In this document: positions 1-36,595 of the stretch, one piece after another
How the letters are laid out: each line of letters starts with the position of its first letter
How positions within the stretch are numbered: position 1 is the stretch's first letter
NCBI GenBank assembly: GCA_039186805.1
Contig: JBCCZW010000001.1
Location: 1 to 36,595 of the forward strand
Direction of reading: 5' to 3'
DNA from: Verrucomicrobiota bacterium
GTDB taxonomy: Bacteria > Verrucomicrobiota > Verrucomicrobiia > Opitutales > Opitutaceae
Length of the DNA stretch: 36,595 bases
Translations under genes and position numbers: made by a program
The notes under the pieces: generated by a model
The model's database searches: none
What the model was told of the DNA's origin: nothing
What the model saw: only the letters and a program-made list of their open reading frames with translations

Positions 1-1479
1 ACGCAACGCAAAAACGCGCTGATCGCTACAAAATACCCCTTATCCCTAGGGTCGCTCGAAAGCAACATACCACGATTCGCAAGACAGCCATTCAAATGCC
101 CAATCGATCAAGCAATGTTCAAAGAGCCGTACTAATCACTCACGGGTCTTTCTTGAAGCGAAGCCTTTAAACGCAGGCACTGTTCGCACGATGTATCTAA
201 ACTCTGAATACTCTTTCCATTTCAATCATTCGGCTGGAAAAGAGCATTTAGACCGTTCAGCGATTGAGTGCTCAAATCAATCAGACGAGGATCAATGCTA
301 AGCAAAAACGGAAAAGGTCTTTATCAAAGACGTAGTTGAGACGCTTTCGAATTACGCTTCGAACAACTGAAGATCTCGACCGCATCGCCAAGTTTCATCT
401 ACCGCCTTTCAAAATACCGGAGAATGCCGCGAAGCGGGCGACCTCCGTCCCAAAGTCGACTAATGGCGGCTTCGGCTTCTCAATAGCTTGAGAAGCACAA
501 GCATCTCGCAAAACAGCGAGCCTTTGCGGAAGTCCTTCTCGTTCTCCAGCATCCTGTCCAAGTAGGATCGCCGGAAGCCGAACAACGGCGTCTTCCATCC
601 CGAGTTCCTAGCCCACTCCTTGGTTTCCAGCCAAATCTTCACCTTAAGGCTGCCTTCGGATCGAGACACCCTGGCCACCTGCAGCGCCCCAGGCTGATCT
701 AGAATCATGGTGTAATCTTTAGAGTTCATTCCAACGGACGCGGCAGCAAAAAACGGGCCAATATCCAGACGGCCAGCGCTCACAGCGAACAACCGCTAGA
801 TTCCAATCAATCCGAGCAATTTCGAGCGCATCTACCTAAGCGTGAAGGCAAATGGCATTTGTTTTAGCTCCGAAAGAATCTATTCATATCCAAAAGAGAA
901 CCTGGGCATAGGGGCCCCAATCAACTCATCCAGATTACCGAGCTCCCAAACTCGAAAGCCGAGCGTAATCGCTTACGGCTGCTCTCTAGCAATATTAGAC
1001 GATAAAATTGTCGATCGTGCGAATCGAGTTTCCCGTATAGAAAGAAGGCTATCCACATTTGTCCGGTGCTTGGGCGGTCTTGTCAGCATCATCTTACATC
1101 AAGCACCCACTGCGTCCGCGAAGCCTATCACATCCAAGAAATCGTAATAGAAAATGTTGTGCCGACCTCTAAAAAGCGAACAGTTTACGTCCTCTGTTAT
1201 TCGATACGTGATTGGCTTTGTTGTTCTCTATGTTTTTTCGTAGGGATGATTGGAAGGGAGTCGAGCAGTTCGGGGAGCGGCGAACCTCCCAAATTTTCTG
1301 CTGCTGGCTCATGCATATGGCGGTACGCATGCCGCGAGTGCTGTAGAAGCCTTCGATATACGAGCAGGGTACGAACCGCGGCTTTCAGATTGACCATTCG
1401 CAGATAAACGAAAGCAAGACTGACACAAACAGCGATTGAACCTGAAGCTGGCAAAATCAATAAGCGCCCGCGTTCTTTG

Positions 1480-1833
1480 CTAAGACATCAAATCTGGAAC
1501 ACTCTTCTCCAAATACGCCCTGATCGTTTTCTTCAGCTCTGTTGGGAGCGATGCCCCACTTACGATCAAACACGCAAGCAAGCGTCCGCCAGAGACACTC
1601 ATAAGTGAGTCTATCGCTGCCCGATCTCCCTCCTCGATCACGTAAGCATCTACATTATCAATACCTTGTAAAACCCGATCTTCAGGTTCGACGAAGCGAG
1701 CCCGCGAGTGGAGATGGGGCATGCGAAGCATGAGTCCGAGGAACTTCAAACGCAGTGAGAACCAATCCTTCCACCTCAAAGCCGCCCTACAGTTCAGATA
1801 ATCGACCCCGGCTAGGTTTCCATCACAGCGCAC
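1480..1833 (-). CDS. hypothetical protein, no recognisable family; the true start may be the internal Met (MLRMPHLH...)
   Basis: 117-aa ORF in the low-coding left flank. The sequence is non-repetitive but I recognised no motif. Confidence 0.2.
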   Translation of the reverse strand: MRCDGNLAGVDYLNCRAALRWKDWFSLRLKFLGLMLRMPHLHSRARFVEPEDRVLQGIDNVDAYVIEEGDRAAIDSLMSVSGGRLLACLIVSGASLPTELKKTIRAYLEKSVPDLMS

Positions 1834-1905
1834 ATAATCAACTGAAGTTCAGTAAAAGAACGATTTGCGTGCATCATATAAAACCTACTAACTCCGCCGC
1901 ACACT

Positions 1906-2574
1906 ATGAGAACGCTCGTTATCGGAGATATTCACGGCTGCTTAGCCCCCCTTCAACTACTTTGGAAAACGCTCGATCCGCAAATAGACGACCGCGTCAT
2001 TTTCGTCGGCGACTACGTCGACCGCGGACCCGATTCCAAAGGCGTGATCGATTTCCTTATCGGGCTGCAAGCCCAGGGTTTCAACATCACCTTCCTCTCC
2101 GGAAACCACGAAGAGAAGTTCTTTCTCTCGCGAATGGACCTTACTGATCGAGCCCACTGGCTGGAGGTTTGGGGCGGTCCAGAAACTTTGGAATCCTACG
2201 GTCCGAACGGATTTGACGACGTGCCCGAGGCGCATTGGGAATTTCTCAGAAAGTGCCAAAGCTATCTTGAAACCGACACGCATATCTACGTCCATGCCAA
2301 CCTAGAGCATGACGTTCCCCTCGAGAAGCAGCTCCCCTTCACTCTCATCCACAAGAAATTCGGGACGCCCTTACCTCATATGTCCGGTAAGATCATGATC
2401 TGCGGACATACCGCGCAAAAGTCGCACGTCCCCCTCAACCTCGGCCACGCGATCTGCATCGACACCGACCCTGGCAGAGGCGGTTGGCTGACTGGCCTCC
2501 ACGTTGAAACCGGCAAGTATCTCCAGACGAATTTCGACGGCGAAACGCGTAGCGGCGGGCTCACTCAGAGCTAA
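1906..2574 (+). CDS. metallophosphoesterase (Ser/Thr phosphatase / ApaH-like family)
   Basis: Canonical ordered motifs GDIHG (VIGDIHGC), GDYVDRG and GNHE in the first ~70 aa. ATG start, 222 aa. Confidence 0.85.
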   Translation: MRTLVIGDIHGCLAPLQLLWKTLDPQIDDRVIFVGDYVDRGPDSKGVIDFLIGLQAQGFNITFLSGNHEEKFFLSRMDLTDRAHWLEVWGGPETLESYGPNGFDDVPEAHWEFLRKCQSYLETDTHIYVHANLEHDVPLEKQLPFTLIHKKFGTPLPHMSGKIMICGHTAQKSHVPLNLGHAICIDTDPGRGGWLTGLHVETGKYLQTNFDGETRSGGLTQS

Positions 2575-2620
2575 AACTGCAGCTCACGGTCGTATCCGCT
2601 AGCTCCTTACGATAGAGCCT

Positions 2621-3844
2621 TCAACGCTCGCCTTCGTTGAAAATCGCGTAGGTTCCGCTTTTGCCGGCTACCGCGATATCCAAGCGTCCGTCTCCATTCA
2701 AATCGGCGGTATTAATCTGGAGCCCCGTACCTGCGCTTCCTTTCAATATCGTCTTACGTTCGAAGCTTAATTTGTCCTTGTCCCAGTTATAGTAATACAA
2801 GACCGGCTCTTCGTTGCCCCCGGGATCCTTGCCGTTGTGAGCGTAAACCCGCTTTCCGGTGATCAGCTCATCCTCGCCATCGCCATCGATGTCCGCCCAA
2901 TGGAGAACGTGAGGCTGAGAGAAACTATCGTCGATCAAATGCTCCTCCCACTGCAGCGTGCCATCCTCAGCCGGCTCCAGCTGCTCCCGCCAATACAATC
3001 CATAGTCATGACCGAGACCATAGATAAAATCGTTACGGCCATCGCCATTCATGTCCCTCACCAGCATCGGAACCGAAGCGTGCAAAGACCAATCCTCATG
3101 CAGCTTCCAAGGTCCCGCATCCACGCCTTCCTTCGGTTGCTCAAACCATCCTGATCGGAAAAGGATATCCGCCCTTCCATCCCCGTTCAGATCGCCAACG
3201 CCCAGTCCGTGACCGTTCTTCTTTAAACCGATCGTAATCTTGCTCAAACTCGGCACTTCCTTCAGTTCCTTTTTCATTCGCGGACCCTGCTGCACCACCA
3301 CCTCTCGCTCCTCAGTCGTAAACCTCCAGGCAAGAAAATCGTTTTCCTTGTAGTAAGAGTTAACGATCAATTCCGGGATTCCATCTCCATCTAAATCTCG
3401 CATTAACTCTGCTTCGTTGCGGGCCGCCCCCGTATCCTTCAGCAAGCGTTTCTCCCAAAGCAATCCGCGATCCAAAGTCTCGTCTCCAGGATTTCGATAC
3501 CAATGAACCTCCGACGTGAAGAAAGACATTGAGATCACATCGACCCAGCCATCGGCATCTACGTCATAAGGAAAATCTCCGTTGGAATGAACATAGCCTC
3601 TATTATCCTCGATGGCCCTCAAAGCCCTTGGCAGGTAATCCGGCCCTGCGTACCAATTCCGTCCTGCCACAATATCCAAAATCCCATCTCGATTTACATC
3701 GAAAATCGCCGAGCCTTCGTTGGCATCAATCGCTAAAAGCTTCGCGGAAAACCTAAGATCCGGCTCTCCTCCTTCGAGGGTCGATGAAAAGCTGATAGAG
3801 AGTAAACAAACGAATGAAATAGAAAACGGGATATTCATAAGCAA
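2621..3844 (-). CDS. secreted FG-GAP/VCBS-repeat beta-propeller protein
   Basis: Hydrophobic signal-like N-terminus (MLMNIPFSISFVCLLSISFS). Seven spaced D-x-[DN]-x-D-G-x-x-D repeats: DVNRDGILDIV, DVDADGWVDVI, DLDGDGIPELI, DLNGDGRADIL, DMNGDGRNDFI, DIDGDGEDELI, DLNGDGRLDIA. Confidence 0.8.
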   Translation of the reverse strand: MLMNIPFSISFVCLLSISFSSTLEGGEPDLRFSAKLLAIDANEGSAIFDVNRDGILDIVAGRNWYAGPDYLPRALRAIEDNRGYVHSNGDFPYDVDADGWVDVISMSFFTSEVHWYRNPGDETLDRGLLWEKRLLKDTGAARNEAELMRDLDGDGIPELIVNSYYKENDFLAWRFTTEEREVVVQQGPRMKKELKEVPSLSKITIGLKKNGHGLGVGDLNGDGRADILFRSGWFEQPKEGVDAGPWKLHEDWSLHASVPMLVRDMNGDGRNDFIYGLGHDYGLYWREQLEPAEDGTLQWEEHLIDDSFSQPHVLHWADIDGDGEDELITGKRVYAHNGKDPGGNEEPVLYYYNWDKDKLSFERKTILKGSAGTGLQINTADLNGDGRLDIAVAGKSGTYAIFNEGER

Positions 3845-4155
3845 GGGGTACGCTTACTAACTATTTCATGAATTTCGGCGAGATCCCTTTAAAATCCAAT
3901 TTTCACTTCAGTAGCCAAATCATCGACCCCGACCTTTCTGCGCCGCGGCCCCCTGCCCCTAAACGCATAATTTCACCCGCGCTTTCGTGAAATGGAAGGC
4001 TCGACCGCCGCACGAGGCCCATAAGCAACCCAAGCAAACGGACTGCTCCAGGCGAACCCGAACCTTGCACCCTTCTTCTTCTTAAACGAAAGCCTCGCGA
4101 TTGAGCCGAAACCCAACCCCAGCAGGCCAAAGCGAAATAAGAAGCTTACCTATCG

Positions 4156-5796
4156 CTAGGAATATTTATTCACCATGTATTCACCGATCCAATACCCCAC
4201 TGCCAAAATAGTCAGTGAAGGATTGAAACCCGCATTGGTCGGGAAGGTGCTGCCGTCGGCAACGAAGAGATTGTCGATATCGTGAACTTGTCCGTAGCGA
4301 TTCGTCACCGAGATACTCGGATCATCGCCCATGCGACAAGTGCCCACTTGATGCACGCCACTGCCCTGGCCTCTACCGCCCACATTCTGCCAAGTAGTGG
4401 TCGCTCCAGCTTCCTTCAGAATCTCTTCCGCCTTCTCGGCGAGGAATTTGCAATGCTTCCGGTCTAAGGGATGACGGGACCCGGACAGGCCAACCACCGG
4501 ACTTCCCCAAAAGTCCTTTTTTCCTTCATAGGCGATGACTCGCGAATGGAAATTTGGCATCTCTTGAATCGGTCCCAGCACCTGAGCGAACTTTCGGAAA
4601 TTCTCTCTCTGAAATTTCTTGTGCTCCAATCCCCATCGAGCTGCCTTGGGCGGTCTCATTTTCGAGAACTGATAAGGGAGCTTATAAAACTCATTCGCGA
4701 GCAATCCGCCCCCGATAATCCCTGGATTGTGGTGGTTGTAATCGCAGATCGCCAGGGTCGCGCCCGGCCCTGAAAAACGATGCACTTCATCTGGGAAGAA
4801 GCCATTCGCCCCCGTGTAAGCATGTCCCTGTAGATTCCGTCCTACCCAATCGTTATTGTTGCCAGCTCCGTCCGGAAACTTCTTGGACTTCGAGTTCAAC
4901 AAGAGACGAGCGGTCTCAGTCGCCGACGAAGCCACCACAACGATATCCGCCGTCTGGATACGCTCTACATTCTCCGCATCAAAGTACCTAACGCCGCGCG
5001 CATGCCCATCATCATCTACCATCACCTCAACGACCTGGCATCCGACTCTCAAGTCGCAGTTTCCAGATGCGATCGCTTTAGGAATCACCGTATTGTGCGT
5101 CCCATTCTTGGCGCTCACCGGGCAGGCATAACCCGCGCAAGTGCGATTGCGAATGCAGCCCGGTCGCCCATTATAGGGCACAGAATTCCTCGCCATTGGG
5201 ATTGAAAAAGGATTGAGACCCAAGCGCTTGCACGCTTCCGCCAAGACTTTACCGTCATCATTCTGCTCAAATGCCGGCATCGGGTAGCCCTTCCTGCGCG
5301 GAGGCGAAAAAGGATTCTCATCGCCATCGCCCGACACCCCAATCTCCCATTCGGCCTTTTCGTAATAGGGCTCTAGATCATCATAGGAGATCGGCCAATC
5401 CGCTAAGGTCGAACCTTCCACCTTGCCGTAGGTCGATTCCATTTTGAAATCTTCCTCCATAAAACGCCATGCCATTGCTCCGTAGCTCACCGTGCCCGAA
5501 CCTACGCAAGACGCGATATGAGAACTGTAACCATTCATTGGATACGACTTCATATCAGCTCCCTCGCCTTCGATTCGCACGCGAGGGTTTTTTTCTAAAT
5601 CCGGACCCATCGACCGTTTCATCGGTCCCCGCATTGAAGTCATTTCGTCATTAGAACCGACTCCATACCGCACCCATCGGCCGCGTTCCAGCAAAGCCAC
5701 TTGAAATCCGTTTGTCGCCAGTTCCTTGGCCACGACGCCCCCACCGGCGCCGGCGCCGACAACAACGACATCCACATGTTTATCCTTAGCACTCAT
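4156..5796 (-). CDS. GMC-family FAD-dependent oxidoreductase, large catalytic subunit (gluconate 2-dehydrogenase / glycoside dehydrogenase-like)
   Basis: N-terminal FAD Rossmann motif VDVVVVGAGAGGGVVAKELATNGFQVALLERG. C-terminal GMC-like blocks HQVGTCRMG and NLFVADGSTFPT. 546 aa with no signal peptide. Confidence 0.85.
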   Translation of the reverse strand: MSAKDKHVDVVVVGAGAGGGVVAKELATNGFQVALLERGRWVRYGVGSNDEMTSMRGPMKRSMGPDLEKNPRVRIEGEGADMKSYPMNGYSSHIASCVGSGTVSYGAMAWRFMEEDFKMESTYGKVEGSTLADWPISYDDLEPYYEKAEWEIGVSGDGDENPFSPPRRKGYPMPAFEQNDDGKVLAEACKRLGLNPFSIPMARNSVPYNGRPGCIRNRTCAGYACPVSAKNGTHNTVIPKAIASGNCDLRVGCQVVEVMVDDDGHARGVRYFDAENVERIQTADIVVVASSATETARLLLNSKSKKFPDGAGNNNDWVGRNLQGHAYTGANGFFPDEVHRFSGPGATLAICDYNHHNPGIIGGGLLANEFYKLPYQFSKMRPPKAARWGLEHKKFQRENFRKFAQVLGPIQEMPNFHSRVIAYEGKKDFWGSPVVGLSGSRHPLDRKHCKFLAEKAEEILKEAGATTTWQNVGGRGQGSGVHQVGTCRMGDDPSISVTNRYGQVHDIDNLFVADGSTFPTNAGFNPSLTILAVGYWIGEYMVNKYS

Positions 5797-5827
5797 GTAT
5801 TCAAAATTTGGTTTAGCTACGCCTATC

Positions 5828-6340
5828 CTAGATCTTCATCATAAAATGGCTGAGGTAATCCTTATTTCCTCCATGCCGCGGATCTCCATAGTAGGCCTGC
5901 ATCGTATGGTCTAAAAGCGTTCTAAAAAAGCGGCGTTGCATTGCTGAAGTCCAACTGGCGTGCGCCACCTCGCCTCCTTCAAGGGTCTTCAAATAGCTCA
6001 ACTGATCCACCTGTTTCAATGCGGCGAACCGTAGCCCAAGCTGCTCCTCGCAAGACGTATTCAAAACAGAAAGCTCCGCTCGATAATAGTCTAACTGGTC
6101 GGGATAGTGACCACGTGGTCCCAGTTGCTTATCGAAAAAATAGACCACCCCGGCATCCGTCGCTCCCCCAAACTCGTCTTCGGGAATCAGCTGCTCGCAC
6201 AAAGCGATAATCGTCTCAGCCTCCAAATCAGTTAAAACCTGATAGGGCCCTAGAGAGGGCCTCACCTGTCCCAACAAAAACGGCGCTCCCGCAAGAGACA
6301 CGGAAAAGGCCTTTAGAAAGTTCCTTCGATCAGTCGTCAT
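5828..6340 (-). CDS. gluconate 2-dehydrogenase subunit 3-family small subunit with a twin-arginine leader
   Basis: 170 aa. Tat motif MTTDRRNFLKAFSVSLAGAPFLL. It sits 31 nt upstream of the GMC gene on the same strand, the typical two-gene arrangement. Confidence 0.75.
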   Translation of the reverse strand: MTTDRRNFLKAFSVSLAGAPFLLGQVRPSLGPYQVLTDLEAETIIALCEQLIPEDEFGGATDAGVVYFFDKQLGPRGHYPDQLDYYRAELSVLNTSCEEQLGLRFAALKQVDQLSYLKTLEGGEVAHASWTSAMQRRFFRTLLDHTMQAYYGDPRHGGNKDYLSHFMMKI

Positions 6341-6732
6341 AAATTAATTTATTAATGTCTCCAGGCGAGGTGGCATTACGCCGAAAAACCCGGCAAGTAT
6401 GCCCGAATCGAGTCGACCCAACAATGACATGATGATGCTAATCACATCAGCCTACGAAACAAAGTCCTCGCTCCCAGCTGATCCTATTCGCGGGGGGCAT
6501 TTTCTTCGAGTTTTCGCCTGGGGTCTACGGCAAACGCCCATAGTCTCTCAATTCTAAGAGTGAGAACCTCCTCATCAACACCGTATCCCGCTGAGCCCCT
6601 GATGGATCTTGACTGAACAAAAGAAGTTCTTCCTGAGCACACCCTCGTCGCCCGCCGAAGATGCTTTGCCCGCTCAACAATCCCGATTTCCCACGGTTCC
6701 TCGCTCAAAGCCAGTCGGATTCGCTTTCATCC

Positions 6733-7641
6733 TTACCCAATTCGCTCGCTCACGTCATCCACCGGAGTGTATCCCAAAAAACCTCTTACCTCTTCCAGAC
6801 TCCACTTCATACCAGAGTTCGCGCTCATCCCATTCACGATCACCGCTCTGCTGGGCCAACCATCGCAGTCAGCCTCCTGAGCCCGATCGAAGAGTCCCTG
6901 AAAGTCCCGCTGCGATAACCAAAAGCTCCGCATCCAAGTCAGGTCCCTCATCGCCTCCCTATCAGCGCTAAACTTGTTCATCCGCCCGGCGATCATCTCC
7001 GGAAAACCTTGCCCCGGCTTGCACGCTCCGATTCGAACGGAAACAAACGACAGTCTCTCGCTACCCGTCGCCGCGCAACTCTGACACAAACGCTCCCCCA
7101 TCAACTTCGTCCATGCATAAGTCGTCGAGTTCTGATTCGGTCCCGCCTCCCAAATAAGCGTACCCGGAGCCGGATCTAAAGACGTCGTCAGTCCGCCGAC
7201 CCCAATCGAATCCGCCAAAGGACTATCTTTATAGCCACCCATCACATGATTAGACGAGGCAAAGATAAAACGCTTCATCGAAGCGGACCGCAACGCAGCC
7301 GTCATCACATTCAAAGTAATATCCATGCTCTTCGAAGCCTGGATCGGAGTTTGGCTCGGAAACGGATTGACCGCAGCAAAGTGAATCAAACTCTCCGAGT
7401 CATCGATGCAAGCGGCCCAATCCTCTTCGTAGCCCGTCAGATCGGCCTTCAGAAAAACTACCTCGGGGCGACTTTCGTTCTCGCATCGCAATCTCTCGAT
7501 TAGCTCTTTCTGCTCTTCATCGGGCTCTCTCACATCAAGCGCATAGATCCGACTCCGACGACCCATCCGAGCCATATGGCTCAAGTAGTTGAAACCTAAA
7601 TACCCTAGGGCTCCCGTGATGCATGTCCGGTCGATTTCCAT
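6733..7641 (-). CDS. NAD(P)-dependent epimerase/dehydratase-family (extended SDR) protein
   Basis: N-terminal Rossmann motif ITGALGYLG and a YAWTK (YxxxK) catalytic motif. 302 aa. Confidence 0.7.
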   Translation of the reverse strand: MEIDRTCITGALGYLGFNYLSHMARMGRRSRIYALDVREPDEEQKELIERLRCENESRPEVVFLKADLTGYEEDWAACIDDSESLIHFAAVNPFPSQTPIQASKSMDITLNVMTAALRSASMKRFIFASSNHVMGGYKDSPLADSIGVGGLTTSLDPAPGTLIWEAGPNQNSTTYAWTKLMGERLCQSCAATGSERLSFVSVRIGACKPGQGFPEMIAGRMNKFSADREAMRDLTWMRSFWLSQRDFQGLFDRAQEADCDGWPSRAVIVNGMSANSGMKWSLEEVRGFLGYTPVDDVSERIG

Positions 7642-7737
7642 TAGAATGAGACCGTAGGAGAATATCCGCTCTCACACAATTCTGATTCGACTCTTTTTCC
7701 GAAGAGGGTGCCCAACTATTCCTTACTGATTAAATTT

Positions 7738-7764
7738 AGATGCGATCGTTGATCGCGTCTACAA
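7738..7764. repeat. REP-like palindromic intergenic element, copy 1
   Basis: Hairpin AGATGCGATC-GTT-GATCGCGTCT. The 14-mer GATCGCGTCTACAA (7751-7764) recurs exactly at 22082-22095. Confidence 0.45.
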
Positions 7765-7860
7765 TTTCAAAAGCGACTACCTATATATTCTGCAGCTCTT
7801 ATAGGAGACCCACTATGGGAAACATCCGCAGGTCAAGGGTAGATAAATTGGGTAAAGTAA

Positions 7861-7902
7861 GGTGCCCCTGAGCAAACAACTAGCAAAGTCCTCAGGGGCA
7901 CC
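7861..7902 (-). terminator. putative intrinsic terminator downstream of the MDR oxidoreductase gene
   Basis: Perfect 12-bp inverted repeat GGTGCCCCTGAG / CTCAGGGGCACC with an 18-nt loop, ~60 nt past the stop at 7965. On the transcribed (minus) strand it is followed by a T-rich stretch (TTACTTTACC). Confidence 0.45.
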
Positions 7903-7964
7903 CGCCGTAGTTTTTAGCCAACTACGACTTGCTACGTATGAAAATTAATAACGACAAAGCGCTC

Positions 7965-8978
7965 TCATAGCTTCCTCCAATCCCAGACTACGCCCCCGTA
8001 GCTTTCATCGCGATTCCTGAGAGCCTCGTAAACTTGGCTGCAATTCTCAGGCGATTCGACATGCGAGATCAGCGCGTCGACCTTCAGTTTACCGTTTCGC
8101 AGCAGATCCAGAAAGATGCGAATATTCCGCTCCAAGGAATGCTTCCCGGCATCGCTATCATAAATCGGATACCGCCATTCATGAGCGCCCTTCATCGTGA
8201 CGCAACCGCTCCCCCAGAGGTGGATCTGCCTCAAGATATCCGCCCCACCCTCTTTGAGATCCCCACGCGGAGTGCCCAAGAGAATCGTCTCCCCGTTTTT
8301 TCCGAGGAGCTTGTTCAAGGGAGCTATCAGACTGGGATTACCCGTCGCCTCGATAGCCGTTTCGCACATCCGGCCTTCAGTGATTTCCTCCACCTTCTGA
8401 AAAAGATCTTCCTTCAATGGATTGACCCTGTGCTCTATCCCGCATTCCGCAGCCATCTCAAGTCGAGCTTCAGACACATCAACGCCGATCACCCTGGCGC
8501 CGGACAAGGCGCAAAACTGCGCGGCGAGATTCCCGACCAGGCCCAAACCCTGCACAACCACCGTATCCCCAAGTTCGATACTGCTTACTCGGGGAGCCGT
8601 AAATGCGACCTGAGCTATTCGAGCCATCGCCAACTTCACCGGATCGATATCCTCGGGCAGTTTCACTATCAATTGCGAGCCGCTCGCCAACGCATGCGAT
8701 GCATGACTTGCATAACTAAAGACCAAATCCCCTTCTTCGCACTGGGTCACCTCGCTGCCTCGCGCGATCACGCGGCCCACATTGCCATAACCCGGAATCG
8801 CCGGATGAGGCGCCCAAGATTCGTTTCCACCTAAAACGGCCAGCTCAGTACCCGCACTGAGTACGCTCGTCACTGACTCCACCGCAATCTGCTTAGGCTG
8901 CAGTTCTTCAAGATCGATCTCCTGCTCTATAAGTTCAATCGTTTCGGGGCTTTTAAACTGGATCGCTCGTCGTCTCAT
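7965..8978 (-). CDS. medium-chain dehydrogenase/reductase (MDR) family oxidoreductase, apparently lacking the catalytic-zinc ligands
   Basis: NAD(P) site VVVQGLGLVGNLAAQFCALSGARVIGVD. The position of the Zn-ADH GHE signature reads GYG (IPGYGNVGRVIARGSEV). 337 aa. Confidence 0.75.
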   Translation of the reverse strand: MRRRAIQFKSPETIELIEQEIDLEELQPKQIAVESVTSVLSAGTELAVLGGNESWAPHPAIPGYGNVGRVIARGSEVTQCEEGDLVFSYASHASHALASGSQLIVKLPEDIDPVKLAMARIAQVAFTAPRVSSIELGDTVVVQGLGLVGNLAAQFCALSGARVIGVDVSEARLEMAAECGIEHRVNPLKEDLFQKVEEITEGRMCETAIEATGNPSLIAPLNKLLGKNGETILLGTPRGDLKEGGADILRQIHLWGSGCVTMKGAHEWRYPIYDSDAGKHSLERNIRIFLDLLRNGKLKVDALISHVESPENCSQVYEALRNRDESYGGVVWDWRKL

Positions 8979-9154
8979 CAGGAAGGCTAATTTTGCCTGA
9001 CGAACCCCTCCTCCGCAATGACACGAACATGCTACTAGGAATCATCCCAAAACCTTAAACGTCGCCGCAGAAACCCGCAGTCGCCCGCTTCTGAGGAGTT
9101 TATGCCCAAACCCGTCTTGAAAGACCAACCCCCAATCTAAGGGCGTACTCGTTG

Positions 9155-9805
9155 CTAAACCAAACCCTCTCGAATCGCCTTCGCGACCGCTCCGGTATTC
9201 GTGTTAACGTGCAGTTTATTATACAAACTCCTAATATGATTCGTTACGGTGTGCGTGCTGATACTCAATGCATCTGCGATCTCTTTGGTCAGCATACCGT
9301 CTGCCATTTGCTTGAGCACCTCTTTTTCGCGAGGACTTAAACCGTAGTCTTCGCCTCCCGCAACGCCCGTCTTTTCGAAACGATCGAATAGACCCAGGAC
9401 GCGCTGAGCCACAGCAGTATCCATCGGCGCTCCTCCTTCAGCCGCCTGCCGCACCGCCTTCACCACCGAATCCGAAGTTTCGGATTTCAACAAGTACCCA
9501 TTCGCCCCCGCGCACACCGCTTTGAAGATTTTGTCAGGATCGTTGAATACAGTCAGGATCACCACATTACAGCTCGGGATCCGCTCGCGAAACTCCTCCA
9601 GCGCCTCGAGTCCGTTCATTCCAGGTAAACCGACATCCAAGAGGATGACGTCGGGCGATTCGCTCTCGTCAATCGCCTTCAAAGCCCATTCTGCTCGGTC
9701 GAAATTCCCCGCGCAATTCACGCCATTCGCCGCATCCAAAGCTCTCGCTAAACCGCGACGATAAATTTCATTGTCCTCAATCAGCCAAACTTGAATTTCC
9801 TTCAT
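9155..9805 (-). CDS. NarL/LuxR-family response regulator (REC + HTH)
   Basis: REC domain with DVILLDVGLPGMNG. C-terminal LuxR HTH LSPREKEVLKQMADGMLTKEIADALSISTHTVTNHIRSLYNKL. It lies 13 nt downstream of the kinase gene. Confidence 0.9.
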   Translation of the reverse strand: MKEIQVWLIEDNEIYRRGLARALDAANGVNCAGNFDRAEWALKAIDESESPDVILLDVGLPGMNGLEALEEFRERIPSCNVVILTVFNDPDKIFKAVCAGANGYLLKSETSDSVVKAVRQAAEGGAPMDTAVAQRVLGLFDRFEKTGVAGGEDYGLSPREKEVLKQMADGMLTKEIADALSISTHTVTNHIRSLYNKLHVNTNTGAVAKAIREGLV

Positions 9806-9818
9806 TATAAATTCCTTT

Positions 9819-11882
9819 CTACTTTCTTCTCAATCGAATGGGCGCCTCAAAAATCACCTGAGTTCCCTCCCCCAGTTGACTCTCTATTCGCACCGAACCG
9901 CCAATACTATTCGCCCTTGTCGTTAGATTTCCAATACCATGTCCAAGCTTGGCGTCCTCTAACTTAAAACCCTTACCATCATCGCGCACCTCAAAGGTAA
10001 AGCGCTTTTCATCGCCCCCCAAGCTGCAAAAGACCGTCTTCGCATCCGCATGCTTAATCACATTCGTCAGACACTCCTTGTAGGAAAATAGAACCTGCCT
10101 TCGAAATTCGAAATCCAACAACTGCTCCGGCGCCTCATTGAAATGAAACTCGTGCTCCATGTGTCCCAAACCGGAGGGAGCCAACTGACGCATGTGGGCG
10201 ACCAATTTCGCTCGCGAAGATTCATTGTTATCCAATAACCAGACGATATCTCGCATGGCATGATTCGCCTCCCCGCTCGCTCTGCAAATGATATCGATAT
10301 CCTCGCGGACTGCCGGCGCAAGATCCGGATCGCTCAGCAAACTCTCGCTCAACAATCGCATCCCACCCAAGCGACTCCCCAAGTCGTCATGCAGGTCCCG
10401 CGATATACGGTCCCTGAGTTCTCGCTGCTTCGCCAAAAGCATACGCCTTCGTCTCACGAGATTGAATACAAACAAAATCGCCAACGTCCCAACTGTCGCC
10501 GTACTCGAAGCAAGCAAGCCCGCGACGGTGCTCTCAGCCAGCCTCTGGTTTTCAGCCTCCAGTTCGCCAATCTCAAGATCGAGCGCCTTTCTCTCCTCCA
10601 GATCATCGAGCCACTCGTCCAACTCGATCAAACGATTCTGACTACTGAAGCCATCCACGAGAAAAGCCTCATTCCAATAGCGACTGAAGGGCTCCCGGAT
10701 GCCGCCTATATCATAATACCTTACCTTTGATCCCATCGCCACATTCACGCCGGATTCGTACACCTGCATTTCGGACAAAGCCAACGAGTAAGAATTATTT
10801 GTAATGTGCCACAATTCCACCGCTTCCAGCCGCACGTATCTCGCTGGCTGGCCATCGCCCGGAAGAATAACGGGATTGTCGCCGGGGTTCGGGAACCACG
10901 CTTTCGTTCGATCCGCAATCACTCTGTAGTCCTTGAAATTACGATCGTTCGATGCGAGCACCCTGAAACGCCGCGGAAACCCATGACCATATTGACTCGG
11001 AGCATCCAAAGGCTGAGTTGGCAACAACCTCACCTCATCGATCCGCGCCGCCTCGCTCAATTCAACCTGCACCCACTTCGGCGACTGCGGCGATGGCGCC
11101 GGACGAGCCAGATATCCATTACTCGCGCTCGGCTCAGGCCTCACTGGTAAGCCTAAATCCGTCTGCCCGTCCATTAGACTCGCGCTGCTCCAATCAGGCA
11201 AAGAAGTGAACGAGTCCGCCTCGACGAAAGCGCCCAACGACAAATTCTGGTTTCCTGATAAAACCATGATTTCGCCCAAAGCCGTCAACACGCGTCCATC
11301 CGGGCGTTTCCAATGCTCAAGCACCTGCAGCTTCAAATAGCGCGTCGAAAGGCCCGGCGTAAGCACTTGCACCGGGTATTCCGGGCGCGCTTTCTCATCC
11401 GCATCCGAGGACTTATAAACGAGAGTTGCATTCCCGAAATTCGCGCTCTCCGACGCTTCTAATTGAAAGCGCGGAGGAAAGCCATAACCCCCGATCGTCT
11501 CTCCTTGAAACACCGTGCTAATCGGGAAGAAGGCAATGCGGTCCACCGACCATAAACGTCCGAGATCAATCAAAATTTCCAGCGGATCCTCTACGTCTTC
11601 TTGAAACCGGCTGTGAAAGCCCAAGCTCTCGCCATGTCTTCCCGGAGCCAAGGGAGCCAGCTGGTCGCGCCTCGACCTCAACTGCTTCAAGGTCCGCTCA
11701 TTCTCCTGAATCGATCCCCTCACATTCCGCGCGATTCGATAAGAAAGCGACCCGTCCGGCGACTCCTCTGCGCGCAGTTCTCCCCCAAGCCAGAGGGGCA
11801 GCATCGCAAGGAAACCGAATACTATTCGAAGAGGGTAGATGCTAAAAACCTCTCCTCCAACACGCCATTTTGTCAATGGCAT
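9819..11882 (-). CDS. sensor histidine kinase (HisKA_3 / NarL class) with a tandem discoidin (F5/8 type C, CBM32-like) periplasmic sensor region
   Basis: N-terminal TM segment and a ~410-aa periplasmic region with two internally homologous modules (GYGFPPRFQLEAS...TRYLKLQVLEHW...ALGEIMVL versus GHGFPRRFRVLAS...ARYVRLEAVELW...ALSEMQVY). Second TM segment GLLASSTATVGTLAILFVFNLV, H-box RDLHDDLG, and an ATPase G-box GHGIGNL...GEGTQV. Confidence 0.85.
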   Translation of the reverse strand: MPLTKWRVGGEVFSIYPLRIVFGFLAMLPLWLGGELRAEESPDGSLSYRIARNVRGSIQENERTLKQLRSRRDQLAPLAPGRHGESLGFHSRFQEDVEDPLEILIDLGRLWSVDRIAFFPISTVFQGETIGGYGFPPRFQLEASESANFGNATLVYKSSDADEKARPEYPVQVLTPGLSTRYLKLQVLEHWKRPDGRVLTALGEIMVLSGNQNLSLGAFVEADSFTSLPDWSSASLMDGQTDLGLPVRPEPSASNGYLARPAPSPQSPKWVQVELSEAARIDEVRLLPTQPLDAPSQYGHGFPRRFRVLASNDRNFKDYRVIADRTKAWFPNPGDNPVILPGDGQPARYVRLEAVELWHITNNSYSLALSEMQVYESGVNVAMGSKVRYYDIGGIREPFSRYWNEAFLVDGFSSQNRLIELDEWLDDLEERKALDLEIGELEAENQRLAESTVAGLLASSTATVGTLAILFVFNLVRRRRMLLAKQRELRDRISRDLHDDLGSRLGGMRLLSESLLSDPDLAPAVREDIDIICRASGEANHAMRDIVWLLDNNESSRAKLVAHMRQLAPSGLGHMEHEFHFNEAPEQLLDFEFRRQVLFSYKECLTNVIKHADAKTVFCSLGGDEKRFTFEVRDDGKGFKLEDAKLGHGIGNLTTRANSIGGSVRIESQLGEGTQVIFEAPIRLRRK

Positions 11883-11961
11883 TGGATAACTTGTCTAGAG
11901 ACGAAATCATGTCATATGATAAGTTTCCCTCAACTGATAATATCAGCTCCAAATAAATGTC
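11883..11961. promoter_or_regulatory. divergent control region between the kinase operon and P1
   Basis: 79-bp AT-rich spacer between divergent start codons. It holds a perfect palindrome CTGATA-A-TATCAG (11934-11946) and ATCAT-N5-ATGAT (11906-11920). Confidence 0.4.
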
Positions 11962-13050
11962 ATGACCTCGGAATCTCCCACTACTCAAACTCAACCTGAA
12001 GGTTACTTTACGCTCGAAAAGCGCCAGAACCGATGGTGGCTCATCACCCCCGAAGGAAAGCCCTTCTTCTCGCTCGGTCTCAACCACATAGATCCCGCAA
12101 CGCTCCGCTACCCGGAAAACATCCACCTCTGGCAGGATAAATATCGCGGAAGCAATCTAGTCTGGATCGAAGAATCAGTCGCTCCCAATCTCAAATCCTG
12201 GGGCTTCAACTCAGTCGGCTGGGTCCAAGAAGTCACCGTCCGCCAGTGGCGCCATTCGCGAGCCTTCACCGTCGACGAATACCGGGCGCTCGACATGCCC
12301 TACTGCCACCTGCTCCCCTTCACCGAATCGCACCAATGGGAGAAGCACACCGTCCACTACGACTTCCGCAGCGATGAATGGAAAGAATGGGTCGACTACG
12401 TCGTCCGCTCTCACTGCGCCGAACTCGCAGACGATCCCAACCTAATCGGATACTTCTACAGCGACTGCCCCGCCTGGATACACGACCTCAGCCAAAACAA
12501 GTGGAGAGGCCCTATCTTCGATCCCAAGATGTTGGATACGGAAGCTGGCCGCAAAGAGCTCTCTGAACTCGCCCACGGCTACTATAAGACCATCCACGAC
12601 GCCATTCGTCGCTACGACAAGCATCATCTCCTTCTCGGCGACCGCTACGAGAACAACATGCCTATCGCTGACGAAGTGGTAAGCGCAGCCCTGCCCTTCA
12701 TCGACGTTCTGTCCTTCCAGGACTTCAATAAGCCCGTTGAACGGCTCGCCAGCTGGTATCAGAAAACCGGCAAGCCCGTTCTTCTCGCCGACTCCGCTCG
12801 CGTCAAATGGCAAACCAAACCCGGCGAATTCACGCCCAACGACGGTGATTGGTACGCGGAAACGCTTGCCGGACTCTTCGATAATCCTGGCTGCGTTGGC
12901 TTTCATCTCTGCGGCGCCTACCAACGCAACAAAGCTCGCCGTTACGGTCTCTTAGACGAGCTGGAAAACCCCGACTCAGAACACGTCGATAAAATGACGG
13001 CCGCCAACCAACGGGTCACTAAAACGATCCAAGCCCTACCCTCCGGGTAG
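11962..13050 (+). CDS. P1: leaderless member of an unassigned TIM-barrel glycosidase-like family (WWL[VI]TPEG family)
   Basis: 362 aa, ATG start with in-frame stops upstream. By eye about four-fifths identical to P2 but without its Tat leader. Blocks WWLITPEGKPFFSLGLNH, SWGFNSVGW, DDPNLIGYFYSDCP, HHLLLGDRY, IDVLSFQDF, GKPVLLADS and GFHLCGAY. Confidence 0.85.
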   Translation: MTSESPTTQTQPEGYFTLEKRQNRWWLITPEGKPFFSLGLNHIDPATLRYPENIHLWQDKYRGSNLVWIEESVAPNLKSWGFNSVGWVQEVTVRQWRHSRAFTVDEYRALDMPYCHLLPFTESHQWEKHTVHYDFRSDEWKEWVDYVVRSHCAELADDPNLIGYFYSDCPAWIHDLSQNKWRGPIFDPKMLDTEAGRKELSELAHGYYKTIHDAIRRYDKHHLLLGDRYENNMPIADEVVSAALPFIDVLSFQDFNKPVERLASWYQKTGKPVLLADSARVKWQTKPGEFTPNDGDWYAETLAGLFDNPGCVGFHLCGAYQRNKARRYGLLDELENPDSEHVDKMTAANQRVTKTIQALPSG

Positions 13051-13162
13051 CCGCCTTTATCATCCTCGTCGCGGCAATCAAAAGCTCCCCGCAATTCGAT
13101 AAAATCCAACTAATTCTAAAATTCTCGTTAGATAAAACCCGCTGGGTCTATTAACCATTTAG

Positions 13163-13714
13163 ATGACTACCCCGGAAAACGATGAGCCGTCGCCCAATAA
13201 CGGCGATCTGGCGATGGAGATCACCTCCATTCAACCACGTCTATACGGTTTCATACTCAAGCGACTGGCCGATCGAGAGTACACGCTCGAAGTCCTCCAG
13301 CGCACCAATTTAGTCCTCTGCCGCAAAGCGAACGAATTTCAAAAAGGTTCCAGCTTCACCGCTTGGGCTTTCACGATCGCCAAGTTTCAAATCATGGCCT
13401 GGCGAAAGGATGAAGGCCGCAACCGGCTTGTTTTCACCGAAGACGTCTACGCCCTCCTCGATCGTTCTTCAGCAGATGAAGCAGACTCGGTCGATCGACG
13501 CATCCCCGTCCTCAAAGGCTGCCTCAATCGCCTGCGTCAGGACGAGAGAGAACTCATCCAGCAACGCTACCGCGATGGATTGAGCATAGAAGCGCTCGCC
13601 GGCAATCTCCAGTATTCCATCGACGCCATCGGTATGCGGCTCCTTCGCATCCGCAAAAAGCTCGGGACCTGCATCAGACTCAATCTGAATACGGAGGGTC
13701 AACATGAGCGCTGA
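13163..13714 (+). CDS. ECF-type sigma-70 family RNA polymerase sigma factor
   Basis: 183 aa. Region-2-like LYGFILKRLADREYTLEVLQRTNLVL...FTAWAFTIAKFQIMAWRK and region-4-like ERELIQQRYRDGLSIEALAGNLQYSIDAIGMRLLRIRKKL. Its stop overlaps the start of the next gene by 11 nt. Confidence 0.85.
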   Translation: MTTPENDEPSPNNGDLAMEITSIQPRLYGFILKRLADREYTLEVLQRTNLVLCRKANEFQKGSSFTAWAFTIAKFQIMAWRKDEGRNRLVFTEDVYALLDRSSADEADSVDRRIPVLKGCLNRLRQDERELIQQRYRDGLSIEALAGNLQYSIDAIGMRLLRIRKKLGTCIRLNLNTEGQHER

Positions 13715-15173
13715 TCCCGATACGCTTGAGGAGCTCGAGCATCTTGTATCCAAAATGTTGGAGCAAACGCTTTCGCAAAAAGAGAAAGCGCGACTCAACG
13801 AACTCCTTCTCGATTCAAAAGCCGCTCGCGCGCTCTACCACGAGATCCTCGACAATCACGAAGCCCTTTGCTCCATCTACCCCGGCGAGGTCTTCAACTC
13901 AGCGCTGGAAACTGAAAACGAGATCATAAGACCTGAACCCCCGAGGGTGACAGCCCCTCTGGCGAGGTTCCCCTCTCTGCCTATGATCGCCAGCGCGGCC
14001 GCGATCGCAATCGCTTTCATAACGGCCTTCGCTTTTCTCAATCCAAAGGAAGACGCGCAAAACACCGCCAGCAACAGTAACCAATCTTCGGATACGGTCG
14101 CCCGTCTCATCGCCAGCGTCGATGCGGTCTGGCAAGACGCTGCCCCCGCCCCCGGTTCCAGCCTCCCACCTGGGAGCTATTCGCTCGAGCAGGGATCGGC
14201 CGATCTTAAATTCGACGAGGGAGCCCGCATCACCCTCCGCGGACCGGCTCGCTTCAACCTGAAAAGCGCCAATCACCTGCACCTGCTATCCGGGAAAATG
14301 GTCGCCTATATTCCCGAAGATGCCCTCGGCTTCGCGGTGACCACGCCGCAAAGCGAGATCGTCGACCTGGGAACGGAATTCGGACTGGATGTCGTCGCAG
14401 ACGGGCGGACCGACATACACGTTATGGATGGTCTCGTTGAGGTGTATAGCCGTAATGCTTCTTCCGATACGGAAAAAATCCTTCAGACTGGCATCAAGAT
14501 AGAAGAAGGGCAAGCGCGTCGCCTCGAGAGCGCAGACGCCTTGCGCCTACAAGACATTCCCTTCTTCACCAGAGAGCAAATCCTGGGAAACCGCCGCTTC
14601 GAAAATCTGGGACTCAGCTTGCTTCGGGGAAGCGTCAAAGTGCGAAACGATTTCGCCACCCAAGACATATACGAAACGATTTCAGAGCAAAGTCGAATCG
14701 AGGTCATCCCCGAGAGTGAAGGAGTGCTGCTAGAACAAGACGCGGTCGTCACCTTCACTGAACCGGGGAAATACCGATTCTTCGGTCCCACAGGTAAGAC
14801 CATCCCAGCCGGTACTAAGGTAGACAGCTTCCTCCTCCACTTCCGCTCGGATGAAATGAAGATCATTCGCGGCGTCATCAAATTCGACCGTCCCATTCTA
14901 GGCTTGATCTGCGAGTCAGATCAACTCGCCGCAACCGACGCGCTCGTCGGCCTAGCCAGCGTCGATTACCCCAGCGCATCCTACTCCTTCCGTAGCCTAG
15001 AACCCCATAACTACAAGCAGGTAAGTAACCTCCCAGCCTACGATACAGGAGGTGGATTGTCCGCGGATGAAGTCACCCTTTCCCAAGATATGACCACCCT
15101 AGGTCTTCACGTAAACGTCATCCCAAACGAAGGCATGGACCAACTCAGAGTCCTCGTCCTCAGCAAAGACTAA
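13704..15173 (+). CDS. FecR-family transmembrane anti-sigma factor with an extended periplasmic C-terminal region
   Basis: Translationally coupled to the sigma gene. Single TM segment (FPSLPMIASAAAIAIAFITAFAFL, aa ~92-115). FecR-like block DLKFDEGARITLRGPARFNL...GKMVAYIPEDALGFAVTTPQSEIVDLGTEFGLDV...HVMDGLVEVY. About 200 further residues belong to no family I recognise. Confidence 0.8.
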   Translation: MSADPDTLEELEHLVSKMLEQTLSQKEKARLNELLLDSKAARALYHEILDNHEALCSIYPGEVFNSALETENEIIRPEPPRVTAPLARFPSLPMIASAAAIAIAFITAFAFLNPKEDAQNTASNSNQSSDTVARLIASVDAVWQDAAPAPGSSLPPGSYSLEQGSADLKFDEGARITLRGPARFNLKSANHLHLLSGKMVAYIPEDALGFAVTTPQSEIVDLGTEFGLDVVADGRTDIHVMDGLVEVYSRNASSDTEKILQTGIKIEEGQARRLESADALRLQDIPFFTREQILGNRRFENLGLSLLRGSVKVRNDFATQDIYETISEQSRIEVIPESEGVLLEQDAVVTFTEPGKYRFFGPTGKTIPAGTKVDSFLLHFRSDEMKIIRGVIKFDRPILGLICESDQLAATDALVGLASVDYPSASYSFRSLEPHNYKQVSNLPAYDTGGGLSADEVTLSQDMTTLGLHVNVIPNEGMDQLRVLVLSKD

Positions 15174-15195
15174 GCATTTTAACCCCTTCAAAAAC

Positions 15196-16362
15196 ATGAA
15201 TCCAGTAAATCGAAGACACTTCATCAAAGGTAGCCTGGCTGCCGGGGCCGGGGCCGCTCTCACTCCGCTATCCCACCTCGCCGCCGCAAATACACAGAAA
15301 ACCACTCAGTCGTCTCCCACCGGCTTCTTCACCTTAGACAATCGGAAGGACCACTGGTGGCTCATCACGCCAGAAGGAAAACCCTTCTTTACCTTAGGCA
15401 TCAACCATATCGACCCTGCCAGCCTTCGGTATCCAGAAAACATACACATCTGGAAAAACAAGTACGGCGGCAGCGCGATCCAATGGATCGAAGAATCGGT
15501 CGCTCCCAACCTCAAATCCTGGGGTTTCAACACGGTAGGCTGGGTCCAAGAAGTCACCGTTCCTCGGTGGCAACACTCCCGTCCTTTCACTGTCGACGAA
15601 TACCGGGCTCTCGACATGCCCTACTGCCACCTCATCCCTTTTACCGAATCGCACCAATGGGAAAAGCACACGGTTCATTACGACTTCCGCAGCAAAGACT
15701 GGGAAGAATGGGTCGACTACACAACCCGGTCGCATTGCGGCGAACTCAGCGAAGATCCTAACCTCATAGGCTACTTCTACAGCGACTGCCCGACCTGGGC
15801 CCACGATCGGCCCTTCAATCAGTGGAAAGGACCTATGTTCGATCCAGAGCGACTGAAGTCCGAAGCCGGTCGCAAAGAACTCAGAGAACTCGCTCACGCT
15901 TATTATAAAACTACCCACGACGCGATCCGACGCTACGACAAGCATCACCTTATCCTCGGCGACCGCTATGAAGCCAACGCTCCCATTCCAATGGAAGTCG
16001 TGGAACCCGCGCTCCCCTACATCGACGTCCTTTCTTTCCAAGACTTTCGCGATCCCATCAAGCACCTTGATGAATGGTACAAGAAGACCGGCAAGCCTGT
16101 CCTCCTCGCAGACGCCGCGGGAATCGGCGGTAAAATGGTCGACGGGTTCAAGCCCAACAACGGCCCCTGGTATTCAGATACCTTGCGCGCTCTCCACAAA
16201 AACCCGGGCTGCATCGGCTTCCACCTCTGCGGCGCCTATCAACGCAATAAAGCCCGCAGACGCGGACTCCTCGACGAACTCGAAAATCCCGACACCGAAC
16301 ACGTCGATATCATGACTCAAGCCAACCAAGACATCACCGCTTGGATGGCCAAGGAATTCTGA
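15196..16362 (+). CDS. P2: Tat-leader member of the unassigned glycosidase-like family
   Basis: 388 aa. Twin-arginine leader MNPVNRRHFIKGSLAAGAGAALTPLSHLAAA. The mature part is collinear with P1. It starts 22 nt after the anti-sigma stop. Confidence 0.85.
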   Translation: MNPVNRRHFIKGSLAAGAGAALTPLSHLAAANTQKTTQSSPTGFFTLDNRKDHWWLITPEGKPFFTLGINHIDPASLRYPENIHIWKNKYGGSAIQWIEESVAPNLKSWGFNTVGWVQEVTVPRWQHSRPFTVDEYRALDMPYCHLIPFTESHQWEKHTVHYDFRSKDWEEWVDYTTRSHCGELSEDPNLIGYFYSDCPTWAHDRPFNQWKGPMFDPERLKSEAGRKELRELAHAYYKTTHDAIRRYDKHHLILGDRYEANAPIPMEVVEPALPYIDVLSFQDFRDPIKHLDEWYKKTGKPVLLADAAGIGGKMVDGFKPNNGPWYSDTLRALHKNPGCIGFHLCGAYQRNKARRRGLLDELENPDTEHVDIMTQANQDITAWMAKEF

Positions 16363-16468
16363 TCGAACATAGCCTTACGCGGTCGCTGAACGCGTCTGTG
16401 AAGCTCACAAGAAACCTCCCCGTATTCCCTTTCTCGATACAGTTCAACGGAGCCTTGCCCTCCCCTCA

Positions 16469-19072
16469 TTGGCGGGACCGCTCGTCCTTTTCGGAAACGC
16501 AGAACCTTTGCCAACCGCGATCCCCGAATTTATCGAACAACACTGCATCGACTGCCATGACGACGTAGAGATGAAGGGCAACCTCGACCTTGATGCCCTG
16601 CTGTTCGAGCCACTTACTCCCGAAAACAGAGCAAGCTGGATAAATGTTTTCGATGCCGCGCAGTCTGACGAAATGCCCCCGGCCAAGAAGAAACGTCCTG
16701 ACAGCGAACACCTGCAGACTTTTTTGAATTCTCTTTCGGGTAGCATCAAAGCCTCTGAACACGAACGCCTGGAAACAAATGGTCGGGCTAGCAATAGACG
16801 CTTAAACCGCTATGAATTTGAAAATTCATTACGCGACCTACTCTCTCTGCCCAATCTAGAAATCAGAGATAACTTGCCTGAAGATGGTACCGCCCATGGA
16901 TTCAACAAACTCAATAAGGCCCTAGACATTTCGCATGTGCAAATGGCCCGCTTTATGGAATCCGCCGAGCAGGCACTTAATCAGGCTGTCATACCATCGG
17001 TCAAAGCGCCGCAAACGTTCAAAGAGAAGTACTATACCTGGCAACAACCAGGCTTCATCAAAATCGCGCCCCCAACGCTTCGATTGACTTTCCCCATTGT
17101 CGGCCTGGAGCTGCAACCTGACCTTATCGGCGGTCGCGACAGAGTCGCGGAACAGTGGATCATCCCAGATTTACCGGGCGCGTCAAAACCCGAGCGGGTC
17201 GAAGACGAAGCCGTGGTGATGCTTACGAGCACTTACGAGCCATCGGAAATACAATTCAACAAATTCCGAGCGGAAGTATCAGGACGTTATATATTACGTT
17301 TCTCCGGCTATACGGTTTGGATGAACAACGATTTTTCCGAGGTATCCAAGGGCCGTCGCAATGAACCAATAGCAATCTATGCCGACTCGCCCCCACGTAT
17401 ATTACGACCTTTGGGGAAATTCGACTTTGAACCCGACGCCACCGTACACAGTCTCGATGTTTGGCTAAAAGCGGGAGAAACGATTCGCCCCGACGCCACC
17501 CGATTGGTAAGGCCCAGAGGGACCTCCAAAAACCCGCTTCAAGAAGCCGACGGCATGCCAGGCGTCGCCTTCCAATGGATGGAAGTGGAAGGCCCGATTT
17601 TCGACCAATGGCCTACCGCGGGTCACAAACTGCTTTTTGCCGATTTACCGCTCACGGAGACCATCGATGATACCGTCGTCGAAGTGATCGAAAAAGCCGA
17701 TCCCGGCGACCCTGCCAACGACGCCGGTCAAGTCTTGCCCGAGCACCTAAACCGGAAGAAGAATATCATATCAGTATCCTCTCCAACTCCCCAAAAAGAT
17801 GCCGAGGCATTGCTGCGTCGCTTTATGGAAAGGGCCTACCGCAGACCGGTACAAGAGAGCGAAGTGCAGCCAATCCTTCAATTAGTAAAAGGCGCTTTAA
17901 AGAACAACCACAGCTTCAAAGCGGCTATGATTTCAGGCTATGTGGCCACTCTTGTCTCGCCGGGTTACCTCTATATAAAGCCTAATAGGGGAGAACTTGA
18001 TAGTCACTCCCTCGCAGAACGGCTTTCATTTTTCCTCTGGAATTCACCGCCCGACGCGCAGCTGCTCAAGCTCGCCTCCTCCGGCGACTTATTGGACCAC
18101 CAGACGTTGAATCAACAAGTAGATCGTTTGCTCGACGATCCTCGCTCGCGGCGATTTAGCGATAGCTTTCTCGACTACTGGCTGGACCTGCGTCATATGA
18201 ATGCATCGACTCCAGATGAAGAATTGTACCCCGATTATCAGCTCAATGATAACTTAATAGAATTAGCGCAAACGGAAACCCAACTGTACTTCTATCATCT
18301 GATCGAGAACAATCTCTCCGCCAAGAATCTGGTCGACTCCGATTTCCTTATAATTAATGAGCGCCTAGCTAAGCACTACGATATTCCCAATGTATCAGGG
18401 GTCCATTTTCGTAAGGTCCCATTGCCCGAAAACAATGCGCGAGGAGGACTCATGACCCAGGCCAGCGTTCTAAAAGTCACTGCTAACGGAACGCTCACCT
18501 CGCCTATATTAAGAGGAGCCTGGATCATGGAACGCATGCTGGGCTATCACGCGGCGCCCCCTCCTGTCGTTGAGGTCCCTGACCCTGATATTCGCGGCGC
18601 CACGACGATCAGAGAACAACTGGCCTTACACCGATCAGATACATCCTGTAACTCCTGTCACCAAAAGATCGATCCGGTCGGGTTCGCCTTAGAGAACTTC
18701 GACGTCATGGGAGCCTGGCGAGACTTCTACCGCAACACGGCAGATGGCGAGGGTCCGAAAGCCAAGGGAATCGGACATAACGGCAAACCCTTCCTCTTCC
18801 GCAAGGGCTTGCCGGTGGACGCTACAGGGAAATTATATAGAGGAGATTCCTTCTCAGATGTTCGCGACTTAAAAAAGATGCTCACCGAGAGGGACACGCA
18901 ACTCGCTGAGAATATCACCGAGCAACTATTGACCTACGCCACCGGCGCTCCCGTCCATTTCTCCGATCGCCAGAGCATAGCGAAAATATTACAGCGAAGC
19001 CGCGCGTCTGACTACGGACTCCGCGACCTCATCAAACATATCGTTAGTAGCGACTTATTCCTCAATAGATAA
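16469..19072 (+). CDS. DUF1592/DUF1588/DUF1585-family protein with two CxxCH heme-c motifs (cassette A); no recognisable signal peptide
   Basis: 867 aa. CIDCH at 16544-16558 and CNSCH at 18647-18661. Family blocks [72 protein letters not shown] and [16 protein letters not shown]. The only in-frame start after the upstream stop is TTG at 16469. Confidence 0.8.
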
Positions 19073-19089
19073 AGACAGAGATTCTATAT

Positions 19090-20403
19090 ATGAAAAATTT
19101 TAACCTCAGATCAAAGAAGTCTCTATCGCGAAGAACCGTCCTAAAAGGACTCGGGGTCAGTATGGCGCTACCTCTCCTCGACGCCATGACTCCAGCGTTT
19201 GCCAAAGGGAAAGACGTAACCAAGAAGCCGCGACGCATGCTCGCTATCTGCAACAATTTGGGAGTGCTTCCACAGCATTTCTTCCCAGAAAATGCAGGGC
19301 CTGACTATAAGCTATCTCCTTACCTACAACAGCTATCCGCCCATAAAAACGACTTCACCGTGTTTAGCGGCGTCTCGCACCTCGGTGTAGATGGGGGGCA
19401 CCCAGCGGACAACTGTTTTTTGACAGCGGCTCCTCACCCTGGTTCTGGAAGCTTTAGGAATACCATATCCTTAGATCAGTTCATGGCTGAGAACATAGGA
19501 CACCACACGCGTATTCCTTCCTTAACTCTGGGCGTCAATGTCTACCAAGGTATTCGCGGCCTATCCTGGACCGCAGGCGGCGTTTTGATTCCCAGCGAGG
19601 AAAAAGCATCCCGAGTCTTCAGCCAGATGTTTCTAGAAGGCTCAGCCAAGGAAAAGCAAAACCAGGTACGCAAAATCGAGTTGGGACAAAGTATCCTCGA
19701 TACGGTTACAGGAATGGCCAAGAGCCTAGAAAGCGACTTGGGGGCGAGCGACAAGGAAAGCCTCGACCAGTACTTTACCAGCGTGCGCGACCTCGAAAAA
19801 CGCATGGCCGCGTCCAAAGAATGGGAATACAAAGAAAAGCCAAAGGTCTCCACGCCACCGCTGGTCGACTTCGAAGACACGCGGCTCTACATGGACAAGA
19901 CCAGACTCATGTACCAACTCTCAAGCCTGGCGATCCAGACGGATTCTACACGCGTGATCAGCCTGATGTTGGATAGTCTGAACTCCCCCGCCATCGAATT
20001 CGATGGTCAAGCGATCAGCGATGGCTACCACAGCCTCTCCCATCACGGCAAATCGGAAGCCAAGCTGGAGCAGCTTAAGCGGATTGATCTTTGTCATATG
20101 AAATTGCTGAATGGGCTCCTGTCCGACTTGAAAGATTTCAAAGAAGGCGGGCAGCCTTTGCTGGATAGCTCCATGGTTCTGTATGGTTCTAATCTGGGAG
20201 ATGCCCAAACCCACAAGAATACGAATCTACCAATAATCTTTGCGGGCGGCGGGTTCGAGCACGGCCAACACCTTGTCTTCGATACCGAACGCAACTACCC
20301 GCTCCCCAACCTCTACGTATCCATGCTCGAAAGAATGGGTATCGAAACCGACAAATTCGCCTCCTCCACCGGAACCATGCGAGGCCTCGAAATGGCCGGA
20401 TAA
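19090..20403 (+). CDS. DUF1552-family protein with a twin-arginine leader (cassette A)
   Basis: 437 aa. Leader [26 protein letters not shown] and the block [13 protein letters not shown]. It starts 17 nt after the upstream CxxCH gene. Confidence 0.8.
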
Positions 20404-20477
20404 CGCCTGCCCAATGCACCCATTATCGTCTATCGATATGCAAATTATAGAATCCCTAAGATAACAAAGATTCATCT

Positions 20478-21809
20478 ATGAATTCGATAACAAGGACCTC
20501 ACTTACCCGCAGGTTTCTCCTTATAGGGAGCATACTTGCGCTCTCGATTAACGTCGCATACTCTTCGGGCAGCGGCAATAGCCAGAAATCATCTGAAGCC
20601 TGGCGACTAAAAGCGAACAAGCGAATTGATGAAATCCGCAAAAGCAACCTGTCGATCAAAGTCACCGACAAAGTGGGGAAGCCAGTCAAAGACGCGAAAG
20701 TACACGTAAAGCTGGATCGTCATAAGTTTCTCTGGGGAGCAGTAATCAATGAAGTGTGGCCTGTATCTCCTCACTTGGATACATACAAGGAAACCTTCCT
20801 ACGCTATTTCAACGCTTCCGGGTTCCGCCTCGCCCTAAAGCCGAAATGGGTCGGCCACGCCAACGAACAAAGGGCTGAGCAAATGTGGCCATGGTTCATG
20901 GAAAACGATATCTACATGCGAGGGCACCTCCTCGTTTGGGACGATCCCAAGTGGTGGCCCGGAGACATGAGAGAGGTATATAATAACAATTCCCTTCCCG
21001 ACAAAGTGAAAGGGGAGCAGCTATTGCGGATGGCTGAACGACACATCCACTACGCCTTGCCGAAGTGGGACGTCGAATGCTGGGACGTGATGAACGAGCC
21101 GCTGTCCAATTTCGCCATTCACAACCTCGTCGAAGGCCACAGCTTCACCCACTGGTTCAAACTCGCTGATGAAGTTCGCAAAAAGCATGGTCGGGAGGAC
21201 GTCAAGCTCTACATCAATGAGTTCCAAGTTCTGTCCGCGATACTGAAGCATGCCCAAAATCGACCTGCCAGATACAGAGCGATAATCGATCAGATGCTTT
21301 CCGAAGGAGCGCCGATCGAAGGCATTGGCTTCCAAGCCCGCATCCACTCCGGCTACCTGTCGCCAGAAACTGTATACGATCGCCTGCAAAACTTTGAGCG
21401 CTACGACCTCCCGCTGCATATTACCGAATTCGAGGTTCGCAACAAACCCGCCAAAACCTATACCGACGAAGAAAAGGTGCAAATCGTCAACGAGATGATG
21501 ACCATCTACTTCAGTCACCCGTCGGTCGAAGGCATGTGGCACTGGACCTTTTCGGACCTGCCGAACGGCAGAGAGCCTTTCGCTCTTTTCCAATACGATG
21601 GCACCCCCTTCCCTTGCGGAGTGGAATGGATGCGCACGATGGACGAAGAATTTAATACGGACCTGATCGCGACCACGAAATCCAACGGCAAAACGACTGC
21701 TCGCGGCTTCAAGGGCGAATACACGATCACTGCTTCCTACGGTTCAAAAACCAAGAGCATTTCAGCCACCCTAGATGAAGACGCCCAATTGACTATCGCA
21801 TTCGATTAA
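20478..21809 (+). CDS. GH10-like glycoside hydrolase (xylanase fold), secreted
   Basis: Signal-like N-terminus. The full ordered set of GH10 hallmark blocks is present: MRGHLLVW, WDVMNEP (acid/base Glu codon 21096-21098), LYINEF, GIGFQARIH, LHITEFEV (nucleophile Glu codon 21426-21428). Confidence 0.8.
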   Translation: MNSITRTSLTRRFLLIGSILALSINVAYSSGSGNSQKSSEAWRLKANKRIDEIRKSNLSIKVTDKVGKPVKDAKVHVKLDRHKFLWGAVINEVWPVSPHLDTYKETFLRYFNASGFRLALKPKWVGHANEQRAEQMWPWFMENDIYMRGHLLVWDDPKWWPGDMREVYNNNSLPDKVKGEQLLRMAERHIHYALPKWDVECWDVMNEPLSNFAIHNLVEGHSFTHWFKLADEVRKKHGREDVKLYINEFQVLSAILKHAQNRPARYRAIIDQMLSEGAPIEGIGFQARIHSGYLSPETVYDRLQNFERYDLPLHITEFEVRNKPAKTYTDEEKVQIVNEMMTIYFSHPSVEGMWHWTFSDLPNGREPFALFQYDGTPFPCGVEWMRTMDEEFNTDLIATTKSNGKTTARGFKGEYTITASYGSKTKSISATLDEDAQLTIAFD

Positions 21810-21857
21810 GATCGAGAATAAATGCTCCTACTCCCACCAGTTCAATGCTACCGTTGC

Positions 21858-22019
21858 CTCTCCCTCTTCGCCAGGTCTACTGGCTCGGCCCTCGATACGG
21901 ATTCCCTGCGGACTGAGCTTCCAAGCCTCTACGTATCCATACAGCCAAGACCCGTCGCAGAAGTCGACAAATTCGCAATCCCGACAGGAACCACGCGCAG
22001 CCTAGAAACGGCCAACTGA
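21858..22019 (+). pseudogene. relic of the 3' end of a DUF1552 gene (about the last 50 codons only)
   Basis: The translation LSLFARSTGSALDTDSLRTELPSLYVSIQPRPVAEVDKFAIPTGTTRSLETAN* aligns with the cassette A C-terminus [56 protein letters not shown], including the position of the stop. Shared nucleotide strings include CCTCTACGTATCCAT and GACAAATTCGC. The N-terminal ~85% of the gene is missing. Confidence 0.7.
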
Positions 22020-22045
22020 AAACCAAGCAACTTCAATTTCCAAAC

Positions 22046-22095
22046 TGTAGACGCGGTCGTTGACCGCGTATTCTAATCGACGATCGCGTCTACAA
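22046..22095. repeat. REP-like palindromic intergenic element, copy 2 (nested inverted repeats)
   Basis: TGTAGACGCG (22046-22055) is the exact reverse complement of CGCGTCTACA (22085-22094). There is an inner hairpin ACGCGGTC-GTT-GACCGCGT (22051-22069). It shares the 14-mer GATCGCGTCTACAA with 7751-7764. Confidence 0.5.
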
Positions 22096-22189
22096 GCAAA
22101 TTTCCAATTTAACTCGTCAGAGGTTCTCCAAGCGGAACCCAGCATCAGCATACGACCCTCTTTTGTCTGCCATAGGGTCGAATCTCAGT

Positions 22190-24439
22190 ATGAGAATATT
22201 AACTACATCTTTCATCCTCATTGCACCGTGGCTCTTCGGCCTCCCCACTTTGGCCGCTTCCCTGGCTCACCTCGACCCCTACGGCGGGCACAAGTCAAAG
22301 GGCTTCGACCTCGAAAATCCCGGCTTTTTCCGCACGCGCTTCGAAGACGGACAATGGTGGCTCGTCACTCCTGAAAACAATGCCTTCCTTTCCTTTGGCC
22401 TCAATCACTTCCACTCCAACCTTTGGGTAAAGGACTACAATAAGGAGCACTGGGAAAAGGAATTCGGCGGTAATGCCTGGTCGCCCAAATGGAGGGAGGC
22501 CTTCTATAAGCACGCTCGCGAGGTCGTCACTGCCTCGGGAGCCAACACCATGGCCTACCACAATGAAGATGGAATCCTTCTAGAACGTGATCCGCTGCTT
22601 CCCTACATAAGGCAGTACATCCCCGTAAAAATTTCCCTCCACCTCAACGCCAAGGCTAAAGACTACGTGGATGTCTTTTCTCCGAATTTCGAAGAAATCT
22701 GCGCCAAGGCCGCTCAAGAGCAAGTCGCCCCCTACGTCGACGATCCTATGATCATCGGCTTCGCCATGGCCGACATTCCCGTCCACACGGAAGGCTGGGC
22801 CAAGCCGATGCAAGGACGCGGTATCCCCACTTGGGCGATGGCTCTCAGAAACCTACCCGCGTCTTCCGCTGGCAAACAGAAGTACATCGAGGTTATGAAA
22901 TCTCGGTATTCAAAAATCAAAGACTTCAATCGGACCTACAGTACGAAGTTCTCCAGCTGGACGGATCTCGCCAAAGCCCAAAACTGGCGAGAACGCACCG
23001 ATTTCGAAAACGAAAAGGAGATCGCCGACAACAACGCCTTCAACAAGCTCGCCATGGCGAAGTACTACGAAGTCGCCTCCAGAGCATTCCGAGCCGTCAA
23101 CCCCAACCACCTCTTCCTAGGCGACAAGCTCAATGGCAACATGCGCCAAATCGAGGAACTGGAACTCACCATCGACGTCGCCAAAGACTACGTGGACGCG
23201 ATCCTTTTCCAATTTTACGGCAAAGACGGTTATCAAGATCATATCCAAAATCGCATCGCCACTATTTCCAAGCTTCCAATCATCAACGGCGACGGAGGAT
23301 TCGGAGCCTTTGGCGATCCCAAAATGCCCGTCCCGCAGCATCCACAGGCCAAGGATCAAGCTGAAAGAGCGCAATGGATGTATGAATACGCCGCGCGCGC
23401 GTTCAAGCATCCTAACTTCGTCGGCTGGCACATCTGCGGCGTTATCGACTCTTGGCAAACCGCTCCGCATGGCACTCAAAAGCCCGGCGTTATGAATCCG
23501 CTCGGCAAGTTCCATACCGAGGTGACCGGCATGCTCCAATCCATCGGCTCCAACCTCTACAGCTTCCGAGGCGTCGCAACTCCCACCGTTTCAGACAACG
23601 CTCCCCCTCACGGTTTCCGCAGCCTATTCGACGGCGGCACTCTCAACGGCTGGAAGCCTATGCCTCGCCTCCCCGTTCCCAGATACCCAGGAGCTCCCTT
23701 CAACATCGACCCCAACAGTCCCAGGATGCAGAAAGCTCGCCAGAACACAGGCAAGTGGACGGTCGTCGACGGCGCCATCGTCGGCGAACAAGATCCTCCG
23801 GCGAGCGGCGTCGGCGCCTATCTCGTGTCTGAAGAAACCTTCGGCGACTTCGAACTTACGATCGATATGAAGCCCGACTGGAGAACCGACACCGGCTTCC
23901 TGATCCGCACTCTCCCCGGTGGCAGTCCTGGTCTGCAAATCCTCTGCGACTTCCGTCCCCAAGGGGGGATCGGCGGTTTCTACGGCAATGGCCTCGCGGG
24001 CATTCACGGCATGTCGTTCGCGATCGATGCGGAAGTCGACGAGAACAGCGTACCGATTCGCGTGATATCTGCCGATCCAAACAAGGGTCGACCCGAACTC
24101 AGAGAAGAAACGCGTTCGCTTCTCAAGTACGCAGCGAGCGTAGAGGATTTCCTAAAAGTATGGAAGGTTGGCGAATTCAATACCCTCAAAGTACGCTGCG
24201 AAGGACGTATCCCCACCGTCACTACGTGGGTCAATGGGTTAAAAGTCGCCGTAATCGATTTGGCCGAGATTGAGTGGGAAAACTACGACGCGGAAGCCAT
24301 CGCTGAAATGACGAATGGCAGAGGACATATCTCCCTGGAAGTCCACAATAATGGACGCAACGACACGCAAGGCCAAGAACGCTGGTGGCCCGGCGCTCAA
24401 GTCCGTTGGAAAAACATCTACATCCGCGAACTCGACTAG
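22190..24439 (+). CDS. P3: unassigned glycosidase-like domain fused to a C-terminal DUF1080 (3-keto-disaccharide hydrolase-like, jelly-roll) domain
   Basis: ATG at 22190 gives the signal peptide MRILTTSFILIAPWLFGLPTLAAS; the ORF track begins at TTG 22163. N-terminal blocks are WWLVTPENNAFLSFGLNH, DDPMIIGFAMADIP, NHLFLGDK, VDAILFQFY, LPIINGDGG and GWHICG. The C-terminal part from ~23609 has DUF1080 hallmarks FRSLFDGGTLNGWKPM, GKWTVVDGAIVG, FGDFELTIDMK and GHISLEVHNNG...VRWKNIYIREL. Confidence 0.8.
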   Translation: MRILTTSFILIAPWLFGLPTLAASLAHLDPYGGHKSKGFDLENPGFFRTRFEDGQWWLVTPENNAFLSFGLNHFHSNLWVKDYNKEHWEKEFGGNAWSPKWREAFYKHAREVVTASGANTMAYHNEDGILLERDPLLPYIRQYIPVKISLHLNAKAKDYVDVFSPNFEEICAKAAQEQVAPYVDDPMIIGFAMADIPVHTEGWAKPMQGRGIPTWAMALRNLPASSAGKQKYIEVMKSRYSKIKDFNRTYSTKFSSWTDLAKAQNWRERTDFENEKEIADNNAFNKLAMAKYYEVASRAFRAVNPNHLFLGDKLNGNMRQIEELELTIDVAKDYVDAILFQFYGKDGYQDHIQNRIATISKLPIINGDGGFGAFGDPKMPVPQHPQAKDQAERAQWMYEYAARAFKHPNFVGWHICGVIDSWQTAPHGTQKPGVMNPLGKFHTEVTGMLQSIGSNLYSFRGVATPTVSDNAPPHGFRSLFDGGTLNGWKPMPRLPVPRYPGAPFNIDPNSPRMQKARQNTGKWTVVDGAIVGEQDPPASGVGAYLVSEETFGDFELTIDMKPDWRTDTGFLIRTLPGGSPGLQILCDFRPQGGIGGFYGNGLAGIHGMSFAIDAEVDENSVPIRVISADPNKGRPELREETRSLLKYAASVEDFLKVWKVGEFNTLKVRCEGRIPTVTTWVNGLKVAVIDLAEIEWENYDAEAIAEMTNGRGHISLEVHNNGRNDTQGQERWWPGAQVRWKNIYIRELD

Positions 24440-24535
24440 CGCAATGGAAACGTTCCCGAAGAATCGAAGAAATGCAGTAGCGAGGACCGCTTCGGTCCCT
24501 CATCTAATTTCGTATCCGCTTATCAGATACATCAA

Positions 24536-26053
24536 ATGAAAGATTACTTTAACCCGCTTTTCAGTATCGCAAAGCTAAGCTTGGCGACACTACTTGGCTC
24601 AGCCGCCATTAATGCTCAATCCGGAGAGCTCGATCAGTATGGCGGCTTCATGGATATTAAGGGCGAGAAAACCGGTTTCTTCCACACCGAAAAGATTGAC
24701 GGTCGCTGGTGGTTGGTGACTCCCGAAGGCAATGCCTTCTGGGGAATCGGCATGAGTCACCCCGTAACGGGCTGGACCGAGGGCGCAGTCACTTTCGTAT
24801 ACAACGGCGATCAAGAGGCCTGGTTTAAGGATACCGTAAAGAGGATGAAGGACCTGGGCTACAACTGCGTGTGGAGCGGCCCCTACTGTCCCGAACGAGC
24901 CCGCTCAGGCTTTATAGACAAGCGATTGGCGGAAAAAGTATTCAAGGATGCCGAGATCCCGTATGGCTACCCCGTGGCTCTCATCAAGCACGCGGTCGAA
25001 CTCGAACCGGGAGAAAAACGACCTGATGTATTCAGTAATGAATACAAGAAGTTCGTGCAAGGCGAAGTCGAACAGCATGTGATTCCCAATAAGGATGATC
25101 CCTGGATAATCGGATATTACTACGGCTTCGGTTCTTTCGACCGCGACTGGTTGTGGATCAATGACCATCTGGAGAAAAAAGGCAGCCCCGGCCGCGCGCG
25201 GCTGATGTCCGTACTCGAAGATCGCTATAATGGAAACATCAGCAAATTGAACCAGGTCTACGGAACTGCCTTCGAATCCTTCCGAGCCCTGAAAAACGAA
25301 GGTATGATCTCCTATCCTAATTGGGTCACCTTGAGCAAGGCGGGGCGCGCCAAGATTCCCAATACGCCCGAAGGGCAACGTATCTTTGAGGACGCTGAAG
25401 CCTTGCTAGGCGAAATCGTAGAAAAAGTCCATGCCTTGGCCTTCACTGAAATTCGCAAGCACGACACCAATCACATGATTCTTGGCTGCTATGTGAAAGA
25501 GGCAACCTATACGGAGAAGATCTGGCGTAGGATCGATCCCTACATCGACGTTTTAGCGCCGCAACATGTGAGCGAAGTCTTTCCAATTGGTCCCATCGTG
25601 GAAGCCCTCGATAAGCCCGCTATCATTAGCGACCAACCCTACGGCAACGTCTACAATAATCACAATCTTGTCCAGCGCGGCGCCCATGGCCCGGTCCCCG
25701 ACCACGTCGATCGGCACTTGCTCTACGACCTTTTAACTGAACGCATATCCGTAGATCCCGACGTGACCGGCGCCAATATGTGCGCTTGCCTATTCGACCA
25801 ATCCCATTGGGAGAAAGCCTACGAAAGGGGTCAGCCCGGCTTTTGGACCGTCGACGGCGAACCCAGACCCCACCTCATAAGGACCGTTCAACGCTCAAAC
25901 TCGCTCCTTTTTGAAAGAGTCAAAAAAAGTCACGATGAAGAGACGGTCCAAAACCTGGATGAGAAATTCCATCATATCCTGAGCCTCTACCGCGAAGTCA
26001 TGGACCATCGAAAGGAGTTCCTAAGAAGAGTACCCGCCATCGTCTATCCATGA
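24536..26053 (+). CDS. P4: divergent secreted member of the unassigned glycosidase-like family
   Basis: 505 aa with a signal-like N-terminus. Blocks RWWLVTPEGNAFWGIGMSH, DLGYNCVW, DDPWIIGYYYGFGSFD, NHMILGCY, IDVLAPQHV, KPAIISDQP and GANMCAC. Confidence 0.75.
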   Translation: MKDYFNPLFSIAKLSLATLLGSAAINAQSGELDQYGGFMDIKGEKTGFFHTEKIDGRWWLVTPEGNAFWGIGMSHPVTGWTEGAVTFVYNGDQEAWFKDTVKRMKDLGYNCVWSGPYCPERARSGFIDKRLAEKVFKDAEIPYGYPVALIKHAVELEPGEKRPDVFSNEYKKFVQGEVEQHVIPNKDDPWIIGYYYGFGSFDRDWLWINDHLEKKGSPGRARLMSVLEDRYNGNISKLNQVYGTAFESFRALKNEGMISYPNWVTLSKAGRAKIPNTPEGQRIFEDAEALLGEIVEKVHALAFTEIRKHDTNHMILGCYVKEATYTEKIWRRIDPYIDVLAPQHVSEVFPIGPIVEALDKPAIISDQPYGNVYNNHNLVQRGAHGPVPDHVDRHLLYDLLTERISVDPDVTGANMCACLFDQSHWEKAYERGQPGFWTVDGEPRPHLIRTVQRSNSLLFERVKKSHDEETVQNLDEKFHHILSLYREVMDHRKEFLRRVPAIVYP

Positions 26054-26361
26054 ATACGATTAAGCCCGGTGAACGCCCCCTTTCAATTGAGGGTGCTCAG
26101 GGGCTCTCCAGAGCTTCCCTTTTTGGACAATTCCAATCTCTCAACCCGGCGCATCAGACAGAAGGCTTTGTGAGAGCAATCTTACCATCGTTCCCACCTA
26201 GTACCCATCATCAAGAAATGCGGCCTTAGTAAAAAGAACCAACTATGTCCAAAGATCCCTCCAGATTAGCATGATCATGTCATGGCACAGTTTCGCCCCT
26301 TGCAATATTGCATACAGACATCCGGTCCCGGCCCGTAGATCGCCGGAGATAGATTCCAAAC

Positions 26362-28113
26362 ATGTTTAAGCCCTTTTTCCACCGATTACTCTTCCTCGCA
26401 TTGCTAGGCAGCGCAGCCGCAATCGCCTCGCAGGGTCCAAATGTCATCCTCATCCTGACCGATGATCAAGGCTACGGCGATATTCGTTCACACGGTAACG
26501 ATAAAATAGATACGCCTCATCTCGATCGTCTCGCCGACGACGGGGCCCGCTTCGAGAATTTCTTCGTCTCCCCCGTCTGCGCCCCTACGCGCGCTAGCGT
26601 CCTCACCGGTCGCGAGCACATTCGTACCGGGACCGTAAACGTATCCAACAACTACGAGATCATGAGATCCGAAGAGGTGACCGTCGCTGAACTCTTTAAA
26701 GCAAACGGCTACGCTACCTCCCTCTTCGGCAAATGGCACAACGGCGAACACTACCCTTACAATCCAAACGGCCAAGGATTTGACGAATTCATCGGCTTCT
26801 GCGCCGGCCACGTCGGCAACTACTTCGATGCCGTCCTCGAGCACAATGCCGGCACGATTCAGACCGAGGGTTTCATTACCGACGCGCTCACCGATAAAGC
26901 GCTCGATTGGATCGAAGACAAAAAGGACGAGCCCTTCTTCTGCTACATACCCTACAACGCGCCTCACACGCCCTACCAAGTTCCCGACTCTTACTACGAT
27001 AAATACAAAGCCCGCGGACTCGACGTCAAAACCGCCACTCTCTACGGCATGGTCGAAAACATCGACGACAACATCGGCCGCCTTGTGAAGCGACTCGAAG
27101 AACTCGAACTCTCCGAAAACACCATCATCCTCTTCCTGACCGACAACGGCCCGCAAACCCGCGACCGCTACAACGCGGGAATGAAAGGCTGGAAAACTCG
27201 CGTCGATGAAGGCGGCGTTCGCGTCCCCCTCTTCGTTAAATGGCCCGGCCAAATCAAGCCGCGCACCATCATCGACGGCCTCGCCGCGCACATCGACCTA
27301 ATGCCTACTCTCGCCGATCTTTGCGGTATTGAAATTCCAGATACGCTCAAACTCGATGGACTCAGCCTCAAAGACTCCCTCCTCAAAGGAGAAACCGCCC
27401 CCGACGATCGCATGATCTTCGCTCACCGCTTTTTCGGCGGAAAACTACAGCGGCGCAGCGGAACCGCTCGCAGCAAACGCTACCGCTACGTCTACACCCA
27501 CCAAGAGGAAACCCTCTTCGACCTCATCAACGATCCAGGACAGAAGAAAGACATCAGCAAAGCGAATCCCGAGCAATTCGAACGCCACCAAGTCGCCTAT
27601 CGCCAATGGTTCGAGGACGTATCCGATAACTGGGAAATCGTATCCCTCATCCCTTGCGGCTACCCCGAGTTCCCCATTACTCACCTTCATGCCGTCCAAT
27701 CGAAACTCAGCGGGGCCATCAAATTCCACGGCCGAGGCTTCCACCACGACTGGATCGTCAATTGGGTCGACCCCAAGGACGACATCAAATGGGACATCGA
27801 CGTGGTCGAGTCCGGGCGCTTCCGCGTCGCTATAAGATATACTTGCCCCGAAAAAGATATCGGCTCGCAGGTTCGTATCTCCGTCGGAGGAAAGTCACTA
27901 CAAGCGACTGTCGACAAAGCCTTCGATCCCGACCTCTTTCCCAACCTCGACCGAGCCCCTCGCTCTGGCGAAATCGAAAAGCCTTGGGCGACTCTAGAGC
28001 TAGGCTACCTGAACCTAAAAAAAGGCGTAGACACCTTCACGCTGTCTGCCGACCGCATGCCTGGCTCCCAAATCATGGATGTCCGCGAAGTCATCTTAGA
28101 AAGGATCGAATGA
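26362..28113 (+). CDS. S1-family (Cys-type, formylglycine-dependent) sulfatase with a C-terminal ~140-aa extension
   Basis: Signal peptide, LILTDDQGYGD metal-site block, and FGly motif CAPTRAS (Cys codon 26578-26580). The region after aa ~440 lies outside the sulfatase core. Confidence 0.9.
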   Translation: MFKPFFHRLLFLALLGSAAAIASQGPNVILILTDDQGYGDIRSHGNDKIDTPHLDRLADDGARFENFFVSPVCAPTRASVLTGREHIRTGTVNVSNNYEIMRSEEVTVAELFKANGYATSLFGKWHNGEHYPYNPNGQGFDEFIGFCAGHVGNYFDAVLEHNAGTIQTEGFITDALTDKALDWIEDKKDEPFFCYIPYNAPHTPYQVPDSYYDKYKARGLDVKTATLYGMVENIDDNIGRLVKRLEELELSENTIILFLTDNGPQTRDRYNAGMKGWKTRVDEGGVRVPLFVKWPGQIKPRTIIDGLAAHIDLMPTLADLCGIEIPDTLKLDGLSLKDSLLKGETAPDDRMIFAHRFFGGKLQRRSGTARSKRYRYVYTHQEETLFDLINDPGQKKDISKANPEQFERHQVAYRQWFEDVSDNWEIVSLIPCGYPEFPITHLHAVQSKLSGAIKFHGRGFHHDWIVNWVDPKDDIKWDIDVVESGRFRVAIRYTCPEKDIGSQVRISVGGKSLQATVDKAFDPDLFPNLDRAPRSGEIEKPWATLELGYLNLKKGVDTFTLSADRMPGSQIMDVREVILERIE

Positions 28114-28217
28114 GCGCCGATTTCCATAATAGGACGCAAGGCCCTCGGTCCGTAGAACTTCGCCAAGCCCCGCGGAAGCGATGTTCCGCTTCAACTCCCT
28201 CGTTCGCCTAATTTATT

Positions 28218-30590
28218 ATGCGCCCCATTCGAAATACAGGATTCGGAATGCTGCTTTTGTCGGCTGCCCTGCTGACCTCAGCAGAGGTCGATATCACCGC
28301 GCCGCCTGAGCATTTGAACGCCTTTCTGGAACGGCATTGCCTAGATTGCCACGACGACACCGAAAGCAAAGCCGATCTCAACCTCTGGGATTTGGAATTC
28401 AATCTGAAAGACCCGAATACCTTCGCCACCTGGCAGCGCGTCTACGAGCGTATCAGCAATGGCGAAATGCCGCCCGCCAAAAAACGTCGTCCCGGGGCCG
28501 ACGAACTGGCCGAGCTTCTCCCGGCCCTCAAGAAACCCCTATTGACCGCGGACCGGAAAGACGCTCAAGAAAACGGCCGCGTGCGCAGCCGTCGCCTGAC
28601 CCGGCGAGAATACGAACACACCCTGCATGACCTCCTCGGCATCGATCTACCGCTGCAGGAACTCTTGCCCGAAGATCCCGCCTCCCATGGCTTCGAAACC
28701 GTCTCCGCCGGCCAACAACTATCCTACCATTTACTGGCGCGATATCTGGACCTTGCCGACCTTGCCTTAGCCGAAGCATTCGATCGCGCTCTCAATGGGG
28801 ACGCCAAATACGTCGAAAGCTTTTCGCCCAATCAGTTGTCGGAGGGAATTGGGAGACGCAACTACCGAGGCCCCGAACCTCGAAAAGGCGAGAGTATTTC
28901 CTGGCCCATTTATAGAATGCAATTCTACGGACGGATGCGCGGTTTCCGAGCGCCGGAAGACGGCTGGTACCGCATCACGCTTCGCGATGCGCGAGCAGTC
29001 AACCCAGCCACAGGGGGAACCGTATGGGGAACCTTGCAAACGGGCGCCGGGGTCTCTGCCGAACCGATACTCTACGATGCGGGTATCGTGGAAGCGATCA
29101 AGACTCCGCGAGACCTGCACTACAAAGCATGGATTCGGGAAGGACATAGATTGTTATTGAAGCCGAATGATCGGACCCTCCGCAGAGCTCCCAATCAGAA
29201 CCGGCGGCCCGACACGGCTCAATACGATGAGCCAAATGAAAAGAACGGTTTTTCAGGAATTGCCCATCGCGGTATCCGCGTCGAACGCATCTACCCCAAC
29301 GGCGACCGCGATGCCGCACGGAAAAACCTGTTCGGAGATACAAGGCTCAAGACTGCCAGAAAAAACCCGACCGCAGCGCTCGACCAACTCATGACGCGTT
29401 TCGCCCTCAGGGCCTTCCGGCGACCCTCCACCGAAGCGCAACTGGCGCCCTACAAGAAGATCGCTCAGGCCGCCCTCGCCGAAGGCGATTCCTTCGAGGA
29501 AGCGCTGCGCGCCGGCTACCGGGCCATCCTCTGCTCCCCGCGATTCCTCACTTTCATCGAAAAACCCGGTCAACTGGATAACTACGCTCTGGCCTCCCGG
29601 CTCAGCTACGCCTTATGGGTGAGCATGCCGGACGAGACGCTTATGCAAGCGGCGAACGAAGGCAGCCTGCGCGATCCCGAGACTCTAGACGCTCAAATCA
29701 ACCGCATGCTATCCAACCCGAAATTCGAGCGCTTCATCAACAGCTACAGCGACCAATGGCTCAATATGAAGGAGATCGGCTTCACCACCCCCGACCGCCG
29801 CCAATTCCCCACCTTCGACCCAGTGGTTCAGGATTCCATGCTCCAAGAGACCCGCGCCTTCCTTCGCGAGATGATCCAGTCGGACCACGGCGCCGCCAAT
29901 ATCGTCGATTCCGATTTCGCCTTCTGGAACGAGCGCCTTGCGCGACACTACGAAGCGAACGCGAAATTCAAGCCCGGCCAAGGCCTGCAAAAGGTAGCGC
30001 TCAAAAAGAAAAGCGTTCACGGCGGACTGTTGACGCAGGGAGCTATTCTAAAGGTAACCGCCGACGGCTCAGCCACTTCTCCCATCGTGCGAGGCGTTTT
30101 CGTCAATGAGCGCATCTTGGGTAAACACTTAGCGCCACCGCCGCCAGATATCCCAGCAATTGAACCCGACATCCGTGGCGCTGTTTCCATTCGCGACCAG
30201 TTGGAAAAGCACCGCGCCAACGAGTCTTGCTACTCCTGCCACAAGACGATCGACCCGCCCGGACTGGCCCTCGAGAACTTCGATCCCGTCGGCATGTGGC
30301 GCACTCACTACGGTCGCGGTCGCGGCGCAGCCGTCGACCCAACCGGCGCCACGCCCGAAGGCGACCGCTTCGCCGACATTCTCGCCTTGAAGAAAATCTA
30401 CGCGCAGCGCGACGACCAACTGGCTCGCGCCTTCACCGAGCACTTTCTCACCTACGCGACCGGCGCTCCCATACGCTTCAGCGATCACGCGGAAGTCGAG
30501 AAGATCGTCGCCGCTTCAATCAGCTCCGACTACGGTTTGCAGACCCTGATGAAGGCCTCCCTGGCCAGCTCTATTTTCCAACAAAAGTAA
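28218..30590 (+). CDS. DUF1592/DUF1588/DUF1585-family protein with two CxxCH motifs (cassette B), with a signal peptide
   Basis: 790 aa. N-terminal MRPIRNTGFGMLLLSAALLTSAEV. CLDCH at 28338-28352 and CYSCH at 30228-30242. The blocks are collinear with cassette A (RRLTRREYEHTLHDLL, FALRAFRRPST, LASRLSYALWVSMPD, DSDFAFWNERLARHY, TSPIVRGVFVNERILG). Confidence 0.85.
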   Translation: MRPIRNTGFGMLLLSAALLTSAEVDITAPPEHLNAFLERHCLDCHDDTESKADLNLWDLEFNLKDPNTFATWQRVYERISNGEMPPAKKRRPGADELAELLPALKKPLLTADRKDAQENGRVRSRRLTRREYEHTLHDLLGIDLPLQELLPEDPASHGFETVSAGQQLSYHLLARYLDLADLALAEAFDRALNGDAKYVESFSPNQLSEGIGRRNYRGPEPRKGESISWPIYRMQFYGRMRGFRAPEDGWYRITLRDARAVNPATGGTVWGTLQTGAGVSAEPILYDAGIVEAIKTPRDLHYKAWIREGHRLLLKPNDRTLRRAPNQNRRPDTAQYDEPNEKNGFSGIAHRGIRVERIYPNGDRDAARKNLFGDTRLKTARKNPTAALDQLMTRFALRAFRRPSTEAQLAPYKKIAQAALAEGDSFEEALRAGYRAILCSPRFLTFIEKPGQLDNYALASRLSYALWVSMPDETLMQAANEGSLRDPETLDAQINRMLSNPKFERFINSYSDQWLNMKEIGFTTPDRRQFPTFDPVVQDSMLQETRAFLREMIQSDHGAANIVDSDFAFWNERLARHYEANAKFKPGQGLQKVALKKKSVHGGLLTQGAILKVTADGSATSPIVRGVFVNERILGKHLAPPPPDIPAIEPDIRGAVSIRDQLEKHRANESCYSCHKTIDPPGLALENFDPVGMWRTHYGRGRGAAVDPTGATPEGDRFADILALKKIYAQRDDQLARAFTEHFLTYATGAPIRFSDHAEVEKIVAASISSDYGLQTLMKASLASSIFQQK

Positions 30591-30613
30591 TCAACCACAG
30601 GACACCCAATTCC

Positions 30614-31885
30614 ATGAAAAACATAAATCTCAATTTGGGCGCTAAAATTTCCCGGAGAACCATGCTCCGCGCCGGCGGCATTTCATTGGCCCTTCCCTTA
30701 CTCGATGCCATGACTCCCGCATTCGCGAAGATGCAAAAGGCGACGCATGCCAAACGCTTCGTCGGCGTCAACCTAACCCTCGGTCTTCACTATCCAAACC
30801 TCGTCCCCGAGACGGCTGGAAAGAATTACCAACCCTCGCGCTACCTCAAATCGCTGCAAGACATCCGGAACGACTTCACGGTGGTTTCCGGAACGTCCCA
30901 TCCCGGCGTCGGCGGAGGGCACTCCGCCGAAGGCAGCATCTTTTCCGCCTGCCCGAACCAAGGCGGCTCGGCGGCGCGCAATACCATCTCCTTGGACCAG
31001 CTCATGGCCAAAAGCCTCGGTCACGAGACGCGCTTCCCCTCCCTGGTACTCAACACCTCCGGTCAAACCAGCCCCTCCTACACCGAGAACGGGGCGATGA
31101 TCCCGGCTGAGAACAAGGCCATGCGGCTCTTCACGAAGCTCTTTGTCGATGACTCGCCCGCTGAACAAGAACGGCAAGCCGAGCTGATCCGCCGCGGACG
31201 CAGCGTCATGGACACCATCGGCGCAGACGCCAAAAGCTTGCAGAGCGAACTGGGAGCCGGCGACCGCGACAAGCTAGACGCTTGGTTCACCAGCGTTCGC
31301 GAATTGGAGGGCCACCTGGTCGCCAACGAGCAATGGACACGACGCCCTAAGCCAAAGGTGTCGCTCCAACCGCCGGTAAACGTGCCGCGAAACAACGAGG
31401 TCGTCGTCGAGAAGATCTTTCTCGATATCGTGCACATGGCCTTGGCCACTGACTCTACTCGCTTCGTCAGCCTCCACACCTCGGGCAACGGCGTATCCGG
31501 CATCCAGGGTGTCGATGACGGCTACCACAACCTCAGTCACCACGGCCTCGACGAGGGAAAACTCCGCCAACTTGGCCTCGTCGAGCAAGGCATGATCGAT
31601 GTTTGGGGAGGCTTCTTGCGAAAGCTGAAGCAGGATCAATTGCTGGACGAGACCATGGTCCTGATGACCTCCAACCTCGGCAACGCCTCTGCGCACTCCA
31701 ACAACAACCTGCCCGTACTCTTTGCCGGAGGCGGCTTCCGACACGGACAACACCTCGCTTTCGACCAAGAGAGCAACTATCCTCTGCCCAACCTTTACCT
31801 AAGCGCGATACGTCGACTGGGACTGGACGTCGACCGTTTCGCCACCTCTTCCACCGAAATGCGCGGCTTGGAAGTCAACGCGTAA
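30614..31885 (+). CDS. DUF1552-family protein with a twin-arginine leader (cassette B)
   Basis: ATG at 30614 gives [38 protein letters not shown]. The ORF-track start at 30227 overlaps the upstream gene in another frame and encodes an Arg-rich non-protein-like extension. DGYHNLSHHGLDE block. The start is 23 nt after the upstream stop. Confidence 0.85.
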   Translation: MKNINLNLGAKISRRTMLRAGGISLALPLLDAMTPAFAKMQKATHAKRFVGVNLTLGLHYPNLVPETAGKNYQPSRYLKSLQDIRNDFTVVSGTSHPGVGGGHSAEGSIFSACPNQGGSAARNTISLDQLMAKSLGHETRFPSLVLNTSGQTSPSYTENGAMIPAENKAMRLFTKLFVDDSPAEQERQAELIRRGRSVMDTIGADAKSLQSELGAGDRDKLDAWFTSVRELEGHLVANEQWTRRPKPKVSLQPPVNVPRNNEVVVEKIFLDIVHMALATDSTRFVSLHTSGNGVSGIQGVDDGYHNLSHHGLDEGKLRQLGLVEQGMIDVWGGFLRKLKQDQLLDETMVLMTSNLGNASAHSNNNLPVLFAGGGFRHGQHLAFDQESNYPLPNLYLSAIRRLGLDVDRFATSSTEMRGLEVNA

Positions 31886-31925
31886 CTAACGAAAAACTGA
31901 AGCGAGCCATCCAAAGAAACTACAA

Positions 31926-33485
31926 ATGAAAACACTTCTAAACGCCCTTCCAAAATTTTTGGGCCGGGACAGTCTACCCTCCGTAGCTTCATGCGAAGGA
32001 CGGGCCGACCCGGCAAGCGAGGTGGGTCATCGCCGCGCCCTACAGCCGTTTGCGACCAAGGCCCTTCTCGCGTTGGCCATCGCCATATCCACAAATTCCA
32101 GCGTGCTATCGAACGAAACGATCGGCCACAAGGATTTCGTTCACGTAGAAAAGCAGGGCGGCATATGGACCATGGTGAAGGGCGACGGCGAAGCCTTCGT
32201 CCCGCTCGGCATGAATCACGTTGGGCCCATGTCGCGCTTCGCTCCTTACAACCGGGAGCACTGGGCCAAGGAAATCGGAGGAGGCATCCTCAAAAACGGT
32301 CGAGTCGATTTCAAATCCGAGGGCGCCAAAACCTGGCTGGAGATCATCGCCAAGGACCACAAGGACTACGGCTTCAATACCCTAGCCTTTCACCATCCCC
32401 ACACCTTGCCTACGGAATACTGCAACGAGCTGGAGCTGTACTACTTCGCCAAGCTTCGCATGAGCCACGTCCACGCTCGTCGCGCTAAACGGATGTCGGC
32501 GACCAAAATGTTCCCCGACGTATTCGATTCCGCGTGGGTCCAGCGGCTCGACCATTTCGTCGAAAACTTCACCGCCAGGCATCGAGACGGAAAATACCTG
32601 CTCGGCTACAGTTACGACGACCTCCCAGCTTATACAATCCACAATCTAGAGAGACCCATCAGGAAATTCGAGCATCACCCATGGATCGTAGACGTCCTTT
32701 CAAAACCGGGAAAAACCAAGGGCAAAAGCGAATGGATCGAAGTCCTACAAAAGCAATATTCATCCGCAGCGAAAGCCGGTGACATGTATGGCCTCGCAAT
32801 CAAAAGCTGGGACGATTTCTACGACATCAAGAGCTACGGGCTTCCTAAAGACGAAGAGCAAGGCTTCGCCGATCAAGCGCTCATGAACGCGAAGATTATT
32901 CGGGCGTATCACAAGGCTCATCACGACGCTATACGCAAGTACGATCCCCATCATCTCATTTTAGGCGACAAAATTCAAAACGCCCGATCCCAACCGGACT
33001 GGGTATGGAATATCGTCAAGGAGTACGTAGACGTTATCCTAATCCAGGACTACGACTTCTTCACTCCTCTTCATGCAAAGAAACTCCGCCACATCTACGA
33101 GGTGACCGGAAAGCCTATCATAAACGGAGATCACGCCTACGGCGCCATTCGTCCCAACATGGAAAACGTCAAGGGAGTCGTCGTTCCTACGATGAAAGAC
33201 AAAGGGGAACAGTATGCCGTCTACCTCAAAGGCATCATGAGCCTGCCCTTCATGCTTGGCTGGCAAACCTGCGGTTACCTAGAGACATGGACCGGTACCA
33301 GCGACGCTACCGGGAAATCCCAAACCGGCTACTTCGATCCCATGGGACGTCCCATCCTCGAGGCCCTCGAGCCCGCCAGAGAAGCCAACGCCTCAGCGCT
33401 CGCCTGGCGGCGGCAAGCAGGAAAAGAAAAGATAAGCTACTCGACCATGAAACGCGCTCCCTTGCGGACGCAGAAAAAGCGATAA
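31926..33485 (+). CDS. P5: most divergent member of the unassigned glycosidase-like family
   Basis: Blocks GGIWTMVKGDGEAFVPLGMNH, DYGFNTLAFH, LLGYSYDDLP, HHLILGDK, VDVILIQDY, GKPIINGDHA and GWQTCGY. The start is uncertain: ATG 31926 gives a non-signal 32-aa leader, while in-frame GTG 32022 gives a signal-like (M)GHRRALQPFATKALLALAIAIS. Confidence 0.75.
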   Translation: MKTLLNALPKFLGRDSLPSVASCEGRADPASEVGHRRALQPFATKALLALAIAISTNSSVLSNETIGHKDFVHVEKQGGIWTMVKGDGEAFVPLGMNHVGPMSRFAPYNREHWAKEIGGGILKNGRVDFKSEGAKTWLEIIAKDHKDYGFNTLAFHHPHTLPTEYCNELELYYFAKLRMSHVHARRAKRMSATKMFPDVFDSAWVQRLDHFVENFTARHRDGKYLLGYSYDDLPAYTIHNLERPIRKFEHHPWIVDVLSKPGKTKGKSEWIEVLQKQYSSAAKAGDMYGLAIKSWDDFYDIKSYGLPKDEEQGFADQALMNAKIIRAYHKAHHDAIRKYDPHHLILGDKIQNARSQPDWVWNIVKEYVDVILIQDYDFFTPLHAKKLRHIYEVTGKPIINGDHAYGAIRPNMENVKGVVVPTMKDKGEQYAVYLKGIMSLPFMLGWQTCGYLETWTGTSDATGKSQTGYFDPMGRPILEALEPAREANASALAWRRQAGKEKISYSTMKRAPLRTQKKR

Positions 33486-33532
33486 AACGCGCCGCGTCAT
33501 CCCCTTTATTTAACAAACTGATTATTGCATCT

Positions 33533-35119
33533 ATGAACAACCGATTCTCTTCCCTTTTCTGGGGCATTAGCATCCTGCTTGCATCGAAACTTTCGATGCA
33601 GGCAGCGGTGACTCCTGTTCCCCAAGTTGTCAAGCCGGCTAAGATCGACGGCGCCCAAGCGCGCAATGTCGTCTTCATCCTCTCGGACGATCATCGCTAC
33701 GACGCCATGAGCTTTCTCGGTCACCAATTTGCGGATACGCCTCACATGGACAGCCTCGCGTCAAACGGAGTCTACCTCAAAAACGCCTGCGTCACCACCT
33801 CCCTCTGCTCGCCGAGCCGGGCGTCGATCCTGACTGGTCTCTACACCTTCCGCCACCGCGTCATCGATAATCAACGCGCCGTTCCAGAAGGCACCCTCTT
33901 CTTCCCTCAGTATCTTCAAGAAGTGGGATACAACACCGGATTCATCGGCAAATGGCACATGGGCCACCACAACGATAACCCGCGCCCGGGATTTGACTAC
34001 TGGGTCAGCTTCAGGGGGCAAGGCAAGTACTTCCCGCCCACGCCCGACTACACCATCAACGTGAACGGCGAACGCGTAAAGCAAGACGGCTACATTACCA
34101 CCCTGCTCACGGACTACGCTATGGAATTCCTAGACGATCAGAAAGAAAGCGACACTCCCTTCTTCCTCTACCTCTCTCACAAGGCCGTCCACGACCCCTT
34201 CAAGCCCGAGGACAAATACAAAGGCAAGCTCAACGAGGTTCCCATGCAAGCTGCTGCCAGCTCCAAACCCGTCGATGGCAACTCTCTCAACCGCCCTCGC
34301 TGGCTCCTAGACCAACGCAACAGCTGGCATGGCATGGATTTTCCACTACATACCGGTGAAACCCTCGAACAGCTTTACAAGAACTACTGCGAAGCCCTCT
34401 GCTCTGTCGATGACAGCATCGGAGCGGTTCTCGATAAGCTCAAAGAAATGGGCGTCTACGACGAAACCCTCGTTATCTACATGGGAGATAACGGCTTCAT
34501 GTTCGGCGAACACGGCCTCTTCGACAAACGCGTCGCCTACGACACCTCGATGCGCGTTCCCATGCTCATGCAATGCCCCGAGCTCTTTGAAGGCGGCACC
34601 GTGGTGGACGAGGTGGTCGCCAACATCGACATCGCCCCCACCGTCATGGAAGTCATGGGTCTCGAAAAGCCCGCCCACATGGACGGCCAAAGCTTCGTTC
34701 CTCTCGCCCAAGGCCAAGAGATCAAATGGCGCGATTACTTTCTCTATGTCTATTACTGGGAGCAAAACTACCCCCAGACACCCACTCATTTCGCCCTCCG
34801 CGGAGATCGCTACAAATACATCACCTACTACGGGCTTTGGGATACCGACGAGCTCTTCGATATGCAGGCCGACCCCATGGAGCAGAACAATCTCATCCAC
34901 GATCCGAAGTTCGCCAAGGCGAAACAGGATATGCAAGATACGCTCTACAAAATGATGGCAGAACTCGGCGGCATGGATATTCCCATGAATTCCCCCAGAG
35001 GAAGGCAGCAGAACAAACGTCTCCGCAGCCGAGGCGTCCATGACAAAGGCGGCGAGGAAGCCGCCGACTTCCCCGAAGCCTTCATCGTAGATGAACCTTT
35101 GAGACAACTCTACAATTAG
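33533..35119 (+). CDS. S1-family (Cys-type) sulfatase
   Basis: ATG at 33533 gives the signal peptide MNNRFSSLFWGISILLASKLSMQA. FILSDDHRYD block and FGly motif CSPSRAS (Cys codon 33806-33808). The ORF-track start at 33005 overlaps P5 and encodes an Arg-rich extension. Confidence 0.9.
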   Translation: MNNRFSSLFWGISILLASKLSMQAAVTPVPQVVKPAKIDGAQARNVVFILSDDHRYDAMSFLGHQFADTPHMDSLASNGVYLKNACVTTSLCSPSRASILTGLYTFRHRVIDNQRAVPEGTLFFPQYLQEVGYNTGFIGKWHMGHHNDNPRPGFDYWVSFRGQGKYFPPTPDYTINVNGERVKQDGYITTLLTDYAMEFLDDQKESDTPFFLYLSHKAVHDPFKPEDKYKGKLNEVPMQAAASSKPVDGNSLNRPRWLLDQRNSWHGMDFPLHTGETLEQLYKNYCEALCSVDDSIGAVLDKLKEMGVYDETLVIYMGDNGFMFGEHGLFDKRVAYDTSMRVPMLMQCPELFEGGTVVDEVVANIDIAPTVMEVMGLEKPAHMDGQSFVPLAQGQEIKWRDYFLYVYYWEQNYPQTPTHFALRGDRYKYITYYGLWDTDELFDMQADPMEQNNLIHDPKFAKAKQDMQDTLYKMMAELGGMDIPMNSPRGRQQNKRLRSRGVHDKGGEEAADFPEAFIVDEPLRQLYN

Positions 35120-35132
35120 CCCATCCCTGGAG

Positions 35133-35194
35133 GGTCGTCGGCCCCGACGACCGCAGTGCCCAACATCAGGTAGGGAGGAGCGGCCCGCTCCTCC
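35133..35194 (+). terminator. two tandem GC-rich hairpins downstream of sulfatase 2 (possible terminator or RNA-stabilising structure)
   Basis: GGTCGTC-GGCCCC-GACGACC (35133-35152) and GGAGGAGCG-GCC-CGCTCCTCC (35174-35194). No U-tract follows either. Confidence 0.35.
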
Positions 35195-35294
35195 TCAAAC
35201 CCCCAACCGCTCGCGACCCTCCTCTAAAACCCATAGACTCGCTCACCCAATCCAATCGGCCGGGCATTCGCCCCCGTTCAACCCAATCGTATCC

Positions 35295-36595
35295 ATGTTT
35301 TCCCGACAACCTCTTCTCCTGGCTGCAGCTGGCCTCTCACTGGCGGCACTCAGCGACACCGCAAAGGCCTCAGAAACGCCGACTGCCCACAACCCGAATA
35401 TAGAAAGCATTACTCTCTTCGCCCAAAACCCCGATATCGTCACGCCAGTCGGAATCGCAGTCGCTCCAGACGGTCGGGTGTTCGTGCAGGAAAACCACAC
35501 TCACAAACGGACGAAGGCCTACACAGGTCCTGCCAAAGACCGCATCCTCGTATTCGAAGATACAGACGGCGATGGCGTCTCCGATAAACGCTCTATATTT
35601 TACGATGGCGAGGTATTCAGTACGGACCTGCTCTTCGGTCCTGACGGACATCTCTACGTCAGCAATCGCTGGTTCGTCGGTCGCTTTCGGGATGCCGCCA
35701 CACTCGAAAAAGCGAATGGCGAACCAGAGATCCTCATAAAATGCGAAACCGAAGGCGACTACCCGCACAACGGCGTGGGCGGCCTGGCAATCGACCCCGC
35801 CAACCCTGAATGGATGGTCTTCGGCTTTGGCGAAAATCTAGGTGCCGATTACACCTTTGTCGGCACGGATGGCGTCGAAATCTCAGGCGGGGGCGAAGGC
35901 GGCTCCACCTACATCTGTAAAACGGACGGCTCGCAACTCAAACGTCTGTCCACAGGTCATTGGAACGCCTTCGGCATGGCCTACGATCTAGAAGGAAATC
36001 TCTTTTCAACCGACAACGACCCAAGCAGCACGCCCCCCAATCGCCTCCTCCACATTATCCCAGGAGCCGACTTCGGCTACGAATATCGTTATGGACGATC
36101 AGGCCGTCATCCGCTGGTCAGCTGGTATGGCGACACCCCCGGCACGCTCGGCATGATCGGCGCCCTCGGGGAAGCCGCTTGCGGCCTTGTTCCCTACGGA
36201 GCGGGCGAATTGCTTTCCGCCTCCTGGACCGATAATCGCATCGATCTCCATCCCATCACGAAAAGCGGCGCCTCCTTCGAAGCAGGGCGCGAACCCTTCG
36301 TGAGTGGCACTGACGATTTTAGACCGGTCCACTTTTCCTATTCCGATGATGGGAAGTCCCTCTACTTTACCGATTGGGTAAAGATCTCTTACCCCGTGCA
36401 CGGTCACGGCAAGGTATGGAAGATCACCTTCAAGGAGCCCATTGACCTCGCTCCGCGACCGCGCCAATCAAAGCCCGTTCTAACGCCGGACTTAGCCCTG
36501 AATAAACTCGGAGTAGCCGATCCCTATTCGCGTACTGCTGCGATGGATACGCTGGTTCAGAATCCCGAGCTCCTTAAATCATATGATTGGAAATC
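35295..36595 (+). CDS. PVC-type putative membrane-bound dehydrogenase / heme-binding protein, N-terminal part (partial; runs off the right edge)
   Basis: I translated this by hand because the ORF has no stop inside the window and is missing from the ORF track. It reads MFSRQPLLLAAAGLSLAAL (signal), then IVTPVGIAVAPDGRVFVQE, RILVFEDTDGDGVSDK, GPDGHLYVS, PHNGVGGLAIDP, NAFGMAYDLEGNLFSTDNDP, ADFGYEYRYG. This is a sorbosone-dehydrogenase-like propeller of the Pirellula/Verrucomicrobium N-terminal type. A HEAT-like segment begins at the window end. Confidence 0.75.
   Translation, partial: MFSRQPLLLAAAGLSLAALSDTAKASETPTAHNPNIESITLFAQNPDIVTPVGIAVAPDGRVFVQENHTHKRTKAYTGPAKDRILVFEDTDGDGVSDKRSIFYDGEVFSTDLLFGPDGHLYVSNRWFVGRFRDAATLEKANGEPEILIKCETEGDYPHNGVGGLAIDPANPEWMVFGFGENLGADYTFVGTDGVEISGGGEGGSTYICKTDGSQLKRLSTGHWNAFGMAYDLEGNLFSTDNDPSSTPPNRLLHIIPGADFGYEYRYGRSGRHPLVSWYGDTPGTLGMIGALGEAACGLVPYGAGELLSASWTDNRIDLHPITKSGASFEAGREPFVSGTDDFRPVHFSYSDDGKSLYFTDWVKISYPVHGHGKVWKITFKEPIDLAPRPRQSKPVLTPDLALNKLGVADPYSRTAAMDTLVQNPELLKSYDWK

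Follow-up and report, generated by a model that had tools for sequence, protein, structure and literature searches.

The gene pair at positions 4,156 to 6,340 of the window (the whole stretch of 36,595 nucleotides that was analyzed) probably encodes a periplasmic sugar or oligosaccharide dehydrogenase. The enzyme would consist of a GMC-fold alpha subunit and a PF13618 small subunit, and it belongs to a lineage that appears to have lost its cytochrome subunit and likely uses a soluble electron acceptor. From sequence comparison we assign this reading a probability of about 0.7. By the same comparison the pair falls, as a typical case, within a large family of exported flavin/iron-sulfur sugar dehydrogenases, and the sole trait that distinguishes it is that its lineage recently lost the membrane cytochrome still carried by its closest relatives.

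Gene pair and family assignment

The two open reading frames were found where the initial annotation had placed them, on the minus strand, which it had left out. The features of the pair are listed below. Residues were assigned by alignment with the fructose dehydrogenase (FDH) of Gluconobacter japonicus (7w2j) and the FAD-glucose dehydrogenase of Burkholderia cepacia (BcGDH, alpha-gamma-beta, 6a2u).

5828-6340, minus strand: small-subunit gene, 170 aa (PF13618, Tat signal)
6311-6331, minus strand: codons of the twin-arginine motif DRRNFLK, aa 4-10 (translation and orthologue conservation)
5797-5827, minus strand: 31-nt spacer from the small-subunit stop to the GMC start (sequence)
4156-5796, minus strand: gene for the catalytic GMC-fold FAD subunit, 546 aa, no signal peptide (PF05199 and PF00732)
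5122-5157, minus strand: Cys214-x5-Cys220-x4-Cys225, predicted 3Fe-4S ligands (alignment with the FDH and BcGDH motif PQCCGNNNCMPICP)
4351-4353, minus strand: His482, catalytic His of the GMC His/Asn pair (alignment with FDH and BcGDH)
4222-4224, minus strand: Asn525, partner of His482 (in the conserved motif G(F/L)NP, opposite the Asn of FDH and BcGDH in the alignment)

By position the two genes are one transcription unit. The order of small-subunit gene followed by GMC gene, either adjacent or with one gene between, was found in 26 of 28 genome and metagenome loci examined. The inserted gene was a sulfatase in two loci (L001 and L004) and a cytochrome in a third (L003). The two exceptions to this order were L006 and L005, and the contig of the latter begins 65 nt ahead of its GMC gene. 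Rfam and tRNA scans of the whole window gave no matches, promoter and terminator scans did not rise above shuffled sequence, and the base composition of the window indicated no island.

The pair had been described as a GMC dehydrogenase with a Tat hitch-hiker arrangement, and Pfam, PDB matches, the Tat motif and the leaderless GMC protein all support a Tat hitch-hiker-type FAD dehydrogenase of the fructose dehydrogenase, FAD-glucose dehydrogenase and gluconate 2-dehydrogenase family. The GMC protein matches PF05199 (E 6e-22) and PF00732 (E 3.5e-15), has the N-terminal FAD-binding GxGxxG motif and the GMC fold, and aligns over its full length with the FDH large subunit (7w2j_A) and the FAD-GDH alpha subunit (6a2u_B), with E-values of about 5e-50. 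Its N-terminus reads MSAKDKHVDVVVVGAGAGGG, with the Rossmann strand beginning at residue 8, and it has no leader because the open reading frame cannot be extended upstream. Cys214, Cys220 and Cys225 are invariant in 28-29 orthologues, His482 is invariant among the orthologues aligned, and the aligned cysteines point to a 3Fe-4S cluster in this subunit. GMC relatives number at least 7797 at E<=1e-10, and the wider subfamily at E<=1e-30 comprises 954 clusters at 50% identity. In the plasmid tblastn search, annotated proteobacterial relatives were all at or below 35% identity, and the 45%-identity relatives were signal-less fusions.

The small subunit matches PF13618 (Gluconate_2-dh3, E 2.6e-24) and is a gamma-type partner. 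It carries RRNFLK at residues 5-10, so the arrangement initially proposed, a leaderless flavoprotein with a Tat-motif partner, is borne out. Across 22 orthologues R6 and F8 of the motif never vary, and R5 is kept in at least 90%. The window protein has neither a lipobox cysteine nor a C-terminal tail of the form (D/E)YPxxxG(Q/R)N(R/V)Y. Searches of the PDB with phmmer or with a 22-sequence profile gave no match at E<=1, solved BcGDH gamma and FdhS chains included, and an AlphaFold model (database homologues used; pLDDT 79.8, all-helical) gave no Foldseek match at E<=0.001. Since the small subunit was unmatched to these solved chains, its assignment is based on PF13618, the Tat motif and adjacency to the GMC gene. 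Fused proteins of the small and GMC modules that carry no signal exist in Deinococcus and Paenibacillus, so the role of the small module goes beyond Tat escort.

The pair belongs to a clade from Bacteroidota, Verrucomicrobiota, Gemmatimonadota and Acidobacteriota that combines a small subunit, a GMC subunit and an NrfH-like multiheme (mostly nonaheme) cytochrome and is uncharacterized. The window proteins share 54-82% identity (GMC subunit) and 31-65% identity (small subunit) with this clade. The gene order is the same and sulfatases are frequently nearby in both, whereas the window lineage is without the cytochrome, the small-subunit C-terminal tail and the lipobox cysteine. A literature search specific to the clade (GMC with multiheme cytochrome and Bacteroidetes or sulfatase) found nothing specific. 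The first two subunits of the clade are annotated merely as "GMC family oxidoreductase" and "gluconate 2-dehydrogenase subunit 3 family protein." The neighboring NrfH-like cytochrome in the relatives and the loss of cytochrome, tail and lipobox in the window lineage are new here.

Comparison with characterized enzymes

BcGDH and the Gluconobacter FDH resemble the window pair in that the FAD subunit is a leaderless GMC-fold protein and a separate small subunit with a Tat signal is encoded next door. However, there are several differences. First, the triheme class-I cytochrome c subunit of both enzymes is missing in the window. Secondly, Ser104 stands in place of BcGDH His105, which binds FAD covalently. 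Third, the cysteine spacing is C-x5-C-x4-C in the window and C-x5-C-x3-C in BcGDH and FDH, for which the 3Fe-4S ligand assignment in BcGDH has been published (PMC6719666). Lastly, BcGDH Cys213, which forms a disulfide to the gamma subunit, has no equivalent in the window.

A precedent for a two-subunit enzyme that has no cytochrome subunit is the Campylobacter jejuni gluconate dehydrogenase Cj0414/Cj0415 (PMC4178425). Like the window pair, it consists of a co-transcribed PF13618-type small subunit and a GMC flavoprotein, a likeness drawn from the published description. It is predicted to be periplasmic and to donate electrons to a soluble periplasmic cytochrome c (PMC4178425; PMC6604965). The C. 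jejuni enzyme supports respiration with free gluconate, whereas the window pair lies in a polysaccharide-degradation regulon, and the nearest relatives of the window pair, in contrast to the C. jejuni enzyme, possess a multiheme (7-9-heme) cytochrome. A gluconate 2-dehydrogenase identity is suggested only by the name of the small-subunit family (Pfam, JGI). The genomic context, with its GH50-like and GH10-like genes, sulfatases and glycan-sensing kinase, does not suggest free gluconate as substrate.

Genomic neighborhood and the proposed 3-keto route

The genes that surround the pair are the following.

9819-11882, minus strand: HisKA_3 kinase with a discoidin (F5/8 type C) sensor domain (Pfam)
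9155-9805, minus strand: LuxR-type response regulator (Pfam)
7965-8978, minus strand: leaderless Zn-ADH-like gene (Pfam and NCBIfam)
6733-7641, minus strand: leaderless SDR/epimerase-like gene (Pfam and NCBIfam)
2621-3844, minus strand: secreted FG-GAP/VCBS repeat protein in the downstream position (Pfam)
23612-24427, plus strand: DUF1080 (PF06439) domain at the C-terminus of the GH50-like protein P3 (Pfam)

The pair is syntenic with Puniceicoccaceae loci (L029 and L030) that share the same histidine kinase and regulator, GH50-like genes, a GH10-like gene and sulfatases. The LuxR regulator and HisKA_3 kinase (9155-11882) lie upstream of the dehydrogenase operon as its conserved regulatory pair, and their arrangement is repeated in L029, L030 and a further locus, L031, at 62-82% identity. 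Sulfatases are the commonest neighbor family of the clade. The locus is a verrucomicrobial seaweed-polysaccharide locus, and its conserved regulon (discoidin kinase, LuxR regulator, GH50-like and GH10-like genes, sulfatases) is predicted to target a sulfated algal galactan-type polysaccharide. The SDR and Zn-ADH genes are inserted between the regulator and the small-subunit gene; they are specific to this contig and absent from that junction in L029, L030 and L031. Their products could process the oxidized sugar in the cytoplasm. The FG-GAP/VCBS protein was considered as a functional partner and rejected, as it has no homologue in L001-L028 or L029-L031; it is probably unrelated to the dehydrogenase.

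The best-surviving alternative to the main reading, although unlikely in our estimate, is that the pair is a glycoside 3-dehydrogenase of the LacABC/G3DH type, with P3 cleaving the 3-keto products through its DUF1080 domain and the DUF1592 CxxCH proteins accepting the electrons, in an oxidative route beside hydrolysis. The LacABC system of Caulobacter crescentus and the glucoside 3-dehydrogenases of Halomonas and Agrobacterium belong to the same superfamily and share its subunit logic and its link to glycoside catabolism. DUF1080 genes are often found close to LacABC, as in Caulobacter and some Bacteroidetes (PMC9007349), and DUF1080 proteins are 3-keto-glucoside lyases/hydratases (bioRxiv 10.1101/2024.03.25.586180). 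The initial annotation had proposed that P3 (22163-24439) carries a DUF1080 domain, and a PF06439 match at aa 484-755 (E 3.4e-20) confirmed it. The one positive hint for C3 is the 45%-identical fused Deinococcus relative, which adjoins a GH3 gene, two sugar-phosphate isomerase/epimerase genes and one Gfo/Idh/MocA gene. A minority of related loci also have AP_endonuc_2 or Gfo/Idh/MocA genes close to the pair, AP_endonuc_2 in 2-3 loci only; a neighboring DUF1080 or sugar-phosphate-isomerase-type lyase gene is not conserved.

The proposed link between DUF1080 and the dehydrogenase found no support, however. The window's only DUF1080 domain is 16 kb from the pair on the opposite strand, beyond the two-component system and a sigma/anti-sigma pair. 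It is a C-terminal addition, and the P3 orthologue in L029 (456 aa, 65% identity over aa 13-469) lacks it. A jackhmmer search found no DUF1080 in the fetched flanks of the pair (10 kb where the contig allows) in 31 related loci, and no DUF1080 was among the families listed in Pfam scans of 139 neighboring genes. In addition, LacABC requires its own cytochrome component, none of which is present in the window, and its DUF1080 association is not conserved in the clade of the window.

The DUF1592 part of the proposal fared no better. A six-frame scan found CxxCH motifs in the window only in two DUF1592 proteins (16469-19072 and 28218-30590), which are the CxxCH proteins that had been noted in the locus. 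They are 10-24 kb from the pair, on the other strand and behind two regulatory systems, and neither the syntenic Puniceicoccaceae locus L029 nor any other cytochrome-less locus has a DUF1592/DUF1552 pair. The right-edge gene (35295-end) was correctly placed in a family that usually has a terminal cytochrome c domain, as it matches TIGR02604, "PVC-type heme-binding CxxCH protein," above the curated cut-off (E 2.4e-52); its heme domain would fall beyond the contig. This match, like the Pfam matches of the pair and of P3, is much stronger than chance would give.

Regiochemistry is a further consideration. The enzymes of this family variously oxidize C1, C2, C3 or C5, so a homology of about 30-35% cannot tell which position is oxidized; the GapMind cut-off for LacA is at least 40% identity. 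Oxidation at C3 is a possibility, and the genomic context does not support the 3-keto/DUF1080 route.

Probable loss of the cytochrome subunit

The initial annotation reported no cytochrome subunit in the operon. The six-frame CxxCH scan described above, together with a tblastn search of the window with five orthologous cytochromes, which gave no match, extends this absence to the whole contig. The third subunit that had been called usual is thus indeed missing, but it is not of the proteobacterial triheme type, as the relatives encode a membrane-anchored NrfH-like multiheme cytochrome c. Of 34 related loci, 22 encode this cytochrome, with seven to nine hemes, next to the GMC gene, those of the relatives at 82% (the closest), 79%, 75% and 74% identity among them. 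Its N-terminus is NrfH-like (TIGR03153, E 1e-10 to 6e-14; PDB 2j7a NrfH), and its gene mostly starts no more than about 70 nt downstream of the GMC gene, with L003 as the exception noted above. The corresponding position in the window is a non-coding gap.

3845-4155, minus strand: 311-nt gap 3' of the GMC gene (cytochrome position in relatives)

A cytochrome remnant in this gap was ruled out, as tblastn gave no match at E<=10.

The small-subunit tail follows the cytochrome without exception. Both are present in 21 of 21 loci and neither in the seven evaluable loci that lack the cytochrome (tail 0/7; Fisher p about 8e-7). This p value is not corrected for phylogeny, and the loci represent no fewer than three independent lineages. 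The small subunit without tail or lipobox recurs in L030, L031 and L035. Flavobacteriia and Balneolaceae are likewise without cytochrome and tail, and most of their contigs have a cytochrome-free flank of 5-10 kb.

These patterns bear on a second alternative, in which all three subunits are retained and the gene for the NrfH-like 7-9-heme cytochrome has moved elsewhere in the genome, outside the contig. In its favor, the visible genome is only 36.6 kb, and the 3Fe-4S cysteines, which imply a protein electron acceptor, are retained. However, every one of the 22 cytochrome-bearing loci has its cytochrome gene next to the GMC gene, the tail that accompanies the cytochrome and the lipobox are gone in the window, and Flavobacteriia and Balneolaceae likewise have neither cytochrome nor tail. 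For these reasons relocation is improbable, more so than the 3-keto route.

Many GMC enzymes are oxidases, and cytochrome-less variants were found in Flavobacteriaceae, Cryomorphaceae and Balneolaceae, which are usually aerobic. An oxidase that passes FAD electrons directly to O2 or a small-molecule quinone, like the soluble GMC oxidases, is nevertheless very unlikely, given that the three Fe-S cysteines are invariant across all cytochrome-less forms, that no residue column in the catalytic-subunit alignment separates cytochrome-less from cytochrome-bearing forms, and that characterized members of the subfamily are dehydrogenases (PMC6719666).

The absence of the cytochrome from this single 36.6-kb metagenomic contig is therefore read as an apparent recent, lineage-specific loss, accompanied by remodeling of the small subunit in which tail and lipobox were lost.

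Proposed mechanism and significance

For a periplasmic dehydrogenase that has lost its cytochrome, the following course is the most likely. [quoted passage not shown] It would then bind the small subunit and be exported by Tat on the RRNFLK signal of that subunit. In the periplasm it would oxidize a hydroxyl on a sugar freed from a sulfated algal galactan-type polysaccharide, and electrons would leave FAD through the 3Fe-4S cluster. In most relatives they would be taken up by a membrane-anchored NrfH-like multiheme cytochrome dedicated to the enzyme, from which they presumably reach the quinone pool. With the cytochrome gene, tail and lipid anchor lost, the acceptor of the window enzyme must be encoded elsewhere. 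It is most likely a c-type cytochrome that is soluble in the periplasm, as predicted for the C. jejuni gluconate dehydrogenase.

A broader and more tentative proposal, which we consider somewhat less probable than an even chance, concerns the clade as a whole. A widespread, undescribed periplasmic dehydrogenase of three subunits, made up of a lipoprotein small subunit, a FAD/3Fe-4S subunit and an NrfH-like multiheme (mostly nonaheme) quinone-reducing cytochrome, may let Bacteroidales and Verrucomicrobiota feed electrons from sulfated-glycan sugars directly into their (mena)quinone pool. The tail would be a cytochrome-docking element over the Fe-S cluster, and at least three lineages, that of the window included, would have independently shed tail and cytochrome in favor of a soluble acceptor. 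The window enzyme would then be a natural "beta-less" variant in which the Fe-S cluster lies open to a new partner.

Periplasmic FAD/3Fe-4S dehydrogenases of this family serve as direct-electron-transfer biosensor enzymes, and almost all of its characterized members are from Proteobacteria. The locus shows a very large Bacteroidota/PVC clade wired into polysaccharide-utilization loci, often with sulfatases. The electron-output subunit of this clade differs, being an NrfH-like multiheme (mostly nonaheme) protein that has been repeatedly lost together with the small-subunit tail. The window contributes a single cytochrome-less example, and its cytochrome-bearing relatives at 79-82% identity make for a clean natural comparison. 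If the substrate is identified, an oxidative, respiration-linked step would be added to models of marine sulfated-glycan degradation.

The gene pair and its family

The window is one entire 36,595-bp metagenomic contig, in which the dehydrogenase is encoded by two adjacent genes.

4156-5796, minus strand: GMC flavoprotein, 546 aa, with both GMC oxidoreductase domains (Pfam)
5828-6340, minus strand: small subunit, 170 aa, PF13618 (Gluconate_2-dh3), E 2.6e-24

The GMC ORF begins 31 nt downstream of the small-subunit ORF. The small subunit starts with MTTDRRNFLKAFSVSLAGAPFLLG, a canonical twin-arginine (Tat) signal, in which R6 and F8 never vary across a 22-sequence orthologue alignment and R5 is conserved to at least 90%. 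The flavoprotein has no leader, because its Rossmann strand starts as early as residue 8 and the ORF already has its maximum length. The initial annotation had described this division of a leaderless flavoprotein and a Tat-bearing partner, and the facts it stated were correct; the strand alone had gone unmentioned.

With ordinary GMC oxidases (choline, cholesterol and pyranose oxidases, as well as the 7qf8 glycoside oxidase), similarity is confined to the final 60 residues of the flavoprotein, at E values of 1e-4 to 1e-7. The flavoprotein motif GCIRNRTCAGYACP aligns with PQCCGNNNCMPICP, and in the FAD-glucose dehydrogenase of Burkholderia cepacia (BcGDH) Cys212, Cys218 and Cys222 of the aligned loop ligate a surface 3Fe-4S cluster, which passes electrons from FAD to the cytochrome subunit (PMC6719666). 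Cys214, Cys220 and Cys225 of the flavoprotein and its catalytic His482 are invariant (28-29 orthologues). FAD is bound covalently by His105 in BcGDH, whereas the window flavoprotein and most of its clade have Ser104 instead. The pair is an intact, conserved two-subunit predicted FAD/3Fe-4S dehydrogenase, known in kind.

The small subunit matched no PDB chain by sequence or by a 22-sequence profile, and its AlphaFold model (mean pLDDT 79.8, five helices) gave no Foldseek match at E<=0.001. Its assignment is therefore based on the PF13618 match, the Tat motif and its conserved position beside the GMC gene. Neither subunit has a specific NCBIfam model. The nearest outgroup consists of two plasmid-encoded proteins in which both parts are fused, at 45% identity, one from Deinococcus aetherius (L032:4464-6623) and one from Paenibacillus cellulositrophicus (L033:4449-6581). 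These are single proteins of 710-719 aa with the PF13618-like module at the N-terminus and no twin-arginine signal. The existence of a signal-less fusion indicates that the small module does more than escort export and belongs to the structure of the enzyme.

The family is large, with at least 7,797 flavoprotein relatives at E<=1e-10 in a word-indexed search and 954 clusters at 50% identity and E<=1e-30 when 1.84 billion representatives were searched exhaustively with HMMER. Among the matches listed, relatives at 63-68% identity came from Tannerellaceae, Prolixibacteraceae, Draconibacterium and other Bacteroidota. Their source annotations read only "GMC family oxidoreductase" or "choline dehydrogenase-like flavoprotein", and those of the partner only "gluconate 2-dehydrogenase subunit 3 family protein" or "gamma chain".

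Genomic context

The window is syntenic with L029, a Puniceicoccaceae (Verrucomicrobiota) contig. The counterparts are a discoidin-domain HisKA_3 kinase (62% identity), a LuxR-type regulator (79%), the small subunit (57%), the flavoprotein (75%), the N-terminal 457 aa of the GH50-like protein P3 (65%) and a GH10-like gene (39%). A 389-aa protein of L029 matches the window genes at 11962 and 15196 with 73-75% identity, and sulfatases are also found in L029. The related locus L030 has the same string of kinase, regulator, small-subunit and GMC genes, together with two sulfatases 84-85% identical to those of the window. Five window paralogues with about 22-25% mutual identity have distant similarity to GH50 beta-agarases, and Pfam has no family for these paralogues themselves.

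11962-13050: GH50-like protein
15196-16362: GH50-like protein with its own Tat signal, NRRHFIKGSLAAGAGA
22163-24439: P3, with the best match to a GH50 enzyme (5z6p, E 3e-15)
24536-26053: GH50-like protein
31926-33485: GH50-like protein

When all related loci are compared, conservation is limited to the dehydrogenase genes themselves. The commonest neighbour is a sulfatase, present in 8 of the 28 related loci that were clustered (L001-L028). In two loci a sulfatase gene lies between the small-subunit and GMC genes (L001:6496-7989, L004:3780-5267). For these reasons, the pair is regarded as a mobile module, repeatedly recruited into glycan loci, often for sulfated glycans. In the lineage of the window it is under a glycan-sensing two-component system and is embedded in a verrucomicrobial locus for a putative sulfated galactan-type polysaccharide.

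Several other features of these loci were recorded. The junction between the regulator and small-subunit genes is variable. It holds two leaderless NAD(P)-type dehydrogenase genes in the window (6733-8978), a Y1 transposase in L029 (9248-9637) and nothing in L030 and L031.

6733-7641: SDR gene
7965-8978: Zn-ADH gene

Directly 5' of the GH50-like gene with the Tat signal and of the first DUF1592/DUF1552 pair are genes for an ECF-type sigma factor and a FecR-like anti-sigma factor (13163-15173), a block that L029 lacks. The ORFs at 33005-35119 and 30227-31885, as called, overlap their upstream neighbours by several hundred bases; their true starts are probably well downstream, since the sulfatase domain of the former begins at aa 220 and the DUF1552 domain of the latter at aa 177. 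Positions 1-1900 contain only short ORFs of 100-117 aa, with no Pfam-recognisable gene, tRNA or Rfam match. In three loci of cytochrome-less marine Flavobacteriia, a Tat-signal Gfo/Idh/MocA gene is divergent from the small-subunit gene (L011:28-1107, L012:8223-9302, L022:8287-9366).

The proposed 3-keto route

An oxidative glycoside cleavage had also been proposed, in which the pair makes 3-keto products and the DUF1080 domain of P3 cleaves them. This route is possible, and the conserved context does not favour it. P3 does carry a C-terminal DUF1080 domain, and DUF1080 proteins have been shown to be 3-keto-glucoside 1,2-lyases and hydratases (bioRxiv 10.1101/2024.03.25.586180), with LacABC-type dehydrogenases found near DUF1080 genes (PMC9007349). 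However, this sole DUF1080 domain of the window is 16 kb from the pair, on the opposite strand and past the two-component system and the sigma/FecR pair, and the P3 orthologue in L029 is a 456-aa protein that lacks it. An iterative search seeded with the domain found none in 31 related loci, nor was DUF1080 among the best 25 families listed in either Pfam scan of 139 neighbouring genes. AP_endonuc_2 or Gfo/Idh/MocA genes do occur near the pair in a minority of related loci, and the best positive hint is the 45%-identical Deinococcus fusion, which is flanked by a GH3 gene and by sugar-phosphate isomerase and Gfo/Idh/MocA genes. Characterised members of the family oxidise C1, C2, C3 or C5 (FAD-glucose dehydrogenase, gluconate 2-dehydrogenase, glucoside 3-dehydrogenase and fructose dehydrogenase), so an identity of 30-35% cannot fix the position attacked here.

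Probable loss of an NrfH-like cytochrome

In 22 of the 34 related loci fetched for the cytochrome comparison, a gene for a cytochrome of about 300-360 aa directly adjoins the GMC gene (L001:9670-10698, L002:9702-10766, L003:6870-7922, L004:6996-8012, L005:1721-2767, L029:12237-13277, L036:2049-3077 and others). The protein has a transmembrane helix at its N-terminus and between seven and nine CxxCH motifs, mostly nine. Its first 150 residues resemble NrfH, a membrane-anchored quinol dehydrogenase of the NapC/NirT family, with matches to PDB 2j7a (NrfH), PF03264 and TIGR03153 (E 1e-10 to 6e-14, under the curated cut-off). The triheme class-I cytochrome of the proteobacterial enzymes is a different protein, and in this enzyme family the NrfH-like cytochrome looks like a third subunit not described before.

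The flavoprotein's nearest relatives are all accompanied by this cytochrome (L034, 82% identity; L005, 79%; L029, 75%; L036, 74%). Consistent with the cytochrome-less operon initially annotated, tblastn with five relatives' cytochromes found no match anywhere in the window, not even in the 311-nt gap that follows the GMC gene. A cytochrome-less two-subunit Tat arrangement is not new in kind, since the gluconate dehydrogenase of Campylobacter jejuni is likewise encoded by two co-transcribed genes, cj0414 and cj0415, and lacks a cytochrome subunit; the prediction is that it resides in the periplasm and reduces a soluble cytochrome c there (PMC4178425; PMC6604965).

Electron transfer to the DUF1592 proteins had been suggested for testing, and the right-edge gene had been assigned to a family that usually ends in a cytochrome c domain. 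A six-frame scan of the window found CxxCH only in the two DUF1592-family proteins (16469-19072 and 28218-30590). Both of these carry a PSCyt1 motif plus a further CxxCH, and a DUF1552 gene is paired with each. The right-edge gene encodes the N-terminal domain of a "PVC-type heme-binding CxxCH protein" (TIGR02604, E 2.4e-52), as its family assignment had implied. These are real cytochrome-domain proteins, but nothing found ties them to the dehydrogenase, and they have no counterpart in L029 or in the cytochrome-less Flavobacteriia and Balneolaceae loci.

Small subunits from cytochrome-bearing loci terminate in a conserved (D/E)YPxxxG(Q/R)N(R/V)Y tail, of which L024 has a variant. All 21 loci in which small subunit and cytochrome are both visible have the tail, and all seven with established cytochrome absence lack it (the window, L008, L011, L012, L019, L020 and L022; Fisher's exact p ~8e-7, not corrected for phylogeny). 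Tail-less forms occur in at least three separate lineages, namely Flavobacteriia, Balneolaceae and the window's group. The gamma subunit of BcGDH has a C-terminal loop packed on the 3Fe-4S cluster, the expected cytochrome docking place (PMC6719666), and by analogy we reasonably infer that the tail may be a cytochrome docking element.

The window small subunit also lacks a lipobox cysteine after the Tat signal, which is present in cytochrome-bearing PVC relatives (P0123, P0124) and most of the clade's members from Bacteroidota. Three related loci (L030, L031 and L035) encode a 170-aa small subunit (65% identity) with neither tail nor lipobox, beside a 79%-identical flavoprotein. A cytochrome gene that comes after the GMC gene begins no more than about 70 nt away, and in L035 the GMC stop is followed by 127 nt of non-coding sequence. 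The absence of the cytochrome from the window looks like a real loss, not mere relocation.

No column of the catalytic-subunit orthologue alignment separates cytochrome-less from cytochrome-bearing forms, and the Fe-S cysteines are retained in the former. This argues for an electron acceptor that would be a protein encoded elsewhere, rather than a switch to O2. The one distinctive trait of the window pair is that the NrfH-like cytochrome was recently lost along with the tail and lipid anchor of the small subunit, and this joint loss is of interest mainly as a natural experiment in the electron output of the enzyme family.

Follow-up and report, generated by a model that had tools for sequence, protein, structure and literature searches.

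The retaining glycosidases of clan GH-A (GH2, GH5, GH10, GH42, etc.) are defined by two glutamates, one on β4 as acid/base and one on β7 as nucleophile. The GH1 myrosinases, in whose GH-A barrel the acid/base Glu has given way to a non-acidic residue, are still active on a sulfated substrate, retaining the Glu nucleophile and employing ascorbate as a cofactor. In clan GH-H (GH13), a triad of acidic residues is distributed over β4, β5, and β7, the β5 residue being Glu. Closest in sequence and fold to the proteins described here is GH50, represented by Aga50D of Saccharophagus degradans (4BQ2-5), AgWH50C (5Z6P), PfGH50B (6XJ9), and BpGH50 (5T3B). The β-agarase, β-1,3-glucanase, β-galactosidase, and β-glucuronidase activities of GH50 are known for Glu-type members alone, and an N-terminal CBM-like domain is a feature of the agarase subfamily rather than of every GH50. 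The roles of individual Aga50D residues, including Phe742, Arg752, and Glu757 of the −1 subsite, have been described (PMC11079163).

The stretch of DNA analyzed here (the window; 36,595 nucleotides) encodes five paralogues, P1 to P5, all of them genuine open reading frames on the forward strand at the positions given by a previous sequence-only reading. P1 (11962..13050, 362 aa) is a short-form GH50-like barrel with the standard signature (B-type) that has no signal peptide and for which an in-frame start further upstream is impossible, and P2 (15196..16362, 388 aa) is likewise short-form and B-type and carries a TAT signal (PF10518, E 8e-7). P3 runs from a TTG at 22163 or an ATG at 22190 to 24439; its B-type catalytic domain occupies 22163..23602 (aa ~1-480, with the ATG at 22190 as alternative start), and a C-terminal PF06439 domain follows (23612..24427, aa 484-755, E 3.4e-20), which corresponds to DUF1080, the ‘3-keto-disaccharide hydrolase’. 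P4 (24536..26053, 505 aa) is a C-type variant, and P5 (31926..33485, 519 aa) is a B-type barrel. Pairwise BLASTP gives 74% identity between P1 and P2 and 20-28% identity for the remaining pairs at E values of 1e-10 to 5e-33, far beyond chance, which bears out the earlier view of a single paralogous family. Of the ordered motif blocks on which that view was based, regular expressions retrieved A, B, C, E, F, and G and an alignment retrieved D, with the correction that block C of P2 reads E-D-P and not D-D-P; P4 was rightly singled out as a variant that lacks the block-C Asp.

AlphaFold2 models of P3 (pLDDT 93.2, pTM 0.90) and P2 (pLDDT 82.1, pTM 0.83) are (β/α)8 barrels, and GH50 entries fill the top 17 Foldseek ranks for both (E 1e-27 to 1e-16, TMq 0.61-0.70), headed by 5z6p, 6xj9, 4bq2-5, and 5t3b and followed by the GH-A families GH2, GH42, GH158, and GH5; the GH-A-type barrel proposed from the sequence is thereby supported. 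At the sequence level, phmmer retrieves GH50 proteins at E values of 1e-9 to 3e-15, and the family profile matches all five solved GH50 sequences, from 3.8e-43 (PfGH50B) to 6e-21. P1–P5 are thus homologous to GH50, share its fold, and are members of a sister clade of that CAZy family, which settles the placement that the sequence-only reading had been unable to make. The Pfam check which that reading had suggested, run together with NCBIfam, returned no family above threshold for P1–P5; the Pfam GH42 model (PF02449) reaches 18.2 bits against P3 (cut-off 21), over a helical insert, and does not match the other four paralogues. This β4-β5 insert is itself GH50-like and is present in P3, P4, and P5 and missing from P1 and P2. 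Further likenesses to GH50 are the N-terminal β-hairpin motif G-[FY]-F-x-x-x-x-x-x-x-W-x-L-V-x-P-E-G and a set of structural residues, namely D170, G199, H316, G320, D345, G421, and D429 in P3 numbering. BpGH50 (5T3B) was considered as a solved member of the clade and rejected because it carries the canonical Glu and Phe; the clade is therefore without any solved structure. The fucanase families GH107 and GH168 were considered as well, being Asp-containing TIM barrels of fucoidan loci, but their structures are not among the top Foldseek matches and the profile searches match GH50 only. The new CAZy families of a recent preprint (bioRxiv 10.64898/2026.05.19.726164) are unrelated, and a literature search for a characterized clade member, for ‘GH50-like’ families, and for an ECF/agarase link returned nothing relevant.

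The departures from GH50 are concentrated in the active site. Three independent alignments agree in mapping D204 of P3 to Asn533 of Aga50D, residue 205 to Glu534, D377 to Glu695, C425 to Phe742, and Q350 to the β6 Asn. In the P3 model, DSSP places D204 at the end of β4, D377 near the C-terminal limit of β7 (373-378), and C425 after β8; the full set of key residues in P3 is H82, D204-I205-P206, D321-K322 (β5), Q350 (β6), D377, and C425. Its counterparts are H42, D168-C169-P170, D227-R228, Q253, D277, and C317 in P1, H71, D197-C198-P199, D256-R257, Q282, D306, and C345 in P2, and H98, D232-L233-P234, D348-K349, Q374, D402, and C449 in P5, whereas in P4 the D-x-P block is deleted and β5 carries C318-Y319, with H75, Q343, D366, and C416 kept. 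The Asn-Glu pair of GH50 at β4 aligns with D204-I205 of P3 and D197-C198 of P2, the D-x-P of the P family lines up with the classic N-E-P of clan GH-A, and in P3-like sequences the position of the acid/base Glu534 is occupied by Cys, Val, Ile, or Leu; it is therefore not the case, as had been proposed, that Asp stands at both catalytic positions, since the block-C Asp aligns gap-free with Asn533 and not with Glu534. Nor is this Asp invariant, for it is missing from the entire P4-like subclade. The other half of the proposal stands: the nucleophile Glu695 aligns with D377 of P3 and D306 of P2, and each of the five paralogues and 86 of 86 clade members examined have Asp at the β7 position. Four features of the active site went unremarked in the sequence-only reading: the Phe742 position is an invariant Cys (86/86, C-type copies without the β4 and β5 acids among them), the β6 Asn of GH50 is Gln, the ‘G-R’ motif of Arg752, sought +9/+10 from the Phe742 position, is conserved nowhere in the clade, and β5 of standard-type members bears an Asp-Lys/Arg pair that is new relative to GH50. 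D204, D321, K322, Q350, D377, and C425 are invariant across 66 P3-like sequences. No N-terminal CBM-like domain was found, the alignments beginning at GH50 chain residues ~238-258 with only a signal peptide before them. Judged by these alignments, the catalytic and −1-subsite residues of GH50 have been exchanged jointly.

The clade so defined is large. At E ≤ 1e-30, the family comprises 1218 clusters (50% identity). Cluster representatives separate cleanly into the combinations D…D…C and N-E…E…F, and a neighbor-joining tree gathers 86/86 D/C sequences in one pure clade apart from the Glu-type GH50s. Members occur in Verrucomicrobiota, Planctomycetota, Bacteroidota, Acidobacteriota, Latescibacterota, and other phyla, with soil Acidobacteriota and Latescibacterota among the carriers. 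With its more than 1000 clusters, the clade is invisible to Pfam and NCBIfam, and many of its P2-like proteins are named ‘agarase’ by NCBI and UniRef, probably wrongly; in metagenomic surveys of marine glycan degradation it will therefore probably be counted incorrectly or assigned to the wrong family.

The gene neighborhood supports the sulfated-glycan context that had been suggested for the locus. Two S1 sulfatases are encoded on the forward strand, one (26362..28113) whose nearest solved relative is a κ-carrageenan S1_16 sulfatase and one (33521..35119) whose nearest solved relatives are S1_11-type 6-O-sulfatases, together with a GH10-like enzyme (20478..21809, forward) that retains canonical NEP and TEF motifs. 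Sulfatases are also the commonest neighbors of P-family genes at large (33 of 85 loci, ~0.05 per kb), an enrichment that is modest and drops only slightly with distance. The GH10 subfamily of the window is embedded in sulfatase clusters, one member being fused to a sulfatase, and P3-like proteins are themselves fused to GH10 in members of two phyla, Pelagicoccus mobilis (995 aa, the GH10 part 82% identical to that of the window) and a MAG from the Bacteroidota (1253 aa, T9SS tail included), fusions that were not part of the earlier description; in a Bacteroidota PUL, a P3-like gene accompanies three GH10s, CBM4_9, GH3, a sulfatase, and SusC. This GH10 link is limited to the closest P3 orthologues (three independent loci and the window), as counted by BLAST, an iterative GH10 profile over the loci having been discarded because it was contaminated by GH10+P fusions. 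Pfam-less proteins in two GH10/sulfatase loci (L089, L090) are not P-family members, and ‘GH10’ text matches in fucoidan papers proved to be GH107 and similar names. Regulatory genes are conserved as well: an ECF sigma factor (13163-13714, forward) and a FecR-like anti-sigma factor (13704-15173, forward) lie between P1 and P2 as a module conserved in Pelagicoccus and one planctomycete, and a LuxR-type response regulator (9155-9805, reverse) and a HisKA_3 sensor kinase that carries an F5/8 type C domain (9819-11882, reverse) form a pair whose synteny is kept in Pelagicoccus mobilis. GMC oxidoreductase (together with its small subunit), ThuA, AP_endonuc_2, and DUF1080 recur beside the closest P3 and P5 orthologues; a general link to an oxidative 3-keto-glycoside pathway was nevertheless rejected, as such genes, seen in the window and in loci L005 and L012, are rare across the 85 loci (GMC 2, AP_endonuc_2 6, DUF1080 6).

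The subtype represented by P4, the C-type, is conserved and has neither the β4 nor the β5 Asp. C-type copies directly adjoin a B-type copy in five of seven loci, and likewise in the window as P3-P4; in one of the other two, the B-type copy lies 8.5 kb off on the same contig, and in the other no B-type copy was found. Natural B+C and C+B fusion proteins exist (P0242, P0244), a pairing likewise absent from the earlier account, and P4-type copies would thus most likely be partners of the adjacent standard-type copy rather than stand-alone enzymes.

Taken together, we give about an even chance to the reading that P1–P5 are a monophyletic GH50 sister clade of glycan-cleaving enzymes that employ the β7 Asp as nucleophile on a sulfated glycan and are not β-agarases. 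As the catalytic Glu residues and the sugar-binding residues were exchanged jointly, these proteins probably cleave sulfated polysaccharides rather than agar. P2–P5 would reach the periplasm or the cell surface by export, with P1 remaining cytoplasmic, and the family would act with the specific GH10 subfamily and S1 sulfatases on a glycan that probably contains xylose and/or galactose. The β7 Asp would serve as nucleophile (or base); its carboxylate, set back by approximately one methylene relative to GH50, would still be held by the β6 Gln, which is longer than the Asn of GH50. With Glu534 lost, the role of proton donor may have passed to the Asp residues of β4 and β5, between which Lys/Arg would form a bridge, and the smaller Asp and Cys would make the −1 pocket roomier, so that a sugar of greater bulk or different orientation could be accommodated. 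To our knowledge, an Asp nucleophile is without precedent in clan GH-A. The P family shares the barrel topology of that clan and the location of its functional residues, at the C-terminal strand ends of β4 and β7, but has neither catalytic Glu and a non-ionizable residue at the acid/base position. The myrosinases differ from the P family in family, residues, and substrates, and the β4/β5/β7 acid pattern of GH13 offers a topological analogy without homology.

That the family consists of ordinary GH50 β-agarases, as many database names imply, is very improbable: although GH50 is the nearest family and the sulfatase at 26362..28113 resembles red-algal galactan sulfatases, both catalytic Glu and Asn533, Phe742, and Arg752 of the −1 subsite are replaced, the CBM-like domain is lacking, the clade stands apart from all Glu-type GH50s, and members occur in Acidobacteriota of soil and in Latescibacterota. 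It is somewhat less improbable, yet still unlikely, that the family, or at least the P4-type, has descended from a GH50 ancestor into non-catalytic glycan-binding or regulatory pseudo-enzymes, which could for instance be non-catalytic subunits or act in sensing as partners of the ECF sigma/FecR module. Such a role would accord with the loss of the acid/base in all members and of the β4/β5 acids in the C-type, with the usual position of C-type copies beside or fused to B-type ones, and with the flanking of the ECF sigma/anti-sigma pair by P1 and P2 in three genomes; nevertheless, more than 1000 clusters strictly retain a polar active-site set and P2-like proteins share at least 69% identity across phyla, both of which are typical of enzymes, and the GH10 fusions and secretion tails look like those of accessory enzymes.

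Another objection to the Asp-nucleophile reading is that loss of the acid/base, with an Asp at the O2-binding position of β4, could signify a different chemistry, and the strict conservation of D, C, Q, and H in C-type copies that have no β4/β5 acid sits uneasily with a simple two-carboxylate mechanism. Tentatively, the barrel may have been kept and the classical two-carboxylate (Koshland) chemistry abandoned in favor of neighboring-group catalysis, in which the β4 Asp would activate a 2-OH in the manner of GH99 or a 2-acetamido group in that of GH20/GH84, of elimination or lyase chemistry on uronic or 3-keto sugars, or of catalysis by the invariant β8 Cys together with His and Asp. The exchange of the acid/base Glu for non-ionizable residues and of Asn533 for Asp, the retention of Cys425 even in the C-type, and the oxidative-pathway genes beside the closest P3 and P5 orthologues, with DUF1080 on P3 itself, all point that way. 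On the other side, the adjacent D-E/D-D pair of the GH20/GH84 type is absent from the β4 end, where a lone Asp is followed by Cys/Val/Ile/Leu and then Pro; oxidative-pathway genes are few overall; and the T9SS-secreted GH10 fusions suggest polymers outside the cell. We know of no polysaccharide lyase with a TIM-barrel fold, which counts against the lyase variant. A possible but doubtful extension is that the β7 Asp, β8 Cys, and β6 Gln, either alone or joined by the β4/β5 Asp-Lys-Asp cluster, form a new core that cleaves sulfated or oxidized glycans in an unprecedented manner, with B- and C-type copies as an obligate heteromer; candidate routes would be an Asp nucleophile, neighboring-group catalysis via the O2-position Asp, or an elimination or Cys-assisted step.

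If active, these proteins would be the first clan GH-A-type barrels to work without either catalytic glutamate, and, should the β7 Asp indeed replace the Glu nucleophile, the rules for predicting mechanism from sequence would be widened. That members are fused to a GH10 subfamily associated with sulfatases suggests an undescribed sulfated-glycan pathway in marine carbon turnover and supplies concrete gene sets for biochemistry. Lastly, the P2 subfamily, conserved at no less than 69% identity across Verrucomicrobiota and Planctomycetota, may have a role different from that of P3-P5, given this unusually strong conservation; P2-like genes often lie outside CAZyme clusters and, in Pirellulales, adjoin ApbE and PhoD.

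The five paralogous GH50-like barrel proteins of the window, P1 to P5, were recovered as + strand open reading frames (P1, 11962-13050; P2, 15196-16362; P3, starting at 22163 or 22190 and ending at 24439; P4, 24536-26053; P5, 31926-33485), with coordinates and ordered motif blocks as a sequence-only reading had claimed. By BLASTP, P1 and P2 are 74% identical, and the remaining pairs are 20-28% identical (E 1e-10 to 5e-33). P2 carries a TAT signal, the N-termini of P3, P4, and P5 are hydrophobic, and P1 lacks a signal peptide and leaves no space for a start codon further upstream; P3 bears an additional PF06439/DUF1080 domain at its C-terminus.

Pfam and NCBIfam scans of the catalytic parts of P1-P5 assigned no family, the sole match being a sub-threshold GH42 hit spanning a helical insert of P3. 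Sequence searches of the PDB, by comparison, returned GH50 enzymes only, at E 1e-9 to 3e-15 with single sequences and, with a profile built from 66 P3-like sequences, at 3.8e-43 for PfGH50B (6XJ9), 4e-40 for Aga50D (4BQ2-5), 3e-35 for AgWH50C (5Z6P), and 6e-21 for BpGH50 (5T3B). When confident AlphaFold2 models of P3 residues 1-480 (pLDDT 93.2, pTM 0.90) and of P2 (pLDDT 82.1, pTM 0.83) were submitted to Foldseek, GH50 structures ranked first (E 1e-27 to 1e-16, TMq 0.61-0.70), followed by GH2, GH42, GH158, and GH5 barrels. Because of these matches, models, and ranks, the earlier assignment to a clan GH-A TIM barrel holds, and the family, previously considered unplaceable, can be placed as a relative of GH50.

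The acid/base and nucleophile of Aga50D are Glu534 and Glu695, respectively, and its active site further includes Asn533, Phe742, Arg752, and Glu757 (PMC11079163). Three independent alignments gave one and the same residue mapping: an hmmalign run on a profile of the five paralogues, and alignments of the A3 profile to 6XJ9, 4BQ2/4, and 5Z6P. Glu695 on β7 corresponds to D377 in P3 and D306 in P2; on β4, Asn533 corresponds to D204 of P3 (the Asp of motif block C) and Glu534 to position 205, which is Cys, Val, Ile, or Leu; and, in P3 numbering, Phe742 on β8 becomes an invariant C425, the β6 Asn of GH50 becomes Q350, and the β5 Gly/Ala/Cys becomes D321, followed by Lys/Arg. The "G-R" motif of Arg752 is absent from the Asp/Cys family. 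As the profile alignments contain no gap against GH50 between the conserved Gly199 and D204, D-x-P is the counterpart of the classic N-E-P; a 4-residue gap before D204 in one single-sequence phmmer alignment is opposed both by these profiles and by the model, in which strand β4 comprises residues 197-204. In the P3 model, D204 and Q350 end β4 and β6, D377 ends β7 (373-378), and C425 follows β8, so placed that all four are predicted to line a TIM-barrel active site. D345 and H316, both found in GH50 as well, sit toward the N-terminal ends of their strands and so probably have structural roles. Judged from the alignments, every mapped GH50 residue of known catalytic or −1-subsite function is replaced in the P family (all those named above except Glu757), and the replacement set is strictly conserved.

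Among the 66 P3-like sequences, which are 33-70% identical, W65, W66, N81, H82, H133, D170, D204, K238, H316, G320, D321, K322, D345, Q350, G376, D377, G421, C425, and G426 are invariant. Scoring of representatives of 50%-identity clusters distinguished three states: GH50 proper (A-type; N-E … N … E … F/Y); the standard Asp/Cys signature of P1, P2, P3, and P5 (B-type; H82, D-x-P, D-[KR], Q, D, C); and a P4-like state (C-type) that keeps the H, Q, D, and C, lacks the D-x-P block through deletion, and has Cys, Ser, Ala, Val, Phe, or Met, then Tyr/Phe, at the β5 Asp. In a simple midpoint-rooted neighbor-joining tree of 118 domains, which is not a rigorous phylogeny, all 86 Asp/Cys-signature sequences formed one pure clade apart from the 32 Glu-type sequences. 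Homologues of the P family number 5291 cluster representatives at E ≤ 1e-3, the weaker of which probably include GH50 proper, and 1218 at E ≤ 1e-30. Since BpGH50 is a canonical Glu-type enzyme, the Asp/Cys clade has no solved structure; a literature search for the clade likewise found no paper. Its interest lies in its size, its probable mis-annotation, and a catalytic signature that appears unprecedented for the clan.

The P family thus shares the fold and ancestry of GH50 and clan GH-A but lacks their defining catalytic residues, for which reason it is not filed here as ordinary GH50. That its members are nonetheless genuine β-agarases is highly improbable; the activities known for GH50 (β-agarase, β-1,3-glucanase, β-galactosidase, and β-glucuronidase) are all those of Glu-type enzymes. 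The most likely reading, to which we give roughly even credence, is glycosidic-bond cleavage, wherein the β7 Asp would act as nucleophile or base and the β4/β5 Asp-Lys/Arg-Asp cluster would donate the proton in place of the lost Glu534. The β7 Glu to Asp and β6 Asn to Gln exchanges look compensatory, and, because one methylene is lost from the former and one gained by the latter, they suggest a carboxylate that draws back yet keeps its contact with an amide. Together with the Phe to Cys exchange and the loss of the Arg, the shortened β7 residue would enlarge the −1 pocket, which could then accommodate a sugar that is bulkier or differently oriented and perhaps sulfated. Neighboring-group, elimination, or Cys-assisted chemistry is a less likely possibility. 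It is rather unlikely that the family consists of non-catalytic binding proteins, a reading that gains probability for P4 specifically.

The 16 C-type sequences (19-55% identity to P4) share the motifs G-Y-Y-Y-G-F-G, L-G-x-[YF]-x-K, and S-D-[QE] and are invariant at H152, D310, H313, Q343, D366, C416, and D421 (P4 numbering). A C-type gene directly adjoins a B-type gene in five of seven loci, the arrangement also seen for P3 and P4 in the window; in the sixth the B-type gene lies 8.5 kb away, and the seventh yielded no B-type copy. Given this adjacency and two natural fusions among the cluster representatives (B+C in P0242 and C+B in P0244), the sequences point to a functional pair, in which the C-type member may be either a non-catalytic partner or an enzyme with its own chemistry.

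The window resembles a Puniceicoccaceae/Opitutales genome, and the best P2 matches are Opitutaceae MAGs (79-84% identity). A syntenic cluster in Pelagicoccus mobilis comprises a sensor kinase/response regulator, P1-like, ECF sigma, FecR, and P2-like genes, followed by a 995-aa P3-like+GH10 fusion (L003:7012-9999) whose GH10 part is 82% identical to the window's GH10, a further P2-like gene, and a P3 orthologue (70%). P3-like and GH10 domains are fused a second time, independently, in a 1253-aa protein of a Bacteroidota MAG (L011:6127-9888) that also has Ig-like domains and a T9SS tail and is encoded beside a P5 orthologue. In a further Bacteroidota PUL, a T9SS-tagged P3-like gene is accompanied by three GH10s, CBM4_9 proteins, GH3, a sulfatase, a hybrid two-component sensor, and SusC. 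Canonical NEP and TEF motifs are present in the GH10-like protein of the window, whose nearest solved relative is Bacillus XynA (7D88); its subfamily occurs in Flavobacteriia (L089, L090) in loci crowded with S1 sulfatases that also hold GH3, GH29, and SusC/D, and includes an 872-aa GH10-sulfatase fusion (L090:1-1555, − strand). Across 85 non-redundant loci, drawn from nine phyla or more, sulfatases were by far the commonest neighbors (64 genes in 33 loci, ~0.05 per kb), their density dropping only slightly with distance. One window sulfatase is closest to an S1_16 κ-carrageenan (Gal-4-sulfate) sulfatase and the other to S1_11-type 6-O-sulfatases. On the basis of the GH10 fusions and PUL neighbors and the sulfatase context, it is well supported that P3-P5 would degrade a sulfated glycan that also requires a GH10-type enzyme. 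It is in itself unusual for a GH10 clade to be devoted to a sulfated glycan.

P2-like genes behave differently from P3-P5 in context. In three genomes they accompany an ECF sigma/FecR pair, and Verrucomicrobiota and a planctomycete share the conserved order P1/P2-like, ECF sigma, FecR-like anti-sigma (window 11962-16362; L001:10001-13490; L003:2438-6986); the P1/P2-type enzyme may be a regulated target of the sigma system or the generator of its signal. In a widespread Pirellulales population (L091-L096), the P2-like gene (7001-8167) is isolated: it lies between ApbE/Pterin_4a and PhoD, the intergenic gaps are long, and none of its neighbors is a CAZyme; ApbE and PhoD also occur nearby in L001. 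This CAZyme-free context, combined with at least 69% identity of P2-like proteins across Planctomycetota and Verrucomicrobiota, suggests a conserved non-PUL role.

Several other neighbors merit mention. Two pairs of a large PSCyt1/PSD2-5 (DUF1592-family) protein followed by DUF1552 (16469-20403 and 28218-31885) are interleaved with the window's CAZyme and sulfatase genes; such pairs may form a PVC-type glycan-binding or uptake module, and DUF1552 homologues occur in 14 of the 85 loci. The upstream part of the window (4156-6340, − strand) encodes a GMC oxidoreductase and a Gluconate_2-dh3 small subunit, and two Bacteroidota loci (L005:1-1229, L012:2440-6331) have P3-like genes flanked by this pair as well, in one case along with ThuA and a xylose-isomerase-like barrel. 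Together with the DUF1080 domain of P3, the GMC pair is a hint of some connection with oxidative 3-keto-glycoside cleavage; these families, however, are rare across all 85 loci. A LuxR-type response regulator (9155-9805) forms a pair with a sensor histidine kinase (HisKA_3/HATPase; 9819-11882, − strand) whose periplasmic part includes an F5/8 type C (discoidin-like) domain, and this pair is syntenic in Pelagicoccus. The mechanical ORF calls at 30227-31885 and 33005-35119 start too far upstream and overlap preceding genes (P5 in the second case); the true starts are likely near 30557 (DUF1552) and 33521 (a sulfatase with a signal peptide). Lastly, every 2-kb window across 1-36595 has a negative GC skew (−0.02 to −0.25), even though the genes lie mostly on the − strand before about 11.9 kb and on the + strand after it.

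Follow-up and report, generated by a model that had tools for sequence, protein, structure and literature searches.

Gene content of the window

The window, by which we mean the whole 36,595-nucleotide stretch of Verrucomicrobiota DNA that was analysed, contains two gene pairs, cassettes A and B. Each consists of a gene for a large CxxCH protein (A_L, B_L) followed by a gene for a smaller DUF1552 protein with a Tat leader (A_S, B_S). The two cassettes are co-oriented and closely spaced with genes for GH50-like enzymes (the P family) and sulfatases, as follows.

9155 to 11882, minus strand: histidine kinase (F5/8 type C sensor domain) and GerE-type response regulator (Pfam)
11962 to 16362, plus strand: P1 (GH50-like, without a signal), ECF sigma factor, FecR anti-sigma factor and P2 (GH50-like, Tat signal)
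16469 to 19072, plus strand: A_L, large subunit of cassette A, 867 residues from a TTG start; CxxCH at residues 26 and 727
19090 to 20403, plus strand: A_S, small subunit of cassette A, DUF1552/HXXSHH protein with a Tat leader, 437 residues (Pfam E = 9e-78)
20478 to 21809, plus strand: GH10-like glycoside hydrolase, between cassette A and the relic (PF00331, E = 4e-26)
21888 to 22019, plus strand: relic of a DUF1552 gene 3′ end, the last ~35-43 codons and stop (tblastn, blastn)
22163 to 26053, plus strand: P3 (GH50-like, with a C-terminal 3-keto-disaccharide-hydrolase/DUF1080 domain) and P4 (GH50-like)
26362 to 28113, plus strand: sulfatase 1 (motif LTDDQG...CAPTRAS in the translation)
28218 to 30590, plus strand: B_L, large subunit of cassette B, 790 residues, Sec signal peptide; CxxCH at residues 41 and 671
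30614 to 31885, plus strand: B_S, small subunit of cassette B, DUF1552 protein with a Tat leader, 423 residues (Pfam E = 8e-68)
31926 to 33485, plus strand: P5 (GH50-like; match to the PDB beta-agarase 4bq4, E = 1e-13)
33533 to 35119, plus strand: sulfatase 2
35295 to 36595, plus strand: PVC-type haem-binding CxxCH protein (DUF7133 / TIGR02604), truncated by the window end

A preliminary description of this DNA had reported two intact cassettes, and their coordinates, gene order and intergenic gaps (17 nt in A, 23 nt in B) were exact. The context genes it named, the P family, a GH10-like gene after cassette A and two sulfatases, were all present. The P family is GH50-like, matching PDB beta-agarases at E values of 1e-9 to 3e-15, and P2 orthologues, which are 70-84% identical across PVC genomes, are labelled 'agarase' at NCBI. 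The GH10-like gene product shares 83% identity with the GH10 portion of a protein from Pelagicoccus mobilis, sulfatase 1 shares 74% with a Thalassoglobus orthologue (gene called PF00884), and sulfatase 2 is 73-75% identical to the sulfatase at the same position in three related loci (L085, L089 and L093). A scan of the window's 20 main ORFs revealed neither a TonB-dependent receptor nor a SusD family protein, and a polysaccharide utilisation locus of the Bacteroidota type, defined by a SusC/SusD-like pair, was rejected on that basis.

The preliminary description had also placed a decayed third copy at 21858-22019. The relic is real but comprises only the 3′ end of a DUF1552 gene (about 21888-22019), not a cassette. 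It is 59% identical to residues 405-436 of A_S (tblastn E = 1e-5 to 1e-7) and 70% identical to nucleotides 20301-20397 (blastn), with a local score of 83 compared with 27 ± 4 for shuffled sequences; no large-subunit relic was found. Since the large proteins share 33% and the small proteins 46% identity, cassettes A and B are, judged by their sequences, old paralogues and not the product of a recent duplication. The large gene lies directly upstream of the DUF1552 gene in 49 of 62 related loci.

Domain structure of the large and small subunits

A_L has the domain order PSCyt1, PSD3, variable beta-sandwich, PSD5, PSD4 (DUF1592), PSCyt3 (DUF1588) and PSD2, and B_L has the identical six-domain architecture. 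In both proteins all six Pfam domains exceed the gathering score in the expected order, with PSD4 at E values of 3e-39 and 1e-42 and PSCyt1 of A_L marginal (24.7 bits, gathering score 22). The CxxCH motifs are CIDCH at residue 26 and CNSCH at 727 of A_L, and CLDCH at 41 and CYSCH at 671 of B_L. Across 43 homologues both motifs (including C41, C44 and H45) and M84-P85-P86 are invariant, and conservation within the protein is highest in the stretch that surrounds the second CxxCH. The N-terminal domain of B_L aligns from end to end with Kuenenia cytochrome c-552 (PDB 5mxz), CxxCH on CxxCH and MP on MP, at an E value of only 0.13. In an AlphaFold2 model of B_L (pLDDT 78, pTM 0.82), the central beta-sandwich matches CBM29, CBM22 and TNF-like jelly rolls with a probability of ~1; it is 17% identical between A_L and B_L, compared with 32-57% for the other domains. 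No PDB match was found for the helical half. From profiles and model, the large protein appears to be composed of a class-I cytochrome c domain, a CBM-like beta-sandwich and a helical half that contains the second CxxCH. CBM2 or DUF1080 domains occur as fusions in certain members of the family.

No signal peptide was found for A_L from any canonical start codon, and cassette A may therefore be impaired. An in-frame ATT at 16424 would supply A_L with a signal peptide.

The small proteins match HXXSHH/DUF1552 (PF07586) with 262 (A_S) and 230 (B_S) bits (cut-off 30), and the assignment of the cassettes to DUF1592-type and DUF1552 families in the preliminary description holds for both, with Pfam scores above gathering. 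The H-x-x-S-H-H motif is HSLSHH at 314 in A_S and HNLSHH at 305 in B_S, and both twin-arginine leaders, SRRT(V/M)L, are followed by an identical run of 14 residues. A motif search recovered these features, the H-x-LSHHG block and the paired CxxCH motifs just as they had been described. Among 53 distant representatives (33-49% identity), the invariant or near-invariant residues are R14, R15, H97, H104, D129, D285, H314, H318, H319, H375, H391 and H394; of the twin arginines, R14 is invariant and R15 nearly so.

Profile comparisons with hhalign aligned DUF1552 with DUF1501 (probability 97.3-97.5%, E about 1e-11), DUF1501 with sulfatases (95%) and DUF1552 directly with sulfatases (72% over 305 columns). 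In the last of these, NN falls on the DD metal ligands, the S96/H97 region falls on the formylglycine Cys and an LTG motif is common to both. On these alignments, DUF1552 would be a remote homologue of DUF1501 and of the sulfatases, the sulfatase link being transitive via DUF1501. Nearly all Foldseek hits of the small subunit belong to the alkaline-phosphatase superfamily, but at E values of at least 0.27 and from a model with a pLDDT of 52; the fold is probably sulfatase/alkaline-phosphatase-superfamily-like. No match to Pfam Sulfatase (PF00884) was obtained in the small proteins at E ≤ 0.01. A formylglycine sulfatase was rejected: C/S-x-P-x-R is absent and the aligned position reads V-S-H-L...GGH. 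Compared with the formylglycine-dependent sulfatases (PF00884), with which it probably has its fold in common (full-length profile alignment, LTG motif), DUF1552 thus seems to carry invariant histidines in place of the formylglycine motif, has NN or variable residues and a His-rich set instead of the DD ligands, and differs in its Tat export and cytochrome-like partner gene.

Homology to the alkaline-phosphatase superfamily would also suit a plain phosphate or sulfate ester hydrolase, with the large protein as a binding or scaffolding partner whose CxxCH motifs are structural and not electron-carrying. Genes for PhoD, PF04185 phosphoesterases and sulfatases are repeatedly found near the pairs, and no redox-coupled member of the superfamily is known. 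However, both CxxCH motifs and Met-Pro-Pro are invariant, and the conservation of the second-CxxCH segment is hard to reconcile with a purely structural motif; we regard this reading as distinctly unlikely.

Recurrence of the cluster and neighbourhoods of the pairs

The whole cluster recurs in Verrucomicrobiota metagenome-assembled genomes (MAGs) and in the planctomycete Thalassoglobus neptunius at 50-86% identity, with GH50-like "agarases", sulfatases, ECF sigma factor and FecR, histidine kinase and regulator, and PVC-type haem protein. The matches in T. neptunius (locus L085) are FecR (52%), P2 (74%), P4 (52%), sulfatase 1 (74%), B_L (61%), B_S (70%) and sulfatase 2 (75%). There the PVC-type haem protein gene follows sulfatase 2, a position equivalent to that in the window. 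Cassette B and its neighbours recur jointly in several MAGs as well. B_S orthologues in L081 and L085-L090 are 68-86% identical, and orthologues of the kinase and regulator (46-64% identity) adjoin the cluster in L081 and L094. When clusters were picked via orthologues of the GH50-like P2, three of four contained a sister module, PSCyt2/PSD1 with DUF1501, which stands in for the DUF1552 pair in these related clusters. From this synteny, the type of module appears to be interchangeable within a conserved cluster. In Pelagicoccus mobilis the A-part of the cluster is present and the cassette is absent.

The ECF sigma factor and FecR adjoin the pairs in the window, in the Opitutaceae loci L082-84, in L085 and in L090, and adjoin the sister module in L091 and L093. 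By analogy with the TonB-dependent transducers of Bacteroidota polysaccharide loci, the pair might sense a ligand in the periplasm and pass the signal to the neighbouring ECF sigma/FecR, in which case it would not be an enzyme. The active site of the sulfatase-like scaffold is remodelled, which is frequent in pseudo-enzymes. Yet ECF/FecR homologues occur in only two of the 80 loci with cassette A orthologues and accompany the P2 gene even in a cluster without the module, while at least ten invariant His/Asp/Arg residues across the fold, together with Tat export, suggest a catalyst bearing a cofactor. A sensor is considered very unlikely.

In the 80 A-type loci the only conserved unit is the pair itself. 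A sulfatase lies within 10 kb in 17 of them, a P-family gene is found in one, and no glycoside hydrolase family is among their frequent immediate neighbours. Sulfatases cluster near the A-type pairs, with 23 in 654 kb (<6 kb) as against 0 in ~238 kb farther out, a contrast drawn between near and distant flanks. The majority of A-type orthologues, and B-type ones in some cases, have surroundings unconnected with glycans. The preliminary description had proposed, from the genes in the window, a role in glycan capture, uptake or redox processing and not in housekeeping respiration. A link to glycans is supported in part, by the cross-phylum cassette B cluster and by the sister module in the P2 clusters, but not by these orthologues or by P. 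mobilis. The pairs had also been called PVC-enriched; sequence searches place the family mainly but not exclusively in PVC phyla, with close orthologues also in records labelled Acidobacteriota, Abditibacteriaceae and Binatia. PSCyt/PSD proteins with DUF1552 or DUF1501 partners are very abundant, with at least 10,947 representatives at 50% identity.

Such neighbourhoods could mean that the pair serves generic redox or housekeeping tasks in the periplasm, for example electron shuttling, metal handling or stress response, and has no glycan-specific role. Its position here would then reflect genomes very densely packed with genes for sulfatases and CAZymes, combined with frequent gene shuffling. 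Orthologues of A_S keep 61-69% identity across phyla although the genes around them vary widely, 373 of the 767 neighbouring ORFs being singletons. In Prosthecobacter and in a further MAG, equally conserved B-type pairs stand beside genes for PhoD, kinases and GFO/IDH/MocA proteins. The Pelagicoccus cluster without a module, the inverse correlation between PSCyt and GH coding density (He et al., PMC5615132) and the presence of the Rhodopirellula baltica DUF1552 gene RB9955 among the regulated genes of one stress-condition study point the same way. Against this stand the gene order conserved across phyla around cassette B, the sister module in three of four independently chosen P2 clusters and the CBM2 or DUF1080 fusions; many paralogues per genome and a paralogue-specific CBM-like domain fit substrate diversification better than one housekeeping task. 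This explanation is unlikely overall, though with a real chance of being correct.

Relation to known modules and possible function

The cassettes are a further instance of the known Group III pair of PSCyt3 and DUF1552, not a new system. He et al. (2017, PMC5615132) found that PSCyt3 genes usually adjoin DUF1552 genes, of which a genome may have up to about 17, often near sulfatases, and suggested a role connected with carbohydrates, so that the glycan idea was already published. For the PSCyt/PSD domain families, PMC5615132 and PMC2754498 cite Studholme et al. (2004) as the source. Group III pairs (PSCyt3 and PSD4/2/3/5 with DUF1552) resemble the window cassettes in architecture, gene order, Tat-leader partner and nearby sulfatases, and show no essential difference; the window has two paralogous cassettes and a relic in one co-oriented, cross-phylum GH50-like/sulfatase cluster. 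New here are the remote homology of DUF1552, the domain dissection of the large protein, the recurrence of the cluster across phyla and the interchange with the sister module.

The sister modules, PSCyt1/PSCyt2/PSD1 (DUF1549/DUF1553) with DUF1501 (Kamneva et al. 2012, PMC3542564), follow a like logic, a large secreted CxxCH protein and then a Tat-leader protein, and take the equivalent place in related 'agarase' clusters, DUF1501 being homologous to DUF1552 (hhalign 97.5%). They differ in the helical domains of the large subunit (PSD1/PSCyt2 versus PSD3/5/4/PSCyt3/PSD2) and in the motifs of the small subunit (WDxH and GRDHH versus HxLSHHG and H375). The 2012 and 2017 papers state that nothing is known of the function of PSCyt/PSD proteins and their DUF1552/DUF1501 partners, and literature searches found no functional study of any family member, in agreement with the preliminary description. 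Cbp2D of Cellvibrio japonicus (Branch et al. 2021, PMC8981238), whose X183 c-type cytochrome domain is able to reduce LPMOs, is likewise secreted and built of several domains, among them two with a single CxxCH each, DUF1587 (PSD3) and a carbohydrate-binding module, and is linked to polysaccharide breakdown; PSD4, PSD5, PSCyt3, PSD2 and a DUF1552 partner are not reported for it. No LPMO gene was seen in the window.

Our preferred reading, tentative and at slightly less than an even chance, is that each cassette encodes a two-subunit modular periplasmic accessory enzyme for the processing of sulfated glycans. The small subunit would be exported folded via the Tat pathway and would use a sulfatase/alkaline-phosphatase-superfamily scaffold on which invariant His and Asp replace the formylglycine nucleophile and the acidic metal ligands, this set probably forming a transition-metal centre. 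The large subunit would be exported by Sec and receive haem at its two invariant CxxCH sites, the first in the N-terminal class-I cytochrome c domain with its conserved Met-Pro-Pro ligand motif, the second in the most conserved helical segment. The CBM-like beta-sandwich, the part most divergent between the paralogues, probably selects the ligand, and the probable targets of both modules are periplasmic fragments of sulfated galactan.

A more far-reaching and quite improbable version is that PSCyt modules with DUF1552 or DUF1501 constitute a new redox-coupled enzyme class on the sulfatase scaffold, whose oxidative chemistry would strip off or convert sulfate or phosphate esters. A His-ligated metal centre would be wired to the c-type haems, yielding for example keto-sugars, which would feed the DUF1080/3-keto-glycoside and GFO/IDH/MocA enzymes that recur nearby. 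Such a class, if it exists, would explain the dozens of modules beside hydrolytic sulfatases in PVC bacteria.

At this locus two modules belong to a compact set of co-oriented genes with a probable role in the degradation of sulfated glycans from algae, which defines a candidate substrate class for biochemistry and genetics. The cluster recurs in cultivated relatives, and the function of the module is therefore now testable: the isolates T. neptunius, with the module, and P. mobilis, without it, offer a natural plus/minus comparison.

A known kind of gene pair in two copies

The two cassettes belong to an already known, uncharacterised kind of gene pair, in which a large DUF1592-type protein is coupled to a small DUF1552 protein. 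The PSCyt and PSD domain families are credited to a 2004 analysis of Rhodopirellula baltica, as cited in two later papers (PMC5615132, PMC2754498). A sister module, in which a PSCyt2/PSD1 protein is paired with a DUF1501 protein, was described with a proposed role in electron transport (Kamneva et al. 2012, PMC3542564). He et al. 2017 (PMC5615132) reported exactly the DUF1552 pairing, noted that sulfatases often lie near it, suggested a role in carbohydrate metabolism and stated that its function was wholly unknown; literature searches found no functional study after that report, hence the designation as known but uncharacterised. The features considered here are as follows.

4156-6340, reverse strand: GMC-family FAD oxidoreductase and Gluconate_2-dh3 small subunit
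9155-11882, reverse strand: kinase and regulator
11962-13050, forward strand: P1, GH50-like
15196-16362, forward strand: P2, GH50-like
16469-19072, forward strand: A_L, large protein of cassette A
19090-20403, forward strand: A_S, small protein of cassette A
26100-26117, forward strand: terminator-like hairpin after P4 (GH50-like)
26362-28113, forward strand: Sulf1, sulfatase
28218-30590, forward strand: B_L, large protein of cassette B
30614-31885, forward strand: B_S, small protein of cassette B
33533-35119, forward strand: Sulf2, sulfatase
35295-36595, forward strand: PVC-type haem-binding CxxCH protein (TIGR02604, DUF7133), 3' of Sulf2 and cut by the window end

The preliminary description had placed the four cassette genes exactly, with large-small gaps of 17 and 23 nt, and the motifs it quoted were all found (CIDCH, CNSCH, CLDCH, CYSCH, H-x-LSHH, and the SRR leader with an identical 14-residue stretch). 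From N- to C-terminus, A_L and B_L each match the six "Planctomycete-specific" Pfam domains PSCyt1, PSD3, PSD5, PSD4 (DUF1592), PSCyt3 (DUF1588) and PSD2. Both small proteins match the Pfam HXXSHH/DUF1552 family (E 9e-78 and 8e-68), and NCBIfam has no model for either subunit. Between cassettes, the large proteins are 33% and the small proteins 46% identical, which rules out a recent duplication; judged by sequence, the cassettes are old paralogues.

A decayed third copy had also been proposed. The remnant, at about 21888-22019, is real and small: it reads ...LPSLYVSIQPRPVAEVDKFAIPTGTTRSLETAN*, with its stop codon at the position equivalent to that of A_S, and shares 59% identity with the final 32 residues of A_S (local score 83, shuffles 27 ± 4). 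No large-subunit remnant was found, and a complete third cassette is ruled out because only the 3' relic of a small-subunit gene is present. Two relative loci (L087 and L089) hold several DUF1592/DUF1552 genes no more than 10 kb apart, three small and two large per locus, so cassette clustering is not peculiar to the window.

The window is a single 36.6-kb contig in which the main genes all lie on the forward strand from 11962 to the end, with intergenic gaps of -11 to 353 nt. GC skew of this strand is negative across the whole window (-0.02 to -0.26 in 2-kb windows), in the part with reverse-strand genes (about 2.6-11.9 kb) and in that with forward-strand genes alike; the long co-oriented cluster thus lies on the C-rich strand. 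An Rfam scan of the window found nothing, and a promoter/terminator scan did no better on the window than on shuffled sequence. The single intergenic terminator-like hairpin on the forward strand, from that same scan, may separate the A-part and the B-part of the cluster into two transcription units.

Features of the large and small proteins

In the large protein both CxxCH motifs, M84-P85-P86 and H665 are invariant among 43 homologues (55-81% identity). Kuenenia cytochrome c-552 (85 residues) aligns end to end with residues 33-92, CxxCH on CxxCH and MP on MP, with a weak E-value (0.13); the alignment is consistent with the Pfam PSCyt1 and Cytochrome_CBB3 matches. For B_L, AlphaFold2 gave a usable model (pLDDT 78, pTM 0.82): a small N-terminal domain of helices is followed by a beta-sandwich at about 199-358, and the C-terminal half is entirely helical; confidence is low in 60 residues around the second CxxCH, as expected of a pocket modelled without its cofactor. 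When the whole model was searched with Foldseek, only the beta-sandwich was matched, by CBM29, CBM22, a hyaluronan-binding module and TNF/C1q jelly rolls (probability about 1, E about 1e-2); neither this search nor PDB sequence and profile searches gave a counterpart of the helical half. Comparison of A_L with B_L gives the lowest identity in the beta-sandwich (17%) and the highest in the PSCyt3 segment (57%), and the domains are conserved about equally among B-type orthologues, a pattern that fits a putative ligand-binding domain specific to each paralogue on a constant core.

B_L has an ordinary Sec signal peptide; translation of A_L from any of its canonical start codons yields none, and an in-frame stop lies about 33 codons upstream. 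The in-frame sequence preceding A_L (16372-16468), 25 residues followed by EP, resembles a Sec signal for which ATT at 16424 is the only possible start; in every homologue the leader has 25-35 residues.

PDB sequence searches with both subunits, as single sequences and as profiles, gave nothing significant, and a search with a DUF1501 protein found nothing. The 46 sequences behind the AlphaFold2 model of A_S are too alike, which left the model poor (pLDDT 52). Its Foldseek matches are non-significant, and nearly all the top ones belong to the alkaline-phosphatase superfamily (sulfatases, LtaS-type enzymes, phosphonate monoester hydrolase, cofactor-independent phosphoglycerate mutase and YejM), a result that is only suggestive given such a model. 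Profile-profile comparison relates DUF1552 to DUF1501 (probability 97.3-97.5%, E about 1e-11, 313-366 columns), DUF1501 to sulfatases (95%) and DUF1552 to sulfatases (72% over 305 columns). In the last alignment the sulfatase "DD" metal ligands pair with the "NN" of the first beta-strand, and the C-x-P-x-R formylglycine motif pairs with the S96-H97 region and the GGH104 inserted after it; "LTG" is common to both, and "GSNLG" falls on the sulfatase "SDNG". Among 53 DUF1552 representatives (33-49% identity), R14, H104, D129, R141, D204, R288, H318 and H375 are invariant and H97, D285, H314, H319, H391 and H394 nearly so. From this remote alignment and the conserved histidines, the small protein looks like a sulfatase-fold protein in which a His-rich site that probably binds metal stands in for the hydrolytic nucleophile; by the sulfatase family's own definition it is not a member. 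A plain hydrolase with a scaffold partner is a rival reading that would agree with the sulfatase-like fold and would be at odds with the invariant CxxCH and Met-Pro-Pro motifs of the large protein.

The Tat leader box LALPxLExM after RR (19126-19206 and 30650-30730) is nearly invariant in the same representatives, and no other stretch is as well conserved between A_S and B_S (78% against 37-56% elsewhere). Such conservation is unusual for a signal peptide; the box may be recognised by an export chaperone of its own or may dock to the partner protein.

Neighbourhoods of the pair and the cluster in relatives

DUF1552 comprises 10,947 representatives at 50% identity (E ≤ 1e-3). A_S orthologues (61-69% identity) occur in the Verrucomicrobiota and Planctomycetota and also in records labelled Acidobacteriota, Abditibacteriaceae and Binatia. 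We sampled 80 A-type loci, 62 of them with enough flank; the large gene is directly upstream in 49 of these 62 and nearby in 8 more. When the 767 neighbouring ORFs were clustered, 373 were singletons and no family generally accompanied the pair, which rules out a third gene as a conserved partner. The two genes form a self-contained, mobile module. Sulfatase is the only frequent neighbour (23 genes in 17 of the 80 loci), and the position of all 23 within 6 kb of the pair and none farther, an uncalibrated count, suggests clustering around it. In the 202 immediate neighbours the leading families are Sulfatase (7), DUF1080/3-keto-disaccharide hydrolase (6), ThuA (6), PF04185 phosphoesterase (6) and TonB-dependent receptors (4); the 25 commonest families include no glycoside hydrolase.

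Unlike most of these loci, the closest relatives of the window cluster keep much of its gene set. In the planctomycete Thalassoglobus neptunius (L085) the order is ECF sigma factor, FecR anti-sigma factor (52%), P2 (74%), P4 (52%), Sulf1 (74%), P5-like (32%), B_L (61%), B_S (70%), one small gene, Sulf2 (75%) and a PVC-type haem-binding CxxCH protein, which has the same position as in the window both here and in L093. One Verrucomicrobiota MAG combines a P-like gene with B_L (76%), B_S (86%) and a sulfatase, and shares with the window its kinase (46%), regulator (64%) and P2 (73%); an Opitutaceae MAG has two sulfatases, A_L (59%), A_S (69%), ECF, FecR (52%), P4 (75%), P2 (79%) and a second P4 (58%). 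The B-type pattern is repeated in three more metagenomic contigs. In Prosthecobacter and another MAG, B-type pairs of equal conservation have unrelated neighbours; such pairs would suit a generic periplasmic module, a rival with which the gene order kept around cassette B across phyla sits less easily.

A second sample comprised four clusters picked by P2 orthologues, named "agarase" by NCBI. Three of the four (L091, L093 and L094), otherwise related ("agarase", sulfatase, ECF-FecR), carry the sister module in place of the pair. The cluster of Pelagicoccus mobilis (L092, 3802-12595) has the A-part and no module: ECF (75%), FecR (55%), P1 (76%), GH10 (83%), P2 (74%) and P3 (70%). There a single protein of 995 residues joins a P3-like N-terminal part to the GH10 domain. 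Within the cluster family the pair is frequent, dispensable and interchangeable with the sister module. A sensor feeding ECF/FecR is another rival, one that the recurrent ECF and FecR genes would favour and their presence in P. mobilis without the module would not. The practical value lies in a compact cluster kept across phyla, with counterparts in cultivated strains with and without the module.

Candidate substrate and mechanism

The P family is GH50-like, with beta-agarase matches (E 1e-9 to 3e-15); together with a GH10-like enzyme and two sulfatases it makes a sulfated galactan, for example agar or porphyran, the inferred substrate. The best-supported mechanism is a putative periplasmic complex, in which a Sec-exported large subunit with two haem motifs and a CBM-like domain would work with a small subunit that would be a Tat-exported metalloprotein of sulfatase fold. 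Several features point to a possible redox theme: the invariant CxxCH and Met motifs of the large protein, the other haem proteins recurrent in these clusters, the DUF1080, GFO/IDH/MocA and ThuA genes recurrent nearby, and the upstream genes for a GMC oxidoreductase and its small subunit. These last two genes resemble a periplasmic sugar dehydrogenase pair, which would need an electron acceptor.

Among characterised proteins, the closest is the X183 cytochrome domain of Cellvibrio Cbp2D; Cbp2D also has a DUF1587 domain, and X183 is able to reduce LPMOs (Branch et al. 2021, PMC8981238). A Cellvibrio protein with CBM2 and DUF1592 has been detected in a lignocellulose-degrading community.

P1 and P2 are paralogues with 74% identity; P2 has a Tat leader and P1 lacks any signal, which suggests one cytoplasmic and one exported copy.
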